Positions 1-64,000 of a stretch of 64,000 nt of DNA are shown here, piece by piece. The DNA is from an uncultured Alphaproteobacteria bacterium (GTDB lineage: Bacteria > Pseudomonadota > Alphaproteobacteria > CAAHEQ01 > UBA3637). Location of the stretch: assembly GCA_947586835.1 (NCBI GenBank), contig CANPXT010000008.1, forward strand, positions 443 through 64,442. The letters are read 5' to 3'. Below the pieces are notes generated by a model. It was not told the origin of the DNA. It did not search any database and was given only the letters and a program-made list of their open reading frames with translations. The first letter of the stretch is position 1. The number at the start of each line of letters is the position of its first letter. The position numbers and the translations under genes were made by a program.

Positions 1-1234
1 GCAAACGTTGTTTGTCATCTTTATACCGTTTTTGCAGAGATTGCATGTGCGGTTGCAGTTTGCGCATTTTTGCCATACTTTCATACGATTTTGTGGCAAT
101 CGGCAATAACAAAGCGCGAATGATGGTTGCAAAAACAATAATGGCAATGCCCATATTTCCCAAAAAGGCATAGAGCCAATTCAAAATATATAAGAAAGGC
201 TTTGTCAAAAAGTAAAACCAACCGAAATCAATGGTTAAATCAAATTTCGGTATTTGATAACGCGATTGATAATCATTCAGTAAGTCAATGGTTTTAGCGC
301 CGGCAAACGTTCGTGACGTATGCAGATAAGTTTGAGCCGGATCGATGGTAACGGTATCCCCCGTAAACACGGCTTTGTAAAGATTGGCTTCCGGCTTTTC
401 AAAACGAATTATTCCTTTTTCGTTTGAATCCAAAATAAGGGCTGTTTGCCAATATTTATCGGTTATGCCGAACCAGCCGCCTTTCGTTACATGTGAAATA
501 TTTTCTTTTTCAACGTCCGTATATTTTTCTTCAATTAATCTGTCTTTTGCAACAGCAAGAAAACCTTCATGCACATTTGTCATTTTAGGCAATGTTTCCA
601 GTCTTCGTGTAATTTCACCGCTGAAAAACACAGAAATCGGCATATCGGTTAAATTGGTAATTTTATCAACGCTTGAAAGCATATAGTTATCATCAAGTGT
701 TAATTGTCGTTCAATTTTAACAAATTCGTTTTCGCCCGTTAAAACAATCGGATGATTAGGTGTTAATATCTGGTTATCTGTTGGGTGCAGATACAGCGTC
801 GGTACCGGCGTATTCGTTCCGTTCCAACGTGTTTGGGTATAATAATCCCGATTGAGTAATGTAACGAAGGGACTGCCTTTTTTTGTTGTTTCTTTATATT
901 TTAATAATTCGGCATCGGAAATGCGTCCTTGTTGCACATTAAACTTGCCTTTTAATGCTGCATTTTGAATGTCAATTGTTTGTGTAATGTTTTCAGGTGT
1001 GACAGAATCCGGTTGCTCATTTTGATTCGGGGTAGCGAAAGAGCCTTGTTCAAGCGTTTGCGCCGGTTGTATCGGTTGAACGGATTGAGCGGACAAGGCG
1101 GTTTCTTGTGAAGGCGTGACCGATTTATGTTCGGAAGACGGAAAAAGCGCGTCCATTCCGAATAAAATAAGCATCGTTAATAAAGCAGCGATGAATAAAT
1201 TGCGTTTTTCCGTTATATCTGTTTCTTTTTTCAT
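1..1234 (-). CDS. yidC: Membrane protein insertase YidC (5' part; runs off the window start)
   Basis: Manual translation from ATG 1234: [26 protein letters not shown]...[36 protein letters not shown]...[14 protein letters not shown]; conserved rpmH-rnpA-yidD-yidC order. Confidence 0.95.
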
Positions 1235-1530
1235 TTATTTTCCTTTTGTTTCGGTGGAACGGGATCATAACCGAATCCGCCCCACGGGTGACAGCTTAAA
1301 ATTCGTTTAGTTGTTAAGATAGCACCTTTTCGTATTCCATGCAACAAAAAAGCTTCACGTGCATAGGCAGAACAAGTTGGTGTATAGCGACAACAGGTCG
1401 GTTTTAAAGGGGATAACACTTTCTGATACAGCCATATTAAAGCTAAGGCTGTTGTCAAAACACATTTTTGCATGGAATACCGAAGAGCTGATAAAAAGGG
1501 TTCGTTTTTCGAAAAAAATAATTTTTTCAT
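1231..1530 (-). CDS. yidD: Membrane protein insertion efficiency factor YidD
   Basis: [18 protein letters not shown]...[17 protein letters not shown] motif; lies between rnpA and yidC. Confidence 0.95.
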
Positions 1531-1919
1531 TGATTTTCTCCTTCTTTTTTCGGCTTTTTCGGCTCTTCCAATGATTTTAAAAATTGATTTAAAATATACA
1601 GTACATCATTTTTCAATAACTCAAAGGGTCTGTCAAGAGTTGTGTTTCGCCCGATGAAAACATAATCGTATCCTTTGGGGGCTGCGGGTATAAAAAACAA
1701 ACGCGCGATTTCTCGCATTCGCCGTCGAATGCGATTTCGAATAACGGCTTTTCCCAATTTTTTCGTAGTCGTAAAGCCGATTCGACTTATTTTTAAATTA
1801 TTCGGAACAGCTTGAAATAACAGACCTACTGCACGAAACTTACGGCCATTATTGGCTGCGCGCAAAAAATCTTTGCGGTTACGAATGCGAATCGGTAATG
1901 AAAATGATTTTTCGGGCAT
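1527..1919 (-). CDS. rnpA: Ribonuclease P protein component
   Basis: [22 protein letters not shown] (RNR motif). Confidence 0.95.
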
Positions 1920-2026
1920 TTGTTCCTCTGAAAAATGAAAGTGTCTTTTCCGTTTTTATTAAAAAAAGGAACGGAGTCTCATATCGCGTCCCTTTATTTA
2001 AAATCTTTACACGCCTGTTATTTCTT

Positions 2027-2161
2027 TTAAGCGCTTAAAACTTTACGACCTTTCCGCCGACGAGCATTTAAAACTTTACGACCGCCCAATGTTGCCATTC
2101 TGGCGCGAAAGCCGTGCCGACGCGTGCGAACAAGTTTGCTCGGTTGATATGTACGTTTCAT
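2027..2161 (-). CDS. rpmH: 50S ribosomal protein L34
   Basis: Not in the ORF track; manual translation [44 protein letters not shown]. Confidence 0.97.
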
Positions 2162-2434
2162 TGTCTTTCTCCATTTATAACGGTTATCATTTTACCAGTT
2201 GCATTTCACATTAAAGGTAGTTTTTTATACTTGTTTTTTTTATAAAAGTCAAGTGTTTTTTTCTTCTGTTCTATATTTTTTTTATTTTATTGAAAAAAAA
2301 GAATTTATTTTACAATATTTTTTTCTTCGAATCGATTGCTTTCAAAATTTTGTTATTATGAGCGATTAAAACACATTTTGATGAACCCTCTTTTGTCGGA
2401 AGAAGGGCGTTAGTTCAAAAAAATCAAGACTGTT

Positions 2435-3412
2435 TTATCGATTTTGTGGAAAATGTTTTTGATAAAGAGCCCAAGTTGATAAAATAATATTATCCAATGC
2501 GCTGTGTGTCGGTGTCCAACCGAGTAACGTGTGTGCTTTATGGGCAACAGCGGTTAATTGTGCCGGATCGCCCGGGCGTCTGGGGGCATTTTCGTGAGGA
2601 AAGGGCTTGATTAAAGCTTCGGTGCGTTTGACCATTTCCAAAACGCTGTGTCCGGTTTCGGTTCCTAAATTTAACACTTGGCTTTTGTGTTCTTTCAACA
2701 AATAATTTAAAGCCGAAACATGAGCCGTTGCCAAATCGGATACATGAATATAATCGCGAATGCATGTGCCGTCCGGAGTATCGTAATCTGTGCCGAAAAT
2801 AAGCATTTTTTCTCGAATGCCGACAATGGTTTCCATGATAATGGGCAATAAGTTTTGCGGATTTTTTTCTAACCCTTGAACGGTGCCGGTTTCATCGTAT
2901 CCGACAGCATTAAAGTAGCGCAGGGCAATGAATTTAATGTCTTTTAAGCGATCATACCATTCCAAAAAGCGCTCAATTTCCAATTTTGTAAAGCCGTAAA
3001 AATTAATGGGATTGACCGGATGCGCTTCATCGACTTTCGTATATTGCGGCGTACCGTAAACCGCGGCAGATGAGGAAAATACAATGTTTTTCACATTTTT
3101 TTTCGCCATGGCATTTAATAAATTCAAGGTTCCGGTTATGTTATTGGTGGCATATATTTCAGGCAATGTCATCGATTCGCCGACGGCTTTTTTGGCGGCT
3201 AAATGAATAACGCCGTCAACATCGGTCAAGGCTTCTTCCAACGCTTTTTCATTCAGAATGGTATTTTCAACAAATTCAATCTGTGGAAAAAGGTTGATTT
3301 TCTGTCCTGTTGATAAATCATCATACACGCGAACGGAAATACCTGCATTTAATAGGGCTTTTACGACATGTGCACCGATATATCCGGCACCGCCGACAAC
3401 CAAGATTTTCAT
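2435..3412 (-). CDS. galE: UDP-glucose 4-epimerase
   Basis: GGAGYIG Rossmann motif, FSSSAAVYG, YGFTK, LRYFN, DGTCIRDYIHV. Confidence 0.95.
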   Translation of the reverse strand: MKILVVGGAGYIGAHVVKALLNAGISVRVYDDLSTGQKINLFPQIEFVENTILNEKALEEALTDVDGVIHLAAKKAVGESMTLPEIYATNNITGTLNLLNAMAKKNVKNIVFSSSAAVYGTPQYTKVDEAHPVNPINFYGFTKLEIERFLEWYDRLKDIKFIALRYFNAVGYDETGTVQGLEKNPQNLLPIIMETIVGIREKMLIFGTDYDTPDGTCIRDYIHVSDLATAHVSALNYLLKEHKSQVLNLGTETGHSVLEMVKRTEALIKPFPHENAPRRPGDPAQLTAVAHKAHTLLGWTPTHSALDNIILSTWALYQKHFPQNR

Positions 3413-3413
3413 A

Positions 3414-4016
3414 TTATTTATCTCCCGTTAAGTTTTGAGCGGCAAACTCCCAGTTTAACAGATTGTTTATCACGTTTTGCAGATAAGCGGCTCTGTTATT
3501 TTGCGTATCCAAATAATAGGCATGTTCCCATACGTCAATGGTAAGTAACGGCTTTTGATTGCCGTTTGTGAGAGGTGTTTGTGCGTTTGATGTTGAAAGA
3601 ATTGAGAGTTTATCGTTTTCCGTAACCAGCCAGACCCAACCGCTTCCGAATTGAGACAATCCTTTTGCTTGAAGCTGATTTTTTAATTCATCGACCGAGC
3701 CGAAATCGCGTTCGATTAAAATTTTTAATTTTTCGGGAACGGGTGAGGCGGCGGGTTTTAAGCTTTGCCAATAAAATTGATGATTCCAAACCTGTGCGGC
3801 ATTGTTAAAAAGAGTTTGATAAGACGAATCGCTTGCCGCCGTTAAAATAATTTCTTCCAGCGATTTATTTTCCAAATCGGTATTATAAATCAGCTCATTT
3901 GTTTTTTGCACATAGCCGGCGTGATGCTTATGATAATGAAATTGAACGGTTTTTTCGCTGATAACGGGTGCCAGCGCATTTTCCGCATACGGCAGATTTT
4001 GTAATTGAACAGTCAT
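3414..4016 (-). CDS. sodB: Fe/Mn superoxide dismutase
   Basis: HYHKHH, FNNAAQVWNH, FGSGWVWL, DVWEHAYY. Confidence 0.93.
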   Translation of the reverse strand: MTVQLQNLPYAENALAPVISEKTVQFHYHKHHAGYVQKTNELIYNTDLENKSLEEIILTAASDSSYQTLFNNAAQVWNHQFYWQSLKPAASPVPEKLKILIERDFGSVDELKNQLQAKGLSQFGSGWVWLVTENDKLSILSTSNAQTPLTNGNQKPLLTIDVWEHAYYLDTQNNRAAYLQNVINNLLNWEFAAQNLTGDK

Positions 4017-4156
4017 TTTTTCTCCTTTTCTAAAAATAATTATAGCGTTTTTAAAGATAATGCAAGATAAAAAATTTGCGAGATAAAAAAAAGTTATAAA
4101 TATGCAAAAAATGCTTGCAATTTTGTCAGGAATCTGATAAGTTAAACTAAATTTAT

Positions 4157-4242
4157 GCGGTTATGGCGGAATTGGTAGACGCTCAGCGTTGAGGTCGCTG
4201 TGGAGAATATCCGTGGAAGTTCGAGTCTTCTTAACCGCACCA
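4157..4242 (+). tRNA. tRNA-Leu(GAG)
   Basis: GCGGTTA acceptor stem; anticodon arm CAGCG-TTGAGGT-CGCTG; long variable arm; GTTCGAGTC T-loop; encoded CCA. Confidence 0.96.
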
Positions 4243-4349
4243 AAAGAACAGATGCTTGTAAAGTGTCTGTTTTTTTTATGCATAAAATTGATTGTTTTTA
4301 TCGAATATATTAATATTTTTCAATTTTTTTAAAGCTATTAAAAAAAGTA

Positions 4350-4378
4350 TTGCAAGAAAACGCATATTTATGTATAAT
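4350..4378 (+). promoter_or_regulatory. Sigma70-type promoter TTGCAA-N17-TATAAT (copy 1)
   Basis: Near-consensus boxes with 17 bp spacer; duplicated at 5782-5810. Confidence 0.75.
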
Positions 4379-4411
4379 AAAAGCAGTCATAAGCAAAAAA
4401 GGAGTTTTAAA

Positions 4412-5629
4412 ATGGCTGGAGAACATGTAGTTAAATCTAATGATCATGAAGTATGGTATAGTAGTGATACCGGTGTTTCTATCAGGGAAAGAGTGGGTAA
4501 TACAATCGTTACTTATAATGATCACACCGGAAATGTTGAAACGATTTCCGTTCGTATTCCGAAATTCAATAATACGGACGCGGAGAAAGACGTTTATCTT
4601 TACCTTGAACCGAATACTGCTGATTTTCGCGAGGCTGAGGAACGGGTTGCTTCCCAACTTACTAAACGAATGAAAAATGCGAATTGGCCGAAATTAGAAA
4701 AAACTATGGATGCCTCGGCGTTTCGAGAATTGAAAGAGCGCTATGATACAGAACTCCGTAAGGAGGAAGAAGCCCGTAAGAAAGGAGTAGGGCTTGAAAC
4801 GAATTCCGAAAATAAAGAAAATGTCATATCGGCATCAAAGAAAAGCAAACGGGAATATAAATATAATGAGTTTGGGGGTATTCAAAGCGAAAGTCTGGAG
4901 GGTATAACGCTGGAGTTTGATGAATTTGGAAAGCCGATCAATGGAGCCATTCAGATACCGTTCAATCCTGACGGAAATAACCCCGGAGGGAGTGGTGCTC
5001 CGATCATTTTTTCATGCGATGGAAATGGAATCTATGATCTTGTAGTAAAAAATTTCCCTTCTCCGAATTATAATCGAATGCATAATACTGATTGGGGCAA
5101 ATTAGAAGAATATGCAAAGGCAAACGGAGAGGAAAAAAAGCTTAAAGAAGCGCAGGAACGTTATGAAGAAGGCAAACCCGGCTTGGTAGAGAGAGCGAGA
5201 GTGAATGTCGAAGAAGCTGTCGAAAAGGGCAAAGAAATGTACAACAAAAATATTGCTTCCGGTTTAAAAAGTATTGCTTTCGGTTTAAAAGAAATGGGTA
5301 ATGATCTCAAACAGCTTGTTAGCGGTGACGAAAAGGAACAGCTTGTTAGCGGTGGTAACAAGGAGAATCAGCCCGACAGTAGTGGCAAGAATCAGACTCC
5401 GAGTAATGGTAATTCCGGCGGTGACGGAATCAAAAACATACTTAGACACAGTCAGGAGATTACATATTTGGAAGCGTTGAGGCTGCCTGAAGAAAGAACA
5501 ACAGTTCAGTCTACCGATGATCACAACGGCACGCTTAAACAGAACAGTGGCGGACGCGTTCCTGATCCTTCCCAAGAAGATCCCGAAGCCTTACAGAAGC
5601 TCGTGAATGCATCCTATAAGCAAAAATGA
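4412..5629 (+). CDS. Hypothetical protein, tandem paralog A
   Basis: ATG 4412 follows an AAGGAG RBS; strongly similar to 5845..7245; hydrophilic, low-complexity C-terminus. Confidence 0.85.
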   Translation: MAGEHVVKSNDHEVWYSSDTGVSIRERVGNTIVTYNDHTGNVETISVRIPKFNNTDAEKDVYLYLEPNTADFREAEERVASQLTKRMKNANWPKLEKTMDASAFRELKERYDTELRKEEEARKKGVGLETNSENKENVISASKKSKREYKYNEFGGIQSESLEGITLEFDEFGKPINGAIQIPFNPDGNNPGGSGAPIIFSCDGNGIYDLVVKNFPSPNYNRMHNTDWGKLEEYAKANGEEKKLKEAQERYEEGKPGLVERARVNVEEAVEKGKEMYNKNIASGLKSIAFGLKEMGNDLKQLVSGDEKEQLVSGGNKENQPDSSGKNQTPSNGNSGGDGIKNILRHSQEITYLEALRLPEERTTVQSTDDHNGTLKQNSGGRVPDPSQEDPEALQKLVNASYKQK

Positions 5630-5673
5630 ATGAATAATGGCAATGAATAATTTTTAATTAAATTTGCTCTTTT

Positions 5674-5706
5674 ATCCGCTCTTGTTTATCGAGAGCGGAT
5701 TTTTTT
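5674..5706 (+). terminator. Intrinsic terminator (copy 1)
   Basis: ATCCGCTCT-loop-AGAGCGGAT plus T-run; identical copy at 7262-7294. Confidence 0.8.
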
Positions 5707-5781
5707 ATTGTTTTTTATCAATATTCTTAATACGGATATATTAATATTTTTCAATTTTTTTAAGGTTTTTTAAAAAAAGCA

Positions 5782-5810
5782 TTGCAAAAAAACGCATATT
5801 TATGTATAAT
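5782..5810 (+). promoter_or_regulatory. Sigma70-type promoter TTGCAA-N17-TATAAT (copy 2)
   Basis: Duplicate of 4350-4378. Confidence 0.75.
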
Positions 5811-5844
5811 AGAGCAGTCATAAGCAAAAAAAAGGAGTTTTAAA

Positions 5845-7245
5845 ATGGCTGAAAAACATGAAATTAAATCTAATGATCATGAAGTATGGTATAGTGATAA
5901 CGGTGTTGTTATCGAGGAAAGAGTGGGTTGTGCAATCGTTACTTATGATGAGCGCACCGGAAATGTTGACGATATTGTAATTAGTGTTCCGCAATATGGG
6001 AAAACAGAAGATGGGAAGGAACAATTCATGTCTTATAGCCTTTCACCGGATACTGTGGCTTTTCGCAAGGCTGAGGAACGGGTTACTTCCAAACTTAGTA
6101 AACGAATGGAAAAGGCTGATTGGCCGAAATTAGAAAAATCTATGAATGCCTCGGCGTTTCGAGAATTGAAAGAACGCTATGATACAGAACTCCGTAAGGA
6201 TGAAGAAGCTCGTAAGAAAAAAGAAGCCTTTAAGGAAGAATTAAAAAAATTAGGGCTTGAAACGAATTCCGAAAGTGAAGAAAATGTCGAATCGGCACCA
6301 AAGAAACGCAAACGGGAATATAAATATAATGAGTTTGGGGGTATTCAAAGCGAAAGTCTGGATGGTATAACGCTGGAGTTTGATGAATTTGGAAAGCCGA
6401 TCGGAGGAACCATTGAGATACCGTTCAATCCTGACGGAAATAACCCCGGAGGGAGTGGTGCTCCGATTCTTTTTTCATGCGATGGAAATGGATTATCTAA
6501 TGTTTCAGTAAATCTTTCAAAAAATCCTCCACTTTCTCAAAGAGTAGGAAAAGGCTATGACCAACGACTGGCAGATTTGTTTTCTTCATCAGAGTATAAG
6601 CGTATGCATAATACTGATTGGAAAAAATTAGAAAAATATGCAAAGGAAACAGGAAGGGAAAAAGAGTTTCAAGACGCGCAGAAACGCTATGAAGAAGACA
6701 AACCCGACTGGATATGGAGAGTGAAAGTGAATACCGAAGAAGCTGTCGAAAATGTCGAAGAAACGTATGATAAGACCAAAGAATTCTACAACAAAAATAT
6801 TAAGCCGGGTTTAAAAGAAATTGCTAATGATCTCAAACAGCTTGTTAGCGGTGACGAAAAGGAACAGCCCGACAGTAGCAAAGAGAACCAGTCTCTTAGC
6901 GACGGCAAATCCGGCGGTAGCGAAAGTAAACAGCCGTCTGAGAGCGATGGTAAATCCGGCGGTAGCGAAAGTAAACAGCCGTCTGAGAGCAATGGCAATT
7001 CCGGCGGTAGCGAAAGTAAACAGCCGTCTGAGAGCAATGGCAATTCCGGCGGTAGCGAAAGTAAACAGCCGTCTGAGAGCAATGATAATTCCGGCAATGG
7101 CGGAATCAATAACACACTTGAAAAGAGTGGTGATAAACTCGTGAAAGCATACTTGGATGAGTTGAAGAAGTATGAAGATCAAATAGACAAGATGAATGAT
7201 AATGGCAAAAAAATAGTGAATAATAATAATAGTGGCAGAGATTAA
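5845..7245 (+). CDS. Hypothetical protein, tandem paralog B, with 15-aa Ser/Gly-rich repeats
   Basis: AAGGAG RBS; shares KSNDHEVWYS, WPKLEK.M.ASAFRELKERYDTELRK and REYKYNEFGGIQSESL.GITLEFDEFGKPI with paralog A. Confidence 0.88.
   Translation: MAEKHEIKSNDHEVWYSDNGVVIEERVGCAIVTYDERTGNVDDIVISVPQYGKTEDGKEQFMSYSLSPDTVAFRKAEERVTSKLSKRMEKADWPKLEKSMNASAFRELKERYDTELRKDEEARKKKEAFKEELKKLGLETNSESEENVESAPKKRKREYKYNEFGGIQSESLDGITLEFDEFGKPIGGTIEIPFNPDGNNPGGSGAPILFSCDGNGLSNVSVNLSKNPPLSQRVGKGYDQRLADLFSSSEYKRMHNTDWKKLEKYAKETGREKEFQDAQKRYEEDKPDWIWRVKVNTEEAVENVEETYDKTKEFYNKNIKPGLKEIANDLKQLVSGDEKEQPDSSKENQSLSDGKSGGSESKQPSESDGKSGGSESKQPSESNGNSGGSESKQPSESNGNSGGSESKQPSESNDNSGNGGINNTLEKSGDKLVKAYLDELKKYEDQIDKMNDNGKKIVNNNNSGRD
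6910..7095 (+). repeat. 45-bp in-frame tandem repeat, 4 copies (SGGSESKQPSESxGx)
   Basis: TCCGGCGGTAGCGAAAGTAAACAGCCGTCTGAGAGC at 6910, 6955, 7000, 7045. Confidence 0.95.
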
Positions 7246-7261
7246 TTAAATTCGCTCTTTT

Positions 7262-7294
7262 ATCCGCTCTTGTTTATCGAGAGCGGATTTTTTT
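7262..7294 (+). terminator. Intrinsic terminator (copy 2)
   Basis: Same hairpin and T-run as 5674-5706. Confidence 0.8.
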
Positions 7295-7731
7295 ATTGTT
7301 TCTTATCAATATCCTTCGGGGGGTATACGTTTTGCTTTTCAACGGTGCAATATTTAAAAAATAATGTTTTTTAAAGAGATATACGGCAATTGTAAATCAT
7401 AAAATCGACGACGGGCAGAACGGCTTTTCTTGAGTTTCCGTTCCTGCCCGCCTGTTTTTGATTATATTTTTTACAAATTTAAAAGCTGATATTAAAAAAT
7501 TCCCCGATTCTGCCTCTGCTTGTTCATAAAATGAATATTCTTTTGAAATCAATATCATAAACAAAAAATGGCGTTTTTTCCAAAAAAAATGTTGCATTAT
7601 TTAACCCTTTGTTTTATAATAACTCTGCGGGAGTTTCTCTCGATTGTAAAATAAGGTAAACAAAACCTTAATAATATTGTGTTTTTAGGCTCGGGGAGCT
7701 TTAAAAACAACTTAAATGAAAGGATATTAAA

Positions 7732-8220
7732 ATGATGAAAAGAACAAACGAATCCGGTCGGTCAATGGTAGAAATGCTCGGTGTTTTGGCCATTATCGGT
7801 GTGTTGTCCATCGGCGCTATTGCAGGTTATTCTATGGCAATGAACCGCTATCGTGCCAATGAAACTTTGGATATAGCTGCCAAATATGCGGTTGTGTTGT
7901 TTTCCGCCAAACAAAAAAGTTTAGCATTTGGCACAAATGATGAAACACCTAACTTAAAAACAGCCGGATTAAATACAAAGGAAGGTAGCGATAGCACAAC
8001 ACCCGGCGGCTCATTAATTGCCAAAGATAAAGTGAGGTTTTCATCAAACGGCAGCGGCGTTCAACTTGAAATCAGTTTCCCGTCGGAAGGGGTTTGTAAT
8101 GCTGCCACAAGCATTTTGGGTATCGGTACGACGGAAGAGGCTGTGTTTACCGATTGTAAACATAAATCTTCTTGCAATGTGAGCGGCGGAACCATTCAAT
8201 ATTGCTTTAAACAAAGCTAA
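7732..8220 (+). CDS. Type IV pilin-like protein (prepilin N-terminal domain)
   Basis: Short leader MMKRTNESG|RSMVEMLGVLAIIGVLSIGAIAGY with E at +5; hydrophobic helix; C-terminal cysteines. Confidence 0.8.
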   Translation: MMKRTNESGRSMVEMLGVLAIIGVLSIGAIAGYSMAMNRYRANETLDIAAKYAVVLFSAKQKSLAFGTNDETPNLKTAGLNTKEGSDSTTPGGSLIAKDKVRFSSNGSGVQLEISFPSEGVCNAATSILGIGTTEEAVFTDCKHKSSCNVSGGTIQYCFKQS

Positions 8221-8474
8221 ACGGCTTTGTTTTTTTAGCACCTGAATTTCAGGTAAAAAACATAAAACGGGTAAAACGATTTGTTTAAAATTTTCGTTTT
8301 ACCCGCTGTTTTTTTGCTTTTTTTTCAAAACTGTTCGTTGTTTTTTTGATAAATTTAAAAGAAAAAAAATATTTTTGTCATATTTTTCTTTACTTTTTTA
8401 AAAAAATGTGTATAATCATATAACAATGATGTATATCATCAAATAATTATGGCAACCGGAAAGGAGACTTTTAT

Positions 8475-9626
8475 ATGAACAGTAAAAGATTTTTACTCAA
8501 TAAAATTCAATGGGCTCGTCAACAAGAAGACAAAAAGCTTGCGTTATTAGATATTATTGCGCCGACATCTGCCGTTCAGCCGATTTTGCAAGAAAAATTT
8601 CAGAAAGTGACACAATGGGCTTTTAACCATACGTCCGAATTTTGGAATGTGCTGGACGATATTTCTCAAAAATATCCTGCTGTTCAGCAAGAAATGCTTC
8701 AACGCTTGCCTTCCTCCGGTAAAGATATAATTATGCAGGGTATTAAAAACAGTAATCCCTGTGCTTACGTCTGTGCCTTGGGATCATCCGATACGGCCAC
8801 GCTTTTAGCTTATTTCGGTATTTGGAGTAAAGATCAGTATGATCAATATCGCGGAGCACAAAAACAAATAGAGCAAATTAAAAAAGATACGGCAACCAAA
8901 GTTGCTCAAAAATTTATGGACGAACACGAAAATATATTTCCGATTGTGTTTCATATCAATGAATTTGAAGGATTCGATGAAACATGTGACTATTTAACCA
9001 AAAAAGGTGTTTATCTTAAACCGGATTATCAAACACTTCATCTGTTTTATGAGATGCGCGATTATTTAAAACTTGTTTTAGAATTAAATTTGGTTTACGC
9101 AAGTAATCGCTATGAGTTAGACGATTTTTTGCCCCCCGTTCACGATTGGATGTCGCACGGAAAAAATGAGGCTGTTAAAATGGCGCTGAAAAATACGGTT
9201 TTAATTATGCATAAAGAAATTACGGAAGATGAATATGACAGTCTTTATACCACCGCCATGACTTTATCAATCGACGGATTATTAAAATCATCGGCCGTTT
9301 TAGCGCAACATGTTGCCGAAAATGAAACACCGGACGGTATTCGCGCCTATTTGTTGTGCACTGATTTCAGTCGTGTTTTTAATGATAATTTAACCATGTT
9401 GAACGAACAACAACATAATGAGGAAGTCGGTTCCTTAATTGAAAGTACGCGCGCTTTTTTAAGAACATATTCAAACAATAAAGAATGGAATAACGAATGG
9501 ATGAAATGGTATGATAATTGCACAAAATCGCTTTATATGGCGTGCATGAATAAACCTCAAATGATTGCGCGACAAAATATTAATAAAATCAATAATGATA
9601 ATCAAAAAGGAAGAACACGTGAGTAA
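8475..9626 (+). CDS. Hypothetical protein
   Basis: 383-aa ORF with AAGGAG RBS; no recognised motif. Confidence 0.8.
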   Translation: MNSKRFLLNKIQWARQQEDKKLALLDIIAPTSAVQPILQEKFQKVTQWAFNHTSEFWNVLDDISQKYPAVQQEMLQRLPSSGKDIIMQGIKNSNPCAYVCALGSSDTATLLAYFGIWSKDQYDQYRGAQKQIEQIKKDTATKVAQKFMDEHENIFPIVFHINEFEGFDETCDYLTKKGVYLKPDYQTLHLFYEMRDYLKLVLELNLVYASNRYELDDFLPPVHDWMSHGKNEAVKMALKNTVLIMHKEITEDEYDSLYTTAMTLSIDGLLKSSAVLAQHVAENETPDGIRAYLLCTDFSRVFNDNLTMLNEQQHNEEVGSLIESTRAFLRTYSNNKEWNNEWMKWYDNCTKSLYMACMNKPQMIARQNINKINNDNQKGRTRE

Positions 9627-11568
9627 TCAAAATTATTCTTTAAAGCAAATTATATCGCAAATGTATCAGAAAACAGTCGAAACATTGCAAGTGAATCCGC
9701 AAAAAAAGGCTGATTTCCCGAATATGATTGCTTCTCTTGGGTCAATTTACGGTCCCTATATGCTCGGTTTGATGAGTGCTGATGAAGCCTTTGAAATTTA
9801 TACCGTTCAAAAAAACATTGCCGTTCAACGATTAAACAGTATGATTAATTTGCATATCGCGCAAAAGAAAGTCAGCGGTGAAAATTTAACGGCTTTACGA
9901 ACATTTCAAAAAAGCTTGGAAACGAATAAACCCGTTGTATTTACTGATTTAATGACGTATTCCATCCCTTCCGAAAGTATTGAAAGATGTATTCCTTCTT
10001 TAAATGATGCCTTAACGGAAATGCACAGAGTAAATACGGTTTGGGTGCCCGGAATATATAATGAAATTTTTGAAAAATTAAAAACGCCTTATGAATTGCC
10101 TTTACAACAATTTATTGATTTATCGACTCTTATATCTTATCGGCATCAGAATCGGTTAATGTTTTTGCCTGAACATTTCGATGAGCGGACAAAATATCAA
10201 AAACTTATCAATGTCTTGTACTATTTGCACAACATTATGACAATTAATGCCGAATCGAAACAAATGCCGAAAGCAAACGAATCATGGTTTTGCATGGCTT
10301 ATACGCTTTATGCACACCTTGTGGATGATATTGCACAAGTGTCGCGTGATGATATGTCTTCCGATGGCGCAATTCAAAAAAATTGTCAGGAATTAAAACA
10401 ATTGTTGCCGACTCCGCTGCAACAAAAAACATTTGATCTTCATTTGAAAAAATTAACGACCCTCATTCGCGATTATATTTGTCGTTCAGCGCCGATATTG
10501 GTGGAAAGCTTTGATGATTATTTGCAGCCGTTTTTAACGGATTTATTGCCTGTTGATCATCAGGAAGCGATTGAAAATAATGCATTGAAACAGTCGTCGT
10601 CTTCGTCGTTAAAGAAAGATTTAAATCAGGTTTATCGTAAATTGCTGATAGATTACGGTATGGAAGAAATTTCAAATCCGACGGCGCCCTTTTGCTTTTT
10701 TTCCGATTATGAAATTTTGTATTTTATGGGTATTTTCAATTTAAAAGAATATGAACTCTGTCAAAAATACGCTCAAAAAGAAGTTACAATCACCGTTCCG
10801 AAAAGAAGTAAGGATAATTTTTTTGCAGGGTTATTCGATTTTGACGATGATGATGAAAATGATGAAGAAGGCGACTGCGAAACGGCAATAGTTTCTGTCG
10901 ATAAGAGTATAAACGAAATTTTTGAGACGATTTTAGATTTGCCTGAAACGGGGTACTATGTTTTGCCGCTGAAAAAAGAATATTTGGCAGCGGTGCAACA
11001 ATTAAAATTGGCCGGAAGCGTTTCTTTTTGTCTGTGTGATGCGGATAATGAAGTTATAACGGAAATGATGTCATCGCGTTTTGTGCGGTATCAGGAAGGT
11101 CAAACTTTTGAGGAAGTTGAAGCATATTTTTTGCAGGGTTTAATTATGATTGCAAAAAAATTACCGAATGCTCAAAATATGATGAAAAAATTAACCTTGC
11201 TTTCCGATGGTTATTGGACGGAATCTGTTTTGAAATTAAAGGATCTTCCTGCCTATGAGGGACGTTCGGATCTCAAAAATCAAGTGAATGAACATGTGAA
11301 GTGGTTGAATAATATGCCGAAAACGAATTTAACAACGTTTTCAAAGCGTCGCAATGTTTATGCGCAGGTTTTGTATGAAATGGATAAGGCAATTGCAAAT
11401 CAAATGATAAGTCAGCCGCAACAGAAGGATATTGAATATAATAAAATGTGGTATCAGTTTCAAAATTATATAAAATTATTTAATAATAATTACTTAAAAA
11501 TAACAAATAAAGAATATGTTAATAAAATTATAAAAGATCTCAGACGGCCTGAAAAAGAGCGTCAGTAA
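9619..11568 (+). CDS. Hypothetical protein with an acidic stretch
   Basis: Long ORF; likely GTG start 9619 after AAAGGA, overlapping the upstream stop; DFDDDDENDEEGD tract. Confidence 0.8.
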   Translation: MSNQNYSLKQIISQMYQKTVETLQVNPQKKADFPNMIASLGSIYGPYMLGLMSADEAFEIYTVQKNIAVQRLNSMINLHIAQKKVSGENLTALRTFQKSLETNKPVVFTDLMTYSIPSESIERCIPSLNDALTEMHRVNTVWVPGIYNEIFEKLKTPYELPLQQFIDLSTLISYRHQNRLMFLPEHFDERTKYQKLINVLYYLHNIMTINAESKQMPKANESWFCMAYTLYAHLVDDIAQVSRDDMSSDGAIQKNCQELKQLLPTPLQQKTFDLHLKKLTTLIRDYICRSAPILVESFDDYLQPFLTDLLPVDHQEAIENNALKQSSSSSLKKDLNQVYRKLLIDYGMEEISNPTAPFCFFSDYEILYFMGIFNLKEYELCQKYAQKEVTITVPKRSKDNFFAGLFDFDDDDENDEEGDCETAIVSVDKSINEIFETILDLPETGYYVLPLKKEYLAAVQQLKLAGSVSFCLCDADNEVITEMMSSRFVRYQEGQTFEEVEAYFLQGLIMIAKKLPNAQNMMKKLTLLSDGYWTESVLKLKDLPAYEGRSDLKNQVNEHVKWLNNMPKTNLTTFSKRRNVYAQVLYEMDKAIANQMISQPQQKDIEYNKMWYQFQNYIKLFNNNYLKITNKEYVNKIIKDLRRPEKERQ

Positions 11569-11587
11569 AATTAATTGACTGTCAAAA

Positions 11588-11621
11588 ACCGTTTGCCCCT
11601 TAAAAAAAAGGGGCAAACGGT
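11588..11621. terminator. Hairpin between convergent genes (likely bidirectional terminator)
   Basis: ACCGTTTGCCCCTT...AAGGGGCAAACGGT perfect 14-bp inverted repeat. Confidence 0.8.
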
Positions 11622-11648
11622 AGAGTTATAAAATGAAAAGAATATCAG

Positions 11649-12443
11649 TTACAGAGTGTTTCCATGCTTAAATGAAAGCAAATTCGCAAATGTATCAATG
11701 CCTTCCAAAACAGATGTCATTGATTTCGCATTGCCGAGCTTTGATAAACCTTCTAACAAACCGGTGATGTATTTGTGCGTTGTTTCTTTATCCGTTCCCG
11801 TGATTTTTGCAGCAAACTCTTCAATTAAATCAGGCATTTGAGCTTTTATGGATTCAGCGGGATTTTTAATCAGCTGCGATAACATACCCGCCGTACCGGC
11901 AGTTAAACCGACATTGGTTAAATTAATAACATTATTCTGCGGTAACAAAAATTCATCACGGTAAATGTAAAATTTATCATGCTTGGGACCGAGTAAGGTT
12001 AATTCTTCCCACTGTTTTTTGCTGCGTTTTTTATTAATGTTTTTAATAATTTTATCACGCAAGTTTTCGGCTTTGTCATAACATTTATATAAATGCTTAA
12101 CAAGCGTATCAACCGCTAAACGATTCGGATGATCTGCCGGCATTTGGGAAGCATAACCCGATACACCCACTAATTCCAGTAAAACTTGCGCTTTACAATG
12201 AATAACATCGCTGATGTCATTTACCGTTAAATGCTCTTCGGCAGCTAAACGATTTTCAAGCTTTTCAATATAAGCATAGCGTGCTGCCTGTAAGCGAATG
12301 GCATCAGAGGCTTCATCTGAAATGCTTTTCGATTCGTTTTCTTGATTTTCCGCCGTATCAACACTTTTTAAGGCTTCATCTTGCGGAGATGTTTCATCAG
12401 ATATGACGGGTGTTTTTGTCTCTGTGCTTTCTGCCATTTTCAA
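11649..12443 (-). CDS. Hypothetical protein
   Basis: 264-aa ORF downstream of the DUF177 gene; no recognised motif. Confidence 0.75.
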   Translation of the reverse strand: MKMAESTETKTPVISDETSPQDEALKSVDTAENQENESKSISDEASDAIRLQAARYAYIEKLENRLAAEEHLTVNDISDVIHCKAQVLLELVGVSGYASQMPADHPNRLAVDTLVKHLYKCYDKAENLRDKIIKNINKKRSKKQWEELTLLGPKHDKFYIYRDEFLLPQNNVINLTNVGLTAGTAGMLSQLIKNPAESIKAQMPDLIEEFAAKITGTDKETTHKYITGLLEGLSKLGNAKSMTSVLEGIDTFANLLSFKHGNTL

Positions 12444-12484
12444 TAATCCTGAAAAGAAAGAATAATTGACCTGTTATATTTTTA

Positions 12485-13015
12485 TTATACACTCTTTTTA
12501 TTCTTTGTCAACTCTTTTAATACGGAAAATGGATTTTGGGGTTCGTTGTCGGCTTCCCGATACTCAAACGGTTGGTTTGTTTGACGCGGAAACGGATCAA
12601 GATTCAAGCCGAATTGCTCCCCCAATAAGTCGCGAAAGGGAATAATGCCGTGCGGGCAATATTCAATCGGCTCATCGGTAAGATTGATTTTTTCTTCCTT
12701 TGTTTCCAAGGGCTTTTCATCGCTTAACAATAAAAGAAAATCGCTCGATACCGTATTTTCAAAGACTTCCAGCGTTACAACGCATTCCTGTTCGACAAGT
12801 GCCGAAAAAGACCCGCTCATTTGAATAATTTTTCCTTTTCGTTCCAAATGAACGTGTGCTTGATAATTCTTAACGGCCGGCACATCAAAGCGGGTTGCCA
12901 GATAATGCAGTGTTTCATGTGCGGCAGAAAAGCTTAAATCAATTCCTGCGGCCGGAATTTTACGCATATCCAACGTAAAAGATAAATCTTTTTTGCTTTC
13001 GGTTAATTTTTCCAT
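12485..13015 (-). CDS. DUF177/YceD family protein
   Basis: A.VEQECVVTLE and L.LDPFPR...NPFSVLKEL motifs; adjacent to bamE as in alphaproteobacteria. Confidence 0.85.
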   Translation of the reverse strand: MEKLTESKKDLSFTLDMRKIPAAGIDLSFSAAHETLHYLATRFDVPAVKNYQAHVHLERKGKIIQMSGSFSALVEQECVVTLEVFENTVSSDFLLLLSDEKPLETKEEKINLTDEPIEYCPHGIIPFRDLLGEQFGLNLDPFPRQTNQPFEYREADNEPQNPFSVLKELTKNKKSV

Positions 13016-13079
13016 TGACGAATGCCTTTTCTTTTGCTTATATATAAAATATGTTTAACATATAGCAAAGAAGTGAAAA

Positions 13080-13538
13080 ATGTTCAAGAAAATCTTTTAT
13101 ATTTTAATCGGAAGCGCCTTGTTTTTATCGGCAGGATGCGGATTGGAAACCTACCAAAGCGGGGATTTACCCTCACAAAAACGGTTGGATATTGTTAAAG
13201 TCGGGTTTCCGAAAGACAAAGTAATTGAATTGCTCGGTGAGCCGGCTTTCAGAAATCGAATCGCCGGTGATGATTTTTATATTTATTCGAAAGTGGTGAA
13301 AAAAAGTCGTGCCTTTTTTGAACCGACGGAAACCGAAAGAGATCTTTACGTAATAACCTTTAATCAAATGAATTTGGTACAAAATATTGAACATTTAACG
13401 TTGGCGGACGGAAAATCAGTTGCCTTTGACGATGAGACTTCACCCGTTAAAGGAAAAGATTTATCCGTTTTCGAACAATTGGTGAAAAATTTCGGTCGGT
13501 ATGATGCCGGCGGACGTGACAGCTCGGTCAGACAATAA
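13080..13538 (+). CDS. bamE: Outer membrane assembly lipoprotein BamE/OmlA
   Basis: Lipobox SAGC; VKVGFPKDKVIELLGEP; alphaproteobacterial C-terminus ...FEQLVKNFGR. Confidence 0.85.
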   Translation: MFKKIFYILIGSALFLSAGCGLETYQSGDLPSQKRLDIVKVGFPKDKVIELLGEPAFRNRIAGDDFYIYSKVVKKSRAFFEPTETERDLYVITFNQMNLVQNIEHLTLADGKSVAFDDETSPVKGKDLSVFEQLVKNFGRYDAGGRDSSVRQ

Positions 13539-13562
13539 TTTGCCTCCCTTTTTTCCCGAACT

Positions 13563-13647
13563 TACCGACTTATGCAAATAAATGCCGGAATGTGCAAATA
13601 AAAACATCTCGTGTTTTTTCGAAAATATGGTATGATGGGTGTAGAAT
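13563..13647 (+). promoter_or_regulatory. Putative activator-dependent promoter of the capsid module
   Basis: TAC/TGC at 13563, 13573, 13583, 13593 (10-bp phase); -10-like TATGAT at 13631, then GTAGAAT; same layout as 17543-17617 and 43519-43593. Confidence 0.55.
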
Positions 13648-13841
13648 CTTCAAAAGTCTCTTTTGCAAGATTTTCGATCTCTGAAATGTTTTATCAGCGG
13701 TCGTTTCAAAGCAAATAAGTCATTTATTTGCTTTTTCTTCCGCCTTTTTTTGAAAATTGAAACGTTTTTTAAAAAAGGTTATGAATTAATCGGTGTTTTT
13801 ACCGGTAAAAAGTTTCATATCAAGCATTTTAAATTTTAACC

Positions 13842-13871
13842 AAAGCGGAATTATCCTTTCTTCCGCTTTTT
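13842..13871 (+). terminator. Terminator-like hairpin in the capsid-gene leader
   Basis: AAAGCGGAA-N10-TTCCGCTTT plus TT; a second hairpin AAAGCAAATAAG/TTTATTTGCTTT at 13708-13734. Confidence 0.55.
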
Positions 13872-13939
13872 GTTATGACATAAAATGTCTTGATATTTTT
13901 TTATTTTTGTAAAAACAATTTTAATGAAAGAGAAAAAAA

Positions 13940-14902
13940 ATGGCATTAGTATATAATGATATTTTTACATCAACCCTTGAAAGTCGGACCAGAACGTTGG
14001 CCGATAACGTAACCGCCAATAATGCTTTGTTGTCCAGATTACGGGAAAAGGGTAAAATCCGTCCTCTTTCCGGCGGTTCCAAAATTATTGAAGAATTGGA
14101 ATACGGGCAGGGTGACGCCGTATGGTATACCGGTTATGATACCATTAACTATACGCCGAAACAATTATTTACTGCGGCTGAATATCAGTTAAAAATGTGT
14201 GCTGTTCCCGTTGCTGTTTCCGGTGAGGAAATATTGAAAAACAGCGGTGAAGAAGCGATGATCGATCTGTTTGAAAAACGTATTGATAACGCAATGAAAA
14301 CCATGACTAATCAAATGGCAAAAGCCGTTTACAGTGACGGAACAGGTTCATCGGGCAAAGAAATCGGCGGATTAAAATTGCTTGTGGCCGATTCACCTTC
14401 TACCGGTACGGTCGGCGGTATCGATCGCGCTGCTTCGGGCAATGAATTTTGGCGCAACAAAGCAACGCAAGTTGAACTTACGCCGGAAAACATTACTGCC
14501 GAAATGAATAAAATGTATCTGTCGTTGTCGCGCGGTACGGATAAACCTGATTTAATTGTGGCTGATGATACGCTTTATACCATGTATGAGCAAATTTTAT
14601 TACCGCAACAACGGTTTTCCGATCCGAAAATTGCCGACAGCGGTTTTGCGACTTTAAAATATAAAGGCGCCGATATTATTTTTGACGGCGGACAAGGTGG
14701 TCATTGCCCCGAAAATCATATGTATTTCTTAAATACGGATTATTTGTATTTGCGTCCGCATAAAGACAGAGATATGAAGGTGATTGAAGGCAATCGGATG
14801 GCAGTTAATCAAGATGCTCTTTATAAAATTATCGGTTGGGCCGGAAACTTAACCATGTCCAATGCGGCGTTGCAGGGTGTTTTAATTAACAACAAAGGCT
14901 AA
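13940..14902 (+). CDS. Phage major capsid protein (podovirus-type)
   Basis: N-terminal ..STLESRTRTLADNVTANNALLSRLREKG..RPLSGG..I, VYSDGTG..GKEIGGL, GTVGGIDRA...FWRN, YFLNTDYL and C-terminal GNLTMSNAALQGVL match a recognisable phage capsid family; 320 aa, intact. Confidence 0.85.
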   Translation: MALVYNDIFTSTLESRTRTLADNVTANNALLSRLREKGKIRPLSGGSKIIEELEYGQGDAVWYTGYDTINYTPKQLFTAAEYQLKMCAVPVAVSGEEILKNSGEEAMIDLFEKRIDNAMKTMTNQMAKAVYSDGTGSSGKEIGGLKLLVADSPSTGTVGGIDRAASGNEFWRNKATQVELTPENITAEMNKMYLSLSRGTDKPDLIVADDTLYTMYEQILLPQQRFSDPKIADSGFATLKYKGADIIFDGGQGGHCPENHMYFLNTDYLYLRPHKDRDMKVIEGNRMAVNQDALYKIIGWAGNLTMSNAALQGVLINNKG

Positions 14903-14930
14903 AATACATAAAATTTATATTTTTAAAAAG

Positions 14931-14970
14931 AATCGGCGGTCGAAGTTTTTCGACCGTCGGTTTTTATTTT
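14931..14970 (+). terminator. Intrinsic terminator after the capsid gene
   Basis: AATCGGCGGTCGAA-loop-TTCGACCGTCGGTT plus T-run. Confidence 0.75.
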
Positions 14971-14999
14971 CTGATTAATTTGATGAAAGGACTAAAATA

Positions 15000-15593
15000 A
15001 TGGATTCTGATTTTTTAACATTTAGAAATGTTATTGAAAATTCAAATATTGAAAAAGATACGTTTGCGCGTTTTTATGATCGTTCGGTCAAAACGAACGA
15101 AATCAATCCGAAAACGGGAGTTCCGATTTTTAAAGATGTGTGTTTTGTGGAAATACGCATTAAAAATAACAATACCGATATTTATGATCAACCGGCAAGT
15201 GAAGAAAAAAAAGCCCGTTTTCCGAATGAATATCGACAGTATTTAAAAGAAAAAGAAACGCGTCCGATCGGGACGGCCCTCGAAAACTTTTCGTTTTTAA
15301 CGGCTTCACAAATCAATACGTTAAAATTTTATCATATTGATACATTGGAAAAATTAAGTGCACTCACACCGGAACAGGCGTCAGATTTAGATATAGTCAA
15401 TGAGTATCATTTGGCGCAGAATTTTTTGGCAGGTGCCAAAAAGCAATTTGAGGTAGCCGGATGGCAAGAAAAGGTGACTCTTTTAAATCAAAAGATTCAA
15501 GAATTGGAAGCAGCGTTAAAAGCGGCGCAACAGAAAAAAACAACGTTCAAAAACACGCACAAGCGTCCTGTAAAAAGAAAAAAAACTGTTTAA
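15000..15593 (+). CDS. Conserved phage protein of the type found after this capsid family (possible HhH-like segment)
   Basis: RFY..SV...G.PIF.D..FVEI, K.RFP.EY..Y, GT.LE...LT.SQI..LK...I.TLE.L pattern; position. Confidence 0.6.
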   Translation: MDSDFLTFRNVIENSNIEKDTFARFYDRSVKTNEINPKTGVPIFKDVCFVEIRIKNNNTDIYDQPASEEKKARFPNEYRQYLKEKETRPIGTALENFSFLTASQINTLKFYHIDTLEKLSALTPEQASDLDIVNEYHLAQNFLAGAKKQFEVAGWQEKVTLLNQKIQELEAALKAAQQKKTTFKNTHKRPVKRKKTV

Positions 15594-15607
15594 GGAAAGG
15601 AAATACC

Positions 15608-15742
15608 ATGCTCTTTGATTGGAATCACGATTGGCAGAATTATCTGTCGCAAATGAGAAAAAAACAAGCTGTATATGAGGCGGAAAATGCCGAATATCAG
15701 AAAAAATTAAATGAATTGGGACAGGTTAAGTCCTCAAATTAA
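15608..15742 (+). CDS. Small hypothetical protein (44 aa)
   Basis: Strong RBS AAGGAAAGGA before ATG 15608; MLFDWNHDWQNYLSQMRKK... Confidence 0.5.
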   Translation: MLFDWNHDWQNYLSQMRKKQAVYEAENAEYQKKLNELGQVKSSN

Positions 15743-15920
15743 AATTGAATAATATTAATTATATATGCGATAATTTAAAAAGAACCGAAAATACAGAAAA
15801 GGATGCTGGTTTTAATGAAAAAAGGTTTCATGGATTTATCAAAATTTATTGTTGTTTTATGGGGTGTTTCTGTCACAGGTTGCGCAGGATTTATATCATA
15901 ACAAACATTTTTCCAAAAAT

Positions 15921-15951
15921 AAAGAGTGTATCATTTTTTGATACACTCTTT
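15921..15951. terminator. Hairpin between convergent genes
   Basis: AAAGAGTGTATCA-TTTTT-TGATACACTCTTT. Confidence 0.7.
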
Positions 15952-15976
15952 GAGTATTAAATCAAAAGTTTAAAGG

Positions 15977-17422
15977 TTATTTTTTCTTTTTTTTCAGGAC
16001 TTTTTTAGGTTCTTTGACCTGTTCTTTTTCTGCGCCTTCTTCTTTATATTTATAAGTATCTTTGTCGATTTTGACAAATTCTTCTTTCGGCCAATACCGC
16101 CATTCAATAGTCAAATCTTTATCATCGTTTGCGAAAGTAAAATTGGCACAATCGAAAGTTGTTTCTCGACACGCAACCGGATAATTTTTATTCATCCATA
16201 GCGTATCGGTCCAAGCAGGATGTATCAGCTTGACTTTTCGATCATGAGGCATATAGTAATATTGCTGTTTGTCATTTTTAATGATAAATTTTTCCGGAGC
16301 ATAATTTTCCCAGAGCACCATTATTTCGTTGGGACTTATTTGATTAATTTTAGCGTAAATATCTGTTCCGATACGCCGATACCGACCGTCTTTTTCTTTT
16401 TCAATAAAAGCTTGCCAATTCGGATGAACTAACATAAAGTAATCTTTTCCGGAAGGGCAGTTCAGTGCAAAATAATTTTCTAAATATTCTTCCGGAAAAA
16501 CATGTTTTTCAGCATTTCCCGCTATCATTTTTTTAAGAATCGGACATTTTTCGAAAACAGTATATTCGAATTGAATTTCCTCTTTGTTTGGTGTGAAAAA
16601 CATTGAAAAAGCTTCTTTATGCAGGTTTGTGGAATTTGTTTCAATGGCAGTATAGTATTGTTGACCGTTTGTGGCATGAAAACGCATATATGCAACCGCA
16701 TCTGATAAAGAGGCTAATTTTCCGCCGTTTTTAACAAACTGGAACCAAAAATAATAATCTTCGGCAGCGATATAATCATATCGGTATGTAATATTGTGTT
16801 TTTGAACAAATGACCGTTTGAACATTGAGGCAATATTATAGAAGTTATTGTAGAATAATAAATCAACTTCATAATAGCCGGGCATATGTTGAATTTTATA
16901 TTCATCATTGGGCATATTTGTTTCCGGTGTCGGGAATATGGTCATATCCGGTTGTATAATGCGCAAATTTGCCGAAACCGCATCAACTTCCGGATGATCT
17001 TTCAAAAAATGAACTGATTTTGCCAACCGATCAGGCAACGAATAATCATCACTGTCCATAATGGCAATGTAGGTGCCGCGTGCCGCTTTCATACCGCGAT
17101 TGCGCGAAAAAGGAATGCCGCGGTTTGTTTCATTCCGTATCACTTTAATGCGCTTATCCAGCTTACTGTAATCATTTAAAATTTTCGACGTGTTATCCGT
17201 AGAACCGTCATCCACGATAATAAATTCATAATCGGTAAACGTTTGAGATAAAATGGATTCAATGGCGCGTGATACCAAATCTTCCCTGTTATATACGGGC
17301 ATAACGACAGATACGGTCGGATGAAAAGATAATCGATTGATAAAAAATAAAGAAATTAATAAGATAATTATAATGCCCGAAAAAATGTAAGGTTTATATG
17401 AACGTACATGTTTTTTAGTCAT
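15977..17422 (-). CDS. Glycosyltransferase family 2 with N-terminal membrane anchor
   Basis: VSVVMPVYN, IIVDDGSTD, YIAIMDSDD, AEDY motifs; extra C-terminal domain. Confidence 0.92.
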   Translation of the reverse strand: MTKKHVRSYKPYIFSGIIIILLISLFFINRLSFHPTVSVVMPVYNREDLVSRAIESILSQTFTDYEFIIVDDGSTDNTSKILNDYSKLDKRIKVIRNETNRGIPFSRNRGMKAARGTYIAIMDSDDYSLPDRLAKSVHFLKDHPEVDAVSANLRIIQPDMTIFPTPETNMPNDEYKIQHMPGYYEVDLLFYNNFYNIASMFKRSFVQKHNITYRYDYIAAEDYYFWFQFVKNGGKLASLSDAVAYMRFHATNGQQYYTAIETNSTNLHKEAFSMFFTPNKEEIQFEYTVFEKCPILKKMIAGNAEKHVFPEEYLENYFALNCPSGKDYFMLVHPNWQAFIEKEKDGRYRRIGTDIYAKINQISPNEIMVLWENYAPEKFIIKNDKQQYYYMPHDRKVKLIHPAWTDTLWMNKNYPVACRETTFDCANFTFANDDKDLTIEWRYWPKEEFVKIDKDTYKYKEEGAEKEQVKEPKKVLKKKKK

Positions 17423-17542
17423 AAAAAAGGTCTCCTTTTTGAAAAATTTTATTCATTTAAGCATAAAATATAATTTAATGCAAGTTATTTTTGACGAAAA
17501 AAGAAAACGACTGAGATATATGTTCCTGCTAATATTCAAAAA

Positions 17543-17617
17543 TGCCGAAATATACCGTTTTTTGCCGATAAAAACAGTTTCTTTTTTTTATAAAGAAGCG
17601 TATAAATAAAGTATAAT
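17543..17617 (+). promoter_or_regulatory. Putative activator-dependent promoter of the tail/lysis module
   Basis: TGCCGA, TACCGT, TGCCGA at 17543, 17553, 17563; GCGTATAA-N5-GTATAAT at 17598-17617; no -35. Confidence 0.6.
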
Positions 17618-17627
17618 AAGAACGTAT

Positions 17628-17657
17628 AGGTGCTTTTTTCAGAAAAGGCGCTTTTTT
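17628..17657 (+). terminator. Terminator-like hairpin in the tail-module leader
   Basis: GGTGCTTTTT-TCAG-AAAAGGCGCT (with G-U pairs) plus T-run. Confidence 0.5.
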
Positions 17658-17724
17658 AATAACAAACAATTTTCGGTTTTTCAAAGTTCCAACTTTGAAA
17701 GCCGATTTTTTTATGGAGAAAAAT

Positions 17725-18453
17725 ATGAGTACCATTTTAGAAATATGTCAAGAGGCAGCCTCTTTGGTTGCCACGCAAAAACCGACGGATTTATTTGATG
17801 AAAACGCACAACAATCTGCCATTTTTTTAAGCATTGCTAAAGACACACTGGACGGACTGCGGCGATACGGAGATTGGCAAGAATTGACAAAGGAAGGAAA
17901 ACTCTTGGTAATTCCCAATAAGCAAGTTTATTATATTCCCGACTTTTGTCCCGATTTTTTTGCTTTAATGCCCAATACCGTTTATATTCGGGATACGGCG
18001 GAAAACGTAATCGGTTCCATCTCACCCGAACAATGGCAACGTGAGCGGTTTTTTAACGGTGGAATTCAGGATTTACAATTTAAAATTCAAAATAATTGTA
18101 TTTGTTTTTTAGAGCCGCCGCGACATCGTTGTCACATTGTTTTTTATTATCGTTCGGCAGTTATTGCATTGAATTTGAAAGAAAATGATGGAAACAGCTG
18201 TGGATGCGCTTATGAAAAAACATCTCTCACGGATAATGATGATATTCCGGTTTTTGATGAATATTTGGTTAAGTTGGGTATTATTTGGCGGTGGTACAAA
18301 CGCAACGGTATGCCGTATGAAGAAGAACTGAACGAATATGAAAAGGAAGTCAAGGCAAAATTTGGCAACGGGTTATGTTTAAAAGACATCTCGTTAATCG
18401 GACGGGTTTTTCAACCATTGAACGGAGGTGTACATGTCGTATCGCATTGTTAA
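17725..18453 (+). CDS. Phage head-tail adaptor / tail tubular protein A-like
   Basis: MSTILEICQEAA start, WQEL.KE, D.D.PVFDEYLVKLGIIWRW.K.NG.PY.EE pattern typical of podoviral adaptors; ATG 17725 after GGAG. Confidence 0.7.
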   Translation: MSTILEICQEAASLVATQKPTDLFDENAQQSAIFLSIAKDTLDGLRRYGDWQELTKEGKLLVIPNKQVYYIPDFCPDFFALMPNTVYIRDTAENVIGSISPEQWQRERFFNGGIQDLQFKIQNNCICFLEPPRHRCHIVFYYRSAVIALNLKENDGNSCGCAYEKTSLTDNDDIPVFDEYLVKLGIIWRWYKRNGMPYEEELNEYEKEVKAKFGNGLCLKDISLIGRVFQPLNGGVHVVSHC

Positions 18454-19993
18454 CAGAAAAAATAAATCGGTTCATTATGTTTTGCCGTGTCCGACAAACG
18501 GGTTAAATGCGCGGGACAGTCGGGATAAAATGGCTCTGACCGACGCGCTTGTCATGGATAATTATTTTCCCTATACCACGCAGGTTTCTTTGCGGCGCGG
18601 ATATAAAAAATATATTGAAGTGCCTTTTACGGTGAAAACACTGGCGGTTTTTAATGCTTCCGCTGTCGGAAACAGTCGTTTGTTTGCCTTTGGTGACGGC
18701 ACGATATGGGATATTTCAAATCCGCAAAAACCATATGATTATCAAAAAAAATTCACCTCGAACGAATGGCGTATCTGCCAATTTAAAAATCGTTTGTTTG
18801 TCGTGAACGGAGTGGATCATCCGCAGGTTTTCATTCCGCATGAAAACGATGTCGGTTCTTGGGAAGATGTTGCTTGGACGGGTGAGGGATTGAATCCGTG
18901 TAAATTAACGGGTATTGCCGCTTCAAAACAACGCTTGTGGTTGATTGAAAATAAAAGTTTAACGGTTTGGTATTCCGAAGGCGTTTCGGAAGTGCAGGGA
19001 AAATTAATTCCGTTTGATTTCAGTACTGTTGCCACGCGTGGCGGATATTTGACGGCCGTCGGCTGTTGGACGCAAGATGGCGGGCAGGGCATTGATGATT
19101 TAACGGTTTTCTTAACTTCCGAAGGGGAAGCATTGGTATATGCGGGTTCTAATCCGAACAGTGCTGATGATTGGCACTTAAAAGGCGTGTATCAAATCAG
19201 TCGTCCGATCGGGCAGAATGCTTTATTGCAGTATCACGGTGATTTGGTTGTTATCAGTGAAGCGGGATATGTTCCGCTTTCAAAAGCATTGGCGTTACAA
19301 AACGCAACCGATGCGCAAATAGCATTCAGCGATCGTATCCAAGAGCTTGTTTTGGATCGCATTCAGAGATATCAAAATAAATACGGCTGGCAGGGTATTA
19401 TTTATCCTCGCGGCGGCTATGCTTTGTTCAATGTGCCGTTGGCAAAGGGCTTTGAGCAACATATTGTCAATACGACAACGGGTGCTTGGTGTCGTTTTAC
19501 GGGTATTGACGCCTATACATGGGCATTGTATCAAACACGCCTGTTTTTCGGCACTAAAAATGCCGTGATGCTGTTTGATGAAGGCTATACAGACGACGGA
19601 ACACCCATTGAAGGGCATGTCGAGCAGGCTTTTTGTGATTTCGGTTCGCCTTATTTGAAAAAAATACAACTTGTTAATGTGCGAACAAAATCTTCCGGAT
19701 ACTATGCTTTGCAAACTTATTGGAATACCGATTATCAAGATGAGCATATCATCAATACCGTTTCTTTTGACATGCCGAGACTTTCTCCGTGGAATGGAAT
19801 GAAGTGGGCATCAAAAGAGCAAAAAACAAAAAGTTACTGGGCAACATTGGCCGGAAAGATTTTTTCACAATGGATCGGGTGCAATGCTACCGGTTTTAAG
19901 TTTAGTTTGGTTTTTCAAACAAAAACAAAAGGAATGTTGATTGATTGGTATGAAACGGGTGTGCGTTATGAACAAGGAACGGGAATTTTATAA
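18434..19993 (+). CDS. Phage tail hub/nozzle (DNA stabilization, gp10-like) protein
   Basis: P.PTNGLNARDS...M...DALVMDNYFP....V.LRRG N-terminus; beta-rich 520 aa with GAWCRFTG; follows the adaptor. Confidence 0.72.
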   Translation: MSYRIVNRKNKSVHYVLPCPTNGLNARDSRDKMALTDALVMDNYFPYTTQVSLRRGYKKYIEVPFTVKTLAVFNASAVGNSRLFAFGDGTIWDISNPQKPYDYQKKFTSNEWRICQFKNRLFVVNGVDHPQVFIPHENDVGSWEDVAWTGEGLNPCKLTGIAASKQRLWLIENKSLTVWYSEGVSEVQGKLIPFDFSTVATRGGYLTAVGCWTQDGGQGIDDLTVFLTSEGEALVYAGSNPNSADDWHLKGVYQISRPIGQNALLQYHGDLVVISEAGYVPLSKALALQNATDAQIAFSDRIQELVLDRIQRYQNKYGWQGIIYPRGGYALFNVPLAKGFEQHIVNTTTGAWCRFTGIDAYTWALYQTRLFFGTKNAVMLFDEGYTDDGTPIEGHVEQAFCDFGSPYLKKIQLVNVRTKSSGYYALQTYWNTDYQDEHIINTVSFDMPRLSPWNGMKWASKEQKTKSYWATLAGKIFSQWIGCNATGFKFSLVFQTKTKGMLIDWYETGVRYEQGTGIL

Positions 19994-20462
19994 TTCGGCA
20001 CCGAGCATTGAACGATTGCATGAGAAAACAAACCGAACAAAGAGTATTTCCGATGTATTGTTTGACAAAGATTTGCTCACGGTGCCGTGGGTATGTCGGG
20101 GATTGGGCATTCCGCCTGATTCTCTGCGTGTTTTTATGGCATTGGCATTTGTTCGAAACGGTGTTTTGTTGGGCAGTTTGCTCTTTCATGACGGTTATGC
20201 CGAAAAAGATGTGTGGTGGACATTATATACCGTTCACCCGCTTTGGTGCACTCGACAATTTTTAAAGAAAGCCTTCCGAGCCGCTTTTGTTGATTTGAAG
20301 TGTCAACGAATTGGTGTGCTTGTGCGGGCAGATAATATCCGATCGCTGAAATTGGTTCGGCGATTGGGATTTCATGAAGAAGGTTGTTTACGTCAATTAT
20401 GTGCGGATAAAACCGACTGTTTGGCTTTCTCGATGTTGAAAGAAGAATGCCGATGGTTGTAA
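19968..20462 (+). CDS. GNAT-fold acetyltransferase of the podoviral tail module (start uncertain)
   Basis: AF..L.C.RI..LVRADN.RSLKLVRRLGF.EEG.LR RimJ-like motif; usual position after the nozzle gene. Confidence 0.75.
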   Translation: MNKEREFYNSAPSIERLHEKTNRTKSISDVLFDKDLLTVPWVCRGLGIPPDSLRVFMALAFVRNGVLLGSLLFHDGYAEKDVWWTLYTVHPLWCTRQFLKKAFRAAFVDLKCQRIGVLVRADNIRSLKLVRRLGFHEEGCLRQLCADKTDCLAFSMLKEECRWL

Positions 20463-20541
20463 ACGAGCTTCAAAAAAATAAACAGAATGCAATGGGGCAT
20501 TCGCGCGGCGGCGGTACGCAAAAAAATAAGGAGATAAAATT

Positions 20542-21213
20542 ATGAGTAAAGCAATCGGATCGGTGCTCGGAACAAATGTCAAAGCAGATACAAGCGCCGC
20601 TCAGAATTATTATAATTATTTAAACGGCATTGATACGTCATCTGCCGATCAGGCGACACAATCAATGGCCGAACAGGCGCGTCAAATGTCGGAAAATCTT
20701 TCTGATTTACCGAATTATCAATTTTCTTTGGATACTTCCGATGAAAGCGCAAAACGTGTGGAAAATGCTGTTTTTCAATCGTATATTGATAAATTGCAAC
20801 CTTTACATGAAAAACAAACGGCTGATTTGGAAACAAAATTGGCTAATCAGGGGTTAAGTGTCGGCAGTCAAGCCTATCAACGCGCCGTTAATGATTTGGC
20901 CGAACAACAAAATGCCGCTTATAATCAGGCAGCCTACAACAGTGTAACTGCCGGACAGGAAGCTTTTAACGATTATTTGAAAAATCAATTATTAGGCGCG
21001 AATTATACCAATACGGCACGGCAGGATTATTTAAACAGCATTTATAAATTGTTGCAAAACGCACCGACAAATTATGAAAAGCAATTAAATATGTATGCCG
21101 CTCAAAACGGTATGGCTCAACAACAGGCAAATGCGCGTCAACAAAGTTTTAACAACACGACCGGTGCCGTTTCCGGACTGTTACAGGCGGGCGGCTTTCT
21201 TGCCGGATTATAA
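20542..21213 (+). CDS. Putative DNA ejection/pilot protein
   Basis: Gln/Asn/Ala-rich, LANQGL..GS.AY.RA motif, Gly-rich hydrophobic ends; AAGGAG RBS; position. Confidence 0.6.
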   Translation: MSKAIGSVLGTNVKADTSAAQNYYNYLNGIDTSSADQATQSMAEQARQMSENLSDLPNYQFSLDTSDESAKRVENAVFQSYIDKLQPLHEKQTADLETKLANQGLSVGSQAYQRAVNDLAEQQNAAYNQAAYNSVTAGQEAFNDYLKNQLLGANYTNTARQDYLNSIYKLLQNAPTNYEKQLNMYAAQNGMAQQQANARQQSFNNTTGAVSGLLQAGGFLAGL

Positions 21214-21227
21214 AGAAAGGAGAGGCT

Positions 21228-21821
21228 ATGAGACAATATACATCGACGAGTGATATTATCAATATCGCTAAAATGGCGCCAAAGCCTTTGGATATGACAG
21301 CTTATGCGGGATTACCGCAATCTTTTATCAGCGGCTATATGCAAGGGCAACGTGCGCAACAAAATCAACAAAAAATACAATCTGTAACGCCGAATTATAT
21401 GCAAAAAAGCAGTGAACAAAATATAAGAATGTACAAGCTTAATGATGAGCCAGAGAAAAAATATTTTGACGCATCACATCGTACGGGTTCTCAAAAATGG
21501 CAACAAGCCGATTCAAAAACACCTTTTGAGGAAACTCCTGATCCGTTGTTGGATTATATACCCGTCAATCAACGAGAATCTTCCGATTTTTTATCGGTCA
21601 ATGATAACGGAAATGCCGTTTTGACATCAACGCCGATTTCTGCGACGCATGCTTTACCGAATGGGTCTCTTCCGGAAAATAACACACCTTATTTTGAAAA
21701 TCAGGCATTTGACGGCGTTAATTTTATGCAAACAGTTATGAGCCCCGATGTTAACATGACGGCGGATCAGCGTCGGGCAAAATTGCTTCGAGACAGCGGT
21801 TATCTTTCGTTGAATTATTAA
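21228..21821 (+). CDS. Putative ejection/internal virion protein
   Basis: SFISGYMQGQRAQQNQQ pattern; AAGGAG RBS; position in the module. Confidence 0.45.
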   Translation: MRQYTSTSDIINIAKMAPKPLDMTAYAGLPQSFISGYMQGQRAQQNQQKIQSVTPNYMQKSSEQNIRMYKLNDEPEKKYFDASHRTGSQKWQQADSKTPFEETPDPLLDYIPVNQRESSDFLSVNDNGNAVLTSTPISATHALPNGSLPENNTPYFENQAFDGVNFMQTVMSPDVNMTADQRRAKLLRDSGYLSLNY

Positions 21822-21861
21822 ATAAAACGATTTTTGTTGAAACAATTGAACGGAGAAAACA

Positions 21862-22101
21862 ATGTCAAAATCAATGGATCGATTTTATGAACTTTTGCAT
21901 AAGACAATTACAGGTATTTTAATACCGGTCGTTGTTTATTTGATGGGGGAAATCCACGACATGCAAAAAGAGGTGTCAATTTTTGAACTGCGCGTTGCAA
22001 AAGAGGCCGTACAATATGCCATGCGAACGGATATTGTTCGGGTCGAAACAAAAATTGATGAGCTTAAAACACTTATTATTCAAGAGATTAAGAAAAAATG
22101 A
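21862..22101 (+). CDS. Small membrane protein, putative holin-like
   Basis: One hydrophobic segment plus coiled coil (RVETKIDELK); overlaps the lysozyme start (ATGA). Confidence 0.55.
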   Translation: MSKSMDRFYELLHKTITGILIPVVVYLMGEIHDMQKEVSIFELRVAKEAVQYAMRTDIVRVETKIDELKTLIIQEIKKK

Positions 22102-22526
22102 CATCTGCCGTAACAACTGCTTTAAAACAACGTGTTTTGCGTCATGAAGGGTTGCGTTTAAAAGTTTATACCTGCCCGCGCGGTAAATTAACGATTGGAA
22201 TAGGGCGTAATTTGGAGGATAAAGGTATTACGCGCGCCGAAGCTTTTTATTTGCTTGAAAATGACTTAAAACACGCCGAATGTGATTGTCAAAACGCTTT
22301 TCAGTGGTTTGAAAAATTAGATACCGTTCGTCGCGGTGTTGTGATTGAAATGGTTTTTAATTTGGGTTTCCAAGGTTTTTTGGGCTTTTGTCGATTGATA
22401 AAAGCATTGACGATACAGGATTTTGATGCCGCCGCGCGCGAAATGTTAAACAGTCGTTGGGCGGTACAAGTCGGACATCGTGCCGAAAAACTGGCAAAAA
22501 TTATGCGAACGGGAAAGGAGGTGTGA
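22098..22526 (+). CDS. Phage lysozyme/endolysin (GH24, T4-lysozyme-like)
   Basis: HEGLRLKVY.CPRGKLTIGIGRNL; EMVFNLG; AAREMLNSRWAVQVG.RA..L. Confidence 0.92.
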   Translation: MTSAVTTALKQRVLRHEGLRLKVYTCPRGKLTIGIGRNLEDKGITRAEAFYLLENDLKHAECDCQNAFQWFEKLDTVRRGVVIEMVFNLGFQGFLGFCRLIKALTIQDFDAAAREMLNSRWAVQVGHRAEKLAKIMRTGKEV

Positions 22527-22527
22527 T

Positions 22528-22671
22528 ATGAAGGAACGGTTATTAGATTATTTAAAGAACAATCGAAAAAAAATCATTACTTTTTTGATTGCCGGTATTT
22601 TGGCTGCTGCCGGTATTGCAGCAGACGGTACGGTAATTGAAAACGCAATCGGTATGATTTTAGGATTTTAA
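22528..22671 (+). CDS. Small membrane protein after the endolysin (lysis accessory?)
   Basis: AAGGAGG RBS; MKERLLDYLKNNRKKIITFLIAGILAAAGIA... Confidence 0.6.
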   Translation: MKERLLDYLKNNRKKIITFLIAGILAAAGIAADGTVIENAIGMILGF

Positions 22672-22742
22672 AATTTTGAGCTTAAAAAGGGAATATATCG
22701 GTTAATCGGTATTTGTTTTTATGGCATTTAATGCTCTTTTAG

Positions 22743-23024
22743 GCGTTCGAGTCTCCGGCTTCACCATAAAAAAAGACAGACATGAAGTCTGTCTTTTTTT
22801 GGTGGGCGCTTGAGAGACTCGCATTGATAAATATCAATGCTTCGTGCAACAGCATCTAAATAAAAACATCGGTTTACATAAAGCAAACCTCGTTTTTATA
22901 AGATGATGTTGGGCTGGCAATGAAAAAAGCAAAGCAATTTGCTTTTTTCAAAAGCGCCCTCTTACGCGTTCGAGTCTCTGGCTTCACCATAAAAAAAAGA
23001 CAGACATGAAGTCTGTCTTTTTTT

Positions 23025-23047
<23 letters not shown>
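22743..23047. repeat. Duplicated ~80-bp palindromic unit derived from the tRNA-Lys 3' end
   Basis: GCGTTCGAGTCTC.GGCTTCACCATAAAAAAAGACAGACATGAAGTCTGTCTTTTTTTGGTGGGCGC at 22743 and 22966. Confidence 0.85.
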
Positions 23048-23100
<53 letters not shown>

Positions 23101-23296
23101 CCGTTAAGCTCTTTATACGCTATTTCGTTTTAAATTGCAAGTTTTTTTTCATTTTCCTTCTTTTTTTATTGTCTCTTCGTGTCATTGAAGCTCTTTATCA
23201 AGGAAAAATGGAAAAAAAAGATGCCCTTTTAAAAATTAATTTAAAACTTTAAAATATTTAAATAACTGTTTGTTAAAAATAATTAAAGGATATTAT

Positions 23297-23527
23297 ATGT
23301 CATACATTTCTAAAATGTTTACTCCTTTTCAACTACCCGACGGCAGTGAAGCTGCCTGTTCGCGGGACATCGATGCCTATTTGCGTCGCACCGGGCTGAC
23401 GGTGGCATCGGATTATTCGCCCGAAACGCTCAAAGCGATTCGGTTTGCTCGGGAAAAGGCGATGCGAGAGTCGCTTTTCGCATCTTTTATTCATCAATAT
23501 CAAAGGAAAATATGGAATGAAAAATAA
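23297..23527 (+). CDS. Small phage head-module protein
   Basis: AAAGGA RBS; PF.LPDGS....SRD..AYLRRTG resembles the small protein between portal and scaffold in related phages. Confidence 0.55.
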   Translation: MSYISKMFTPFQLPDGSEAACSRDIDAYLRRTGLTVASDYSPETLKAIRFAREKAMRESLFASFIHQYQRKIWNEK

Positions 23528-24353
23528 TCAATTAACAAGAGAACTCTTAAATAAGGCTTTTGATGAAGCCAAAAAAAAGAGTCTGACAGAAGCTGCATCT
23601 CAACCCTCGGATCAAACCGAATCGCAAACTGAGGATTCATCGGAACAAGTGCGGTTAATCAGTCAAGAATATGCCGATCGATTGGACGAATTGCCTGCCG
23701 ATTGGCGACAATATTTAATTAAGTTAGATGCCGAATATACGCAAAACAAAAAAAGACAAAGCCGACAATTGGATCATTGGTTGGAACATTTGTTCGGACT
23801 GCGTGATCAACAGGTGTGTTGTCATACAGATGAAACTCCGCGCGAATGGGTTGAAAAAATGGCGTATATCGAGCATATGCTTTGTGCGCAACCGAAACGG
23901 ACTTTAAGCATTTTGTCGCAAATATATTTATCGCCGACTCTTTCTTATTGTTCCGAATATGCACCGATTACAAATTATTATAAAAAGCGTTGTGAAGAAA
24001 ACGCAAAAAATTGGCTTTGCAAGTGTTTGTCCGAAAAAGATCAGAAGGGAAATGCCTGTTTCCCATACAAAGAAGCAGTGATTGAATTAATTTTAACATT
24101 GTTAAGCAATCGGTTGGCACCGGATATTCAAAAAGCCTATGATATGGCAGTTTGGATGAATGAAAAAACGCGGGCGCAAATGATTGATTCGGTTTTGAAC
24201 GATCGGATTCGTCAAAAAGTCGATGAAGCACGAATTGCACGCGAAAAAAGCTTTTTAACAGAGGGGGCTTTCGATATTTCGTCTCAAAATAAAACGGAAA
24301 AATCAACACGGGAACTTTTGGAAGAAGCTTTTCGAAAATATCGAACAAAATAA
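23517..24353 (+). CDS. Putative capsid scaffolding protein
   Basis: Helical and charged; similar ends TRELLNKAF / STRELLEEAF; AYDMAVWMN..TR motif. Confidence 0.62.
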   Translation: MKNNQLTRELLNKAFDEAKKKSLTEAASQPSDQTESQTEDSSEQVRLISQEYADRLDELPADWRQYLIKLDAEYTQNKKRQSRQLDHWLEHLFGLRDQQVCCHTDETPREWVEKMAYIEHMLCAQPKRTLSILSQIYLSPTLSYCSEYAPITNYYKKRCEENAKNWLCKCLSEKDQKGNACFPYKEAVIELILTLLSNRLAPDIQKAYDMAVWMNEKTRAQMIDSVLNDRIRQKVDEARIAREKSFLTEGAFDISSQNKTEKSTRELLEEAFRKYRTK

Positions 24354-24380
24354 GAAGGAAAAAAATAAGTAAATCATTCA

Positions 24381-24422
24381 GACAGAGCGTTTCGGACAGA
24401 CGGTAAGCGCTCTGTCGTTTTT
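24381..24422 (+). terminator. Terminator-like hairpin before the tail fibre genes
   Basis: GACAGAGCG...CGCTCTGTC followed by GTTTTT. Confidence 0.55.
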
Positions 24423-24441
24423 ATTTTTAAAGGAGAAAAAA

Positions 24442-25239
24442 ATGCCATTTGACAGTGAAGGAAATTTTACACGCATTCATAATTGGGAAGAAGACAGAAT
24501 TAACGGTATTGAAATTGTTACCGATCATCACGATGCGGAAGATGATAATTTTGCCGATGCCTTTAATAAAACGTTTTTACGTGACGGTCGTGTACCGATG
24601 GAAAATCATTTAAATATGGGCGGATTTCGGGTACAAAATTGTGCCGATGCCGTATCCGGTTCTGACGGCGTCACCAAAAATCAGGTAGATTCTTTAATTC
24701 AAAACAATGTGTCTGATATGAAAAATAATTTAGATAATGTTTCCTGTGTCGGTGATATTAAAGCCTCTTTGATTGATCACAATCACGGAACATGGCTGTT
24801 ATGTAACGGACAAGCGATTTCCAGAACCGAATATGCGGCGTTGTTTCAATTAATCGGCACGCGTTTTGGCAGTGGTGACGGTGTCAATACATTCAATATT
24901 CCCAACTATCAAGGTAAATTTTTACGAGGGATGGGCGGGGATTCTGCCAATAATATTGCCACAACGCAAAAAGAGAGTATTCCTTTTATAAAACACCGAC
25001 ATACGATTGTTATTGATGGAGCCATGAGTGGTGGTAACGGAAAGTTTATAACGAGAGTTTCCAACTCTTCTTCCGAAAACTATGATTATTCATTGGGATT
25101 CCTCGATTCGGCGCAAGAACCGACCATGGGTCATACATCTTTGGGTACTCAGGAAGGAAATTTATCCGTGAACATCGGAGAGCATGTGACGCCGATTAAT
25201 CAGGCCGTTTATTATTTTATTAAAGCCAAAAATGTTTAA
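24442..25239 (+). CDS. Phage tail fibre protein with tail-collar domain
   Basis: GDIK......WLLCNGQAISRTEYAALFQLIGT.FG.GDG.NTFNIP...G.FLRG collar motif; MPFDSEGNFTR..NW virion-attachment-type N-terminus. Confidence 0.88.
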   Translation: MPFDSEGNFTRIHNWEEDRINGIEIVTDHHDAEDDNFADAFNKTFLRDGRVPMENHLNMGGFRVQNCADAVSGSDGVTKNQVDSLIQNNVSDMKNNLDNVSCVGDIKASLIDHNHGTWLLCNGQAISRTEYAALFQLIGTRFGSGDGVNTFNIPNYQGKFLRGMGGDSANNIATTQKESIPFIKHRHTIVIDGAMSGGNGKFITRVSNSSSENYDYSLGFLDSAQEPTMGHTSLGTQEGNLSVNIGEHVTPINQAVYYFIKAKNV

Positions 25240-25248
25240 GGAGAAAAA

Positions 25249-25596
25249 ATGAGTCATAAAATTACGGAAAATGCCATATGGGTAACACAAGGCGATTCAC
25301 TGCCGATTTTATTGGATTTTCATCAAGATATTACCGATGCGGAAATTAAAATGCAGGTCAGAGATAACAGCGGTGAGGTGGTGATTGATAAGAAAACAAA
25401 GGATCATTTAAATGCGTTAAAAGGGCAGAGTATCATTCAGCTGACCGCTGCCGATACCAATCTTCCGATCGGTCGTTATGTGACGGATATGGAAATTACT
25501 TTTTCAGATGAGACACGTTACACTTTTTATCCGTCAAAAGTGGGTACGGTGGCTTGTTTTCATGTGGTTGATCAAATAACAAAGGAGAATTTATGA
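25249..25596 (+). CDS. BppU-like tail fibre adaptor domain protein
   Basis: I.VTQGDS....L.F..DITDA.IKMQVRD, G...I.LT..DT.L..G.Y..D.EI pattern. Confidence 0.65.
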   Translation: MSHKITENAIWVTQGDSLPILLDFHQDITDAEIKMQVRDNSGEVVIDKKTKDHLNALKGQSIIQLTAADTNLPIGRYVTDMEITFSDETRYTFYPSKVGTVACFHVVDQITKENL

Positions 25597-28037
25597 AACA
25601 AGATGTTGATATAATGACAAATTATTTGTCGGTTGATATCGGACCCGAGGTTTTATTCGTAAGCCCGGACGGCAGTTGGATTCGTTCAGGGCGTGATGAA
25701 ATTAGAGCATTTGTTGAAAAAAAAGCTAAGCCGGATATTGAGAATTTTACGGAGGAAAAGAAAGAATTATTTAATCAAAACGCACAGACAAAGACAAACG
25801 TGTTTGATGAGAATGCTCAAACCAAAACAAATGCGTTTGATGAAAATGCGACGGTCAAGACGGATGCGTTTGATCAAAATGCTCAAGCTAAAACGAATGC
25901 ATTTGATGCGAATTTTGCGGAAAAAACGGCAGATTTCGAAAAAAATGCCGAAGAAAAAATAAATACATTTAATTTGAACGCTACGGAAAAAACAAGTGTT
26001 TTTAATCAAAATGCTGTGACAAGAACAGATGTATTTAATTTAAATGCTCAAACGAAGAGAGAGGAATTTGACAATAATGTCACACTTTTAACCGAGACTT
26101 TTAATGAAAATGCTGCGATAAAAACAAGCACATTTGATAATAACGCCGCGGAAAAACTGTCAGCATTTAACAATAACGCCGTTCTTTTAACCGAAGCATT
26201 TAATGATAATGTCGCGACGAAAACAAAAGTATTTGACGATAATGCGCATGAAAAAAACGATACCTTTAATGAAAATGTGGTGGCAAAAACAAACGTCTTT
26301 AATGAAAATGCTACGGATCAAACAGATGTGTTTAATAAAAACGCTCAAGCGCAAACAGATGCGTTTGATGAAAATGCTGTGAATCAAACGAATACGTTTA
26401 ATGAAAATGTTGAAACGCAAACAGGCATATTTGATTTGCATTGCACGAATAATACAGAGGTATTTGATTCAAATTTTGCGGAAAAAATAACGGCGTTTAA
26501 TGAAAATGCAACAGAAAAAACAAATTCGTTTAATGATAATGCGCAAGAAAAGACAGAGGCATTTGATGAAAATGCTGTGAATCAAACGAATACGTTTAAT
26601 GAAAACGTTACGACTCAAACAAAAGCGTTTGATGATAATGCTGCCGTCAAAACAAATGCATTTGATGAAAATACCTTAGCTCAAACAAAAGTATTTAATG
26701 ATAATGCGCAAGAAAAGACAGAGGTATTTGATGAAAATGCCAAAACACAAACAGATGCGTTTAATGAAAACGTCGGTGTTATAACCGGTACGTTTGATGA
26801 AAACGTAGCAACTCAAACAAAATCATTTAACGATAATGCTGCGCTTTTGACCGAAACATTTGATAATAATGCTACGGAAAAAACAAACATATTTGATGAT
26901 AATGCGCAAAAAAAGACAGATGCGTTTAATGAAAATGCCAAAACACAAACGAATACGTTTAATGAAAATGTTGAGGCACAAATTACCGTTTTTGATTCGC
27001 ATTGTGGTGCTAATAGCAGTATATTTGATGAAAATGCGCAAGAAAAAATCGATACAATCAGTGATTATGTCAATCGGGTAAAAGAATTTGTCGATCAGGC
27101 AAAATCATCTGCCGAATTAGTTTCAACCTCGGTTGAAACGGTCACACAAAAAGTTGCAGATGCCGTCACTTCGGCAACAAGCGCAGCCGATTCGGCAACA
27201 AGCGCCTCTTCATCGGCCGCAACAGCCACGCAGAAAGCTACGGATGCCACTACGTCGGCAATCAATGCCGCTGCCAGTGAAGCAAGTGCATCATCATCGG
27301 CTGCAACGGCCGCGCAAAAAGCAGCAGATGCTGTTGCTTCGGCATCTGATGCCTCTGCTGTTGCAACCGCTGTCGAAACATCGGTTCATGATGCTGAATT
27401 ATGGGCTATCGGCGCAATAACCGAGCGAACGGAAGGTTCGGCAAAATATTGGGCAGAACAAGCAAAAAACAATTCGTCCGTTAATCTTCCCGTCGCAACG
27501 GAAAACGTGAAAGGCATTGTTTGTTTATCGAGTCAAAAAAACGCAAGTGACGGTACGGATGATACAACGGCCATGACACCCTACAAAACAAGGTGTAACT
27601 ATGTGGCATTAGATACAAGTCAAACCATTACCGGAGAAAAATATTTTTCCACGACTTGCTCATGCGCTTCATTAGTGGTTAATGGAAAAGCAACGATACA
27701 AACACCTGCAGTAACTTCAAACACGAATGAAGCAGCTTCAACGGCTTTTGTGCGTTCGTTCGGACTAACGGGTTACGGAATAAATGCACCGAATTATTCC
27801 GGCGCTACCGGCATTTCAAGCAGTTATACGCCAACGAAAAACGGATATATTGTTGCGTCTTGCTATATAAACGGTTGGAGCAGTGCCAACGTTACGATTG
27901 ATAACAAAACAGTGTTTTCGTTTTTCCCTCAGGGAGTTTCTCAACAACAAAGTTGTACTAACGTTTCTCCTGTTGCGAAAGGTTCTACTGTTAAGTTTGA
28001 AAACTGTGATTGTCAATTTGTTCCATGTAAAGGATAA
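25593..28037 (+). CDS. Long tail fibre with hendecad repeats, Ala/Ser-rich stalk and C-terminal binding domain
   Basis: 39 x 11-aa repeats; Stf-like A/S heptads; SAKYWAEQA; ATE..KGIV.LS...D.T.AMTP tail-fibre repeat. Confidence 0.85.
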   Translation: MKQDVDIMTNYLSVDIGPEVLFVSPDGSWIRSGRDEIRAFVEKKAKPDIENFTEEKKELFNQNAQTKTNVFDENAQTKTNAFDENATVKTDAFDQNAQAKTNAFDANFAEKTADFEKNAEEKINTFNLNATEKTSVFNQNAVTRTDVFNLNAQTKREEFDNNVTLLTETFNENAAIKTSTFDNNAAEKLSAFNNNAVLLTEAFNDNVATKTKVFDDNAHEKNDTFNENVVAKTNVFNENATDQTDVFNKNAQAQTDAFDENAVNQTNTFNENVETQTGIFDLHCTNNTEVFDSNFAEKITAFNENATEKTNSFNDNAQEKTEAFDENAVNQTNTFNENVTTQTKAFDDNAAVKTNAFDENTLAQTKVFNDNAQEKTEVFDENAKTQTDAFNENVGVITGTFDENVATQTKSFNDNAALLTETFDNNATEKTNIFDDNAQKKTDAFNENAKTQTNTFNENVEAQITVFDSHCGANSSIFDENAQEKIDTISDYVNRVKEFVDQAKSSAELVSTSVETVTQKVADAVTSATSAADSATSASSSAATATQKATDATTSAINAAASEASASSSAATAAQKAADAVASASDASAVATAVETSVHDAELWAIGAITERTEGSAKYWAEQAKNNSSVNLPVATENVKGIVCLSSQKNASDGTDDTTAMTPYKTRCNYVALDTSQTITGEKYFSTTCSCASLVVNGKATIQTPAVTSNTNEAASTAFVRSFGLTGYGINAPNYSGATGISSSYTPTKNGYIVASCYINGWSSANVTIDNKTVFSFFPQGVSQQQSCTNVSPVAKGSTVKFENCDCQFVPCKG
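25770..27056 (+). repeat. 33-bp degenerate coding repeat, 39 units in register (F[DN]xNxxx[KQ]Txx)
   Basis: Phe codon every 33 bp from 25770 to 27024. Confidence 0.93.
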
Positions 28038-28040
28038 AAA

Positions 28041-28385
28041 ATGAAAAAATATGCAAAAATTATAGATGAAAAATTAAAAACGTGTGTTGTTCTTATCCAT
28101 GATGAGGCATACGATGAATCGTTTCGTCAGGAAGGATATTCTCTTCAAGAAGTTGAACAAGGATATGATTATAATTGGTATATTAAAGGTTTTGCTCCTT
28201 CAAAACCGCAAGAATTGATTAATCGGGAACGCCGGTCTTTGTTATTACGACAGCTTGAAGAAACCGATTACATTGCTGCAAAAATTGCCGAAGGTGCTGC
28301 CACAAAAGAAGAATATGCAGATGTGATTGCCAATCGGCAAAAATGGCGTGATGAGATTAATTTGTTAGAAAACACAACATTTTAA
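28041..28385 (+). CDS. Tail fibre assembly/chaperone-like protein
   Basis: L.ETDYIAAKIAEG......YA.VIA.RQ.WRDEIN.LE motif; directly after the fibre gene. Confidence 0.7.
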   Translation: MKKYAKIIDEKLKTCVVLIHDEAYDESFRQEGYSLQEVEQGYDYNWYIKGFAPSKPQELINRERRSLLLRQLEETDYIAAKIAEGAATKEEYADVIANRQKWRDEINLLENTTF

Positions 28386-30184
28386 ACACTTTCTTCCGCC
28401 AATAATTCCAGTTCAAGCCATTTATTTTCCAACGCTTCCAAAGCCATTTGAGCCGCGTGCAGACGGTTTGTCGCGTCAAGAAGTTTTTGTTTTTCTTGGT
28501 AAATGCTCGAATTGTTCAATTCTTGGTTAATTTGCTCAACAATTTTGGTTTGTTCGGCAATTTTATTCGGCAATTCTTTTAGCAGATGCGCCTCGGTAAA
28601 CGTTAGTTTTCGAGGCGTATTTGTGCCGGGATTTTCTTTTTTCTTTTCGCTGATTTTTTTTGTCGCAACGGAAACACTCGGTTTTTTATCGGCTTTTAGA
28701 GCCTCTAACTGCGCGTAACCGCCGGCATATTCCTGAGCACTCCCGTCACCCGGCATATAAATTAAAGACGTAACGGTTTTATCCAAAAAATCACGATCAT
28801 GACTGACAATCAATATCGTACCTTCATATTCGGCTAACACTTCCTGTAACAAATCGAGTGTGTCGGTATCCAAATCATTTGTCGGTTCGTCAAGTACCAG
28901 AAAATTTGACGGACGCGCCAGTAAAACGGCCAGCATCAATCTGTTTTTTTCCCCGCCCGATAACGCACTGACGGGCATTTGCGCCTGATCACTCGTAAAC
29001 AAAAAGTCTTTTAAATATGAAACAACGTGTCGCCACGCACCGCGCACAAAAATATGATCGCCTTCGGGGCAAAGTGTTCGCCATAATGTTTTTGTGATGT
29101 CAAGCGTGAGACGTCCCTGATCGAAATAGCCTTCTTCCAAATTTTTTGCCAAACGAACCGAGCCTGAATCGGGTTCCAATCGTTTGGTTAAAAGTTTGAT
29201 GAGTGTTGATTTTCCGGCGCCGTTCGGCCCGACAATGCCGATTTTGTTTCCGCGTAAAATACGGGTTGAAAAGGATTTTACAATTTCTTTGTTTCCGAAT
29301 GATTTTGAAATGTTTTTCGCTTCAATAATCATTTTCGATTGAATCATTCCTTTATCGGCCAGCATTTTAACGGATCCTGTCGGAGAGAGCTGTTCTTTGC
29401 GTTCGGCGCGTAATTGTTCCAATCGTCGCAGTCGTCCCATATTGCGTTTGCGTCGTGCCGTTACGCCTTGATGCAACCATTTTGTTTCTTCTTCCAAGCG
29501 TTTATTTAAATATTTGCAGGCTATAATTTCCTGTTCGATAATTTGTTCCTGCCATTCTTCAAAATAGGCATAACCTTTATTTGTTTGTCGTGCCGTGCCT
29601 CTGTCCAACCAGAGACAGGCATTTGAAACGCGTGATAAAAAGCGCCGGTCATGGCTGATGACAATTACGGCGCTTTTCATATTTAAGATGAGTTTTTCAA
29701 GCTTTTCAACCGTTTCAATATCCAAATGATTTGTCGGTTCGTCAAGCAGTAACAAATCGGGCTCACTGATGAGTGCTTTGGCCAATGCCGCTTTTTTACG
29801 TTCGCCGCCAGATGCCGTTTCGGGTTTTAAATCGGCTTTGAGCTGAAAAGTTTCAATTAAAATATCGGCTTTATAATCAGCGTTGCCATCCGTTTCATCC
29901 AATCCCGAAAGTACGACGTCGCGCAAGGAAGCATATCCGTTAAAATTTTCTTCCTGCGGCATCAGAGAAATACGCAGGTTCGGTTCGGCAAAATAAAATG
30001 CCTCATCGCATTCGATTTGACCGGCAATCACCTTTAAAAGCGTTGATTTACCCGAACCGTTTCGACCGATCAGACAAATTTTATCGTTTCGTCCGATGTA
30101 AATATTCGCCTGTTCGAACAAAACGCGACTGCCGAACGACAGACGAGCATTTTTAAGGGCAAAAATCGGTGCAATATCTGACAT
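28382..30184 (-). CDS. uup: ABC-F family ATPase Uup
   Basis: Two ABC domains (GRNGSGKST, GPNGAGKST; LDEPTN twice), WL.QGVTARRKRN.GR linker, C-terminal coiled coil. Confidence 0.9.
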   Translation of the reverse strand: MSDIAPIFALKNARLSFGSRVLFEQANIYIGRNDKICLIGRNGSGKSTLLKVIAGQIECDEAFYFAEPNLRISLMPQEENFNGYASLRDVVLSGLDETDGNADYKADILIETFQLKADLKPETASGGERKKAALAKALISEPDLLLLDEPTNHLDIETVEKLEKLILNMKSAVIVISHDRRFLSRVSNACLWLDRGTARQTNKGYAYFEEWQEQIIEQEIIACKYLNKRLEEETKWLHQGVTARRKRNMGRLRRLEQLRAERKEQLSPTGSVKMLADKGMIQSKMIIEAKNISKSFGNKEIVKSFSTRILRGNKIGIVGPNGAGKSTLIKLLTKRLEPDSGSVRLAKNLEEGYFDQGRLTLDITKTLWRTLCPEGDHIFVRGAWRHVVSYLKDFLFTSDQAQMPVSALSGGEKNRLMLAVLLARPSNFLVLDEPTNDLDTDTLDLLQEVLAEYEGTILIVSHDRDFLDKTVTSLIYMPGDGSAQEYAGGYAQLEALKADKKPSVSVATKKISEKKKENPGTNTPRKLTFTEAHLLKELPNKIAEQTKIVEQINQELNNSSIYQEKQKLLDATNRLHAAQMALEALENKWLELELLAEESV

Positions 30185-30252
30185 TTTACTATTCTGCTGA
30201 TTTTTTCAAAACTTAATCGAAAAACAAGAAAAAATCAAGTTTTTATTTCATT

Positions 30253-31263
30253 TTAAAAACAATACATCAGTCCTTTTTGACACAATTCTTTGTAAATCGG
30301 CTGATTTAAACCCAAAAGCCTGATAATTTCCGTCGGCTTTAAATCAATGCTTACGGAAAAAGCATGAGATACGCCGTTTTTTATTTGTTTGACAACGGCG
30401 CTCGGTAAATCGCTTTTTCCGATACAGGAAGAAAGATAAACAAAGCATTCGTCAAAATCTTTTAAATACTCAACGGCCAATTTTCGTGCGTATAAGTTTA
30501 AAGTCAAATCGGCTTTTGAGGGGTCTTTCGTCCACGGACTGCCGCCACCGACAGGGCAGGCACCGGCATAAAAATCGCAGGCAAGTTTGCGTCCCGTCAC
30601 GCCGCAATCGGCAACGGAAGAATGACACGTATAGTTTCCCGTACCGTTAATGATCAGGTTTTTCGGTATTTGTCCGAGCGTTTCAATCACAAAATCCGTT
30701 AAATCAACCGTTTTCAGCATGGGAATGGCTACAACTGCCGTTTCAATGGTGCCCGTATCATCTTGTGTGATTTGTGTTTTAATATCCAGTCCTAAATTAT
30801 CAGATGTTTTCGCTTTTTCGTAAAGAGCCAGATTGAGTTTTCGTGCTTGAACCAATTCGGCGGGCATAAAATGTGTGTTTCGGACGGCATATCCCACGAA
30901 AATGCCTTGATCGCCCCATCCGTTATTGATTACGCCTTGTGCGATTTCCGCCGATTGCAGCCCGATGAGATTGAGAATGTTTATTTTTGACACATCAATG
31001 GCGTTTTGTCCCCAAAGACGCGCGTAACGCTCGTTATAACCGATTGTTCTTAAAGCGTTTCGAACGGTATCGTCCAAAAACGAAAAATCGTGAATTCCGC
31101 CGATTTCGCCGCCCAATACAACGGTATTATCTTTAATCATAACTTCCACGGCAAACTTAACGGACGGATTTTGTTTCATAGCTTCATCCAAAAGAGCGCA
31201 AGAAATGAAGTCGGCCGTTTTGTCAGGGTGTCCCAAAGAGACGTATTCTGCTGTTTTTAACAT
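30253..31263 (-). CDS. metK: S-adenosylmethionine synthetase (short, divergent type)
   Basis: EYVSLGHPDK, GWGDQG, DCGVTGRKL, GGGSPWTKDPSKAD. Confidence 0.88.
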   Translation of the reverse strand: MLKTAEYVSLGHPDKTADFISCALLDEAMKQNPSVKFAVEVMIKDNTVVLGGEIGGIHDFSFLDDTVRNALRTIGYNERYARLWGQNAIDVSKINILNLIGLQSAEIAQGVINNGWGDQGIFVGYAVRNTHFMPAELVQARKLNLALYEKAKTSDNLGLDIKTQITQDDTGTIETAVVAIPMLKTVDLTDFVIETLGQIPKNLIINGTGNYTCHSSVADCGVTGRKLACDFYAGACPVGGGSPWTKDPSKADLTLNLYARKLAVEYLKDFDECFVYLSSCIGKSDLPSAVVKQIKNGVSHAFSVSIDLKPTEIIRLLGLNQPIYKELCQKGLMYCF

Positions 31264-31311
31264 TGTTTTTCCTTTCTTTTTTTACCCGCTTGTTTTGTGA
31301 AAGGAAGCAAT

Positions 31312-31348
31312 AAAAAACCGTCGACCGTTATATCGTTACGGCTGACGG
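31312..31348 (-). terminator. Leader terminator upstream of metK (riboswitch expression platform)
   Basis: Minus strand CCGTCAGCCGT-loop-ACGGTCGACGG-TTTTTT. Confidence 0.75.
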
Positions 31349-31360
31349 AATAGTTTATGG

Positions 31361-31426
31361 CTCCGTTTAGTCCTCATGAACACGAGATGTGTTTGAATCG
31401 GGACAAGTGGAGATAAATCCGATTCA
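31361..31426 (-). ncRNA. Putative SAM-V/SAM-II-clan riboswitch aptamer
   Basis: Minus strand UGAAUCGG-AUUU-AUCUCC-AC-UUGU-CCCGAUUCA...GACUAAA-CGGAG: H-type pseudoknot with AUUU, UUGU and ACUAAA elements, upstream of metK. Confidence 0.65.
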
Positions 31427-31598
31427 TTTGTCAGCATACAATATTTTTTATGTAATGCAAGAAAATTTTTTAAAGAACGGCAATTTTTTTTGTTTTGACA
31501 ACTCCTTTATTTTTTGATAACATAAAATAAGCAAGTTTTTTGTATTTGTTTAAAGCTTTAATTTTGTTGTTTAATTTATTGATTAAAAAGGGATATTT

Positions 31599-32543
31599 AT
31601 GAAATTTTTTAAATTTTTTTCTTTACGGCCTTCTCCTTTTCAAGAGGGCTTTTGTCCGGTAGGCGACGGACACGAAATTCATTATATGGCGTTCGGAAAT
31701 CCGAAAGGAAAAACCGTTATTCGCTTTCACGGCGGGCCGGGCGGGGGTGCATCGGCGCATCAGGTAACGGCGTTTGATTTAAAAAAATATCGCGTTTTGC
31801 TTTTTGATCAGCGCGGATGTAAGTTCTCGACAAGTAAAGATATTTATCGCAACAATACGCCTTATGCCGCTGTGGAAGATGCCGTTAAATTGTTAAAGCA
31901 TTTAAAATGGCCGGTTAAAAATTTAATTGTTGCCGGTTCCTCTTATGGCGCATTGCTGGCATTGTTATTTGCCGAAAAATATGAAAAATGCGTGAGCGCG
32001 CTTGTTTTAAGTTCGGTGTTTTTGGGGCGCAAGGAAGATTTGGATTGGACGGAAGAAAGTCGGCGTTTTTATCCTGATTTAACGGATGAAATGCATCAAA
32101 AAATCAAGAAAAACGAATCGCTGGCCGACGGTTATTTTCGGCTGATTTCATCTGACAGTTATCAAAATATTCAAACGGCGCTTTCCTATTACGGTCAATA
32201 TGAGCGCAATTTAGGGCTTTTAAATCCGGCGTTTCGGCCGTTAAAAGCCGTTTATGACAATGATGTGCGTTCGTTAAGAATTTTTCTTTATTATGAAGTA
32301 AATCGCTTGTTTTTAAAAGAGAATGAAATTTTAAATAACCTTTATAAAATAAAGAATATTCCCATGTTAATCGTTCACAATCGCTTGGATATGACTTGTC
32401 CCGTTGCGGGCGCTTATCAACTGGCACAGCAAGCCGAACGGGCGGAGCTTGTGATTGTATCCGATTTGGGGCATGTTTCGGCAAAGCTGCAAAAAGTGCT
32501 GAAACACCGAACGAATGCTTTTTTAAAAGCTTTACGGTTATAA
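31599..32543 (+). CDS. pip: Prolyl aminopeptidase (alpha/beta hydrolase)
   Basis: GDGHEIHY, GNPKG, FHGGPGGG, FDQRGC, GSSYG nucleophile, D..CP, GH. Confidence 0.85.
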   Translation: MKFFKFFSLRPSPFQEGFCPVGDGHEIHYMAFGNPKGKTVIRFHGGPGGGASAHQVTAFDLKKYRVLLFDQRGCKFSTSKDIYRNNTPYAAVEDAVKLLKHLKWPVKNLIVAGSSYGALLALLFAEKYEKCVSALVLSSVFLGRKEDLDWTEESRRFYPDLTDEMHQKIKKNESLADGYFRLISSDSYQNIQTALSYYGQYERNLGLLNPAFRPLKAVYDNDVRSLRIFLYYEVNRLFLKENEILNNLYKIKNIPMLIVHNRLDMTCPVAGAYQLAQQAERAELVIVSDLGHVSAKLQKVLKHRTNAFLKALRL

Positions 32544-32613
32544 ACGAGCCGGGCGAGGAGAAATTTATCCGCTCACCCGAGTGATAAATAAGCACAATCA
32601 AACCTTTCAGCCG

Positions 32614-34926
32614 TTAAGCCGTACGGGAAGTATTTACGGAAATGCCCGTTTGAGTGTTTTCGGATTCTTCCGTAACATTTCGACTGCTTTTTCCCAAAGA
32701 AGCAGTCAGATTTGACTTCGTTTCCGTTTCAGCAGATGTTTTGTCCTTTTGCGCAGCGGTTGTTGCAACTCTTCGCGACCCGGTTTGCGCTTGGTTAATA
32801 ATATTTAAAACGGCTTGAAGATTTTCTTTTATATCTGTATCGGATTCTTTACTTAATTTTTCTTCAATATAGCTTTTAGGCGTTTGTCCCTTGTTGTTTT
32901 GAATGTTGACATCAGCACCCGCTTTTATTAACAGCTTTACAGCTTCAGTATCCTCTATAAAATACAACGGTGTATTGCCATTTTTATCTTGGGCATTCAC
33001 ATCAGCACCGTGAGCTATTAACTCCTGCACCACTTCGGTGTTTTTTGCAACATGCAACGGTGTTTTGCCCTTGTTATTTTTGGCATTCACGTCAGCGCCG
33101 TTTGCTATTAACGTTTTTACAATGTCGTTTTTCTTTAATACCGAGGCTGCATGCAACGGTGTACTGCCACCGTTACTTTTAGCATTCACATCACCACCGT
33201 TTGCTATTAACGCTTGCGCCACTTCGGCATTTTCTGCTAAATACAACGGTGTATAGCCACCTTTACTTTTGGCATTCGCATCGGCACCGTGAGCGATTAA
33301 CGCTTGCGCCACTTCGGCATTATCTGCAACATGCAATGGTGTTCGGTCATATTTATCTTTGGCATTCACATCGGCACCGTTTGCTATTAACGTTTGCACC
33401 ATTTCGGCTTTTAGTGCAACATGCAACGGTGTTTTGCCGATTTTATTTTTGGCATTGACATCGGTACCGTGAGCGATTAACGCTTTTACAATTTCATTAT
33501 TATTGAATATCGAGGCTGCATGCAATGGTATATTGCCGTTTTTGTCCGAGGCATTGACATCAGCGCCCGCGTTTATTAACACCTGTGCTACATCTGGACG
33601 TCCTTTTAATAAATGCTGCAGCAGCGGTGTTTCACCCTTGTTATTTTTGGCATTGAGATCAGCACCGTTTGCTATTAACACCTTTATCGTTTCAGGATGC
33701 ACAAACCAATGCAGCGGTGTTTCGCCCTTGTTATCTTTGGTATTGACATCGGCACCTGCGTTTATTAACGTCTGCGTAAGTTCGGTGCGACCTTCAAATG
33801 GGAGATCTGCCCAATACAACGGTGTTCGACCATCGTTATTTTTGGCATTCACATCGGCACCGTTCGCCAGTAACAGCTTTGTAACTTCGGCGGTGTGTGC
33901 ATGATGCAACGGCGTATCGCCAGATACATCTGTGGCATTCACGTTTGCACCTCTTCCTATCAGTTTTTTTGCTTTTTTATAGTCTCCGCCTCCGACAGCA
34001 TCCATTAAGGGGGTTACGCCCTCTTCCCAAAGCGGATTATCAATGCTCGGAGGGGGTATTATTTGTCCTTTACCGCTTTGCACGTTGGCCTGTGCTTGGT
34101 CAATCATGTTTATAATATCTCGCATGAGTTTATGATTCTTAGATAATATATCATTATTTAATTGTGCTTCAAGATGGCTTTTGGGTGTTTCACCTTTATT
34201 ATTTTTAAGGTTAAGATCAGCGCCGCTTGTTATTAACACCCATGCAGCTTCGATATCTGTGAAAAATCCGATCCTATCTGCGATAATATGCAGCGGTGTA
34301 TCGCCATATTCATTTTGGGCATTCACATCGGCACCGTTCTTTATTAATTCTTTTACAGTTTCAGCATCGTTCAAACCATGCAACGGTGTAGCGCCCCATT
34401 TATTTCGGGCATTCACATCAGCACCGTGAGCTATTAACGCTTTTGCAACTTCAGGATTCTCTGTCACATGCAACGGTGTTCGCCCCTCTATATCTTTGGT
34501 ATTGACATCAGCACCGTGAGCTATTAACGCTTTTGCAACTTCTTCGTGAGCATCGTCTACATAATATAGCGGTGTAGCGCCCTGGATATCTTTGACATTG
34601 ACATCGGCACCGTTCGCTATTAAAAACTGCGCAACTTCATCACAACTCCTATAGGTTGCCCAATGCAACGGTGTACTGCCATAGATATCTTTGGCATTGA
34701 CATCAGCACCGTTAGCGATTAACAACTGCGCAAGTTTATCATCAAGTATCTTATGCAATGGGGTTATGCCATCTTTATCTTTGGTATTTGTGTTAGCACC
34801 TTTGGCAATAAGGTCTTTTGCTTCATCTAAGTTACCCAAAAAGCAAGCATGACTTAATTGTGTTGTGCCGGCTCCATCAATCGGATCATCAATGTGCGGA
34901 TCTTTTTGACGATTGTTTGTTACCAT
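32614..34926 (-). CDS. Large ankyrin-repeat protein (two repeat blocks)
   Basis: About 20 GxTPLH...LIxxGADVNAK repeats. Confidence 0.95.
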   Translation of the reverse strand: MVTNNRQKDPHIDDPIDGAGTTQLSHACFLGNLDEAKDLIAKGANTNTKDKDGITPLHKILDDKLAQLLIANGADVNAKDIYGSTPLHWATYRSCDEVAQFLIANGADVNVKDIQGATPLYYVDDAHEEVAKALIAHGADVNTKDIEGRTPLHVTENPEVAKALIAHGADVNARNKWGATPLHGLNDAETVKELIKNGADVNAQNEYGDTPLHIIADRIGFFTDIEAAWVLITSGADLNLKNNKGETPKSHLEAQLNNDILSKNHKLMRDIINMIDQAQANVQSGKGQIIPPPSIDNPLWEEGVTPLMDAVGGGDYKKAKKLIGRGANVNATDVSGDTPLHHAHTAEVTKLLLANGADVNAKNNDGRTPLYWADLPFEGRTELTQTLINAGADVNTKDNKGETPLHWFVHPETIKVLIANGADLNAKNNKGETPLLQHLLKGRPDVAQVLINAGADVNASDKNGNIPLHAASIFNNNEIVKALIAHGTDVNAKNKIGKTPLHVALKAEMVQTLIANGADVNAKDKYDRTPLHVADNAEVAQALIAHGADANAKSKGGYTPLYLAENAEVAQALIANGGDVNAKSNGGSTPLHAASVLKKNDIVKTLIANGADVNAKNNKGKTPLHVAKNTEVVQELIAHGADVNAQDKNGNTPLYFIEDTEAVKLLIKAGADVNIQNNKGQTPKSYIEEKLSKESDTDIKENLQAVLNIINQAQTGSRRVATTAAQKDKTSAETETKSNLTASLGKSSRNVTEESENTQTGISVNTSRTA

Positions 34927-34970
34927 GAGAAACCTTCCTTTCGTTTGTGTGGGTTGTTTTTATAAAAAGC

Positions 34971-35135
34971 ATTATACAATAAACGTAGGTCTAGTTGGTG
35001 CACTTTTTTGCACGTTTTTCAAGGCAAGCATTTTGAAAACAAGAAAAGAATAACCGATTGAAAATGAACAAAAAACAAGAAAAATAAATTTTTTCTGTGC
35101 AAAATAAAAAAAGGTGTTGCATTAAACGTACGTTT
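34971..35135 (-). promoter_or_regulatory. Conserved upstream element with two AAACGTACGTTT-type palindromes (copy 1)
   Basis: Palindromes at 35124-35135 and 34981-34992; TATAAT at 34971-34976; homologous inverted copy at 63747-63913. Confidence 0.75.
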
Positions 35136-35322
35136 AATTTAGGCAGTGATAAAAGAAAAATTTATTGATAATATAAACTTTTATGTGTTATCAAGCTTTT
35201 GCGGAAACACTTGTATACCTCCGTGAAAAAGGATATTTTGAATAGAGAAGGGCAGGTTTGCTGAAACATATAAAAAAAACGACCGCATGAAATGCAGCCG
35301 CTTTTTTTTTAATTATCTGAAA

Positions 35323-35586
35323 CTAATTTTGAGCGTTGTTGTTCACCGAAACATAAACTCTGTCTTTGAATGAACGCTTGAATTCAACAACACCGTCTGC
35401 CGTTGCAAACAATGTGTGATCTTTGCCCATACCGACATTATCGCCAGCCCGATAAACCGTACCGCGTTGACGCACGATAATGTTTCCGGCAATAACGGAT
35501 TGACCGCCCGATTTCTTTAAACCTAAGCGTCTGCCTTCGGAATCACGACCGTTTCTGGTACTACCGCCTGCTTTTTTATGTGCCAT
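35323..35586 (-). CDS. rpmA: 50S ribosomal protein L27
   Basis: [16 protein letters not shown]...[10 protein letters not shown]. Confidence 0.98.
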
Positions 35587-35604
35587 GTTGCCTCTCCTTT
35601 ACTC

Positions 35605-35904
35605 TTAAGCTTTAACGTCCGTAATTTTAACGACTGTCAAATCTTGTTTATGACCTTTTTTTCGCCGATATCCGTGCCGACGAATTTTTTTGAAAATAAT
35701 AACCTTTTCACCGCGTGTTTGTTTCACGATTTCGCCGCTGACTTTTGCGCCTTTAACCGTTGGCGTTCCGATTTTATCACCAACCATTAAAACTTCTTCA
35801 AATTCAACGGTCGAACCGGCTTCACCGGCTAACTTTTCAACGATAATGACGGAATCTTTCGTTACTTTATATTGTTTTCCGCCTGTTTTAATAACTGCAA
35901 ACAT
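35605..35904 (-). CDS. rplU: 50S ribosomal protein L21
   Basis: [14 protein letters not shown]...KKGHKQ. Confidence 0.98.
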
Positions 35905-35987
35905 TTTCTCATCCCTTTACTTTTTTTTGAAAATAGGATTGTTTTATACACGATTCTTTTTTGTTTGTCAATCAAAATTTTTATTTT

Positions 35988-36800
35988 TTATCTTTTATTT
36001 TGATTTTCCTGTTTCATTCGCTCCCAAAACGGATGATTTTCTTTTAACCCGTGCGGCGCCATTTTGTGTAAAGCTTCTTGCTGATAAGCCCGTTTGCAAC
36101 AATCTGATAAATGCATTTGCAATAATGTGTGTTTCATAAAGACAATATAATCACACGTCGGCTGTTTCTCTGGTTTTAAATTATTGATTCGCTTGAATAT
36201 CGTTTCCTTTAAATTGGGATGATTTTTGTCCGTCAACCATTCATCACGCGTGTTGAATAACGAAAATACGGGCATGGAATCTTTGGCGCGTTTGACTAAT
36301 GTTTCAGCGGCCGAATCCTCCCACATTGAGATGTAACTGTTATCATCCAAACTGACAAGCGTGATCTGCGATTTTTGAAAAAAGTCAAAATCTTCCGCCT
36401 TTAAAGCCTTAATTAACAAATCACTTGCCGTCATATAATGCGCAATATTCCGATTTTCCCTGTTAACAGCTTGAAAATCATAGCCTTTTTCGGCTAAACA
36501 TCCGATTAATTGCGGAGTCAACGTGTTTTGAGCAGCCAGTTTGTCGGCAAACCTTAATCCGTTCGGCAATGTACGGTTTAAATCAACGCCTCTGTGCGTT
36601 AACCATGCAATCGTAACGGGTCGAAGCAAACGATTATCGGCTGCTTTATTTAAAATTTCCCCGCTTTCCATGCGTACTTCTTCTTTTTTCTTGCCTTTTA
36701 ACAATTGCCATAAATGCCTGATTTGCTTTTTTTGCTCGTTATATATGTTGCCATTTACGGTTAATTCGGTATCACAGTGTTTTTTTATTGTTTCATACAT
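35988..36800 (-). CDS. Hypothetical protein (possibly degenerate ankyrin-like)
   Basis: 270-aa ORF; RGVDLN and KGYDFQAVN..NRNIAHY resemble decayed ankyrin turns. Confidence 0.65.
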   Translation of the reverse strand: MYETIKKHCDTELTVNGNIYNEQKKQIRHLWQLLKGKKKEEVRMESGEILNKAADNRLLRPVTIAWLTHRGVDLNRTLPNGLRFADKLAAQNTLTPQLIGCLAEKGYDFQAVNRENRNIAHYMTASDLLIKALKAEDFDFFQKSQITLVSLDDNSYISMWEDSAAETLVKRAKDSMPVFSLFNTRDEWLTDKNHPNLKETIFKRINNLKPEKQPTCDYIVFMKHTLLQMHLSDCCKRAYQQEALHKMAPHGLKENHPFWERMKQENQNKR

Positions 36801-36930
36801 GTTTTTTCCCTTTCCTGATTAATTGTTGACGGTGAAAACAAGTATACACGAAATAATATGTTTTGTCAATATTTTTTTCTTTACTTTTGTTAAAAAAAAC
36901 GATATTTTTGTATGAGAGGAAAAAAATTAG

Positions 36931-37599
36931 ATGAAAACATTTAAAAAGACAACCAAACCGACACTTAAAACTTATTTTTTTACGGGTGTTTTGGTCACGG
37001 CTCCCGTGGCTATTACGCTGTATGTGGCGTGGAAGCTCATTACTTATATCGATACAAAAGTCACGGCTTTCATTCCTTCGCAATATAATCCGAACGAGCT
37101 GCTTCCTTACGGTATCCCCGGGTTGGGCGTGATTTTATTGCTTATTTTCTTTACGCTTATCGGTATGCTTACGGCTAACTATGTCGGGCAGGCGCTTGTA
37201 AAATTCGGCTATCGTCTTATTAATCATATGCCGATTATTTCGGGACTTTATAATGCTATTCGCAAAATTTTTGAAACACTGATCGGTAACGGGCAGAATA
37301 AAGCTTTTCGTCAACCGGTTTTGGTTGAATATCCGCGCAAAGGCTTGTGGACGATTGCGTTTGTGACAGGACCCGTCTTTCAACCGATTGAACGAAAAAT
37401 TAAAACAAAGCTGTTGGCTGTTTATGTGCCTACAACACCGAATCCGACATCGGGCTTTTTTCTGTATGTGCCCGAATCAGATGTTATAAAACTTGATATC
37501 AGCGTGGAAGAGGCTTTAAAGCTCATTATTTCAATCGGCATCATTAATCCGCCGAACAGAAAAAGACGGGTTTTGAAAAATAAGAAAAAATCAGCTTAA
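36931..37599 (+). CDS. DUF502 membrane protein
   Basis: VLVEYPRKG.W.IAFVTG; VYVPTTPNPTSGF. Confidence 0.92.
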   Translation: MKTFKKTTKPTLKTYFFTGVLVTAPVAITLYVAWKLITYIDTKVTAFIPSQYNPNELLPYGIPGLGVILLLIFFTLIGMLTANYVGQALVKFGYRLINHMPIISGLYNAIRKIFETLIGNGQNKAFRQPVLVEYPRKGLWTIAFVTGPVFQPIERKIKTKLLAVYVPTTPNPTSGFFLYVPESDVIKLDISVEEALKLIISIGIINPPNRKRRVLKNKKKSA

Positions 37600-37601
37600 A
37601 A

Positions 37602-38585
37602 TCAGCTCTTTTCGTCATTTTCCGCCTGAATAAAGGCTTTTAAGGCTTCTAAATCGCGTGATGCTAAAATTTGTCGGTAAACTTTGGCATTGGCACATCC
37701 GTGATAAAGTCCCATGAGATGCGGACAAATAATTGAAAGCGAATCACGGTGTGATTCTAAATAAGGAATCATTTTTTCCAAAATTTCCCCTCGCGTTAAT
37801 ACCGGATGATGATCGTGATAGATGATTTCATCAATCGTACTCAATGCATACGGATTGCCGTAAGCCAAACGACCGAACATAACGCCGTCAACGTGTGTTA
37901 AATGCTCAATTGCGGCTTGTGTTGAAAAAATATCACCGTTAATGACAATCGGCAGATCGGGAAAGCTTTTTTTCAGACGATAAACCGTTTCATAATCAAT
38001 CGGCAGACGTGCCGATCGGTTTTCTTTGGGTGATAAATTGAGTTTCGCACGTCGCGCATGCACAATTAAACGTTGACAGCCGGCTTGTTTCATTAAATCG
38101 GCAAAATGAAACAACGCTTCAAATCCGTTCGGTTCGTCGAATAAAGCAATGCGCGTTTTAACCGTGACGGGCAGGCCGCTTTGAGCCATTTGATAAACGC
38201 ATTCGGCCGCTATATGCGGTTGTTTCATTAAAACGGCACCGAAAGCACCCGATTGTACCCTTGGCGAGGGACATCCCGCGTTTAAGTTAATTTCACAGTA
38301 TCCCCGTTCTTTGGCAAAGCAGGCGCATTGTTTCGCCAGATTGGCATCACAGGTACCGATTTGCAAAGCCAGCGGTTGTTCCGCGGGGTTAAAATCCAAT
38401 AATTGTTGCCGGTTGCCCAACAAAAGAGCAGGGGCAGCAATCATTTCCGTATAAAATAAGGAATGACGACAAATCAGACGGAGGAAATACCGAAAATGTC
38501 GATCTGTCCAATCCAGCATGGGTGCAATGGATATTTTATAAGCAAAATGATGCGTGAGATTATTTTTTTCTTGTAAATTTGACAT
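37602..38585 (-). CDS. dusA: tRNA-dihydrouridine synthase DusA
   Basis: APMLDWTDRHFRYFLR, EINLNAGCPS.RVQSGAFGA, VHAR, INGDI. Confidence 0.93.
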   Translation of the reverse strand: MSNLQEKNNLTHHFAYKISIAPMLDWTDRHFRYFLRLICRHSLFYTEMIAAPALLLGNRQQLLDFNPAEQPLALQIGTCDANLAKQCACFAKERGYCEINLNAGCPSPRVQSGAFGAVLMKQPHIAAECVYQMAQSGLPVTVKTRIALFDEPNGFEALFHFADLMKQAGCQRLIVHARRAKLNLSPKENRSARLPIDYETVYRLKKSFPDLPIVINGDIFSTQAAIEHLTHVDGVMFGRLAYGNPYALSTIDEIIYHDHHPVLTRGEILEKMIPYLESHRDSLSIICPHLMGLYHGCANAKVYRQILASRDLEALKAFIQAENDEKS

Positions 38586-38631
38586 AATCAGATTATACTA
38601 TAAAGAAAGAAAAAAAGAAAGGATTATTTCA

Positions 38632-38853
38632 ATGACTCTTACATTAGATGAAATGAAAAAGGTTGAAGCCTATTTACAACAATTGTTTTGGAATCCCGAA
38701 TTGAGTGTTCGTCCCGGGACGGGACAGGATGCTCCGGCCGAAGCTTATGTCGGCAAAGAGTTTATCGGCGTGATTTATAAAAATGATGACGACGGTGAAA
38801 TCTCTTATGATTGGACAATGTCAATTTTGGCGGAAGATGTGGAAAAATTTTAA
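38632..38853 (+). CDS. DUF3126 family protein
   Basis: AEAYVG.EFIGVIY..DDDGE.SY.W.MSIL..D; ATG 38632 after AAAGGA. Confidence 0.85.
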   Translation: MTLTLDEMKKVEAYLQQLFWNPELSVRPGTGQDAPAEAYVGKEFIGVIYKNDDDGEISYDWTMSILAEDVEKF

Positions 38854-38868
38854 AATACAGGTGATCAG

Positions 38869-39729
38869 TTGGAACAGCAAAAAAAATTTTTAAGCGATTT
38901 GGTTCAGGTGCAAAATGCTTTTAATTTCATTCAAGATTATCCTTTAAATGCGCTTGATTCTTTAAAAAAATTAACTTCGCGACAACGGTTTATGGCAGCT
39001 CATCTTTTAACCGATTATTTAGATATGATTGCCGATGTGAGCGCCTATGAAGAAAATGTGTTGAAGTCATTTTCGTTCAAGGAACGTCAAACAGTTTTGT
39101 ATACGTTGGAAACACAACCCGATCCGTCACTTGTTTCTCATTTGCCGCCGGCATTAGATTCCGCTTATATGAAAATTTTTAACAATACCAAAGTAAATTT
39201 TAAACGCTTCTATTCGAGAGCCGAAGCAATTGCTTGCCATGCTTTTAATACTTATCAAACCGATAAACCCGATCCGGAAGAGATTGATAAACGATGTGAA
39301 AATCTTGCAAAGCTGTTAAGTGAAGTCGTGAATGAAGATGTTTCTGTGAACGGGGAAGAAACGGCACAAAAAAACAGACCGCCTTATATTCAAATGCCCG
39401 TTTATGAAAAAATCAGATTGGCATTGTCAACTTTTGATTTTTTTGAACGGAAGGAACGTCTTGATCAATTGCACAAAGAGTTGGAAAGTGTTAAACCGAT
39501 GCGCATTGACTCAACGTTGGAGGGATTACAATATCGGATGAATCATAAAGGGCAAAAGCTTTCCGATACCTCCGAAATGAAGGCAAAAAGATTACGACAA
39601 TTGAAAAAAGAGCGCTTGATTCGAAAAAAATTAGCTGCTGAAAATAAACGGATACCGCAAAACAGAAAACGTTTTTCGCTTAAAAGAATTTTATCGACTT
39701 TGTACGGTCGAACGGATCATTCTTTTTAA
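38869..39729 (+). CDS. Hypothetical protein
   Basis: 286-aa ORF, basic C-terminus. Confidence 0.7.
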   Translation: MEQQKKFLSDLVQVQNAFNFIQDYPLNALDSLKKLTSRQRFMAAHLLTDYLDMIADVSAYEENVLKSFSFKERQTVLYTLETQPDPSLVSHLPPALDSAYMKIFNNTKVNFKRFYSRAEAIACHAFNTYQTDKPDPEEIDKRCENLAKLLSEVVNEDVSVNGEETAQKNRPPYIQMPVYEKIRLALSTFDFFERKERLDQLHKELESVKPMRIDSTLEGLQYRMNHKGQKLSDTSEMKAKRLRQLKKERLIRKKLAAENKRIPQNRKRFSLKRILSTLYGRTDHSF

Positions 39730-39761
39730 AGTGCTTTATTGTTGATTATAAAAAAAACACC

Positions 39762-40466
39762 TTATCTGTCGTTGAAAGAATTTGAAACAAGTTTTTTGAC
39801 ATCAAGCGACTTTGTTTTTTTGCCGGATTTATAATCTTTTTGTGCTTGATAAGTTTCTAAAACGGAAACAATTTTTTGATACCCCGATTCTTTGGCAATA
39901 TCAAGTGGTGTTTGTCCGAATGCGTTTCGAACATTCATATCGGCACCGGCTTCCAGTAAAATAGGAATTGCTTTGATGACATTACAAGAAACAGCTTTGT
40001 GTAATGGCGTACAATTCATATTATCCCGATGATTAACATCAGCTTTTGCTTTAATAAGCATTTTTAAAGCCGCCGGAGTATCAAGCCAGACAAATGAATG
40101 CAGTAAAGTTTCGCCCTCATTATTTTGGGCATTGACATCAGCGCCTGCTTTTAAAAACGTTTCCGCCAATCCGATTGTATAATATGTAAACAAATGCGCC
40201 GGTGTGTTGCCGTTGACGTCTTTAGCATTAATATCATTACCGGTTTTGAGAAGCATATCTGTCATTTTATTCAATTCGCGCGTGGGGGTAACATTTCCTT
40301 CAATGCTTTCCGGCCCATTATAGGAAGCTAAAAAATGCAAAGCGGTTGCATGTTCATAATTATCTGTATCATTCGGGTTTGCGCCGTTTTTAATGAAATT
40401 TTTAACTGCTTTTAAATCGGCATACGAACACGCTTGATTTAAATCTTGATAGAACAATTGCTCCAT
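39762..40466 (-). CDS. Ankyrin-repeat protein
   Basis: GNTPAH, GETLLH, CTPLH, GQTPLD repeats. Confidence 0.92.
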   Translation of the reverse strand: MEQLFYQDLNQACSYADLKAVKNFIKNGANPNDTDNYEHATALHFLASYNGPESIEGNVTPTRELNKMTDMLLKTGNDINAKDVNGNTPAHLFTYYTIGLAETFLKAGADVNAQNNEGETLLHSFVWLDTPAALKMLIKAKADVNHRDNMNCTPLHKAVSCNVIKAIPILLEAGADMNVRNAFGQTPLDIAKESGYQKIVSVLETYQAQKDYKSGKKTKSLDVKKLVSNSFNDR

Positions 40467-41012
40467 TTTATCCTCCGATTTTTTTCATAAATAATACCGT
40501 AATAATATCAGAAAATTCATCTTCTGTCAAGAGGAAAACAAAAAAGGTAGGTAAAAAGCGGCACAAAGAGGAATTTATGTAATTATCTGAATTTATTTGA
40601 TTTAATTCCTCTATTGAATAAAAACCAGTATTATTACAAGTAACAAAAAGGACAAAGAAGCAACTTGATAGTCGCTTCTTTTAACAGTTAATTAAAGTAT
40701 TATTTTAAGGGAAAACAACCGGAAAAAATGATTTATGTTTGTTTATGGATTATCAGAAATATCTTTTATTATTCACCGGAAACAAGTCACTGATTTTATT
40801 TCTTAATTGTTATATCTGTGTGCGGTTGATTATATATATGTTTTTTTTGTAACGAACAGTGTAAGTAAGATAAATATTGTCTCAAATCGGGATAAAAAAT
40901 GAAACAGCCATTATTTTTTTATCAAAAATGCGTTTTTTGTTTGACTTTTGTCAATTTTTATGGTAAAAACATAAAATATGTTAAAGAACATTTTTTGATG
41001 AAAGGAACATAA

Positions 41013-41498
41013 ATGTCACACAGATTAATTGATTATCAATTGCTATTTGCTTATGAAAATAAAGATCGGCAGGAAATAAATGAATTAAAAGCCATTGGAG
41101 CATCGGATTCGATGAGGGTTTGGTGTGAAGAAAGCAAAATCTCGGCTTTGATGTTGGCATTTTTGTATAATGATATAACGGCTGCCAAAGTACTTCTTAA
41201 AATGGGTGCCGATATTAATCTTCAAGATAAAAACGGGGAAACGCCTTTAATGTATGCCGTCAGAGAGAAAAATGTCTCAGCCGTCAAACTTTGTCTTCAA
41301 AACGGTTCCAAAATCGATATTCAAAACAATAACGGAGAAACGGCATGTGATATTGCTCGGTATATGGACTGTTCTCAAACCGTTAAAATATTATCAGAAC
41401 AGGAAAAAACAGTAAAGCAGGCCCGTCAGGTGGCGCAACATTCAACCGCAAGCATTCAAAAAAATATTCGAAGGAAAGGAAAAGAACAATGCCGATAA
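41013..41498 (+). CDS. Ankyrin-repeat protein
   Basis: GADINLQDKNGETPLMYA; IDIQNNNGETACDIA. Confidence 0.9.
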   Translation: MSHRLIDYQLLFAYENKDRQEINELKAIGASDSMRVWCEESKISALMLAFLYNDITAAKVLLKMGADINLQDKNGETPLMYAVREKNVSAVKLCLQNGSKIDIQNNNGETACDIARYMDCSQTVKILSEQEKTVKQARQVAQHSTASIQKNIRRKGKEQCR

Positions 41499-41677
41499 AA
41501 AAGGAGGAATTGAATATCAAACAATTCGTTCAAACATATTTTGACAATTCAAAACCGAATGTTTGTGATTTCGATGATTTTAAACAGGTGAGAAAAACAA
41601 GAAGAAAACTTGTATTTGAAAAGCAAGAATCTGATATAAAAGGTTTTATTCGAAATTATTTTCAAAAAACGCGATAA
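41489..41677 (+). CDS. Small hypothetical protein
   Basis: 62-aa ORF overlapping the upstream stop; purine-rich RBS-like sequence. Confidence 0.45.
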   Translation: MPIKKEELNIKQFVQTYFDNSKPNVCDFDDFKQVRKTRRKLVFEKQESDIKGFIRNYFQKTR

Positions 41678-41834
41678 TTAAAACGCTTTCGGGTAAACGG
41701 ATAAACGGTTTTGCTTATCCGTTTTTTTTGTGCCTTTTGTTGATTTTCCCCTGTTGAGAGATGTTTTTTGTGCCTATGTAATTGAAGCGCTTGACAAGCG
41801 TTTGTTTTAATGATAATCATAAAAGGAGAAAAAA

Positions 41835-42299
41835 ATGACGAATTTTACATCTATTGAATTGGAAGGTATTAATGCCGAAGGGCAAAAAGAAACCTTTAAA
41901 TTGGCTGATTTTAAAGGCAAAAAGGTTGTTCTTTATTTTTATCCCAAAGATAACACATCAGGTTGCACCAAAGAGGCATGCCAATTTCGTGACAGTTATA
42001 ATCGATTGTTAAAAAAGGCGGTGGTAATCGGTGTCAGTCCCGATTCGATTGAAAGCCATCAAGAGTTTCAAAAGGCACAAAATCTGAACTTTATTTTGCT
42101 TTCCGATCCGGATCACACATTAAGTGAGGCTTTTTCTGTGTGGCAAGAAAAAAGTATGTACGGTAAGAAATATATGGGCATTGATCGCTCCACATTCATT
42201 TTAGATGAAGACGGAACCGTTCAAAAAGAATGGCGAGACGTGAAAGTGGAAGGACATGTCGATGAGGTATTAAAAGCCTTAAATGTCGATGAAAAATAA
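41835..42299 (+). CDS. bcp: Peroxiredoxin Bcp
   Basis: VLYFYPKDNTSGCTKEAC; GVSPD; RSTFILDE. Confidence 0.93.
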   Translation: MTNFTSIELEGINAEGQKETFKLADFKGKKVVLYFYPKDNTSGCTKEACQFRDSYNRLLKKAVVIGVSPDSIESHQEFQKAQNLNFILLSDPDHTLSEAFSVWQEKSMYGKKYMGIDRSTFILDEDGTVQKEWRDVKVEGHVDEVLKALNVDEK

Positions 42300-42308
42300 G
42301 GAATAAAT

Positions 42309-43457
42309 ATGGAACAAACACAATCGGGTTTAAGAAAACGTATTTGCTTTGCAGGAGCTGTGAATGTTGGAAAGTCATCGTTGATGAATGCTTTAACGGA
42401 AAATACCGTTTCGCTTGTTTCCGATATTGAAGGCACAACGACCGATTCGGTTTGCAAAGCTTATGAGATTTTAGGTCTGGGCCCGATTGTGTTTTGTGAT
42501 ACGGCAGGCTTCGGTGATACGAGCGAATTGGGCAGTGTTCGCGAAAAAACGGCGTTGCAAACGCTGGATTGTGCCGATGTCATTGTTTTGGTGCGCGTTA
42601 ATGACCGTAAGGCAGATTCTGTTTCCGAGCGTGTGGTTGAAGAAGCACAAAAACGGCATATTCCGCTTATTACGGTTTTCAATAAGTGTGATATTTATGA
42701 AGCTCCGGCAGGAGAAATCGGCATCAGTGCCAAAACAAAAACAGGACTGAATAAATTGGTGCAAGAATTAAAGCGTGTGCTTTCGAAAGCCGATGAAGAA
42801 CATTTGCTTGACGGCTTAATTGAAGCGGGGCAATCGGTTTTACTGGTCACACCGATTGATTCTTCCGCGCCGAAAGGACGCTTGATTTTACCCCAGGTGC
42901 AAATGATCAGGGAGTGTTTGGATAAACGCGTGCTCACAACGGTTGTTGAGGTGCTTGATGTTCCCAAAGCCTTTGAAAAGCAAACATTTGATTTGGTTAT
43001 TACCGATTCAAAAGTAATTCATGAAGTTTTATCCTTTGTGCCGGTCGGTGTGCGTGTTTCAACGTTTTCCGTTTTATTTGCCAAGGCAAAGGGCGATTTT
43101 CAAATTTTTTTGGAAGGAGCCGAACATATTGATCGCTTGCAGGAAAATGATACCGTTTTAATTGCCGAAAGTTGTGTGCATACAACGAACGAAGATGATA
43201 TTGCACGCACCGTCATTCCGAAGCTGATGCAAAAATTTACGGGAAAAACTTTAGTATTTGAGTTTGCGCGCGGAAAAGTTTTGCCCGATAATTTATCGAA
43301 ATATGCATTAATTGTGCAATGTGGCGGTTGTATGCTTTCGCGCGGTGAAATGATGAGCCGGGTACGCAAAAGTGTTGAAGCGGGTATCCCCATGACAAAT
43401 TACGGATTGACTATCACGAAATGTCGGTGCGGCAGTTTAAAACGACTGACTTATTAG
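42309..43457 (+). CDS. hydF: [FeFe]-hydrogenase maturation GTPase HydF
   Basis: GAVNVGKSS, GTTTD, DTAG, NKCD; PID.SAPKGRLILPQ; ESC.H...CGGCM; PMTNYG. Confidence 0.9.
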   Translation: MEQTQSGLRKRICFAGAVNVGKSSLMNALTENTVSLVSDIEGTTTDSVCKAYEILGLGPIVFCDTAGFGDTSELGSVREKTALQTLDCADVIVLVRVNDRKADSVSERVVEEAQKRHIPLITVFNKCDIYEAPAGEIGISAKTKTGLNKLVQELKRVLSKADEEHLLDGLIEAGQSVLLVTPIDSSAPKGRLILPQVQMIRECLDKRVLTTVVEVLDVPKAFEKQTFDLVITDSKVIHEVLSFVPVGVRVSTFSVLFAKAKGDFQIFLEGAEHIDRLQENDTVLIAESCVHTTNEDDIARTVIPKLMQKFTGKTLVFEFARGKVLPDNLSKYALIVQCGGCMLSRGEMMSRVRKSVEAGIPMTNYGLTITKCRCGSLKRLTY

Positions 43458-43518
43458 ATGAAATAATTTTAGCAGAATCCGGATCATTTGACATAATAAC
43501 AAGTTTTTTTCCTTTTTT

Positions 43519-43593
43519 TGCCGAAAAATGCTGATTTTTACCGAAAATACCTCTTTTCTTTTTTCCGAAAAGGGCGTATAAAGAGTGTATCAT
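43519..43593 (+). promoter_or_regulatory. Putative activator-dependent promoter of the packaging module
   Basis: TGCCGA, TGCTGA, TACCGA at 43519, 43529, 43539; GCGTATAA-N5-GTATCAT at 43574-43593; spacing identical to 17543-17617. Confidence 0.6.
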
Positions 43594-43607
43594 CAGTTAA
43601 ATTTATC

Positions 43608-43637
43608 AGCGTTGCTTTTATAAGCAACGTTTTTTTT
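43608..43637 (+). terminator. Terminator-like hairpin in the packaging-module leader
   Basis: AGCGTTGCTT-TTAT-AAGCAACGTT with T8 run, before the RBS. Confidence 0.65.
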
Positions 43638-43656
43638 ATGTCAAAGGAGAAACAAT

Positions 43657-43902
43657 ATGAAAGAACCGCAAGCCCTTTCAGACAGGCTGTTTATTCGCTT
43701 GGAACAGCCGGACGCTTCACTGATTTTAACAAATAATATCAATCATCGGAACATAGGAACGATTGTCAGTGTCGGACCTTTGGTTAAGAGTGTGAAAACA
43801 GGGGATAAAGTCCTGTTTCATATTTTCGATGATTTACCGACTTATGATCCCGATGTTGTTGTCATTCGGGAAAAAAGCTTATTAGGGATATTTAAACAAT
43901 AA
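43657..43902 (+). CDS. GroES-like co-chaperonin (phage-type)
   Basis: L.DRL.I, G.IVSVGP.V..VK.GD.VLF, V.IRE..LLGI. Confidence 0.7.
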   Translation: MKEPQALSDRLFIRLEQPDASLILTNNINHRNIGTIVSVGPLVKSVKTGDKVLFHIFDDLPTYDPDVVVIREKSLLGIFKQ

Positions 43903-43924
43903 TTTAACAGAAAAGGATAACAAA

Positions 43925-45820
43925 ATGCAAAAGACACAATATGAAACGTCTCAATCCGTGAGTCGTTGGCTGGATCGTATTCATCGTGCCGAACGGGTTT
44001 ATGAGCCGTATTTTGACTTAATTCGAAGAACACGCGAGGCCTATAAATCTCAGAACGGCGATATAACGACTGCGTATAATATTTTCTGGTCAGGAGTAGA
44101 AACACAAAAACCGTTTCTTTATTTCAAACGCCCTGACGCATATGTGGATCGTATTAATAAAGTTGCCACGCCGGCAGAGCAGGTTGCCTGTAAAATTTTG
44201 GAACGTGCTTTAAATTGGAACATAAATGCCTTTGATTTCGACGGTGCGGCAAAATATGCCCGAAATGATTTTCTTATTTCCGGTTGCGGTATATTATTTG
44301 AAGCTTATACGCCCGAATTTCAAACGATTTCTTTGCCGGACGGCAATGTGTGTGACGTTATTACAAATGAAACGGTGGTTACAAACTATTGGGATCCGTG
44401 TTTCTTTTTGGCAGATACCGATCATGTGGGTGTTTGGGAAGATGTACAGTGGATTGCGCGAAAACTTTTGTTAAATCGTCAAAAAATTGCAGACGAGTTT
44501 GGTCAAAAAGCGGTCGATAAATTAAATTTCAAACCCTCAGACACGCCGGAAAAAAATGTGTGTGTTTATGAAATATGGGATAAACAAAGCAAAGCCGTAT
44601 ATTGGATTTCACCTCACTGTCCCGATAGTTTTTTAAAGAAGATCGGTGATCCTTATCATTTAAGCGGTTTTTTCCCGTGTCCGAAACCGCTTTACGCTAC
44701 TTTAACAAACGATAGCCTTATTCCGGTTCCCGATTACAGTATGATTTCCCGTATGATTGACGAACTCAACGGCATTGTGGAACGGATGCGGTTAACCATG
44801 CAGGCTATTAAGGTAAGTGGTGTTTATGACGGAGCTTTTCATCGATTGGGGGATATTTTTGAAAAAGATGTCACTCTTGTTTCGCTGGCGGATTTTGATC
44901 GCTTGAAAGAAAACGGCGGTATTCGCGGCGTGATTGATTTTATTCCGATTGATCAATATATCACGGCATTAGAGCAATTAGCGCGTCGACGGGATGATGT
45001 GGTCAATCGCATTTTTGAAATTACCGGCGTTTCCGATATTATGCGCGGCAATTCTAACGTAACGGAAACGGCAACGGCGGTTGAACGAAAAACAAATTTC
45101 GGCACGCTGCGCAATCAAGATCGGCAAAATGATATGCAACGCTTTATTGCCGACATCTATCGCATTAAGGCGGAAATTATTTGTGAAAGATGTTCGCCGG
45201 AAATGTTGGCTTCGTTTGTGAATCCGTCTGAAAACACGACGCCCGAAACCATCGCGCAGGCCATTTCTATTTTAAAGCATCATAAGTTGGAAGGCATGTT
45301 ATTGCATGTGGAAAGCAACGGGGTTGTGAATGCCGATAACGAGGCTTTGAAAACCTTGAAAGGTGTTGAAACCATTACGTGTTTAATCAGCGATGCGTTG
45401 CCGATTGTATCGATGCAACCGTTATTGTTACCGCTTTATCAACGGATGATTATGGCGGTTGTGGCGCAAATGCCGCATACGCGTTTGTTTGAAAGCGTGA
45501 TTGATAAAACGTTCACCGCCATTCAATCCGATTTGGCTCAAACACCTTCAAAACAGGCCTTGGCGTCAAGTCAATTAAAGCGTGAAAAGGACAAACGGGA
45601 AGCGCTGGAAGCACAACTTGGCGATATGCAACGTTTTAATCAAAAAATAACGTGTTTAAAATTGGCGCAAACCTATGAAATTGAAAAAGATAAAATTAAG
45701 CTGGAAGAAGAAAAGAATCGGTTGAAAGCGCTTGAATTAAATATGCGTATGAAAGAAAACGAATCGGCAAAAGCGCCGACATCTTTACAAAAATCAATAC
45801 CGCAGCAAATTGAAAAATAA
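43925..45820 (+). CDS. Phage portal protein (podovirus-type)
   Basis: YNIFWS.VET.KP.LY...P, VYEIWDK, FFPCPKPLYATLTNDSLIPVPDY, EITGVSDIMRG...ETATA...K; C-terminal coiled-coil barrel. Confidence 0.87.
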   Translation: MQKTQYETSQSVSRWLDRIHRAERVYEPYFDLIRRTREAYKSQNGDITTAYNIFWSGVETQKPFLYFKRPDAYVDRINKVATPAEQVACKILERALNWNINAFDFDGAAKYARNDFLISGCGILFEAYTPEFQTISLPDGNVCDVITNETVVTNYWDPCFFLADTDHVGVWEDVQWIARKLLLNRQKIADEFGQKAVDKLNFKPSDTPEKNVCVYEIWDKQSKAVYWISPHCPDSFLKKIGDPYHLSGFFPCPKPLYATLTNDSLIPVPDYSMISRMIDELNGIVERMRLTMQAIKVSGVYDGAFHRLGDIFEKDVTLVSLADFDRLKENGGIRGVIDFIPIDQYITALEQLARRRDDVVNRIFEITGVSDIMRGNSNVTETATAVERKTNFGTLRNQDRQNDMQRFIADIYRIKAEIICERCSPEMLASFVNPSENTTPETIAQAISILKHHKLEGMLLHVESNGVVNADNEALKTLKGVETITCLISDALPIVSMQPLLLPLYQRMIMAVVAQMPHTRLFESVIDKTFTAIQSDLAQTPSKQALASSQLKREKDKREALEAQLGDMQRFNQKITCLKLAQTYEIEKDKIKLEEEKNRLKALELNMRMKENESAKAPTSLQKSIPQQIEK

Positions 45821-45861
45821 AGTTTTTAAAGGAAAAGCGGTCAAAAACGAAAGGGAAAACC

Positions 45862-46134
45862 ATGAGAAAAGAAAATAAAACAACCGCTTTGCCGGCAGTG
45901 CCGAGCGAACCTTTAATTGACTATTCGGTACGCGACAGTTTTTTAAAGCTGTGCCATATTCAGGAAACGGCATTGGCGCTGGAACCCAAGCCCGATTTTA
46001 CGGCAGCTTTAAAGTCGGAAGAATTGAAAGGCAAATTGTGCGGCTTATATCCGGATAAGAAAAAACAAGTTCTCGAACAAGAATCTTATCCGGTTATTGC
46101 CGTTCAGTTTGTAGAAAAAGGAGATGTTAAGTGA
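45862..46134 (+). CDS. Terminase small subunit (minimal; no N-terminal HTH)
   Basis: AALKSEELKGKLCGLY.DK oligomerisation motif; C-terminal VIAVQFV strand; overlaps the TerL start (GTGA). Confidence 0.68.
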   Translation: MRKENKTTALPAVPSEPLIDYSVRDSFLKLCHIQETALALEPKPDFTAALKSEELKGKLCGLYPDKKKQVLEQESYPVIAVQFVEKGDVK

Positions 46135-47513
46135 AAAGTGCTTCAAAAAGCGATTCGGTCACGATTGAGCAAAAGAATCGGCATATTATTCAAATTCCGT
46201 CTGTTTTTAAGCCGCTGTTAAGTTTGAAAAAGCGCATTAAACTTTTTTACGGCGGACGGGCAGGCGGTAAATCTTATGCTTTTGCCGACAGTTTGTTAAT
46301 TAAAGCGCGTATGCAAAAATTGTTTATTATTTGTTTGCGCGAAATTCAAAACTCCATTAAAGATTCGGTACACAAATTGCTTGCCGATCGCATTCAAGCA
46401 CATCAGTTGAGCGATTATCGGGTGAGTGATATGAAAATTGAAAACTTAATGACGGGGAGCACCTTTGTTTTCAAGGGACTTCGTGATCAGGACAGTGATA
46501 AAATCAAGTCATTGGAGGGGGCGGATATTGCGTGGATTGAAGAAGGACAGCGAATCTCAAAAAAATCGTGGGAAATATTAGAGCCGACCATTCGAAAGAA
46601 AGATTCGGAAATTTGGATTTCCATGAACAGGGAAACACCGACCGATCCGATTTGGGTTGCGCTTTTTAATCAGCCCGACAGTTATGTTTTCAAGCAAAAA
46701 GTGAATTATACGGATAATCCGTTCTGTCCCGAAGAAATGATAGAATTAGCTGAGCGGTGTCGGGAAAAAAATGCGGTCGATTATGCGCATATTTGGCTTG
46801 GCGAACCCAAAGCGGGCGGTGATGAAAAACTCATTCCGTCCGTTTTTATCATTCAAGCGCAGGAACGGGGAAAAGTGGCGGGAATCGGGCAAAGTTTACC
46901 GGTCGGGAGTGATGAAAATCAGCTGATTATCGGGCTGGACATTGCGCGTTTCGGTGATGATGCCACGGTTTTTTGTTTTCGCACGGGCGGTAAATGTGTT
47001 TTTAAGGTATATCACAAAAAAAACACGGTTGAAACGGCGAATTTGGCGGTGCATTATCTTCAAACGCTCCATCCGGCGCGGTTATTTTTAGATATCGGCG
47101 GATTGGGTGCAGGTGTTTTTGATATATTAATCGCGCGCGGTTTTGCAACGGTTGTACGCGGTGTTAATTTTGGCGAAAAAGCACGACTTTCAGACAGATA
47201 TGCCAACAAGCGGGCGGAAATGTGGGATTCGGTTCGTTTGTTTTTAAGCGAATCTGATCAGGCGCTCTTACCGCCGGATTCGGATTTGTGTGATGACTTA
47301 TGTGCCGTGAATAAAAGCTATGATAAACACGGGCGCCTGCTATTGGAAGATAAAGTGGCATTAAGGCGGCATTTGGGGCGCTCAACCGATCGCGGTGATG
47401 CTTTGGCGCTCACGTTTGCCCGTCCGATGGGGAACATATGTGCGCAACCTGAAAATCAAGGATTAACGCTGGAAGAATTGTTTAAAAATCAGTCTTTTAA
47501 AAGAACATGGTAA
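46131..47513 (+). CDS. Terminase large subunit (PBSX-like)
   Basis: Walker A YGGRAGGKS; CLREIQNSI.DSV; IKSLEG..IAWIEEG; nuclease GLDIARFGDD; S.DRGDALALTF. Confidence 0.95.
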   Translation: MKSASKSDSVTIEQKNRHIIQIPSVFKPLLSLKKRIKLFYGGRAGGKSYAFADSLLIKARMQKLFIICLREIQNSIKDSVHKLLADRIQAHQLSDYRVSDMKIENLMTGSTFVFKGLRDQDSDKIKSLEGADIAWIEEGQRISKKSWEILEPTIRKKDSEIWISMNRETPTDPIWVALFNQPDSYVFKQKVNYTDNPFCPEEMIELAERCREKNAVDYAHIWLGEPKAGGDEKLIPSVFIIQAQERGKVAGIGQSLPVGSDENQLIIGLDIARFGDDATVFCFRTGGKCVFKVYHKKNTVETANLAVHYLQTLHPARLFLDIGGLGAGVFDILIARGFATVVRGVNFGEKARLSDRYANKRAEMWDSVRLFLSESDQALLPPDSDLCDDLCAVNKSYDKHGRLLLEDKVALRRHLGRSTDRGDALALTFARPMGNICAQPENQGLTLEELFKNQSFKRTW

Positions 47514-47535
47514 AAAATGAAAAATATTCCTGAAC

Positions 47536-47751
47536 ATGGTAAGTTTAGAGGAATTGGGGTGCACACCGAATTGCGCTGAAAGTGAATTAAGAGAGGAGTT
47601 GGGTAAGGAAGGTTGGACAGCAGATCAGGTATGGGCAAATCCAACCGTTGATAGTGGGAGTTCCTGCAAGGGGTACGCCGTAAGCCTCGGTCATATTTCC
47701 AGTTACAACCACCATGGTCGCGACGGCACTGACTCCGCCTTATGTAAGTGA
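47536..47751 (+). pseudogene. Orphan C-terminal fragment resembling a CLec/DUF1566-type domain
   Basis: SLEELGC...W......SC.GY.VSL........R.....ALCK; no clear RBS; in-frame stop at 47518 upstream; atypical codon use. Confidence 0.4.
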
Positions 47752-47791
47752 AGCCCGCCTAAAACAGACGCTTAAAATCACTTTTGGCAGG

Positions 47792-48322
47792 TTAATAAGC
47801 TTTTATAAAGCGCGTTAATTCCAATATACCGTAAATAATTAAATACAGACCGATTACGACGGTAATTGTGACCGTTCCGATGACGGGCATGGCAAAAATG
47901 AAAAGCGAAAAAATCACTCCCAGTATACCGCCCCAGAAGAATACTTTCCACATTGAATTTTTATCAGAACGCATTTCCCAACCCATGACTATTTCGGCAA
48001 TACCGTTAAATAAAATCCATAATCCGAGAATAATCGGCATATTGAAGGCACTGATTCCGATGTTGCTTAAAAAAAGAACACCGATGATGAGATCTAAAAT
48101 CCCTAATGCCAAAAACATGGTCGACTTTCTTTCGCGAAATGCCATTAAATAACCGACGCCCAACAAAATAAAGACGACGCCGACAATCATTGCCGAGGCA
48201 ACCAATGCCGTTATCGGATTAAATAAAACATAAATACCGCTTAAAATAAGAATGATGCTGATCAGTAATAACCAAAAACTTTTACCGTTTTGAACGGTTT
48301 TCGGCATAAGTGTTGTTTCCAT
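47792..48322 (-). CDS. HdeD/DUF308 family membrane protein
   Basis: Six hydrophobic segments with G..L.NP and G..L.G..EI repeats. Confidence 0.85.
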   Translation of the reverse strand: METTLMPKTVQNGKSFWLLLISIILILSGIYVLFNPITALVASAMIVGVVFILLGVGYLMAFRERKSTMFLALGILDLIIGVLFLSNIGISAFNMPIILGLWILFNGIAEIVMGWEMRSDKNSMWKVFFWGGILGVIFSLFIFAMPVIGTVTITVVIGLYLIIYGILELTRFIKAY

Positions 48323-48507
48323 TTTTTCCCTCCTTTAAAATAGTTCTTTATTTATATAGATTGTTTTTGTCAACTTGCAAGTTAATCAACATTTTTTTTG
48401 TTTTTTTTGTTCCCGAAAAACGAAAAATTACTTGACAAATACTTTTAAATTGTATATCATACTTGCTTCAAAAAAGATGGATATATTTTAAATAAAGAGG
48501 TCAGAAA

Positions 48508-49620
48508 ATGGAAAACATGAAAAAAATTAAAGATAAAAAATCGGTTGCAATTAAAAATGCATTATATGAAAATGCATCAACCAATCATCCCGCTTTTAAA
48601 ATGGTTGAAAACGGTGATATCGAAAAATTAAAAGAATTATCATTAGAGGGTATTATTAATGAAGAAGTTGACAATTTGGGTAATACCTTGTTGCACAAAG
48701 CCGTGCGCTCCGAAAATATGGAAATGATTAAAATTGTTTTGAAAATGAATATTGATGTTAATGCCAAAAACAATATGGGTGAAACGCCGTTGCATGTGGC
48801 TGCTAAATTTAATAATGTGTTGGCTATTAAAGAACTGTTACAGCATAAGGCTGACGTGAATGTCACGGATAATAATAAATTAACGCCGTTGCATGTGGCT
48901 GCCGCTCATAGCGATGTCGACGGTTTACGATTGCTGATGGCGCATGGTGCCGCTATTGAGGCCCGTGATAAATGGGGAACGACGCCTTTGTTTCGGGCAT
49001 CATCGGCGGCAAATGTTTCCGAATTGATTCATACCGGAAAAGCCAATGTGAATGATCAGGATATTTTGGGAAATACGCCGCTGTTTTATGCCGCATGGCG
49101 AAATGCCGGTAATGGTGAAGTTGTGGGTATGCTTTGTTTCTACGGCGCCGATCCGATGATGAAAAATTATCGCGGTTTTTCGGCTTTGGATATTGCCCGA
49201 GAAGAAAAACATCCCGAACTTGTTGAAAAAATGCAACATTATATTGTAATGGATACATTAAAATCGTTGGCTGCTCAAATTGAACAAAAAGCAAAAAATA
49301 TTCAGGAAATTTTGAAAGATACTTACGTCAGTCAAACGGCAAACAATGATTTAAAATATAATATGACGCGTTCGTTAATACGCTTGAAAACGGTTGAGCT
49401 CTTCTTAAAGCGCGCAGATTATCAGGAACAATTGAGAAAATCAATTACGGAACCGCAAGTTATTGCCGCTCAAAAAACAACCGATACTCTTTATACAGGT
49501 AAGGTTAATACAACAACTTGTAAACAATTAAACAAAAAAAATGTTCGGACAAATTCGCAGTTGGTGACGGGGCAAAAAACAATTGAGCTGCCGAATAATG
49601 AAAGAAGCAGAGAAAATTAA
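48508..49620 (+). CDS. Ankyrin-repeat protein with C-terminal helical extension
   Basis: GNTLLH, GETPLH, LTPLH, GTTPLF, GNTPLF repeats. Confidence 0.93.
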   Translation: MENMKKIKDKKSVAIKNALYENASTNHPAFKMVENGDIEKLKELSLEGIINEEVDNLGNTLLHKAVRSENMEMIKIVLKMNIDVNAKNNMGETPLHVAAKFNNVLAIKELLQHKADVNVTDNNKLTPLHVAAAHSDVDGLRLLMAHGAAIEARDKWGTTPLFRASSAANVSELIHTGKANVNDQDILGNTPLFYAAWRNAGNGEVVGMLCFYGADPMMKNYRGFSALDIAREEKHPELVEKMQHYIVMDTLKSLAAQIEQKAKNIQEILKDTYVSQTANNDLKYNMTRSLIRLKTVELFLKRADYQEQLRKSITEPQVIAAQKTTDTLYTGKVNTTTCKQLNKKNVRTNSQLVTGQKTIELPNNERSREN

Positions 49621-49835
49621 TTAAGCTTATGAAAGAAAAAACCGTCGGTTTTGTTGCCGGCGGTTTTTTTGTGCTTATTTGTAATTTTTATGTGTTTTTT
49701 TCACTTCTGTTTCGCTTGCGTGTTTTTATTTTCTCTCACATATTATACTTGTATATATTTCAAAATGAATTTGTTTTTATACATGAACATATTTAAAAAA
49801 TTGAACCCGAAGCGAATAAATCAGTCAAGACGTGT

Positions 49836-50147
49836 TTACCGAAACGCTTGACGGAATGTGCGAGCTGCTTGCGAAATACTGCGTGTGGACTCGGAAATAT
49901 CCCGAACGGCTTTTGTGTAATCGCGTAATGAACCGCCGTAGCTTTGTTTCACTTTACGACCGTCAGCCGTTACATAAGTCACGGTTGTTGCATTATAAGA
50001 ATGGTATTCCTCACAGGAAGTAATGCCACAGGTAACACCCGCAGCAGCAATAACCGCCAACGGACGCACACGGCGTTTTGCAAATTCTTTGACGGCTTTA
50101 ATTTTTTGCTTTGTTTCTGAAAAGAAATCCATGATTGCCTCCTTCAA
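49836..50147 (-). CDS. Putative lipoprotein
   Basis: Basic stretch, hydrophobic segment, lipobox ITSC; GGAGG RBS. Confidence 0.6.
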   Translation of the reverse strand: MKEAIMDFFSETKQKIKAVKEFAKRRVRPLAVIAAAGVTCGITSCEEYHSYNATTVTYVTADGRKVKQSYGGSLRDYTKAVRDISESTRSISQAARTFRQAFR

Positions 50148-50221
50148 AATAAATCATTCTTATTCAAGCGCTATATAGGTAGTTTAACATGGTTGTGCGG
50201 TTTTGTCAAGCAATTTTTTTA

Positions 50222-51034
50222 TTAAAATCCGTATCTTGAATAATTTTTATTGCGGGTAACGGAAGGGTATTGTTGCCCGTAAATGACCAGGGGTTTGCTT
50301 GAATGCCAAGGCAATGCACCGAATGCAAGTCCTAAATGATGAATGAGACGATCTTCGTGACGAAAGTCCAATCCGTATGGCTCGTCGGGTAAATATTTTA
50401 AATAAGCTGTCGGATTTTCTTTTGTTTTTATAAGTACATCTAAAATTTTGCGCGAAAAACAAAGGGTCGGACCCGTTAACTCAGTGTCGTTCTTTCTGAG
50501 ATAGGTTGTATCCAGATCTTCCGTCAGCAGCAGGGTATCGGAGGTATATGTTAAGTGTACTTTTTTATCCGGATTGTTGCGAAGATTATAGTTCGCTTCA
50601 TTTAATTTCTGGTTAACGGTTTCAAGATAATCAGGCGCATACCAATCATCATCGTCGATTTTGCAAAAATAATCGTAGCGGGATAAATCAACATTTTTGA
50701 TCGTATCCAATAAATTAAATAACTGTTTTTTGTTGACGTCATATCTTAAAAATAACCGTTTTTCTTTAATATACGGGCGCCATTCTTTTTCAAATGTCAG
50801 CCAGCTTTTTTCGGGATCAACGCCTTTTACGGAAACGGAAATGTCAAAATTTTGATAAGTTTGATTCATCAAACGAAATATTTGTCCCGATAAAAACATG
50901 GGACGCTTAAATGAAGAACACATCAGTAAAAATCGGTAATTTTTTTGAGAAGGATATGCTTTGCGATACATCGTATAACCGGTAGTTACGCACAGAAGTA
51001 AAAGAATCAGCAGTTTTATGGTCAGTTTTTTCAT
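50222..51034 (-). CDS. GT-A fold glycosyltransferase-like protein
   Basis: N-terminal anchor; NQTYQNF; YFCKIDDDDWYAPDYL; HED. Confidence 0.78.
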   Translation of the reverse strand: MKKLTIKLLILLLLCVTTGYTMYRKAYPSQKNYRFLLMCSSFKRPMFLSGQIFRLMNQTYQNFDISVSVKGVDPEKSWLTFEKEWRPYIKEKRLFLRYDVNKKQLFNLLDTIKNVDLSRYDYFCKIDDDDWYAPDYLETVNQKLNEANYNLRNNPDKKVHLTYTSDTLLLTEDLDTTYLRKNDTELTGPTLCFSRKILDVLIKTKENPTAYLKYLPDEPYGLDFRHEDRLIHHLGLAFGALPWHSSKPLVIYGQQYPSVTRNKNYSRYGF

Positions 51035-51061
51035 ATGTGTCTTTCATTTTGTGTCTTTATA

Positions 51062-51256
51062 TTAATAGTGAGGAGGCGGCGTTTCTTCAGATAACGGCTT
51101 GACTTCGGTTTTATCAAGAGAATCGATAATTCGTTTCAATTGTTTTTCTATTTCCGTTACTTGTTTGGCCAGTCGAAAAACTTCATCGCTCAATTCATCG
51201 ACCGTTCGTTCCTGTGAAGCAATATGCATTTCAATTTCCGCTATTCTGTCGATCAT
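51062..51256 (-). CDS. slyX: SlyX family protein
   Basis: RIAEIEM.IA.QE.TVDELS...ETPPPHY. Confidence 0.9.
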   Translation of the reverse strand: MIDRIAEIEMHIASQERTVDELSDEVFRLAKQVTEIEKQLKRIIDSLDKTEVKPLSEETPPPHY

Positions 51257-51442
51257 TTTTCACCCCTTCTTACTCTTTTAAAGGAAGACATATGAAATGT
51301 CAACATAAAAAAATAAAATTTTTACTTGACAAAAAAAAGTGTTTGGTGTATAACTTTCTTTGTTAATTGAAGAGGCGAGGGTTGCCTCAAAGGCTGCCTC
51401 AAAATTAACGTTTTTTTTAACTTTAACAATTGAGAGGAAAAA

Positions 51443-51637
51443 ATGCCTAAATTAAAATCAAAGAGTGCCGTTAAAAAACGGTTTTCGTTGACGGCGAGCG
51501 GTAAAATCAGAGGAACACAATCCTTTAAACGCCATAACTTAATGTGCAAATCACAAAAAATGAAACGCAATGCGCGCGGTAATACCGTGATGAGTGCGGT
51601 CATTTCTAAAATCGTCAAAAAATATTTAATCGGTTAA
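51443..51637 (+). CDS. rpmI: 50S ribosomal protein L35
   Basis: [21 protein letters not shown]. Confidence 0.97.
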
Positions 51638-51647
51638 GGAGGTTTGT

Positions 51648-52001
51648 ATGGCTAGAGTAAAACGTGGCACAACCGTTCGTGCAAAACATAATAAAATTTT
51701 AAAACTGGCAAAAGGATATCGCGGTCGCAATTCCAAAGTTTATACCGTTGCAAAACAAAAAGTTGAAAAAGGATTGCAATATGCTTATCGGGATCGGCGC
51801 GCCAAAAAAACCGAGATTCGTCAACTCTGGATTGCTCGTATCAATGCGGCCGTCCGGCAAAACGGAATGGTTTATTCGCGCTTTATGAACGGATTAAACA
51901 AAGCCGGTATCGTGCTGGACAGAAAAGTGTTGGCCGATATTGCTTTAAATGATGCGAAGTCCTTTGAAGCTTTGGTTGAAAAAGCAAAACAAGCTTTATA
52001 A
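51648..52001 (+). CDS. rplT: 50S ribosomal protein L20
   Basis: MARVKRG...AKGYRG...LWIARINAA. Confidence 0.98.
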
Positions 52002-52138
52002 TTTTATAAAGAAGTGTCAGCCTGAAAAAAAAAGAGCCTTCGGTTATCGGGGGTTCTTTTTTAATGCTTTTTTTCTTGCGTTTTCTTTGTTTTTGTGATA
52101 GTATTAAAAAATTAAATTATAAAGTCAGGAGTGTTTTT

Positions 52139-52909
52139 ATGCGCGTTTCGGCAAATGAATTATTGCATCAAGCCGTTGAAAGCGAAAATATGGGAAAATT
52201 AAAGGCTGCCGTTATGGCCGGTGCCGATGTGTCTTGTGCGGATAAAAATAAAATAACGGCATTAATGAAAGCTGTTCAGAAAAATAATTTGAAAATGGTT
52301 CAATTTCTATTATCGGAGCAGGCAGATGTTAATGCAATCTCAACAAACGGGAAAACGGCTTTATCATTAGCTATTGCCAATCACAATACCGGAATAGCGC
52401 TACGTTTAATGACATACGGAGCCTTGTTGACCGGTCAATCGCGTTTTTTGAAATCGACGCCGTTGATTGAGGCGATACAACATAAAAATATTGAAGTTTT
52501 AAAGTTATTGTTGTTTCGGAAAGTCAATGTGAATCAGCCGGATAAAGACGGCAAAACCGCTTTGTCGGAAGCAATTGTTCATGACTTTGATGCGGCGGTT
52601 TCTTTGCTCTTAAAAGCCGGCGCTGATGTGAATGCTGCCGATAAAAAGGGAGTCACACCGTTAATGAAGACCGTTCAACGGCAAAATAAAGAAAATATTA
52701 TTGCTCAACTATGTTTGCACGGTGCTGATTTAACACGACAAGATCATTCCGGTCGTACGGTTTTTGATTATATTCCGACGGCTCGAACGGCGCGTATGGT
52801 CAAAGAATGTGTTTTGACATATCAAATAATAAGTGCCGGTAAAAATAACAAAAGTCAAGTTGATGCAGTAATGATGAAAATGCGTAAGGATATGCAATTG
52901 CATCGATAG
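52139..52909 (+). CDS. Ankyrin-repeat protein
   Basis: TALM, GKTALS, STPLI, GVTPLM repeats; ATG 52139 after AGGAG. Confidence 0.92.
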   Translation: MRVSANELLHQAVESENMGKLKAAVMAGADVSCADKNKITALMKAVQKNNLKMVQFLLSEQADVNAISTNGKTALSLAIANHNTGIALRLMTYGALLTGQSRFLKSTPLIEAIQHKNIEVLKLLLFRKVNVNQPDKDGKTALSEAIVHDFDAAVSLLLKAGADVNAADKKGVTPLMKTVQRQNKENIIAQLCLHGADLTRQDHSGRTVFDYIPTARTARMVKECVLTYQIISAGKNNKSQVDAVMMKMRKDMQLHR

Positions 52910-52947
52910 AGAGATTTCGAAAATTAAGTGAAAAATGAATATTAAGG

Positions 52948-53823
52948 ATGGAAGAAATGCAAGGAAAAGAAGTAGATATTGATTTAGCAACCTCGACTGA
53001 CGTTTTGCGCTTTTTGGAAAACGGCGGAAATGTCAATGATTTTGATTGGGATGGAGAAACACCGCTGATGATTGCCGTTCAACAAAAAGATAATGATTTG
53101 TTTGAACGGTTATTACAAAAACACGCTGATATAAATGCTGCAAATGCTTGGGGTGAAACGGTTTTAATGATGGCGGCCGAACGAAATGATGTCCAATGGG
53201 TTTCGAAGCTTCTGGAAAAGGGGGCACAAATAAATCAAAAAAACAAACATGGCGAAACGGCGTTATTTTATGCCGTTCGTGCCGATCGGTCAGATATTGT
53301 TCAAACATTAATGCAAGCCGGCGCCGAGTTAAACATTCAAAACGAGCAAGGTCAAAGTGCTTTAATGATTGCTTGTTCGCGTCGCAATGCGGATATTGTT
53401 AAAGATTTGTTGAAAGGAAAGCCGGAATTAAATAAAACCGATAGAGAGAAACGTACGGCTTTAATGCATTATTTGGAAGGGTCTTTGCGCGGGAAAGATC
53501 AAGTCGGAAAAACAGCATTTCTGTTAATGACGGCCGGTGCCGATTTAACTTCAACGGATGCAAAAGGAACCACGCTTTTTGAAATGGCCTGTCGAGCGGG
53601 CTTTTATGATTTTGCTGCCGAATTGCTTAAAAAAGATACGGTTAATATTCAATCGGTGTCTGATGAAAATAAGCTGATGGCTTGTATTGCGGATAATCGG
53701 GAAGTGAAACAATTGCTTTCGGAAAAATGTTTGGAACGACGAAAAGCGTTAAAAAATAATCAGAAAAACTTTTGGACAAGGCTTTTTGGGCGGTCTCAAA
53801 AAAATAACGATCGAAACGCTTAA
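52948..53823 (+). CDS. Ankyrin-repeat protein
   Basis: GETPLM, GETVLM, GETALF, GQSALM repeats. Confidence 0.92.
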   Translation: MEEMQGKEVDIDLATSTDVLRFLENGGNVNDFDWDGETPLMIAVQQKDNDLFERLLQKHADINAANAWGETVLMMAAERNDVQWVSKLLEKGAQINQKNKHGETALFYAVRADRSDIVQTLMQAGAELNIQNEQGQSALMIACSRRNADIVKDLLKGKPELNKTDREKRTALMHYLEGSLRGKDQVGKTAFLLMTAGADLTSTDAKGTTLFEMACRAGFYDFAAELLKKDTVNIQSVSDENKLMACIADNREVKQLLSEKCLERRKALKNNQKNFWTRLFGRSQKNNDRNA

Positions 53824-53991
53824 CACGAAAAGTAAACATGTCTTGCCGGATAAATCAGAGCCTGTGTTCGGCACGGGAAGTGATTCTTTAAAAAAAATTA
53901 TTAAGAAAGTTAAAAAAAAAGCTTGTTTTTTGTGTAAAAAAAGGCTAACCTAAACCCGAAAATTAATTTTTTTTAAAGAAAGGATTTTAAA

Positions 53992-54462
53992 ATGGCAGGT
54001 AGTATGAATAAAGTGATATTGGTCGGTAACTTGGGACGGGATCCCGAAATCAGACACACAAACGCAGGGCAGAAAATTGCCAATATTTCCGTGGCAACTT
54101 CTGATGTTTGGCGTGATAAGTCGGGTGAACGGCAAGAAAAAACGGAATGGCATCGCGTGGTGGTGTTTAATTCAAATCTGGCCGATTTTGCCGAACGTTT
54201 TTTGAAAAAAGGTTCCAAAGTCTATGTGGAAGGATCTTTGCAAACAAGAAAATTTACCGATCAAAGCGGACAAGACAGATATACAACGGAAATTGTCATC
54301 GGTGCATATCGCGGGGAATTAATTGTGTTGGATCAGCGTTCGGACGGCAATAATGCCGGCGGATTTGCTGCTGCCGATTCCGCATCGAACGGCACGGGAT
54401 GGGATACGACACCGCTTTCGGGCGGCAGTGCCGAAACGGTTGATGATGAAATTCCCTTTTAG
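53992..54462 (+). CDS. ssb: Single-stranded DNA-binding protein
   Basis: [19 protein letters not shown]...TEWHRVV...DDEIPF. Confidence 0.97.
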
Positions 54463-54559
54463 AAACGCTTAAAAACATAATCGGTAAAAATCTTTAAGTA
54501 TTTTACCCCCGAAAAATGCGGGTTATCATTGATAAAAAATAAAAAGAAAGTTGAAGGAA

Positions 54560-57412
54560 ATGACTGAAGAAATCAATTTAAATCAAGAAATTGCAAATAT
54601 TCCAGCGACAGCGACAAACTCAACGGATGTTCAGCCGACCGCCATTGAAGAGGAAATGCGCAAGTCATACTTGGATTATGCCATGAGCGTGATTGTATCA
54701 CGGGCTCTTCCCGATGTGCGCGACGGTTTAAAGCCCGTTCATCGGCGTATTTTATTTTCCATGAATGAAAACGGCTATGATTACAATAAACCTTTTCGGA
54801 AATCGGCACGTATTGTCGGCGATGTGATGGGTAAATATCATCCGCACGGTGACAGTTCCATTTATGAAGCCATGGTGCGTATGGCACAAACGTTTTCTAT
54901 GCGAGTGCCGCTTATCAGCTCACAGGGAAATTTCGGCTCCATGGACGGCGATAAAGCGGCCGCCATGCGTTATACCGAAGCACGATTGGCGCAAACGGCG
55001 CATTGGTTATTGGAAGATATTGATCAAGATACGGTTGATTTTCGTCCGAACTATGATGAAACTTGTGAAGAACCGGAAGTTTTACCGGCACGGTTTCCGA
55101 ATATTTTGGTCAACGGTTCGGGTGGTATTGCCGTTGGTATGGCTACCAATATGCCGCCACACAATTTGGGTGAGGTTTTATCAGCGTGTATTGCTTTAAT
55201 TGACAATCCTGATTTAACGAGTGAAGAATTGATGGCTTATGTGCCGGCTCCCGATTTTCCGACAGGTGGTATTATTTTAGGGCGGGGCGGCGCGCGTTCG
55301 GCCTATACAACCGGTCGCGGATCCGTCATTATGCGCGGTCGGTGTTCCATTGAAGAAATCAAAAAAGACAAAACCGCCATTATCGTGACGGAAATTCCCT
55401 ATCAGGTTAATAAAGCGCAAATGATTATGCGTATTGCCGAATTGGTGAAAGATAAAGTGATTGACGGCATTTCCGATTTGCGGGATGAATCCGATCGGCA
55501 AGGTGTTCGCGTGGTGATTGAATTAAAGCGAGATGCGCATCCGGAAGTGGTGCTCAATCAGCTTTATAAATTTACACCGTTGCAAACGAGTTTCGGAATG
55601 AATATGTTGGCACTGAACAACGGTCGACCGGAGTTGATGACGTTGCAATCCATTTTATCTTCATTCATTCGTTTTCGGGAAGAAGTGGTACGCCGGCGTA
55701 CGGTTTATCAACTCAACAAAGCGCGCGACAGAGCGCATGTGTTGGTCGGATTGGCGATTGCCGTTGCGAATTTAGATGCCGTGATTGAAATGATTAAAAC
55801 ATCGTCGGATTCAAATGTGGCACGGCAACGTTTAATTGAAACAAACTGGGATGCCAGCGATGTTGCCGGTTTGATTGAATTGATTGACGAACCGGGGCGC
55901 AAAGTGGTTGACGGGCATTATACGTTATCCGAAGCACAGGCACGGGCGATTCTCGACTTGAAATTGCAACGCTTAACCGGTTTGGAACGCGATAAAGTGC
56001 ACGGCGAAGTCGGTGAGTTGGCGGGATTGATTAAAGGGTATTTGTCAACATTGGCTTCACGCGAGAAAATTTATGCCATTATTCGCGAAGAGTTTGAAAC
56101 ATTAAAAGCACAATATCCCGATGAACGGCGTACCAGTATTGAAGATGCCGAGTTTGAGCAGGATATGGAAGATTTAATTCCGCGTGAAAATATGGTTGTT
56201 ACGGTTTCCGATAACGGATACATTAAACGTGTGCCGCTTTCCACATATCGGGCCCAACATCGGGGCGGTAAGGGGCGTGCCGGTATGTCCACGCGTGAAG
56301 AAGATCAGGTGTCGCAATTATTTGTGGCTTGTACGCATAGTCCGTTGCTGTTTTTCTCAACACGCGGTATCGTATATAAATTAAAGACATACCGTTTGCC
56401 CGAAAGTTCACCGCAATCATTGGGTAAAGCGCTTATTAATTTATTGCCGTTGCAACAGGGTGAAACAATTTCGACTATTTTAACATTGCCGGAAGAAGAA
56501 TCCGCGTGTGAAAATCAAACGGTTGTGTTTGCAACTTCCAGCGGAAACGTGCGACGCAATCGCCTGAAAGATTTTTATAACGTGAATGCTAACGGTAAAA
56601 TTGCTATGAAGCTTGACGAAGGTGACACGTTAATCGGCGTACAGATTTGTAATGACGGCGATGATGTTCTGCTGGCGGGTGCACAAGGTAAATGTGTGCG
56701 TTTCCCTGTTGCTGATTTGCGTATTTTCGAATCGCGCGCTTCAACGGGTGTACGCGGTATGAAACTTGCTGCCGGCGATCGTGTGATTTCGATGAGTGTA
56801 GTTAAACATGCCAAAGCCGATATTGATAAGCGAGATGCTTATTTGAAAGAAGCAGCGGCAATACGACGGGCAGCCGGTCAGGCGGAAGAGGGTGAAAGTC
56901 TTGAAACAACATCGACGACCGTTCAACTCACGCCTGAGGAATTTGAAAAAATGGCGCGTGAAGAAGAGTTTATCTTAACCGTTACGGATAAGGGGTACGG
57001 TAAGCGATCCAGTGCTTATGAATATCGAATTACGGCGCGTGGTACATCGGGTGTGGTTAACATTAAAACGGACGAAGGCAAGCGAAAAGCCGAAGTGGTT
57101 GCAACCATGCCTGTTCCGAATGATGCGCACGTTATGTTAGTGACGGACGGCGGTAAACTCATTCGAATGAAAGTCAGCGATATTCGCATTGCGGGACGGA
57201 GCACCATGGGTGTTATTCTGTTCCGTTTGGACAACGATGAAAAAGTTGTTTCGGCAACGTGCATCACCGATATTGACGAAGATGAAGCTGATATGCCGGC
57301 AACGCCTCAATCAGATGAAACGCAGCTGATTGAAAGTATTAAAGATTCCGATTCGGTTCATGAAGCCGATGTGGAGGAAGAATCCGAATCCGATTCGGAA
57401 ACGGAAGAATAA
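54560..57412 (+). CDS. gyrA: DNA gyrase subunit A
   Basis: [29 protein letters not shown], GyrA box QHRGGKG; ATG 54560 (TTG 54551 is an alternative). Confidence 0.98.
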
Positions 57413-57476
57413 AAGCCTTATTCCCTGTCGGTTTTATTGAAATCGGCAGGGAAATTCAAACAACAAAGGAGGGAAA

Positions 57477-58019
57477 ATGAAAAAGGCACTTTTAAGTTTA
57501 TTGGCAGGATTATTTTTAACAACAAGCGCAGGAGCACAAGATATGGATAAAGAAAACACAATTTATTTGGATACAAAATATGGTCGCACGGTAATTGAAT
57601 TGTTTCCTGATGTGGCGCCTAATCACGTGAAACGGATTAAGGAACTGACCCGTCAAGGCTTTTATAACGGTGTAAAGTTTCATCGGGTTATTCCCGGCTT
57701 TATGGCACAAACAGGCGATCCGACCGGAACGGGAACCGGTGGTTCGGGTAAAAAATTAAATGCCGAATTTAATGATAAACATCACGGTCGCGGTACGGTT
57801 TCAATGGCGCGTGCCATGGATGAAAACAGTGCGGACAGTCAATTTTTCATTTGCTTTGATGATGCCGCGTTTTTAGACGGGAAATACACTGTTTTCGGAC
57901 AAGTTACCTCGGGTATGGAATATATTGATGCCTTAAATGCCGGTACTTCTGCCAATAACGGTAAGGTTGCCAATCCGGACATCATTGTTAAGATGCAGGT
58001 AGCTGCTGACGAAAAATAA
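57477..58019 (+). CDS. Cyclophilin-type peptidyl-prolyl isomerase with signal peptide
   Basis: FHRVIPGFMAQTGDP.GTG.GGS; SMAR; SQFFI; YTVFGQV. Confidence 0.93.
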   Translation: MKKALLSLLAGLFLTTSAGAQDMDKENTIYLDTKYGRTVIELFPDVAPNHVKRIKELTRQGFYNGVKFHRVIPGFMAQTGDPTGTGTGGSGKKLNAEFNDKHHGRGTVSMARAMDENSADSQFFICFDDAAFLDGKYTVFGQVTSGMEYIDALNAGTSANNGKVANPDIIVKMQVAADEK

Positions 58020-58151
58020 AATTAAAGTCGACTTGAATATTTTAACTCCGACAGATAAAAAATTTGTCGGAGTTAATTTTTTTTTGATATTTTGTTTCAA
58101 GAAACGTTAAAATTATCCTTAAAGACAAAAAATGTCATATGATTGGTTATA

Positions 58152-58883
58152 TTATTCGCGTGATTTTTTGAAAGGAATGGGATTTATACTTTTTGGCGAA
58201 ACCGGCTCCCCGTTTGGCGAAACTTGCTCCCCAAAAATACTCAAACCACTGCTCTTATTCGGGTTGGGAGTTATCCCTATTTTTTTTGGAATGGAATCAT
58301 CCAATATTTGGACAATGGCAGCAGCTTCCTCTGAAAGTTTTTCATTTGTAATAGGCGTGCTGTTTTGTTTAAGCTTTCCGATTAAATTGATTCCGATAGC
58401 ATAATCTTGAGCCGTATAACCGTTTTTATCCGTCAGTAAAGCATCAGCACCGGCATTTATAAGGCTTTTTACCGTTTCAATGTCACCTCTTTCAGCCGCA
58501 TACATCAGTGCCGTTTTTCCTTGCTTGTCAGCTTGGTTGACGTTTGCGCCGGCTTGAATTAACATATCTGTTTGTGCTACCATTCGAGCGCACATTAAAG
58601 GCGTTTTACCATCATTATCACCTTGATTGACGTTTGCACCGGCTTGAATTAAATCTTTCATAATCGGAAGTGCTTCAGCCGCTGTCAGCGCTTGTTCCCC
58701 TTCGGCATCCGCTATGATAAGCAACGGCGTGCTTCCGTCGCTTTTGCGGGCGATATTTGGATTGGCGCCTTCATGCAATAATTTTTGAATTGTTGCATGA
58801 TTCGCTTCTTGACAAGCTTCGATTAGGGGTGTGTTTCCCACTTTATTAAAACGATTGACGGTTGTATGAGTAGATTTCATCAT
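58152..58883 (-). CDS. Ankyrin-repeat protein
   Basis: GNTPLI, GSTPLL, GKTPLM, GKTALM repeats. Confidence 0.92.
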   Translation of the reverse strand: MMKSTHTTVNRFNKVGNTPLIEACQEANHATIQKLLHEGANPNIARKSDGSTPLLIIADAEGEQALTAAEALPIMKDLIQAGANVNQGDNDGKTPLMCARMVAQTDMLIQAGANVNQADKQGKTALMYAAERGDIETVKSLINAGADALLTDKNGYTAQDYAIGINLIGKLKQNSTPITNEKLSEEAAAIVQILDDSIPKKIGITPNPNKSSGLSIFGEQVSPNGEPVSPKSINPIPFKKSRE

Positions 58884-59082
58884 TTTTTTTCCTTTCCGGT
58901 TGGGTTAAAAACTATCTGAATAACATTATATCAGAAAACAGAATGAAAGGCAAGCTTTTTTTTATTTTTTAACAGATTGATATTATTATAAAAAAATAAA
59001 TTAAATAAAAAAATGTATTTTTTTTGAAAAAAAAACTTGATTTTTTTTTAAAGTCAGTGTATAAATCTGTTCATTCCTTCAT

Positions 59083-59159
59083 GGATGTGTAGCTCAGGTG
59101 GTTAGAGTATTACGTTGACATCGTAAGGGTCGCAAGTTCGAGTCTTGCCACATCCACCA
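59083..59159 (+). tRNA. tRNA-Val(GAC)
   Basis: GGATGTG acceptor; anticodon arm TTACG-TTGACAT-CGTAA; CCA end. Confidence 0.96.
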
Positions 59160-59173
59160 CTTAAAACCGTTAT

Positions 59174-59250
59174 GGGGGTGTAGCTCAGTTGGTTAGAGCG
59201 TCTGCCTGTCACGCAGAAGGTCGAGGGTTCGAGCCCCTTCACTCCCGCCA
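59174..59250 (+). tRNA. tRNA-Asp(GTC)
   Basis: GGGGGTG acceptor; anticodon arm TCTGC-CTGTCAC-GCAGA; CCA end. Confidence 0.96.
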
Positions 59251-59300
59251 TTTAAAAAGCCGTTGTTTCTAACGGCCTTTTTTTTATCTAAAATACTGAA

Positions 59301-60338
59301 TTACCAATTATTTAAATGATTTGCCATATATTTTAAACCGGAAAGCGGAATATCGTTTTTAATCGTTAAACAAACGGGAATATTTTTTAGATAAGGACTT
59401 AATACCCCTTTTTGTTCAAAGATTTTCTGAAACGGAAAGTGCGTAACCAGTTGACGCACAAAAACATTATTAAGTAAGTTGCCCACTAAATAAACTCCGC
59501 CCGTTGTTTTAAATGTAACGGCCATATCGCTGCAAAAAACGGCTAAATATTTTAAAAACAACCACCAGCAAAGAAGGGCGGTTTGATCTCCTTCTTCTGC
59601 CAGTGTTGTCATATCAGCCGGCTCCGTTACGATTGTTTTGGATTGCGATTGATTTTGAAGAACGAACGAAAATGCCGTTTGCATCTCTTGCATTTCTTCA
59701 TTTAAAAAAGTATTTATCCAATCAAAGCCTTTTTCTTTTAATAAGCGATACAGGAACAATAAGCCCGGTCCCGAGAGAACGCGTTCAAAAGAAACATAGC
59801 CGATTTTTTCGGATAAAGCCTGATTAACAGCCATCATTCCTTTGGAAATACTGCCGATTAAGGTATGTCCGCCTTCCGATTCAAAAACACGCCAGATATT
59901 ATTTTGTTCAGGCGTTAAAAAACACACGCCCAAACCCGTTCCGGCTCCGATAACGGTTCGCGGTCCGACGGATAAAGCGGTTGAGCTGCTGAGTGAAATA
60001 TAATCGGTTTCTTCACAATCGATTAGCCCCAGTCCTTGTAAGGAAAAGTCGTTGACTAAAATCACTTCTTTTAAATGAAAGGTTGTTTTTAAAACAGTTT
60101 CATCAATAATCCAGTGATAATTTGTTAATTGAATGGCGTTATTTTTTTTTATTCCGGCTGCTCCGATAATAAAAGCGTCAACACCGCTGTTTGTTTGAGC
60201 CAAAAAAGAACGAACGGCACTTTCAAACGAATCAAAATGCCTGATTTTATAGGTTGAAGAGGCAATAATCTCTTCTTTTTGATATAAGGCGAAACGAACA
60301 TTTGTTCCGCCGACATCCGAAAGTAAAAATGTTCTCAT
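59301..60338 (-). CDS. glk: Glucokinase (Glk family)
   Basis: DVGGTNVRFAL, NDF, GAGTGLG, EGGH, ERVLSGPGL, GGVYL.G. Confidence 0.88.
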   Translation of the reverse strand: MRTFLLSDVGGTNVRFALYQKEEIIASSTYKIRHFDSFESAVRSFLAQTNSGVDAFIIGAAGIKKNNAIQLTNYHWIIDETVLKTTFHLKEVILVNDFSLQGLGLIDCEETDYISLSSSTALSVGPRTVIGAGTGLGVCFLTPEQNNIWRVFESEGGHTLIGSISKGMMAVNQALSEKIGYVSFERVLSGPGLLFLYRLLKEKGFDWINTFLNEEMQEMQTAFSFVLQNQSQSKTIVTEPADMTTLAEEGDQTALLCWWLFLKYLAVFCSDMAVTFKTTGGVYLVGNLLNNVFVRQLVTHFPFQKIFEQKGVLSPYLKNIPVCLTIKNDIPLSGLKYMANHLNNW

Positions 60339-60553
60339 AAAATACCTTTAAATTGATTTATTACACACCATACATTTGAACAAACACATTTGATGCCATT
60401 CCAAAAGCGCTCTAAAATCGGTTGTGAATAGGCGCTTCCCAAACAACTTAACAAATCATTGCTGCACGAAAATGTAAAATCAGGTGTTGCGAAAAAAGCG
60501 CCGAGTAAGCAAATAAACGTAATGCCGAGAAAAATAAAAATAATACGAATCAT
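60335..60553 (-). CDS. Small membrane/secreted Cys-rich protein
   Basis: Hydrophobic N-terminus; overlaps both neighbouring genes (ATGA). Confidence 0.65.
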   Translation of the reverse strand: MIRIIFIFLGITFICLLGAFFATPDFTFSCSNDLLSCLGSAYSQPILERFWNGIKCVCSNVWCVINQFKGIL

Positions 60554-61278
60554 CGTTTCCCCATCCTTTTTTTAAATATTTCTTCAGCCAATTCCAACTC
60601 TTCCGGCGTATTAATGCCATGCAGTTCATTGGCATCTCCAATCACAATATCGCGACGTAACCCTTCTGCTTTGGCCAGTGCGACAATATCCGTTAAATAA
60701 TATTCTTGTGCAAAATTGTTGTTTTTGATGCGTTTTAAAAGTGTCAGTAAATGTTTTCCGTTAACACACATAACACCTGAATTGCAAAGTTTAATTAAGC
60801 GTTGTGCATCGGTTGCGTCTTTATATTCCACAATGGCATCCAATCCGTTTTCACCCATAATGAGACGTCCGTATCGACGCGCATCTTCGGGAATAAAGCC
60901 GACAACAACAATATCTGCACCTGATTGACATTTTTCAATAATCTGATGAATGGTTTGAGGTTGGAATAACGGTTGATCACCGAATAAAATTAAAGCGCAT
61001 CCTTCAAAGGGTTGAATTTCTTCTTCGGCAGCCAATACGGCATGTGCGGTTCCCAAACGATGGTGTTGAATAACCGTTTTATACGGTTGAACGGCTTTTT
61101 TAACATCGTCCATTTCGGGACCGATGACAACCGTAATATCCGTGATGCCGGCTTTTTCAACAGTATTTAATAATAAGTTGATCATCGGTGTGCCGCAAAT
61201 TTGATTCATGACTTTCGGGCAGGGTGTTCCCATACGCGTTCCCATACCTGCTGCCAAAATAATTGCTTTTGTTTTCAT
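60550..61278 (-). CDS. GlmU-like nucleotidyltransferase domain only (no acetyltransferase domain)
   Basis: ILAAG.GTRM...PKV, LGTAHAV, YGR, IVE.KDA, EYYLTD, GIN; stops at about 242 aa. Confidence 0.85.
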   Translation of the reverse strand: MKTKAIILAAGMGTRMGTPCPKVMNQICGTPMINLLLNTVEKAGITDITVVIGPEMDDVKKAVQPYKTVIQHHRLGTAHAVLAAEEEIQPFEGCALILFGDQPLFQPQTIHQIIEKCQSGADIVVVGFIPEDARRYGRLIMGENGLDAIVEYKDATDAQRLIKLCNSGVMCVNGKHLLTLLKRIKNNNFAQEYYLTDIVALAKAEGLRRDIVIGDANELHGINTPEELELAEEIFKKRMGKR

Positions 61279-61291
61279 TCTTATTCCTTTT

Positions 61292-63559
61292 CTAAACAAA
61301 AATATCATGATCGGTTACATAAGCTTGTAACAGGGGTCTTAAAGAGGCGGTCGTATCAGAAAGATAACATGATAAAAATTCATGTACCTTTTCTTGATTC
61401 ATCGAACGAATGACCGCTTTAATTCGGCCAAGCGCTGCCGGATTCATGGAAAGTTTTTTAAAGCCTAATCCGACCAGAGCAACGGCTTCCAACGGATGTG
61501 AAGCCATTTCACCGCAAACGGAACATTCAACACCTGCTTTTTCGCATGTTTGTTGCACAAATTGCATCATACGCAAAAAGGGCGGTGATAAGGTATCATA
61601 TCGCGACCAAATAAGGGGATTGCTTCGATCGGTTGCGAATAAAAACTGTGTTAAATCGTTTGTTCCGACGGAAATAAAGTCAACATATTTAACCAATTCT
61701 TCCAATTGAAACAGTAAAGAGGGCACTTCAAGCATAGATCCCACTTTAATTTCTTTGGGCATAACCTGTCCGCGCTCACGTTCACGTTGCAGTTCTAATT
61801 CAAGGGTTTTGCGTGCTTCCGCAAACTCGGCGACGGTTGAAATCATGGGAAACATAATCCATAAAGTTTTGCCGGCGCAGGCGCGAATAAAAGCACGCAA
61901 CTGTTTTCGTAAAATCGCGCGTCGATCTAATGTAACGCGAATGGAACGCCACCCCATGGCCGGATTTTTTTCATTTCTGTTTTCGAAATAAGGCAAAATT
62001 TTATCGGATCCGATATCCAACGAGCGAAAGATGACGGGTTTTCCTTTCATTTCGCTGATGAAATGTCTGTAAATAGCCGTTTGTGCCGTCACGTCAGGCA
62101 ATTTTTCGCTGGACATAAACGGTAACTCCGTTCGAAACAAGCCAATACCGTCATAAGTTACGCCGCGCATATTCATTAAATCTGTTTCCAGACCGGCATT
62201 AATGTTCAGTGAAACGGCAAACCCGTCTTGTGTTACGGCCGGTAAAGAGCCCATTTGTGTTAAGCGTGTTTGCAAACGTTTTTGTTCTTTTAAGCGGGCT
62301 TCGAACTCATCTAAAATTTCATCGGCGGGATTAATGTATAAAAAGCCGCGATCAGCATCCAATGCCAACACGTCATTATTCAGAACAAAAGCGGATATAT
62401 CTTTAATGCCCGATAAAATGGGGATATTATAAGAGCGCGCCACAATCACGACATGCATTGTTTGCGAGCCTTCTGCCAGCACAATGCCTTTAATGCGCGA
62501 AAGATCGTAATCCAACAATTCGGCGGGGCCTAAACTTTCAGCGACCAAAATGGCGTTTCGCGGCAATTTTTTGGTTGATATGAGTTGTTTACCGTGAAGA
62601 AGGCGGATAATGCGACTGGTTAAATCACGAAAGTCATGGATTCTTTCTTTAATGTAAGCATCTTTTGTTAATTCCATTCGGCGCACCAAATCGGAACATA
62701 CTTTCAAAACGGCAGCTTCGGCGGATAATCCGTTTTCAATTTCTTGTTTCATTTGCTGCAACCAGCCTTTATCATGCACAAACATGAGATATGTTTCTAA
62801 AATACCTGATTGCTCCGATTTTGTATCAGGCTTCATAATTAAATGATTAATTTCATCTTCTGCCGTTTTTAAAGCAGCATCCAGCTTTTTAATTTCCTTA
62901 TGAACATCATCGGCCAAAACGGTATTTAAAACCGCTCGTCGATGAATATAAGCATTTCCGAGTGCGATACCGGGGATTAAGCGCGTGGCTTCAATTTTTT
63001 TATGTTGATGCCCTGTTGATATTTTCTTTTCGGTACTGCCCGTGACCGATAAGTAGAGAATATCCGCCATAACAAGGGCAATAATTTGCAATATGTTTAA
63101 CATTTCCGGCGGATAGGTAAACGCTTGCTTTGTTTGAATACTGATAACGCCCAATAACACGTTTTCATAAAAAATGGGAGCTCCTGCCAACGATTTAAAT
63201 TGTTGTTCATTGGTTTCCGGTTTTAAAGAAAAACTGGCGTGTTCCGGAGCATTTTCAAAGGCTTGCGGTTTTTGTTGCAAAGCAATTTCACCGATTAATC
63301 CTTCACCCAAGCGCAAAAATGTTTCGTGAACGGCTTTGGGATTCAATCCGACTGTGGCATAAAGTTCCAGCACATCGCCGGGACGAATTAGATAGCAAGA
63401 GCAGACATCAACACCTAATTTTTTAACAATTTCTTGTAAAATCAGGTTGATTTTTTCTTCGACCGGTATTTTCAAGGGTACGCATTTTCGAATGCATTTC
63501 AGCAACTCGCTGTATTGCGAAGAAGAATTATGCTTATGCAAAAGTGAATGGGTCATCAA
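61292..63559 (-). CDS. ptsP: Phosphoenolpyruvate-protein phosphotransferase PtsP (EI-Ntr)
   Basis: N-terminal GAF (CSCYL, LYATVGL), GS.TMHV phospho-His, GIGLFRTE, NPAMGWR, SVGTNDL.QF, CGEMA. Confidence 0.95.
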   Translation of the reverse strand: MMTHSLLHKHNSSSQYSELLKCIRKCVPLKIPVEEKINLILQEIVKKLGVDVCSCYLIRPGDVLELYATVGLNPKAVHETFLRLGEGLIGEIALQQKPQAFENAPEHASFSLKPETNEQQFKSLAGAPIFYENVLLGVISIQTKQAFTYPPEMLNILQIIALVMADILYLSVTGSTEKKISTGHQHKKIEATRLIPGIALGNAYIHRRAVLNTVLADDVHKEIKKLDAALKTAEDEINHLIMKPDTKSEQSGILETYLMFVHDKGWLQQMKQEIENGLSAEAAVLKVCSDLVRRMELTKDAYIKERIHDFRDLTSRIIRLLHGKQLISTKKLPRNAILVAESLGPAELLDYDLSRIKGIVLAEGSQTMHVVIVARSYNIPILSGIKDISAFVLNNDVLALDADRGFLYINPADEILDEFEARLKEQKRLQTRLTQMGSLPAVTQDGFAVSLNINAGLETDLMNMRGVTYDGIGLFRTELPFMSSEKLPDVTAQTAIYRHFISEMKGKPVIFRSLDIGSDKILPYFENRNEKNPAMGWRSIRVTLDRRAILRKQLRAFIRACAGKTLWIMFPMISTVAEFAEARKTLELELQRERERGQVMPKEIKVGSMLEVPSLLFQLEELVKYVDFISVGTNDLTQFLFATDRSNPLIWSRYDTLSPPFLRMMQFVQQTCEKAGVECSVCGEMASHPLEAVALVGLGFKKLSMNPAALGRIKAVIRSMNQEKVHEFLSCYLSDTTASLRPLLQAYVTDHDIFV

Positions 63560-63746
63560 AAAATCTCGCTCTTGTTTTTTTTAAGTTTACGTTTTCTTTT
63601 TAATTCCGTCAAGCCTTTTTTTAGAAAGATAAAGAAAAGCGGATATTTTTATGAAAAAATTTTTCAAGCAAAGCAAACATACAAAAGGAGTGGCACTCAA
63701 TTTTGATTTTTGATTCAGCCGGTCGTTTTTATTTTTTGCTTAAAAT

Positions 63747-63913
63747 AAACGTACGTTTTTTGCAACGATTTTTTTCATTTTACGCAGAAAAAATTTATTT
63801 TTCTTGTTTTTTATTCATTTTCAATCGGTTATTTTTTTCTTTTTTTCAAAATGTTTGCCTTTAAGAATGCGTAAAAAAGTGCACCAACTAGACGTACGTT
63901 TAATTTATACAAT
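63747..63913 (+). promoter_or_regulatory. Conserved upstream element with two AAACGTACGTTT-type palindromes (copy 2)
   Basis: Palindromes at 63747 and 63890; TACAAT at 63908; homologous to the reverse complement of 34971-35135. Confidence 0.75.
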
Positions 63914-63942
63914 TAAGTATGTATGCATAGAGGAGGATCAGC

Positions 63943-64000
63943 ATGAAATTTTTAATGAAAAACAAACAAATAAAGCAACATCAAGTACAAGACGAGTGCA
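63943..64000 (+). CDS. Start of an unknown protein (truncated by the window end)
   Basis: AGGAGG RBS, then ATG AAA TTT TTA ATG..., open to the end. Confidence 0.5.
   Translation, partial: MKFLMKNKQIKQHQVQDEC

Follow-up and report, generated by a model that had tools for sequence, protein, structure and literature searches.

Positions 13562-47513 of the window (the whole 64,000-nucleotide stretch analysed) carry a complete Mx8/P22-type podovirus set, all on the plus strand and divided into four blocks by a glycosyltransferase gene, a tRNA-Lys gene and 15 kb of housekeeping genes. The set comprises capsid, adaptor, P22-gp10-like nozzle, GNAT, virion protein, holin-lysozyme, scaffold, fibres, GroES, portal, short TerS-like protein and TerL. 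Head, portal, terminase, adaptor, nozzle, fibres and lysis are thus all represented in full, without an integration or replication module. G011, used for comparison below, is the assembly of a different species of the same genus.

13562..13668, +, control region copy 1, degenerate (nhmmer E 3.9e-4, profile from the other copies)
13940..14902, +, major capsid protein (MCP), Mx8/Brucella-phage type (phrog_9953, 2e-105)
14928..14965, +, strong terminator-like hairpin 3' of the capsid gene (17-pair stem, T-run)
15000..15593, +, conserved virion-module protein, invariably next after the capsid gene (phrog_20268, 1e-7)
15977..17422, -, family-2 glycosyltransferase (GT2), fast evolving (NCBIfam GT2 matches under cut-offs)
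17526..17657, +, control region copy 2: direct repeats, GCGTATAAATAAAGTATAAT, leader terminator 17628-17653 (E 3e-26, not independent of the model, this copy being in the nhmmer profile itself)
17725..18453, +, head-to-tail adaptor, tubeA-type tail protein (phrog_6013, 6e-30; dN/dS 0.05)
18428..19993, +, tail hub/nozzle, P22 gp10-like beta-propeller (phrog_5107, 9e-78; AlphaFold model; Foldseek against the PDB)
19941..20462, +, GNAT acyl-CoA N-acyltransferase within the virion module (phrog_4470, 2e-27)
20542..21213, +, internal virion/ejection-type protein (phrog_6121 'virion structural protein', 7e-16; conserved position)
21228..21821, +, variable protein (no family match; 37% identity to G011, dN/dS 0.385)
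21862..22101, +, holin-like one-TM protein (from the translation; stop overlaps lysozyme start)
22098..22526, +, lysozyme/endolysin (phrog_7 endolysin, 5e-15, and others; dN/dS 0.055)
22480..22671, +, small C-terminal-TM protein after the lysozyme, perhaps a lysis accessory (from the translation)
23297..23527, +, small conserved protein, precedes the scaffold in all layouts (homologues at congener loci)
23445..24353, +, scaffold-like acidic protein, start uncertain (no family match; position and conservation)
24442..25239, +, tail fibre with collar domain (phrog_19618/phrog_523, 2e-19)
25249..25596, +, fibre-associated small protein (phrog_1084, 1e-9; conserved beside the fibres)
25593..28037, +, fibre B, long, fast-evolving, probable receptor binder (no family match)
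28041..28385, +, 'chaperone' small protein after the fibres, possible fibre assembly factor (position only)
43505..43636, +, control region copy 3: direct repeats, GCGTATAAAGAGTGTATCAT, leader terminator 43608-43631 (E 1.2e-32, again not independent of the model, which included this copy)
43657..43902, +, phage-type GroES co-chaperonin (phrog_3188, 2.5e-7; adjoins the portal gene in every case)
43925..45820, +, portal protein (phrog_12082, 7e-109)
45862..46134, +, short TerS-like protein, helical hairpin and tail, without N-terminal HTH part (position, conservation, two-helix model)
46131..47513, +, large terminase TerL, ATPase and nuclease (phrog_3717, 5e-51; PF03237 above cut-off)

The phage genes are where the initial annotation had placed them, with PHROG matches from the major head protein to TerL. 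The names given to the scaffold (23445-24353), fibre B (25593-28037), the 'chaperone' (28041-28385) and TerS (45862-46134) are derived from position and conservation, none of these four having a family match. The capsid protein is 31-47% identical to those of named Mx8-like phages, and the protein encoded after it is syntenic in every layout seen (dN/dS 0.073). For the adaptor, the sequence makes the ATG at 17725, behind a GGAG, a likelier start than the TTG at 17695 chosen by the ORF lister. The AlphaFold model of the nozzle (pLDDT 62.5 overall, roughly 65-93 across residues 60-390) matches P22 gp10 in the PDB (8u10; Foldseek E 1.4e-11, TM 0.52), as well as the podovirus tail hubs Sf6 gp8, Pa223, Pan3 and VP1. 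The nozzle was therefore correctly called, and the PHROG label 'amidase' for 18428-19993 is wrong. The predicted beta-propeller tail hub is a podovirus signature. The GNAT gene is syntenic in compact clusters (described below) and also in phage relatives.

The scaffold-like gene lies between the portal and capsid genes in compact clusters, and its product is 68% identical to that of G011 (dN/dS 0.19). For the small protein encoded before it, 12 congeners have a homologue at their loci (40-86% identity), and MT835830.1 has one as well (40%). The first 364 residues of fibre B are 50% identical to G011 (dN/dS 0.20), with repeat-rich matches in G005, while the 28041..28385-type protein is present in two copies in G013. 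The TerS-like gene has a stop overlapping the TerL start; its product aligns weakly with the gp3-type TerS profile (hhalign probability 27%), a fold search with its model gave nothing significant (E >= 0.18), and its identification as TerS is weak.

Genuine host genes lie among the blocks, namely those for a Uup-like ABC-F protein, a MetK-like protein, proline iminopeptidase, L27/L21, DusA, Bcp, HydF and tRNA-Lys(ctt), which bears out the previously described arrangement of four plus-strand blocks amid host genes. The separators had all been regarded as host genes; this is confirmed for the housekeeping genes and tRNA-Lys, but the glycosyltransferase may belong to the element, since GT2 homologues adjoin it in other layouts too, in G005, G013, G010, G001 and G096. 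The enzyme possibly modifies surface glycans. As initially noted, integrase and replication genes were not found within 13562-47513, and the two PF00589 genes of the assembled genome (a MAG of 29 contigs and 1.32 Mb, 83% complete) are on other contigs. The composition, first judged host-like by eye, is so on measurement, with a GC content of 0.35-0.44 versus 0.408 +/- 0.039 for the host and a codon-frequency correlation of r = 0.960 (host subsets: mean 0.975, minimum 0.879).

One control region of ~130 nt, consisting of direct repeats, a promoter-like element and a leader terminator, heads three of the four blocks; the profile search of the genome found no copy at the fourth (23297-28385). Copy 1, 5' of the capsid block, has direct repeats of the CCGA type and the -10-like element GTATGAT, and the leader terminator of copy 2 is a hairpin with a T-run. 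Across the 1.32 Mb genome, the 130-nt profile matches significantly at three places, each 5' of an element block (next best E 0.05), and the exact motif GCGTATAAA-N4-GTATNAT has two occurrences, each likewise preceding an element block. The profile search detected the region in a single clade of the genus, lying 5' of the first gene in G009/G010 and 5' of the MCP gene in G001, G011, G015, G016 and G017. A hairpin with T-run is retained at 7 of the 13 sites inspected, with differing stem sequences; a clear one near the promoter-like element is missing at the other 6. No regulator was found, and none of 21 genomes of the genus matches a ~160-aa ORF that is conserved 5' of TerS in a second gut alphaproteobacterial order.

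The element also exists as a compact cluster of ~17-21 kb, which in G013 is bounded directly by PgpA and HdeD genes; G005 has the same layout. This compact form, flanked by host genes, is ancestral; the dispersed blocks are a derived state in one clade, in which the cluster has been shuffled into several blocks. A complete prophage with integrase, which would have spoken against domestication, is thus not what the close species carry.

Homologues are neither patchy nor pseudogenised in the genus. Portal, capsid and TerL have full-length matches without internal stops in 19/20, 19/20 and 18/20 congeneric species, respectively, as a single match in nearly all genomes searched; G006 (98% complete) has a portal match, with neither MCP nor TerL matched. 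In six within-genus pairs, dN/dS is 0.01-0.2, except for one value of 0.41 for the 76-codon groES. The ranges are 0.025-0.051 for MCP, 0.029-0.083 for the nozzle, 0.030-0.136 for the portal and 0.020-0.165 for TerL, compared with 0.077, 0.109 and 0.126 for the host genes uup, dusA and hydF. The set thus co-diverges with the host under strong purifying selection.

We consider it most probable (about 0.6) that the locus is a viriform, a set of Mx8/P22-type podovirus genes for morphogenesis, packaging and lysis that has been domesticated, is inherited chromosomally in a genus of gut Alphaproteobacteria with small genomes and is kept functional through selection. Domestication of the gene set is well supported. 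The bacterium probably produces phage-like particles that it uses itself, and these possibly move DNA between cells; we infer a GTA-type transfer of random host DNA. This supports the hedged initial reading of a candidate new GTA or other domesticated phage particle arising from an independent domestication, the GTA function being putative. A relative of RcGTA is ruled out, as neither PF05065 nor PF13547 was matched in the genome, and the set differs from the RcGTA type as had been proposed. A podovirus-like GTA, FpGTA, has already been published (PMC12946183), so the podoviral architecture is not unprecedented.

It is unlikely, though conceivable, that the set is domesticated without being a GTA, and yields PBSX-like killer particles, a lysis or public-goods release device, or an anti-phage decoy, with packaged DNA being incidental and not productively delivered. 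True phage relatives exist that possess replication modules and two additional large virion proteins. In 7/7 replication-competent relatives examined, these two proteins are encoded between the IVP-A-like gene and the fibres. Both are missing from that site in the window, where the variable protein 21228..21821 is found instead, and in G013 and G099, and their loss could impair DNA delivery. The fast divergence of the fibres (50-74% identity to G011) and of GT2 (56%) versus GyrA (97%), as in targeting or surface arms races, and the conserved lysis cassette also fit such particles. Nevertheless, a homologue of the large virion protein persists elsewhere in some elements (MT835830.1, G100:C37), and the lack of a tblastn match in the genome itself (E 1e-3) carries little weight for fast-evolving proteins in an 83%-complete assembly. 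The IVP-A-like protein and the GNAT are kept. Moreover, the Walker A, Walker B and nuclease acidic residues of TerL are invariant across 23 sequences, which, together with the portal/TerL dN/dS of 0.02-0.17, argues that DNA packaging itself is selected.

We also regard as improbable a selfish, replication-less transducing element, whose full-size (~40-50 kb) head would package its own 17-21 kb locus or the 34 kb span plus flanking host DNA, and which would spread by homologous recombination and persist through self-transmission. The element is present in 19/20 species of the host genus and in 0/59 genomes of the other 15 genera of the order, yet MCP is matched in 154/283 species genomes of the second order (nearly always one match, one with a TAG), a pattern more easily explained by transfer. 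The G005/G013 element genes cluster with those of the second order, whereas gyrA places both hosts inside the genus, and monophyly of the genus elements is rejected (AU p 0.032 for portal, 0.0008 for MCP). Between the two orders, element distances do not exceed those within the genus, although GyrA identity drops from 81-97% to 62-64%. The element has therefore crossed host lineages at least once and is not strictly vertical. In the second order, a CI/LexA-like S24 repressor is encoded divergently upstream, resembling a prophage switch. Named phage relatives have genomes of 39-53 kb, and the MCP length and scaffold are like theirs, with no sign of a reduced capsid; the classical criterion of particles too small for their own genes may thus not hold. 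A head that retained the ancestral capsid size could take up the entire 34 kb span at once, as one headful, so that from the initial argument that the element cannot excise it does not follow that it cannot be carried.

Against this reading, the portal, TerL and MCP trees share the major clades of the gyrA tree within the genus, and the congruence with the host that was looked for fails only for G005/G013. The dS of element genes is similar to that of gyrA (0.22-0.74 versus 0.38 for G005-G013, 0.18-0.42 versus 0.50 for G001-G017, and 0.16-0.31 versus 0.26 for G003-G012), which indicates that transfer is rare relative to speciation. Dispersed blocks amid housekeeping genes, with their control-region copies, would be hard to maintain in an element moving as a single piece, and codon use is host-like throughout.

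A decaying prophage broken by rearrangement in a shrinking symbiont genome would fit the small genome (1.32 Mb) and the gene order shuffled among species. This very improbable reading is already contradicted by the intactness of all 17 element ORFs tested against G011 (dN/dS 0.04-0.39, hallmark genes <=0.14, likewise in six more pairs), by intact orthologues in 18-19 of 20 species at dS up to about 1, by invariant catalytic motifs and by conserved control regions. A chimeric joining of phage contigs to host DNA, conceivable in a 29-contig, 83%-complete MAG, has next to no probability and is contradicted by the identical split layout of G011, by independent-study contigs (X5, about 99.7% identical) that span the bamE-MCP, GT2-adaptor, tRNA-g23270 and fibre-uup junctions with coverage flat at a depth of 9-18 except in the bin with the tRNA gene, and by compact clusters lying inside contigs of 361 kb and 514 kb.

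For the domesticated viriform, a signal acting at the repeat boxes, an antiterminator acting at the leader terminators, or both, would switch all blocks on together in some cells. The capsid would assemble on portal and scaffold, aided by the GroES homologue, and TerL with the short TerS, which has no recognisable DNA-binding part, would load cellular DNA by headful. Among the least certain steps, adaptor, nozzle and fibres would complete short-tailed particles, holin and lysozyme would release them, and the fast-evolving fibres would bind kin cells, into which DNA would be delivered and recombine, a GTA-like behaviour. The genome has intact ComEC and DprA genes, which are recipient functions, both genes being common. 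The initial annotation is further amended by a tandem duplication of 224 bp that includes a 3' fragment of tRNA-Lys.

The four blocks of podovirus-type virion genes lie on the plus strand of the window and comprise the features listed below. Features without a family match were named by position and conservation.

Genes of the element (coordinates, strand, assignment)
13940-14902, +, major head protein (PHROG profile, 2e-105)
17695-18453, +, tail (adaptor) protein (PHROG profile)
18428-19993, +, nozzle, 521 aa (PHROG label 'amidase'; AlphaFold model, podovirus tail hub)
19941-20462, +, acyl-CoA N-acyltransferase (PHROG profile)
20542-21213, +, virion structural protein (PHROG profile)
22098-22526, +, lysozyme (PHROG profile)
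23445-24353, +, scaffold (no family match)
24442-25239, +, tail-collar fibre (PHROG profile)
25593-28037, +, long fibre (no family match)
43657-43902, +, GroES homologue (PHROG profile)
43925-45820, +, portal (PHROG profile, 7e-109)
45862-46134, +, TerS-like ORF (no family match)
46131-47513, +, large terminase (PHROG profile)
small fibre-associated proteins, + (no family match)

The label 'amidase' for the 521-aa protein was rejected. As its AlphaFold model resembles P22 gp10, Sf6 gp8 and other podovirus tail hubs (best E 1.4e-11, TM 0.52), this protein is a nozzle, as the initial annotation had it. A sequence search of the PDB with profiles of the nozzle, the adaptor, the major capsid protein (MCP) and the protein encoded after the capsid gene (15000-15593) returned nothing meaningful. 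A 79-aa ORF with one transmembrane (TM) segment overlaps the start of the lysozyme gene and a 63-aa TM ORF follows it; together, these three genes probably form a lysis cassette. The Walker A, Walker B and nuclease acidic residues of the large terminase (TerL) are kept in all 23 aligned sequences. Portal, MCP, tubeA and tubeB are homologous to those of Mx8/Pr-type modules, and the P22-type gene order is kept in compact relatives and rearranged in the window. Two ORFs upstream of the capsid block (8475-9626 and 9565-11568; 383 and 667 aa) were considered as relocated ejection proteins, but neither has a PHROG match and the idea was dropped. No integrase or transposase, replication module, contiguous immunity region or att sites, all of which a functional prophage would be expected to have, were found in the window or in the compact form, in agreement with the first reading of the sequence. 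The phage-derived structural and packaging genes are chromosomal and have no replication or integration functions of their own, which is a general feature of gene transfer agents (GTAs) and viriforms.

The window covers nearly the whole of contig C8, in a genome assembly of 1.32 Mb and 29 contigs that is 83% complete and in which no 16S gene was found. The blocks are separated by a family-2 glycosyltransferase (GT2) gene on the minus strand, by tRNA-Lys(ctt) and by genes for a Uup-like ABC-F protein, a MetK-like protein, a proline iminopeptidase, ankyrin proteins, L27/L21, DusA, Bcp and HydF, so the interruption by host genes initially described is real. An HdeD gene follows TerL, and the GyrA gene lies downstream. 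No misassembly, a concern raised at the outset, was seen: the order of blocks and host genes is identical in G011, another species of the genus, and contigs of an independent study (X5) span four of the junctions at flat depth. The runs containing the window sequence were bulk gut metagenomes only, with no RNA data set listed among them, and in the raw-read runs X6 and X7 coverage was almost confined to the tRNA gene. GC, GC3 and codon frequencies of the element are inside the host range, as had been judged from its composition.

In many relatives, the set forms a single cluster in the order (TerS)-TerL-GroES-portal-small-scaffold-MCP-15000 homologue-adaptor-nozzle-GNAT-virion protein-fibres-lysozyme. 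G005 and G013, two species of the genus, show this form on contigs 361 and 514 kb long, as do G098, G099 and G100; it is also that of MT835830.1 and most IMG/VR relatives. In G013, PgpA immediately adjoins one end of the cluster and GT2 with HdeD the other end, and no integrase or replication gene lies inside; no complete prophage with an integrase was found in close species. An intermediate order, MCP...lysozyme-small-scaffold-GroES-portal-TerS-TerL, is exhibited by G009 and G010. Compared with it, the window and G011 have GT2, tRNA-Lys, and the fibres with 15 kb of host genes, situated between the pieces. Given the compact cluster of relatives and this intermediate order, the dispersal in the window is a derived state.

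In contrast to the set described here, some closer uncultured relatives, the IMG/VR loci L212, L216, L217, L219 and L220 and the second copy in G100 (contig C16), are real (pro)phages. Upstream of a gp3-type small terminase (TerS), which the present set lacks, they variously carry DUF6291 replication-initiator-like, DNA methylase and DUF2303 genes, also lacking here (replication-type genes were scanned in L200, L212 and L220). Two further large proteins (~330 and 510-760 aa) are encoded between the virion protein and the fibres in these loci and in L203. They are missing at that position in the window, G013 and G099 and were not found in the window's own genome (tblastn, E 1e-3); partial homologues occur at other places in MT835830.1 and contig C37 of G100. 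In the second gut alphaproteobacterial order, TerS is preceded by a divergently oriented S24 CI/LexA-like gene and by a conserved ORF of ~160 aa, neither of which was found in the window's genus. The ~160-aa ORF (alignment A9) has no PHROG or Pfam match and was found in 0/21 genus genomes, in a search without a positive control. G100, a genome of the second order, holds two copies of the module: C16 (L200), with the replication-type module and the two large virion proteins, is prophage-like, whereas C37 (L201), an 8.8 kb contig, has neither. A phage and its domesticated cousin may share one host here.

The nearest named phages are Mx8-like temperate podoviruses, namely Myxococcus Mx8/Mx9, Bradyrhizobium ppBjS10J-1, Stenotrophomonas BUCT555 and the Brucella phages (Tb, Pr), with homologous capsid (31-47% identity), portal (25-29%) and nozzle and with the P22-type module order TerS-TerL-portal-scaffold-MCP-tubeA-tubeB-internal proteins-fibres. 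These are complete phages of 38-53 kb, unlike the present set, and Mx8 is described as a generalised transducer (PMC10386132). MT835830.1, an unannotated record of 17 kb, is closer and holds the whole set contiguously (capsid and portal identity 69% and 54%); no paper tying its accession prefix to 'virome' was found in the literature searched.

Among 20 other species genomes of the genus, the portal was found in 19, the capsid in 19 and TerL in 18, normally once per genome, and the full-length matches were free of internal stops. The homologues are thus neither patchy nor pseudogenised, the two states that the initial annotation had set against domestication. G006 (98% complete) has only the portal match and G015 (76% complete) only the capsid match, the G004 capsid is split over two contigs, and TerL is matched twice in G008, at similar identity and on separate contigs. 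The second TerL of G005 (34% identical) was taken as a separate prophage. None of the 59 genomes of the other 15 genera of the same order gave a match. In the second order, that of G098, the capsid was detected in 154 of the 283 species-level genomes, almost always singly, and one of them has a TAG. Together (19 + 154), the two groups give at least 173 carriers at species level, uncultured gut Alphaproteobacteria whose record titles name animals and people as sources. A scan of species-representative genomes gave 115 relatives; among the 80 kept, 72 have capsids at least 65% identical, most of them in metagenome-assembled genomes from rabbit, ruminant and human guts that are titled uncultured (Alpha)proteobacteria. 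Six of the 72 are titled other phyla (L070, L073, L078, L082, L089, L108; capsids 65-71% identical), in bins named Bacteroidaceae, Eubacteriales, [Ruminococcus] gnavus or Acutalibacteraceae, and are likely mis-binned; L089 and L108 also carry large virion proteins of phage-like relatives. Members of the family are also filed as viral contigs or 'Bacteriophage sp.' (IMG/VR loci L203-L220 and L226, GenBank MT835830.1), and several of these viral-collection members have only the replication-less compact cluster in the stretch covered.

The GyrA tree of 25 genomes was compared with those of portal, TerL and MCP. The four trees agree on the major clades inside the genus, and element and host are congruent for 18 of 20 rows, as predicted for an inherited set. 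The common clades are G000 (the window's own group)+G011+G016(+G015), G001+G017, G019 and G009(+G010), together with G020, G007, G002+G018(+G006), and G014, G004, G008, G003+G012. The exception is G005/G013, whose elements join those of the second order (portal support 99), while GyrA keeps both hosts in the genus; a single clade of genus elements was rejected by AU tests run after the trees had been seen (portal p 0.032, MCP p 0.0008). GyrA identity to the window is 81-97% within the genus and 62-64% between orders, whereas for MCP (69-76%) and portal (47-53%) the distance between orders does not exceed that inside the genus. For this reason, the element must have moved between the lineages at one time, and its inheritance since then has been vertical. 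Selection on the genes was estimated from the window and G011.

dN/dS of element and host genes, window versus G011
MCP, 0.043
adaptor, 0.050
lysozyme, 0.055
nozzle, 0.083
portal, 0.122
TerL, 0.135
fibres, 0.14-0.20
gyrA (host), 0.027
uup (host), 0.077
dusA (host), 0.109
hydF (host), 0.126

dS is alike for element and host genes in this pair. Five more within-genus pairs concur, with element dN/dS of 0.01-0.2 over all pairs, far below 1, and element dS follows gyrA dS wherever both were measured; in a seventh pair, from the second order (G097-G100), dS is saturated for most genes. Vertical inheritance under purifying selection, as in GTAs and viriforms, is thus observed with the single exception of G005/G013.

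A 77-112-aa ORF with a conserved core lies directly before TerL in 11 aligned genomes (10 of the genus and G097), overlapping the TerL start in the window, while G001, G005, G013 and G017 have a longer ORF, or one of another type, in its place. The TerS-like protein is modelled as a hairpin of two helices that continues into a flexible tail. In comparison with the 125-195-aa gp3-type TerS of relatives, only the C-terminal tail aligns and the N-terminal part is missing, and the similarity between profiles is weak (hhalign probability 27%). A fold search with the 90-aa model gave no hit at E <= 0.001, and 8 of the 50 top hits are named terminase small subunit. The TerS of RcGTA is reported to have no DNA-binding domain (PMC6854486, PMC12946183), and the TerS-like protein likewise lacks the N-terminal part. 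The protein may thus be a TerS whose DNA-recognition domain has been lost, a state reported for RcGTA and FpGTA.

The regions upstream of the adaptor block and of the GroES-portal block align with each other over ~130 nt, and also with their G011 and G016 orthologues and, in G009 and G010, with the sequence upstream of MCP, the first gene there. This control region is organised as follows.

Parts of the control region
part 1, three to four direct repeats [AG]CCGA[AT]A[AT]AT, ~10 bp apart
part 2, T-rich stretch, then GnGTATAAA-N4-GTATNAT
part 3, hairpin and T-run, 15-20 nt further on

The window has two exact copies of the motif (expected 0.29; two reached in 3/100 shuffles), and the rest of the genome has none. 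Searched with a profile of the region, the 1.32 Mb contain three significant matches (43505-43636, 17526-17657 and 13562-13668; next best E 0.05), of which the copy before the capsid gene, 13562-13668, is independent of the profile model (E 3.9e-4). Profile matches are also present before MCP in G001, G011, G015, G016 and G017, and none was detected before the 23297-28385 block, nor in G005/G013, the other clade of the genus or the second order. For the CCGA boxes, a loose regular expression of two repeats matched 44 places, mostly inside genes, and was discarded as unspecific; only the long profile is specific. Terminator-like hairpins were found by scan at 17628-17653 and 43608-43631, with stem sequences that vary among species and copies while pairing is kept (7/13 sites); the MCP copies of the G000 group have no clear hairpin near the promoter-like element.

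In lambdoid phages, Q antitermination acts at PR'-tR', where a terminator stands immediately behind the promoter of the late genes, ahead of the whole morphogenesis and lysis operon. In the present region, similarly, an intrinsic terminator lies within a few tens of nucleotides of a promoter-like element. It differs in having three copies of the unit before separate blocks and three to four upstream direct repeats ~10 bp apart. By analogy, an activator and/or antiterminator would switch on all blocks together, and no Q-like, activator or antiterminator protein was identified. The duplication of the control region illustrates how the pieces of a divided operon can remain under common control.

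The set does not belong to the RcGTA type. The RcGTA-like family is characterised by an HK97-type capsid with prohead protease, a tape measure and a GTA_TIM tail protein, and the window's own genome (83% complete) gave no matches to PF05065 (HK97-type capsid) or PF13547 (GTA_TIM), for both of which Caulobacter was positive as a control. With TerL as the sole PF03237-type Terminase_6N match of this genome, and with the podoviral adaptor and nozzle, this upholds the independent domestication initially proposed, from an Mx8/P22-type podovirus. RcGTA (Rhodobacter, Caulobacter, Dinoroseobacter) is similar in being a chromosomal, replication-less, multi-locus structural set of Alphaproteobacteria, vertically inherited under purifying selection. 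In contrast, it is not homologous and has a siphoviral tail, whereas the present set retains a scaffold gene, contains its lysis genes and has a possibly full-size capsid. RcGTA is controlled by the CtrA/GafA circuit, instead of the repeat-box/promoter/leader-terminator region observed here.

A podovirus-like GTA is already in print. FpGTA of Faecalibacterium, a Firmicute gut commensal, was published in 2026 with experimental support and is called the first of podovirus-like morphology (PMC12946183). Its genes include a TerS without an obvious DNA-binding domain, TerL, portal, scaffold and MCP, with a second operon of fibres and lysis genes ~125 kb away, conserved across the genus, and particles of ~40 nm with ~9 kb DNA and their proteomics were shown experimentally (PMC12946183). 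Compared by description only, the two share a gut commensal host, podovirus-like gene content, separated operons and genus-wide conservation. They differ in the host phylum, in size (operons I and II of 10.5 and 5.5 kb versus an ancestral cluster of 17-21 kb) and in that FpGTA particles have been seen, while the present element is known from its genes. Gut Alphaproteobacteria are not mentioned in the parts of PMC12946183 consulted, and no prior description of the element was found in the literature searched, which did not cover the supplementary tables of that paper (hosts with GTA-like packaging).

Altogether, sequence evidence supports well a domesticated particle gene set that is selectively maintained, co-regulated and replication-less, and a GTA-type function is the most likely use of it. 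The own genome also carries ComEC and DprA, both common genes. One GTA feature, particle DNA too short to encode the particle, may not hold here, because MCP length and scaffold resemble those of the 39-53 kb relatives. The set may have a self-transducing selfish life style, and we suggest, with a probability of about one in four, a reading that joins this to the GTA. The element would represent an undescribed viriform family in at least two orders of gut Alphaproteobacteria (human, ruminant, rabbit), with a full-size podoviral head. A headful would carry the entire compact locus and neighbouring host genes, a 'self-transducing GTA', and the scattered operons would form one regulon through the late-promoter/leader-terminator copies and antiterminator read-through. 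If true, this would explain both the strict co-divergence within the genus and the jumps between orders. The set may also have a killer-particle role. PBSX-type particles of Bacillus are chromosomal and non-replicating, as the present set is, and they package host DNA and are released by lysis, as its particles may be, but they are myovirus-like killer particles with unrelated genes. PBSX is named as a GTA-like system in PMC12946183.

If a GTA-type function is correct, the set is a further, non-homologous phage-to-GTA domestication. To our knowledge, few independent events of this kind are known, and none was known in gut commensals until 2026. A natural series is formed by genuine phages that have replication modules, by compact clusters that lack these but have a CI-like repressor, and by clusters scattered among housekeeping genes, so that the steps of domestication can be compared directly. 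Particles moving host DNA would be a route of gene flow in gut microbiomes and a source of bacterial reads in viromes.

Several further observations concern the surroundings of the blocks. Between the lysozyme block and tRNA-Lys, a ~224-bp tandem duplication (22733-22821 and 22956-23045) exhibits in each copy a tRNA-3'-end-like stretch (+), a bidirectional hairpin terminator and the 3' end of the minus-strand tRNA-Lys (a fragment only in the first copy), and looks like the footprint of an old integration/excision at this tRNA. The GT2 gene (15977-17422, -) adjoins the element in several gene orders (L023:12440-13057, L024:7496-8113, L026:10556-10900, L034:13648-13938, L198:476-1093) and is fast-evolving, with 56% identity to G011. 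Rather than a plain host gene, it may be one for surface glycans (conversion-type) that was retained and co-evolves with the fibres. At least six ankyrin-repeat proteins are encoded in the 64 kb (32614-34926, 39762-40466, 41013-41498, 48508-49620, 52064-52909 and 52948-53823), which, together with HydF, hints at an anoxic life inside a eukaryotic cell (protist or host) or on its surface. With 336 aa, the MetK-like protein (30253-31263, -) is short, and its score of 174 bits falls below the cut-off (309). As it is 92% identical in G011, with a dN/dS of 0.11, it is a divergent yet maintained S-adenosylmethionine synthetase-like protein. Finally, 7732-8220 belongs to a multi-copy ~160-aa family with a weakly pilin-like N-terminus, whose members are scattered around the element blocks in several species (loci L038, at six places, L030, L031 and L035).

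Follow-up and report, generated by a model that had tools for sequence, protein, structure and literature searches.

Three phage-derived gene modules scattered over a 64,000-nucleotide window (the whole stretch of DNA analysed here) in the genome of an uncultured Alphaproteobacteria bacterium, G000, are each preceded by a copy of the same promoter cassette (sites A, B and C), and the architecture that the three sites share is far beyond chance. The evidence supports the view that a single cis-regulatory architecture, maintained by selection, is copied at these sites; on its sequence it would drive the modules downstream. Each cassette consists of three or four direct repeats of T(G/A)CCGA (up to six in relatives), a T-rich spacer at the place of the expected -35, two -10-like words in tandem, 11-12 bp apart from start to start, and a short leader with an intrinsic terminator, which is weak or distant at some sites.

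Anatomy of the cassette and the modules downstream

The direct repeats at all three sites recur every 10 bp, that is, once per helical turn, span roughly 70 to 45 bp 5′ of the second -10-like hexamer, and are separated by A- and T-tracts that alternate with the same 10-bp period. A preliminary description of the window had listed these motifs, and all of them were present where it placed them; the offset of 55 bp that it gave between the first repeat and the tandem pair is kept at 3/3 sites, with site A counted from the repeat at 13573.

Table 1 Cassette elements and phage-derived modules in the window.
Feature	Coordinates	Strand	Details	Basis
Site A repeats	13563..13598	+	TACCGA 13563, TGCAAA 13573, TGCCGG 13583, TGCAAA 13593	read from sequence
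Site A tandem -10-like pair	13628..13647	+	TGGTATGA 13628-13635, N5, GTAGAAT 13641-13647; without -35	
Site A leader hairpin	13708..13739	+	A/T-rich, terminator-like, with T run	fold
Head module	13940..15593	+	major capsid gene 13940-14902, strong terminator 14928-14965, 197-aa gene 15000-15593	
Site B repeats	17543..17568	+	n=3: TGCCGA 17543, TACCGT 17553, TGCCGA 17563	
Site B tandem -10-like pair	17598..17617	+	GCGTATAA 17598-17605, N5, GTATAAT 17611-17617	
Site B leader	17628..17712	+	two terminator hairpins, 17628-17653 and ~17673-17705, each with T run	
Tail/lysis module	17695..22672	+	cassette site B	PHROG and Pfam matches
Scaffold/tail-fibre module	23297..28385	+	without own cassette	
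Site C repeats	43519..43544	+	n=3: TGCCGA 43519, TGCTGA 43529, TACCGA 43539	
Site C tandem -10-like pair	43574..43593	+	GCGTATAA 43574-43581, N5, GTATCAT 43587-43593	
Site C leader	43608..43638	+	terminator hairpin, 10-bp stem, T8 run; starts 15 nt after -10	
Packaging module	43657..47513	+	GroES-like 81-aa gene, portal, 90-aa gene, large terminase	

The head module matched phrog_9953, a major head protein (E=2e-105), and phrog_20268; the packaging module matched phrog_12082 for its portal (E=7e-109) and Terminase_3 (E=6e-34), and its 90-aa gene is possibly the small terminase. The tail/lysis module encodes a tail protein, a 521-aa structural protein, a GNAT acetyltransferase, a virion protein, a 197-aa unknown protein and a lysozyme, together with a small membrane ORF read from the sequence. 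The scaffold/tail-fibre module lies 0.77 kb 3′ of the tail module, separated from it by two bidirectional terminators and a tRNA on the opposite strand, and the motif is indeed absent upstream of 23297, as had been reported. Its homologues are located within the single operon of a related species, G013. Since this module comes with its own weak sigma-70-like match (TTTAAA-16-TAAAAT), read-through from the tail module is not required.

Ungapped comparison of the sites over 76 nt gave identities of 46 (A-B), 45 (A-C) and 53 (B-C), against a genome background of 20-21 ± 4 (2,630,576 windows of 76 nt) in which the top unrelated windows reached 40-43. Moreover, for each site the two highest-scoring windows genome-wide were the other two sites, in exact register. 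The regular expression GTATRANNNNNGTANMAT and an independent one, TRCCGN5TRCN7TRCCG, each matched the genome five times, and three of the five were sites A, B and C in either case. A sequence-only model (R1), whose training set included the three G000 sites, scored these at 66-82 bits and five orthologous sites outside the training set (G011, G016 and G015) at 60.5-68.9 bits, while the next match in G000 scored 17 bits. The genome scan that the preliminary description had proposed placed only sites A, B and C clearly above background, and regex, model and window scans yielded no further G000 copies.

Conservation across the genus and the GTA-like element

Orthologous upstream regions, the other comparison proposed at the outset, carry the cassette at orthologous positions: G011 and G016 retain all three sites, and G015 (76% complete) two of them. 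The site A repeats are conserved in the orthologues of G011, G015 and G016, with up to six repeats in G009 and G010; the site B orthologues of G011 and G015 have four, and the site C repeats are conserved in G011 and G016. In the alignment of site A (A1), the columns TAT.A and GTA..AT are invariant. Orthologous promoters align in register with an identity of 0.74-0.90, the dS of the adjacent genes being 0.5-0.9.

Beyond these species, the repeat word changes within the same architecture, with TGCCGA, TG(A/T)CGCA and TTGTCAC marking different clades. In G013 (capsid identity 70%), TGTCGCA/TGACGCA repeats stand at 0, 10 and 20, and TGGTATAA-N5-GATATAAT again follows at +55; the offset is kept even in the most distant species, despite the different repeat word. 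In G001, G017 and the second G013 site, the spacing is 9-10 bp shorter, or about one helical turn. The pattern TGWCGCA-N3-TGWCGCA occurs at two loci in G013, at one in G005 and nowhere else, with 0 matches in G000, G012 and reversed-pattern controls. The association of operator word and clade tracks phylogeny, with about 2-3 changes, and carries no statistical evidence of co-evolution. Furthermore, cassette copy number tracks module scattering: the compact clusters of G009 and G010 are headed by one cassette, G013 has one at its cluster and one more at an accessory gene, and in G000, G011 and G016 each separated module has its own, the scaffold/fibre module excepted.

The element itself is single-copy and shared by 18-19 of 20 other congeneric species, and its genes are under strong purifying selection (dN/dS 0.04-0.14); this genus-wide conservation bears out the earlier argument that the modules are maintained and are not prophage debris. 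No integrase or replication genes were found in the element where checked. The G013 cluster is directly flanked by host genes (PgpA; GT2 and DUF308), and 16 of its 23 ORFs have a G000 homologue, all 16 mapping to this window. The phages nearest to the phrog_9953 capsid are Mx8, Bradyrhizobium ppBjS10J-1 and the Brucella Tb group. A GTA would be expected to consist of genes for structure, packaging and lysis that are passed on vertically under purifying selection and include none for replication or integration, and the element has this content. The element appears to be podovirus-derived, vertically inherited and GTA-like, in a genus of uncultured gut Alphaproteobacteria.

Core promoter and leader terminators

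The second -10-like word reads TAGAAT at site A, TATAAT at site B and TATCAT at site C, a sigma-70 -10 of the TAnnnT type that stays TAnnAT in all aligned orthologues; the first word is without the final T at sites B and C. Sequence inspection of the three sites found no TTG -35 at 17 bp from either hexamer, in agreement with the preliminary description, and no TTGACA-like hexamer 16-18 bp upstream; sites B and C are merely T-rich there, and the closest candidate at site A is TCGAAA (9/12). The housekeeping promoter formerly cited as a contrast, at about 4350, is the canonical TTGCAA-17-TATAAT (4351-4379). In the TTGTCAC clade, the first word has a plausible -35 (TTGCGT-17-TAAAGT), which G000 does not have. 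Either word may be the real -10, and the tandem GTATAA/GTATAAT pair may serve for loading or pausing instead of being a plain -10.

The leader terminators are an addition to what had been observed before. Those of sites B and C are predicted intrinsic terminators, with 10-bp stems containing 3-4 GC pairs followed by T6-T8; the hairpin of site A is weaker and lies 63 nt after the -10, in a 292-nt leader (13648-13939). The site B leader folds with z = -4.3, and 0/200 shuffles fold as well; since the upstream gene is divergent, its two terminators would act only on transcripts from the site B promoter. Among 15 instances of the cassette, the hairpin and T run begin 10-17 nt past the -10 in nine and 63-177 nt downstream in five, and the strict finder returned none in the remaining one; in the G000 clade, leaders at the capsid site show only weak or distant hairpins. 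The density of strict terminator-like hairpins is 0.124 per kb, which gives a chance of 0.0015 per 12-nt window. Hairpin sequence varies between species with pairing kept, compensatory pairs numbering 3/9 in alignment A4 (site C) and 1/10 in A3. A hairpin 10-17 nt after the -10 is too close for an RNA switch, and the presence of leader terminators in the cassettes points to a second, antitermination tier.

Proposed mechanism, alternatives and related systems

We assign a probability of roughly 60% to the explanation that best covers the whole: a portable paralogous cassette that joins a -35-less, activated promoter to antitermination and controls late-type structural, lysis and packaging genes. 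In the first tier, a dedicated DNA-binding protein would occupy the phased repeats on one helix face and recruit sigma-70 RNA polymerase to the -35-less promoter. In the second, the polymerase would halt at the promoter-proximal terminator unless made termination-resistant by a promoter-loaded factor, and the tandem -10-like pair would be where that factor probably loads or the polymerase pauses. Once antiterminated, the polymerase would also continue from the tail module across the terminators and the tRNA into the cassette-less scaffold/fibre module, and the double lock would keep a lethal, lysozyme-encoding particle programme silent until induction. A single activator on successive helical turns is plausible from the sequence, and this reading is favoured by the missing -35, by a register that species either keep or shift by about one turn, and by the clade-specific repeat word. 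As repeats ~70-45 bp upstream are too far away for Q-type loading, two separate factors, or a single bifunctional one, have to be postulated.

The repeats could instead be the target of a repressor or silencer resembling RogA, MucR or H-NS, or could bend the DNA in the way of an UP element, with a constitutive promoter firing from the second -10 and terminators that merely damp expression. A/T tracts at a 10-bp period are a classic recipe for bent DNA, and the available portions of two reports describe repressors in GTA and tailocin systems, RogA (PMC11150451) and PrtR (PMC4684702). We nevertheless regard this as unlikely: repressors tend to bind across the core promoter, but the repeats lie well upstream of the second hexamer; the conserved part is a G/C-containing hexamer, which changes as a unit between clades, and not the A/T spacer; and the absence of a -35 beside canonical housekeeping promoters argues for a recruiting factor.

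It is improbable that GTATAA-N5-GTATAAT forms an alternative-sigma or phage-type promoter, read by a 164-aa ECF-like sigma or an unrecognised phage-derived one, with the repeats accessory. The missing -35, the conservation of the tandem element in every clade and the presence in G000 of genes for the ECF-like sigma (C2:52373-52867) and a 292-aa sigma would suit such a promoter, but every instance of the second word makes a good sigma-70 -10 (TAnnAT), ECF promoters as a rule pair a distinct -35 with a 16-17 bp spacer, where the cassette has an 11-bp direct repeat, and the TTGTCAC clade fits the sigma-70-like TTGCGT-17-TAAAGT.

At lambda PR', the -10 occupies -12 to -7 and the pause element +1 to +6. 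A purely lambdoid-Q type of control, with the first word as -10, the second as a sigma-dependent pause at about +1 to +6, a lone Q-like antiterminator and repeats that are no activator site, would match this layout in its 11-12 bp start-to-start spacing. As far as the available texts describe them, lambdoid Q (lambda PR'-tR', phage 21 Q) and Pseudomonas AlpA would share with the cassette a late promoter, a -10-like word beside the -10 and a promoter-proximal intrinsic terminator, and Q21 binds, through a sigma-R4-like HTH, direct 6-bp repeats forming a QBE that adjoins a -10-like pause element (PMC6606751). We judge this type of control to be just as improbable as a special sigma: the QBE, ZBE and ABE elements known from those texts are situated between -35 and -10, and the Q21 repeats at -21/-13, whereas here the repeats lie ~70-45 bp upstream with a 10-bp period; the first word has no conserved final T at sites B and C; and a search of the 83%-complete G000 genome with two Q families of Pfam gave no match. 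The cassette promoter also differs from lambdoid Q in that, having no -35, it probably needs activation as well.

A selfish MITE-like or REP-like dispersed repeat, near the modules by chance and without regulatory role, is very improbable: a near-identical cassette of ~130 bp does occur many times in G003 and G012 (12 and 10 matches vs 3 and 5 for the reversed control), but 3/3 G000 copies point toward the phage-derived module directly downstream, those G012 cassettes that have an unambiguous ORF after them point the same way as that ORF, the orthologous placement is maintained between species, no additional copies were found in G000, and neither terminal inverted repeats nor target duplications were seen.

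For the activated and antiterminated cassette that we prefer, a candidate regulator, and a weak lead, is a DUF6362 LuxR-type protein with a predicted sigma-R4/LuxR-type HTH and a C-terminal four-helix GerE-type DNA-binding domain. Its profile matched the NarL C-terminal domain in the PDB (E=1.2e-4), its AF2 model (pLDDT 85) gave weak Foldseek matches to DosR and sigma region 4, and PF19889 (DUF6362) had no match in the Caulobacter control genome. In G000 (83% complete), we found no second NusG and, at E≤0.1, no match to the lambda-Q and 82-Q Pfam families (PF03589, PF06530); Q families are very diverse, so a Pfam miss does not show absence. The N-terminal part of GafY/GafA is DnaA-domain-IV-like, and DnaA itself was the sole PF08299 match in G000, with no extra DnaA_C-like domain. 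The earlier interpretation, one activator co-inducing a maintained regulon in the manner of GafA/GafY, holds for the single selected cis-regulatory architecture (promoter identity 74-90%) and for its maintenance; the single activator is plausible, and its likeness to GafA/GafY would be one of function.

The cassette may work like GafY/GafZ, lambdoid Q or PrtN/P-box, although membership in any of these is a matter of analogy only. Both GafY/IHF/GafZ of the Caulobacter crescentus GTA (CcGTA) and GafA of RcGTA likewise involve an alphaproteobacterial host and phage-domesticated particle genes. The available portion of the CcGTA report (PMC11150451) describes activation by GafY with IHF, antitermination by GafZ, a far-upstream activator site, a promoter-embedded element, terminators needing bypass and accessory loci elsewhere that share the activator. 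In contrast to CcGTA as described there, the present cassette has no palindromic ZBE between -35 and -10, has phased direct repeats instead of a single YBE and IHF site, and has its terminator 10-17 nt past the -10, within the leader, and not after the first gene; the Mx8-like/podovirus-type capsid (phrog_9953) also differs from the HK97-type RcGTA head-tail cluster.

The P box of the Pseudomonas aeruginosa pyocins has a four-repeat structure, and we know of no leader terminators described for that system. The available text on PrtN (PMC4684702) resembles our reading in that one activator acts through repeated boxes upstream of several phage-derived or bacteriocin loci, which fire jointly; host class, box sequence and particle type (tailocins without heads) differ. 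FpGTA of Faecalibacterium, compared by description only, is likewise a podovirus-like candidate GTA of a gut bacterium, but has a Firmicutes host and a compact 10.5-kb operon, and the available part of its description mentions no shared promoter cassette (PMC12946183). Collectively, the shared promoter and stop signal suggest that the host co-induces the scattered modules through a dedicated regulator.

Three cassette copies and the modules behind them

A cassette of phased repeat hexamers, a T-rich spacer, a tandem -10-like pair and a leader with an intrinsic terminator precedes the capsid (site A), tail/lysis (site B) and portal/terminase (site C) modules. The preliminary description had reported a shared promoter architecture at these places, and all of its motif elements were located, with the tandem pair beginning 55 bp after the in-register hexamer at three of three sites. 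As it had also noted, sites A-C lack a -35 element, unlike the promoter at 4351-4379 (TTGCAA-17-TATAAT), and no motif lies upstream of the scaffold gene at 23297.

Promoter elements of the three cassette copies in the window
Site	Element	Position	Strand	Basis
A	hexamers	13563, 13573, 13583, 13593	+	read in sequence
A	tandem pair TGGTATGA-N5-GTAGAAT	13628-13647	+	
B	hexamers	17543, 17553, 17563	+	read in sequence
B	tandem pair GCGTATAA-N5-GTATAAT	17598-17617	+	
C	hexamers	43519, 43529, 43539	+	read in sequence
C	tandem pair GCGTATAA-N5-GTATCAT	43574-43593	+	

In a model-free test, each 76-nt site was compared with every 76-nt window on both strands of the 1.32-Mb assembly to which the window belongs (G000; n = 2,630,576 windows). 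For each site, the top two windows genome-wide were the other two sites in exact register, with pairwise identities of 46, 45 and 53 of 76 against a background of 20-21 +/- 4; the best unrelated windows reached 40-43 of 76, below the 45-53 between sites. Two independent sub-patterns yielded five genome matches each, three of the five being sites A-C. Furthermore, R1, a sequence-only model built from eight aligned cassette sites (alignment A1), gave three strong matches in G000 (81.6, 75.8 and 66.5 bits), the next scoring 17.0. The genome scan that had been proposed for further regulon members returned none in G000 beyond sites A-C, either with R1 or with TnCCG repeat dimers, whose 13 matches comprised two at site B and others resembling coding sequence. 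Rfam models matched four tRNAs in the window and nothing else. The observation on the three sites is confirmed; its interpretation, co-induction of the scattered modules by one activator, is partly supported and is extended below.

Site A leads into the major capsid gene (phrog_9953, E = 2e-105) and a 197-aa gene, and site B into a module encoding a tail protein, a 521-aa structural protein, a GNAT acetyltransferase, a virion protein and a lysozyme. Site C is followed by a GroES-like gene, the portal gene (phrog_12082, E = 7e-109), a 90-aa gene and the large terminase gene (Terminase_3, E = 6e-34). Host genes part the modules, among them those for BamE, a GT2 glycosyltransferase and a tRNA, as well as a stretch of ~15 kb including an ABC-F ATPase and HydF. 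Two ankyrin-repeat proteins are also encoded between modules (39762-40466, minus strand; 41013-41498, plus strand); bacteria seldom encode such proteins, which are characteristic of host-associated lineages.

Several smaller features were recorded. The GNAT gene (19941-20462, phrog_4470) keeps its position inside the tail module in G010, G013, G001 and G019, four other genomes of the genus, and in a virome contig, and the GroES-like 81-aa gene (43657-43902) that opens the portal module precedes the portal gene in most examined genomes. A second copy of the 3' end of a tRNA gene (23028-23100, minus strand), together with the bidirectional terminator hairpin beside it, lies ~230 bp upstream (22790-22830). 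This arrangement (22740-23100) resembles an att-type scar and would point to an old integration between the tail and scaffold modules. The N-terminal 45-67 residues of a type IV pilin-like gene (7732-8220) are copied near phage-derived modules in G001 and G019.

Conservation of the element and its cassettes across the genus

Among the other species of the genus, the capsid gene was found in 19 of 20 genomes, the portal gene in 19 and the tail protein gene in 18, each as a single copy throughout; the capsid gene was absent from all four sister genera and present, with 39% identity, in one of 16 other families. Relative to the closest species, dN/dS was 0.04 for capsid, 0.12-0.14 for portal and 0.07 for the tail protein (dS 0.5-0.9). 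The proposal that the element is maintained and is not prophage debris is thus borne out by its genus-wide, single-copy occurrence and dN/dS of 0.04-0.14. One species, G013, carries a single ~16-kb cluster (small ORF, TerL, GroES, portal, scaffold, capsid, tail, fibre, lysozyme) with host genes directly on both flanks; 16 of its 23 ORFs have a homologue in G000, and all 16 map within the window. G010 holds a permuted version of this gene order on a single contig, and the scattered order is common to G000 and the independently assembled G011. Two unverified virome contigs (L157, MT835830.1; L196, MT837927.1) may come from genuine related phages or from host DNA that had been packaged. One (17 kb, 51% GC) bears the entire structural cluster in compact order, and the other carries a paralogue of the DUF6362 family (PF19889) beside 11-bp iteron-like AAGCAAA repeats.

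R1 matched three times each in G011 and G016, twice in G015 (76% complete) and once each in G009 and G010, with weaker matches in G001 (39 bits), G019 (34) and G017 (30) and none above 22 bits in the other 12 genomes. The anticipated conservation in orthologous upstream regions was thereby found in G011, G016 and G015, whose five tail and portal sites lay outside the R1 training set. Further weak matches in G009 and G010 were rejected as noise, falling in a tRNA promoter and coding sequence. In these two genomes, the one cassette present, which has up to six repeats, stands at the head of the whole cluster, and the GroES and portal genes come after the scaffold gene without a promoter. Cassette copy number follows the scattering of the modules.

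The repeat word differs between clades. In G013, TGTCGCA/TGACGCA repeats at 0, 10, 20 and 34 precede a tandem pair, TGGTATAA-N5-GATATAAT, that begins at +55. G013 has just two loci matching TGWCGCA-N3-TGWCGCA and G005 one, and no match was obtained in G000, in G012 or in reversed-pattern controls. At the second G013 locus (L226 1500-2638, contig C3), the distance is 9 bp shorter and there is no leader terminator; the uncharacterized 338-aa gene that stands alone downstream would belong to the regulon as an accessory member outside the main cluster. In G001 and G017, TGCCGT/TGCCGA repeats lie ~10 bp nearer to the -10. A third word, TTGTCAC-NN-TTGTCA, is found in G003, G012, G008 and G014, where the repeats are followed by a T-tract, GGGTA(A/G)AGTAAG(A/G)TAAAAT and a near-identical leader with a terminator; the full canonical cassette is present in 10 of the 21 distinct matches listed, the others being variants or unrelated, and several cassettes lie directly upstream of tail, portal and fibre modules. 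The TTGTCAC pattern showed no excess over its reversed control in G014 (4 vs 4) or G008 (5 vs 5), and G002 had no match. Across these clades, then, the architecture stays constant and the repeat word is clade-specific. In G003 and G012 (loci L099-L117, L152-L156), a near-identical promoter-leader-terminator cassette of ~130 bp is present in ~10 copies per genome, including before 277-, 241-, 379- and 684-aa genes without a window homologue, which suggests a larger regulon in that clade.

Leader terminators and a putative two-tier control

The leader terminators are new relative to the preliminary description. A hairpin with a T-run starts 10-17 nt past the -10 in nine of 15 promoter instances (sites B and C of G000, tail and portal of G011 and of G016, tail of G015, and capsid of G010 and G009). 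Five of the remaining six have hairpins beginning at +63 to +177, and one has none by the strict finder; the count excludes a minus-strand regex match at 24464, a false positive in the fibre-gene start region, and the G013 promoter, which the regex missed. Genome-wide, the strict criteria identified 327 terminator-like hairpins over the 2.63 Mb of both strands, or 0.0015 per 12-nt window. Site B carries two leader hairpins (z = -4.3), and its upstream gene is divergent. Across species, ungapped identity was 0.33-0.73 for leaders versus 0.74-0.90 for promoters, with the off-register pairs G016_A, G010_A and G009_A dropped; despite this drift, hairpin pairing is kept, with compensatory changes in three of nine pairs in one alignment and one of ten in the other. 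Because the hairpin begins ~5 nt into the predicted transcript, too early for an alternative RNA structure to compete with it, escape would depend on a factor acting on the polymerase.

We infer two tiers of control. In the first, the -35-less promoter would be activated from the helically phased upstream repeats; in the second, polymerase would acquire processive antitermination at the promoter, where the tandem -10-like pair is a candidate loading or pause element. The fourth module (23297-28385; scaffold and tail collar/fibre) has no cassette and lies 0.77 kb beyond the tail module, with two bidirectional terminators in between; it could do without one because antiterminated polymerase would read on from the tail module. 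A very strong terminator with a 17-bp stem (14928-14965) separates the capsid gene from the next head gene, which fits a high capsid-to-other-protein ratio and read-through by modified polymerase only.

Such a cassette would work like three known systems: GafY/IHF plus GafZ in the gene transfer agent (GTA) CcGTA (PMC11150451), the lambdoid Q proteins, with Q21 bound to 6-bp direct repeats beside a -10-like pause element (PMC6606751), and the PrtN/P-box pyocin regulon (PMC4684702). The likeness is functional; several defining features of those systems were not found here, and we do not claim family membership.

Candidate regulators and biological meaning

G000 has a small transcription-factor inventory, with three sigma factors and a single NusG, no second copy being detected. 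We found no lambda-Q or 82-Q family member in this 83%-complete genome, and a DnaA_C search matched DnaA alone. There are one GerE protein (131 aa, contig C2:11894-12289) and four OmpR-type winged-helix proteins. An atypical 195-aa OmpR-type protein, present in 21 of 21 genus genomes, was rejected: its divergence is not patterned by operator clade, and in no case does it adjoin a module.

The most suggestive candidate was a 120-aa DUF6362 protein with a NarL/sigma-R4-type helix-turn-helix (C1:123859-124269), likewise present in all 21 genomes. Its predicted recognition helix reads CERTAR in nine of nine TGCCGA-type genomes and (S/T)IRQxR in the TTGTCAC clade, and differs in G013 and G005; this pattern follows phylogeny and is confounded. 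Family members also occur in three of four sister genera, which lack the capsid gene, and the G000 gene adjoins a VirD4/TraG-like gene and PBP1A, in a neighbourhood that looks conjugation-related. The VirD4/TraG-like 727-aa gene and three unknown genes directly upstream (C1:119284-123722; L199 5284-9722) may be a remnant of a conjugative element. Searches with tblastn gave no phage match for the G000 protein and one virome contig for the G013 paralogue, and a literature search returned no paper mentioning DUF6362. We consider it improbable as the regulator, a lead and not evidence.

Taken together, these data suggest control of a GTA-like element by activation plus antitermination. The fullest joint reading, to which we assign a probability of roughly one in five, is that an undescribed podovirus-derived GTA became fixed in a gut alphaproteobacterial genus; rearrangement would have scattered its genes, each fragment keeping or gaining a portable promoter-terminator cassette. 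A dedicated sigma-R4/LuxR-type factor, possibly DUF6362, would read the phased repeats, its recognition helix and the operator word having co-diversified in three clades, and the same or a partner factor would make polymerase termination-resistant, the switch having arisen independently of GafYZ.

Our literature search found no paper joining "gene transfer agent" with "RF32", and the sole gut podovirus-like GTA candidate found in print was FpGTA of Faecalibacterium (PMC12946183). Both the podovirus-like particle lineage and the habitat, the animal and human gut, are ones from which such elements are barely known. The clade-specific cassette word locates regulon members (two loci in G013, ~10 in each of G012 and G003), and the cassette is a defined bait for pulling down the regulator. 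If this picture is correct, the genus would provide a clean natural example of a host keeping a fragmented domesticated virus working, each piece under the same lock of activator-dependent promoter and terminator, and would add for Alphaproteobacteria a second, independent case of a GTA-like element under two-tier control, both activated and antiterminated.
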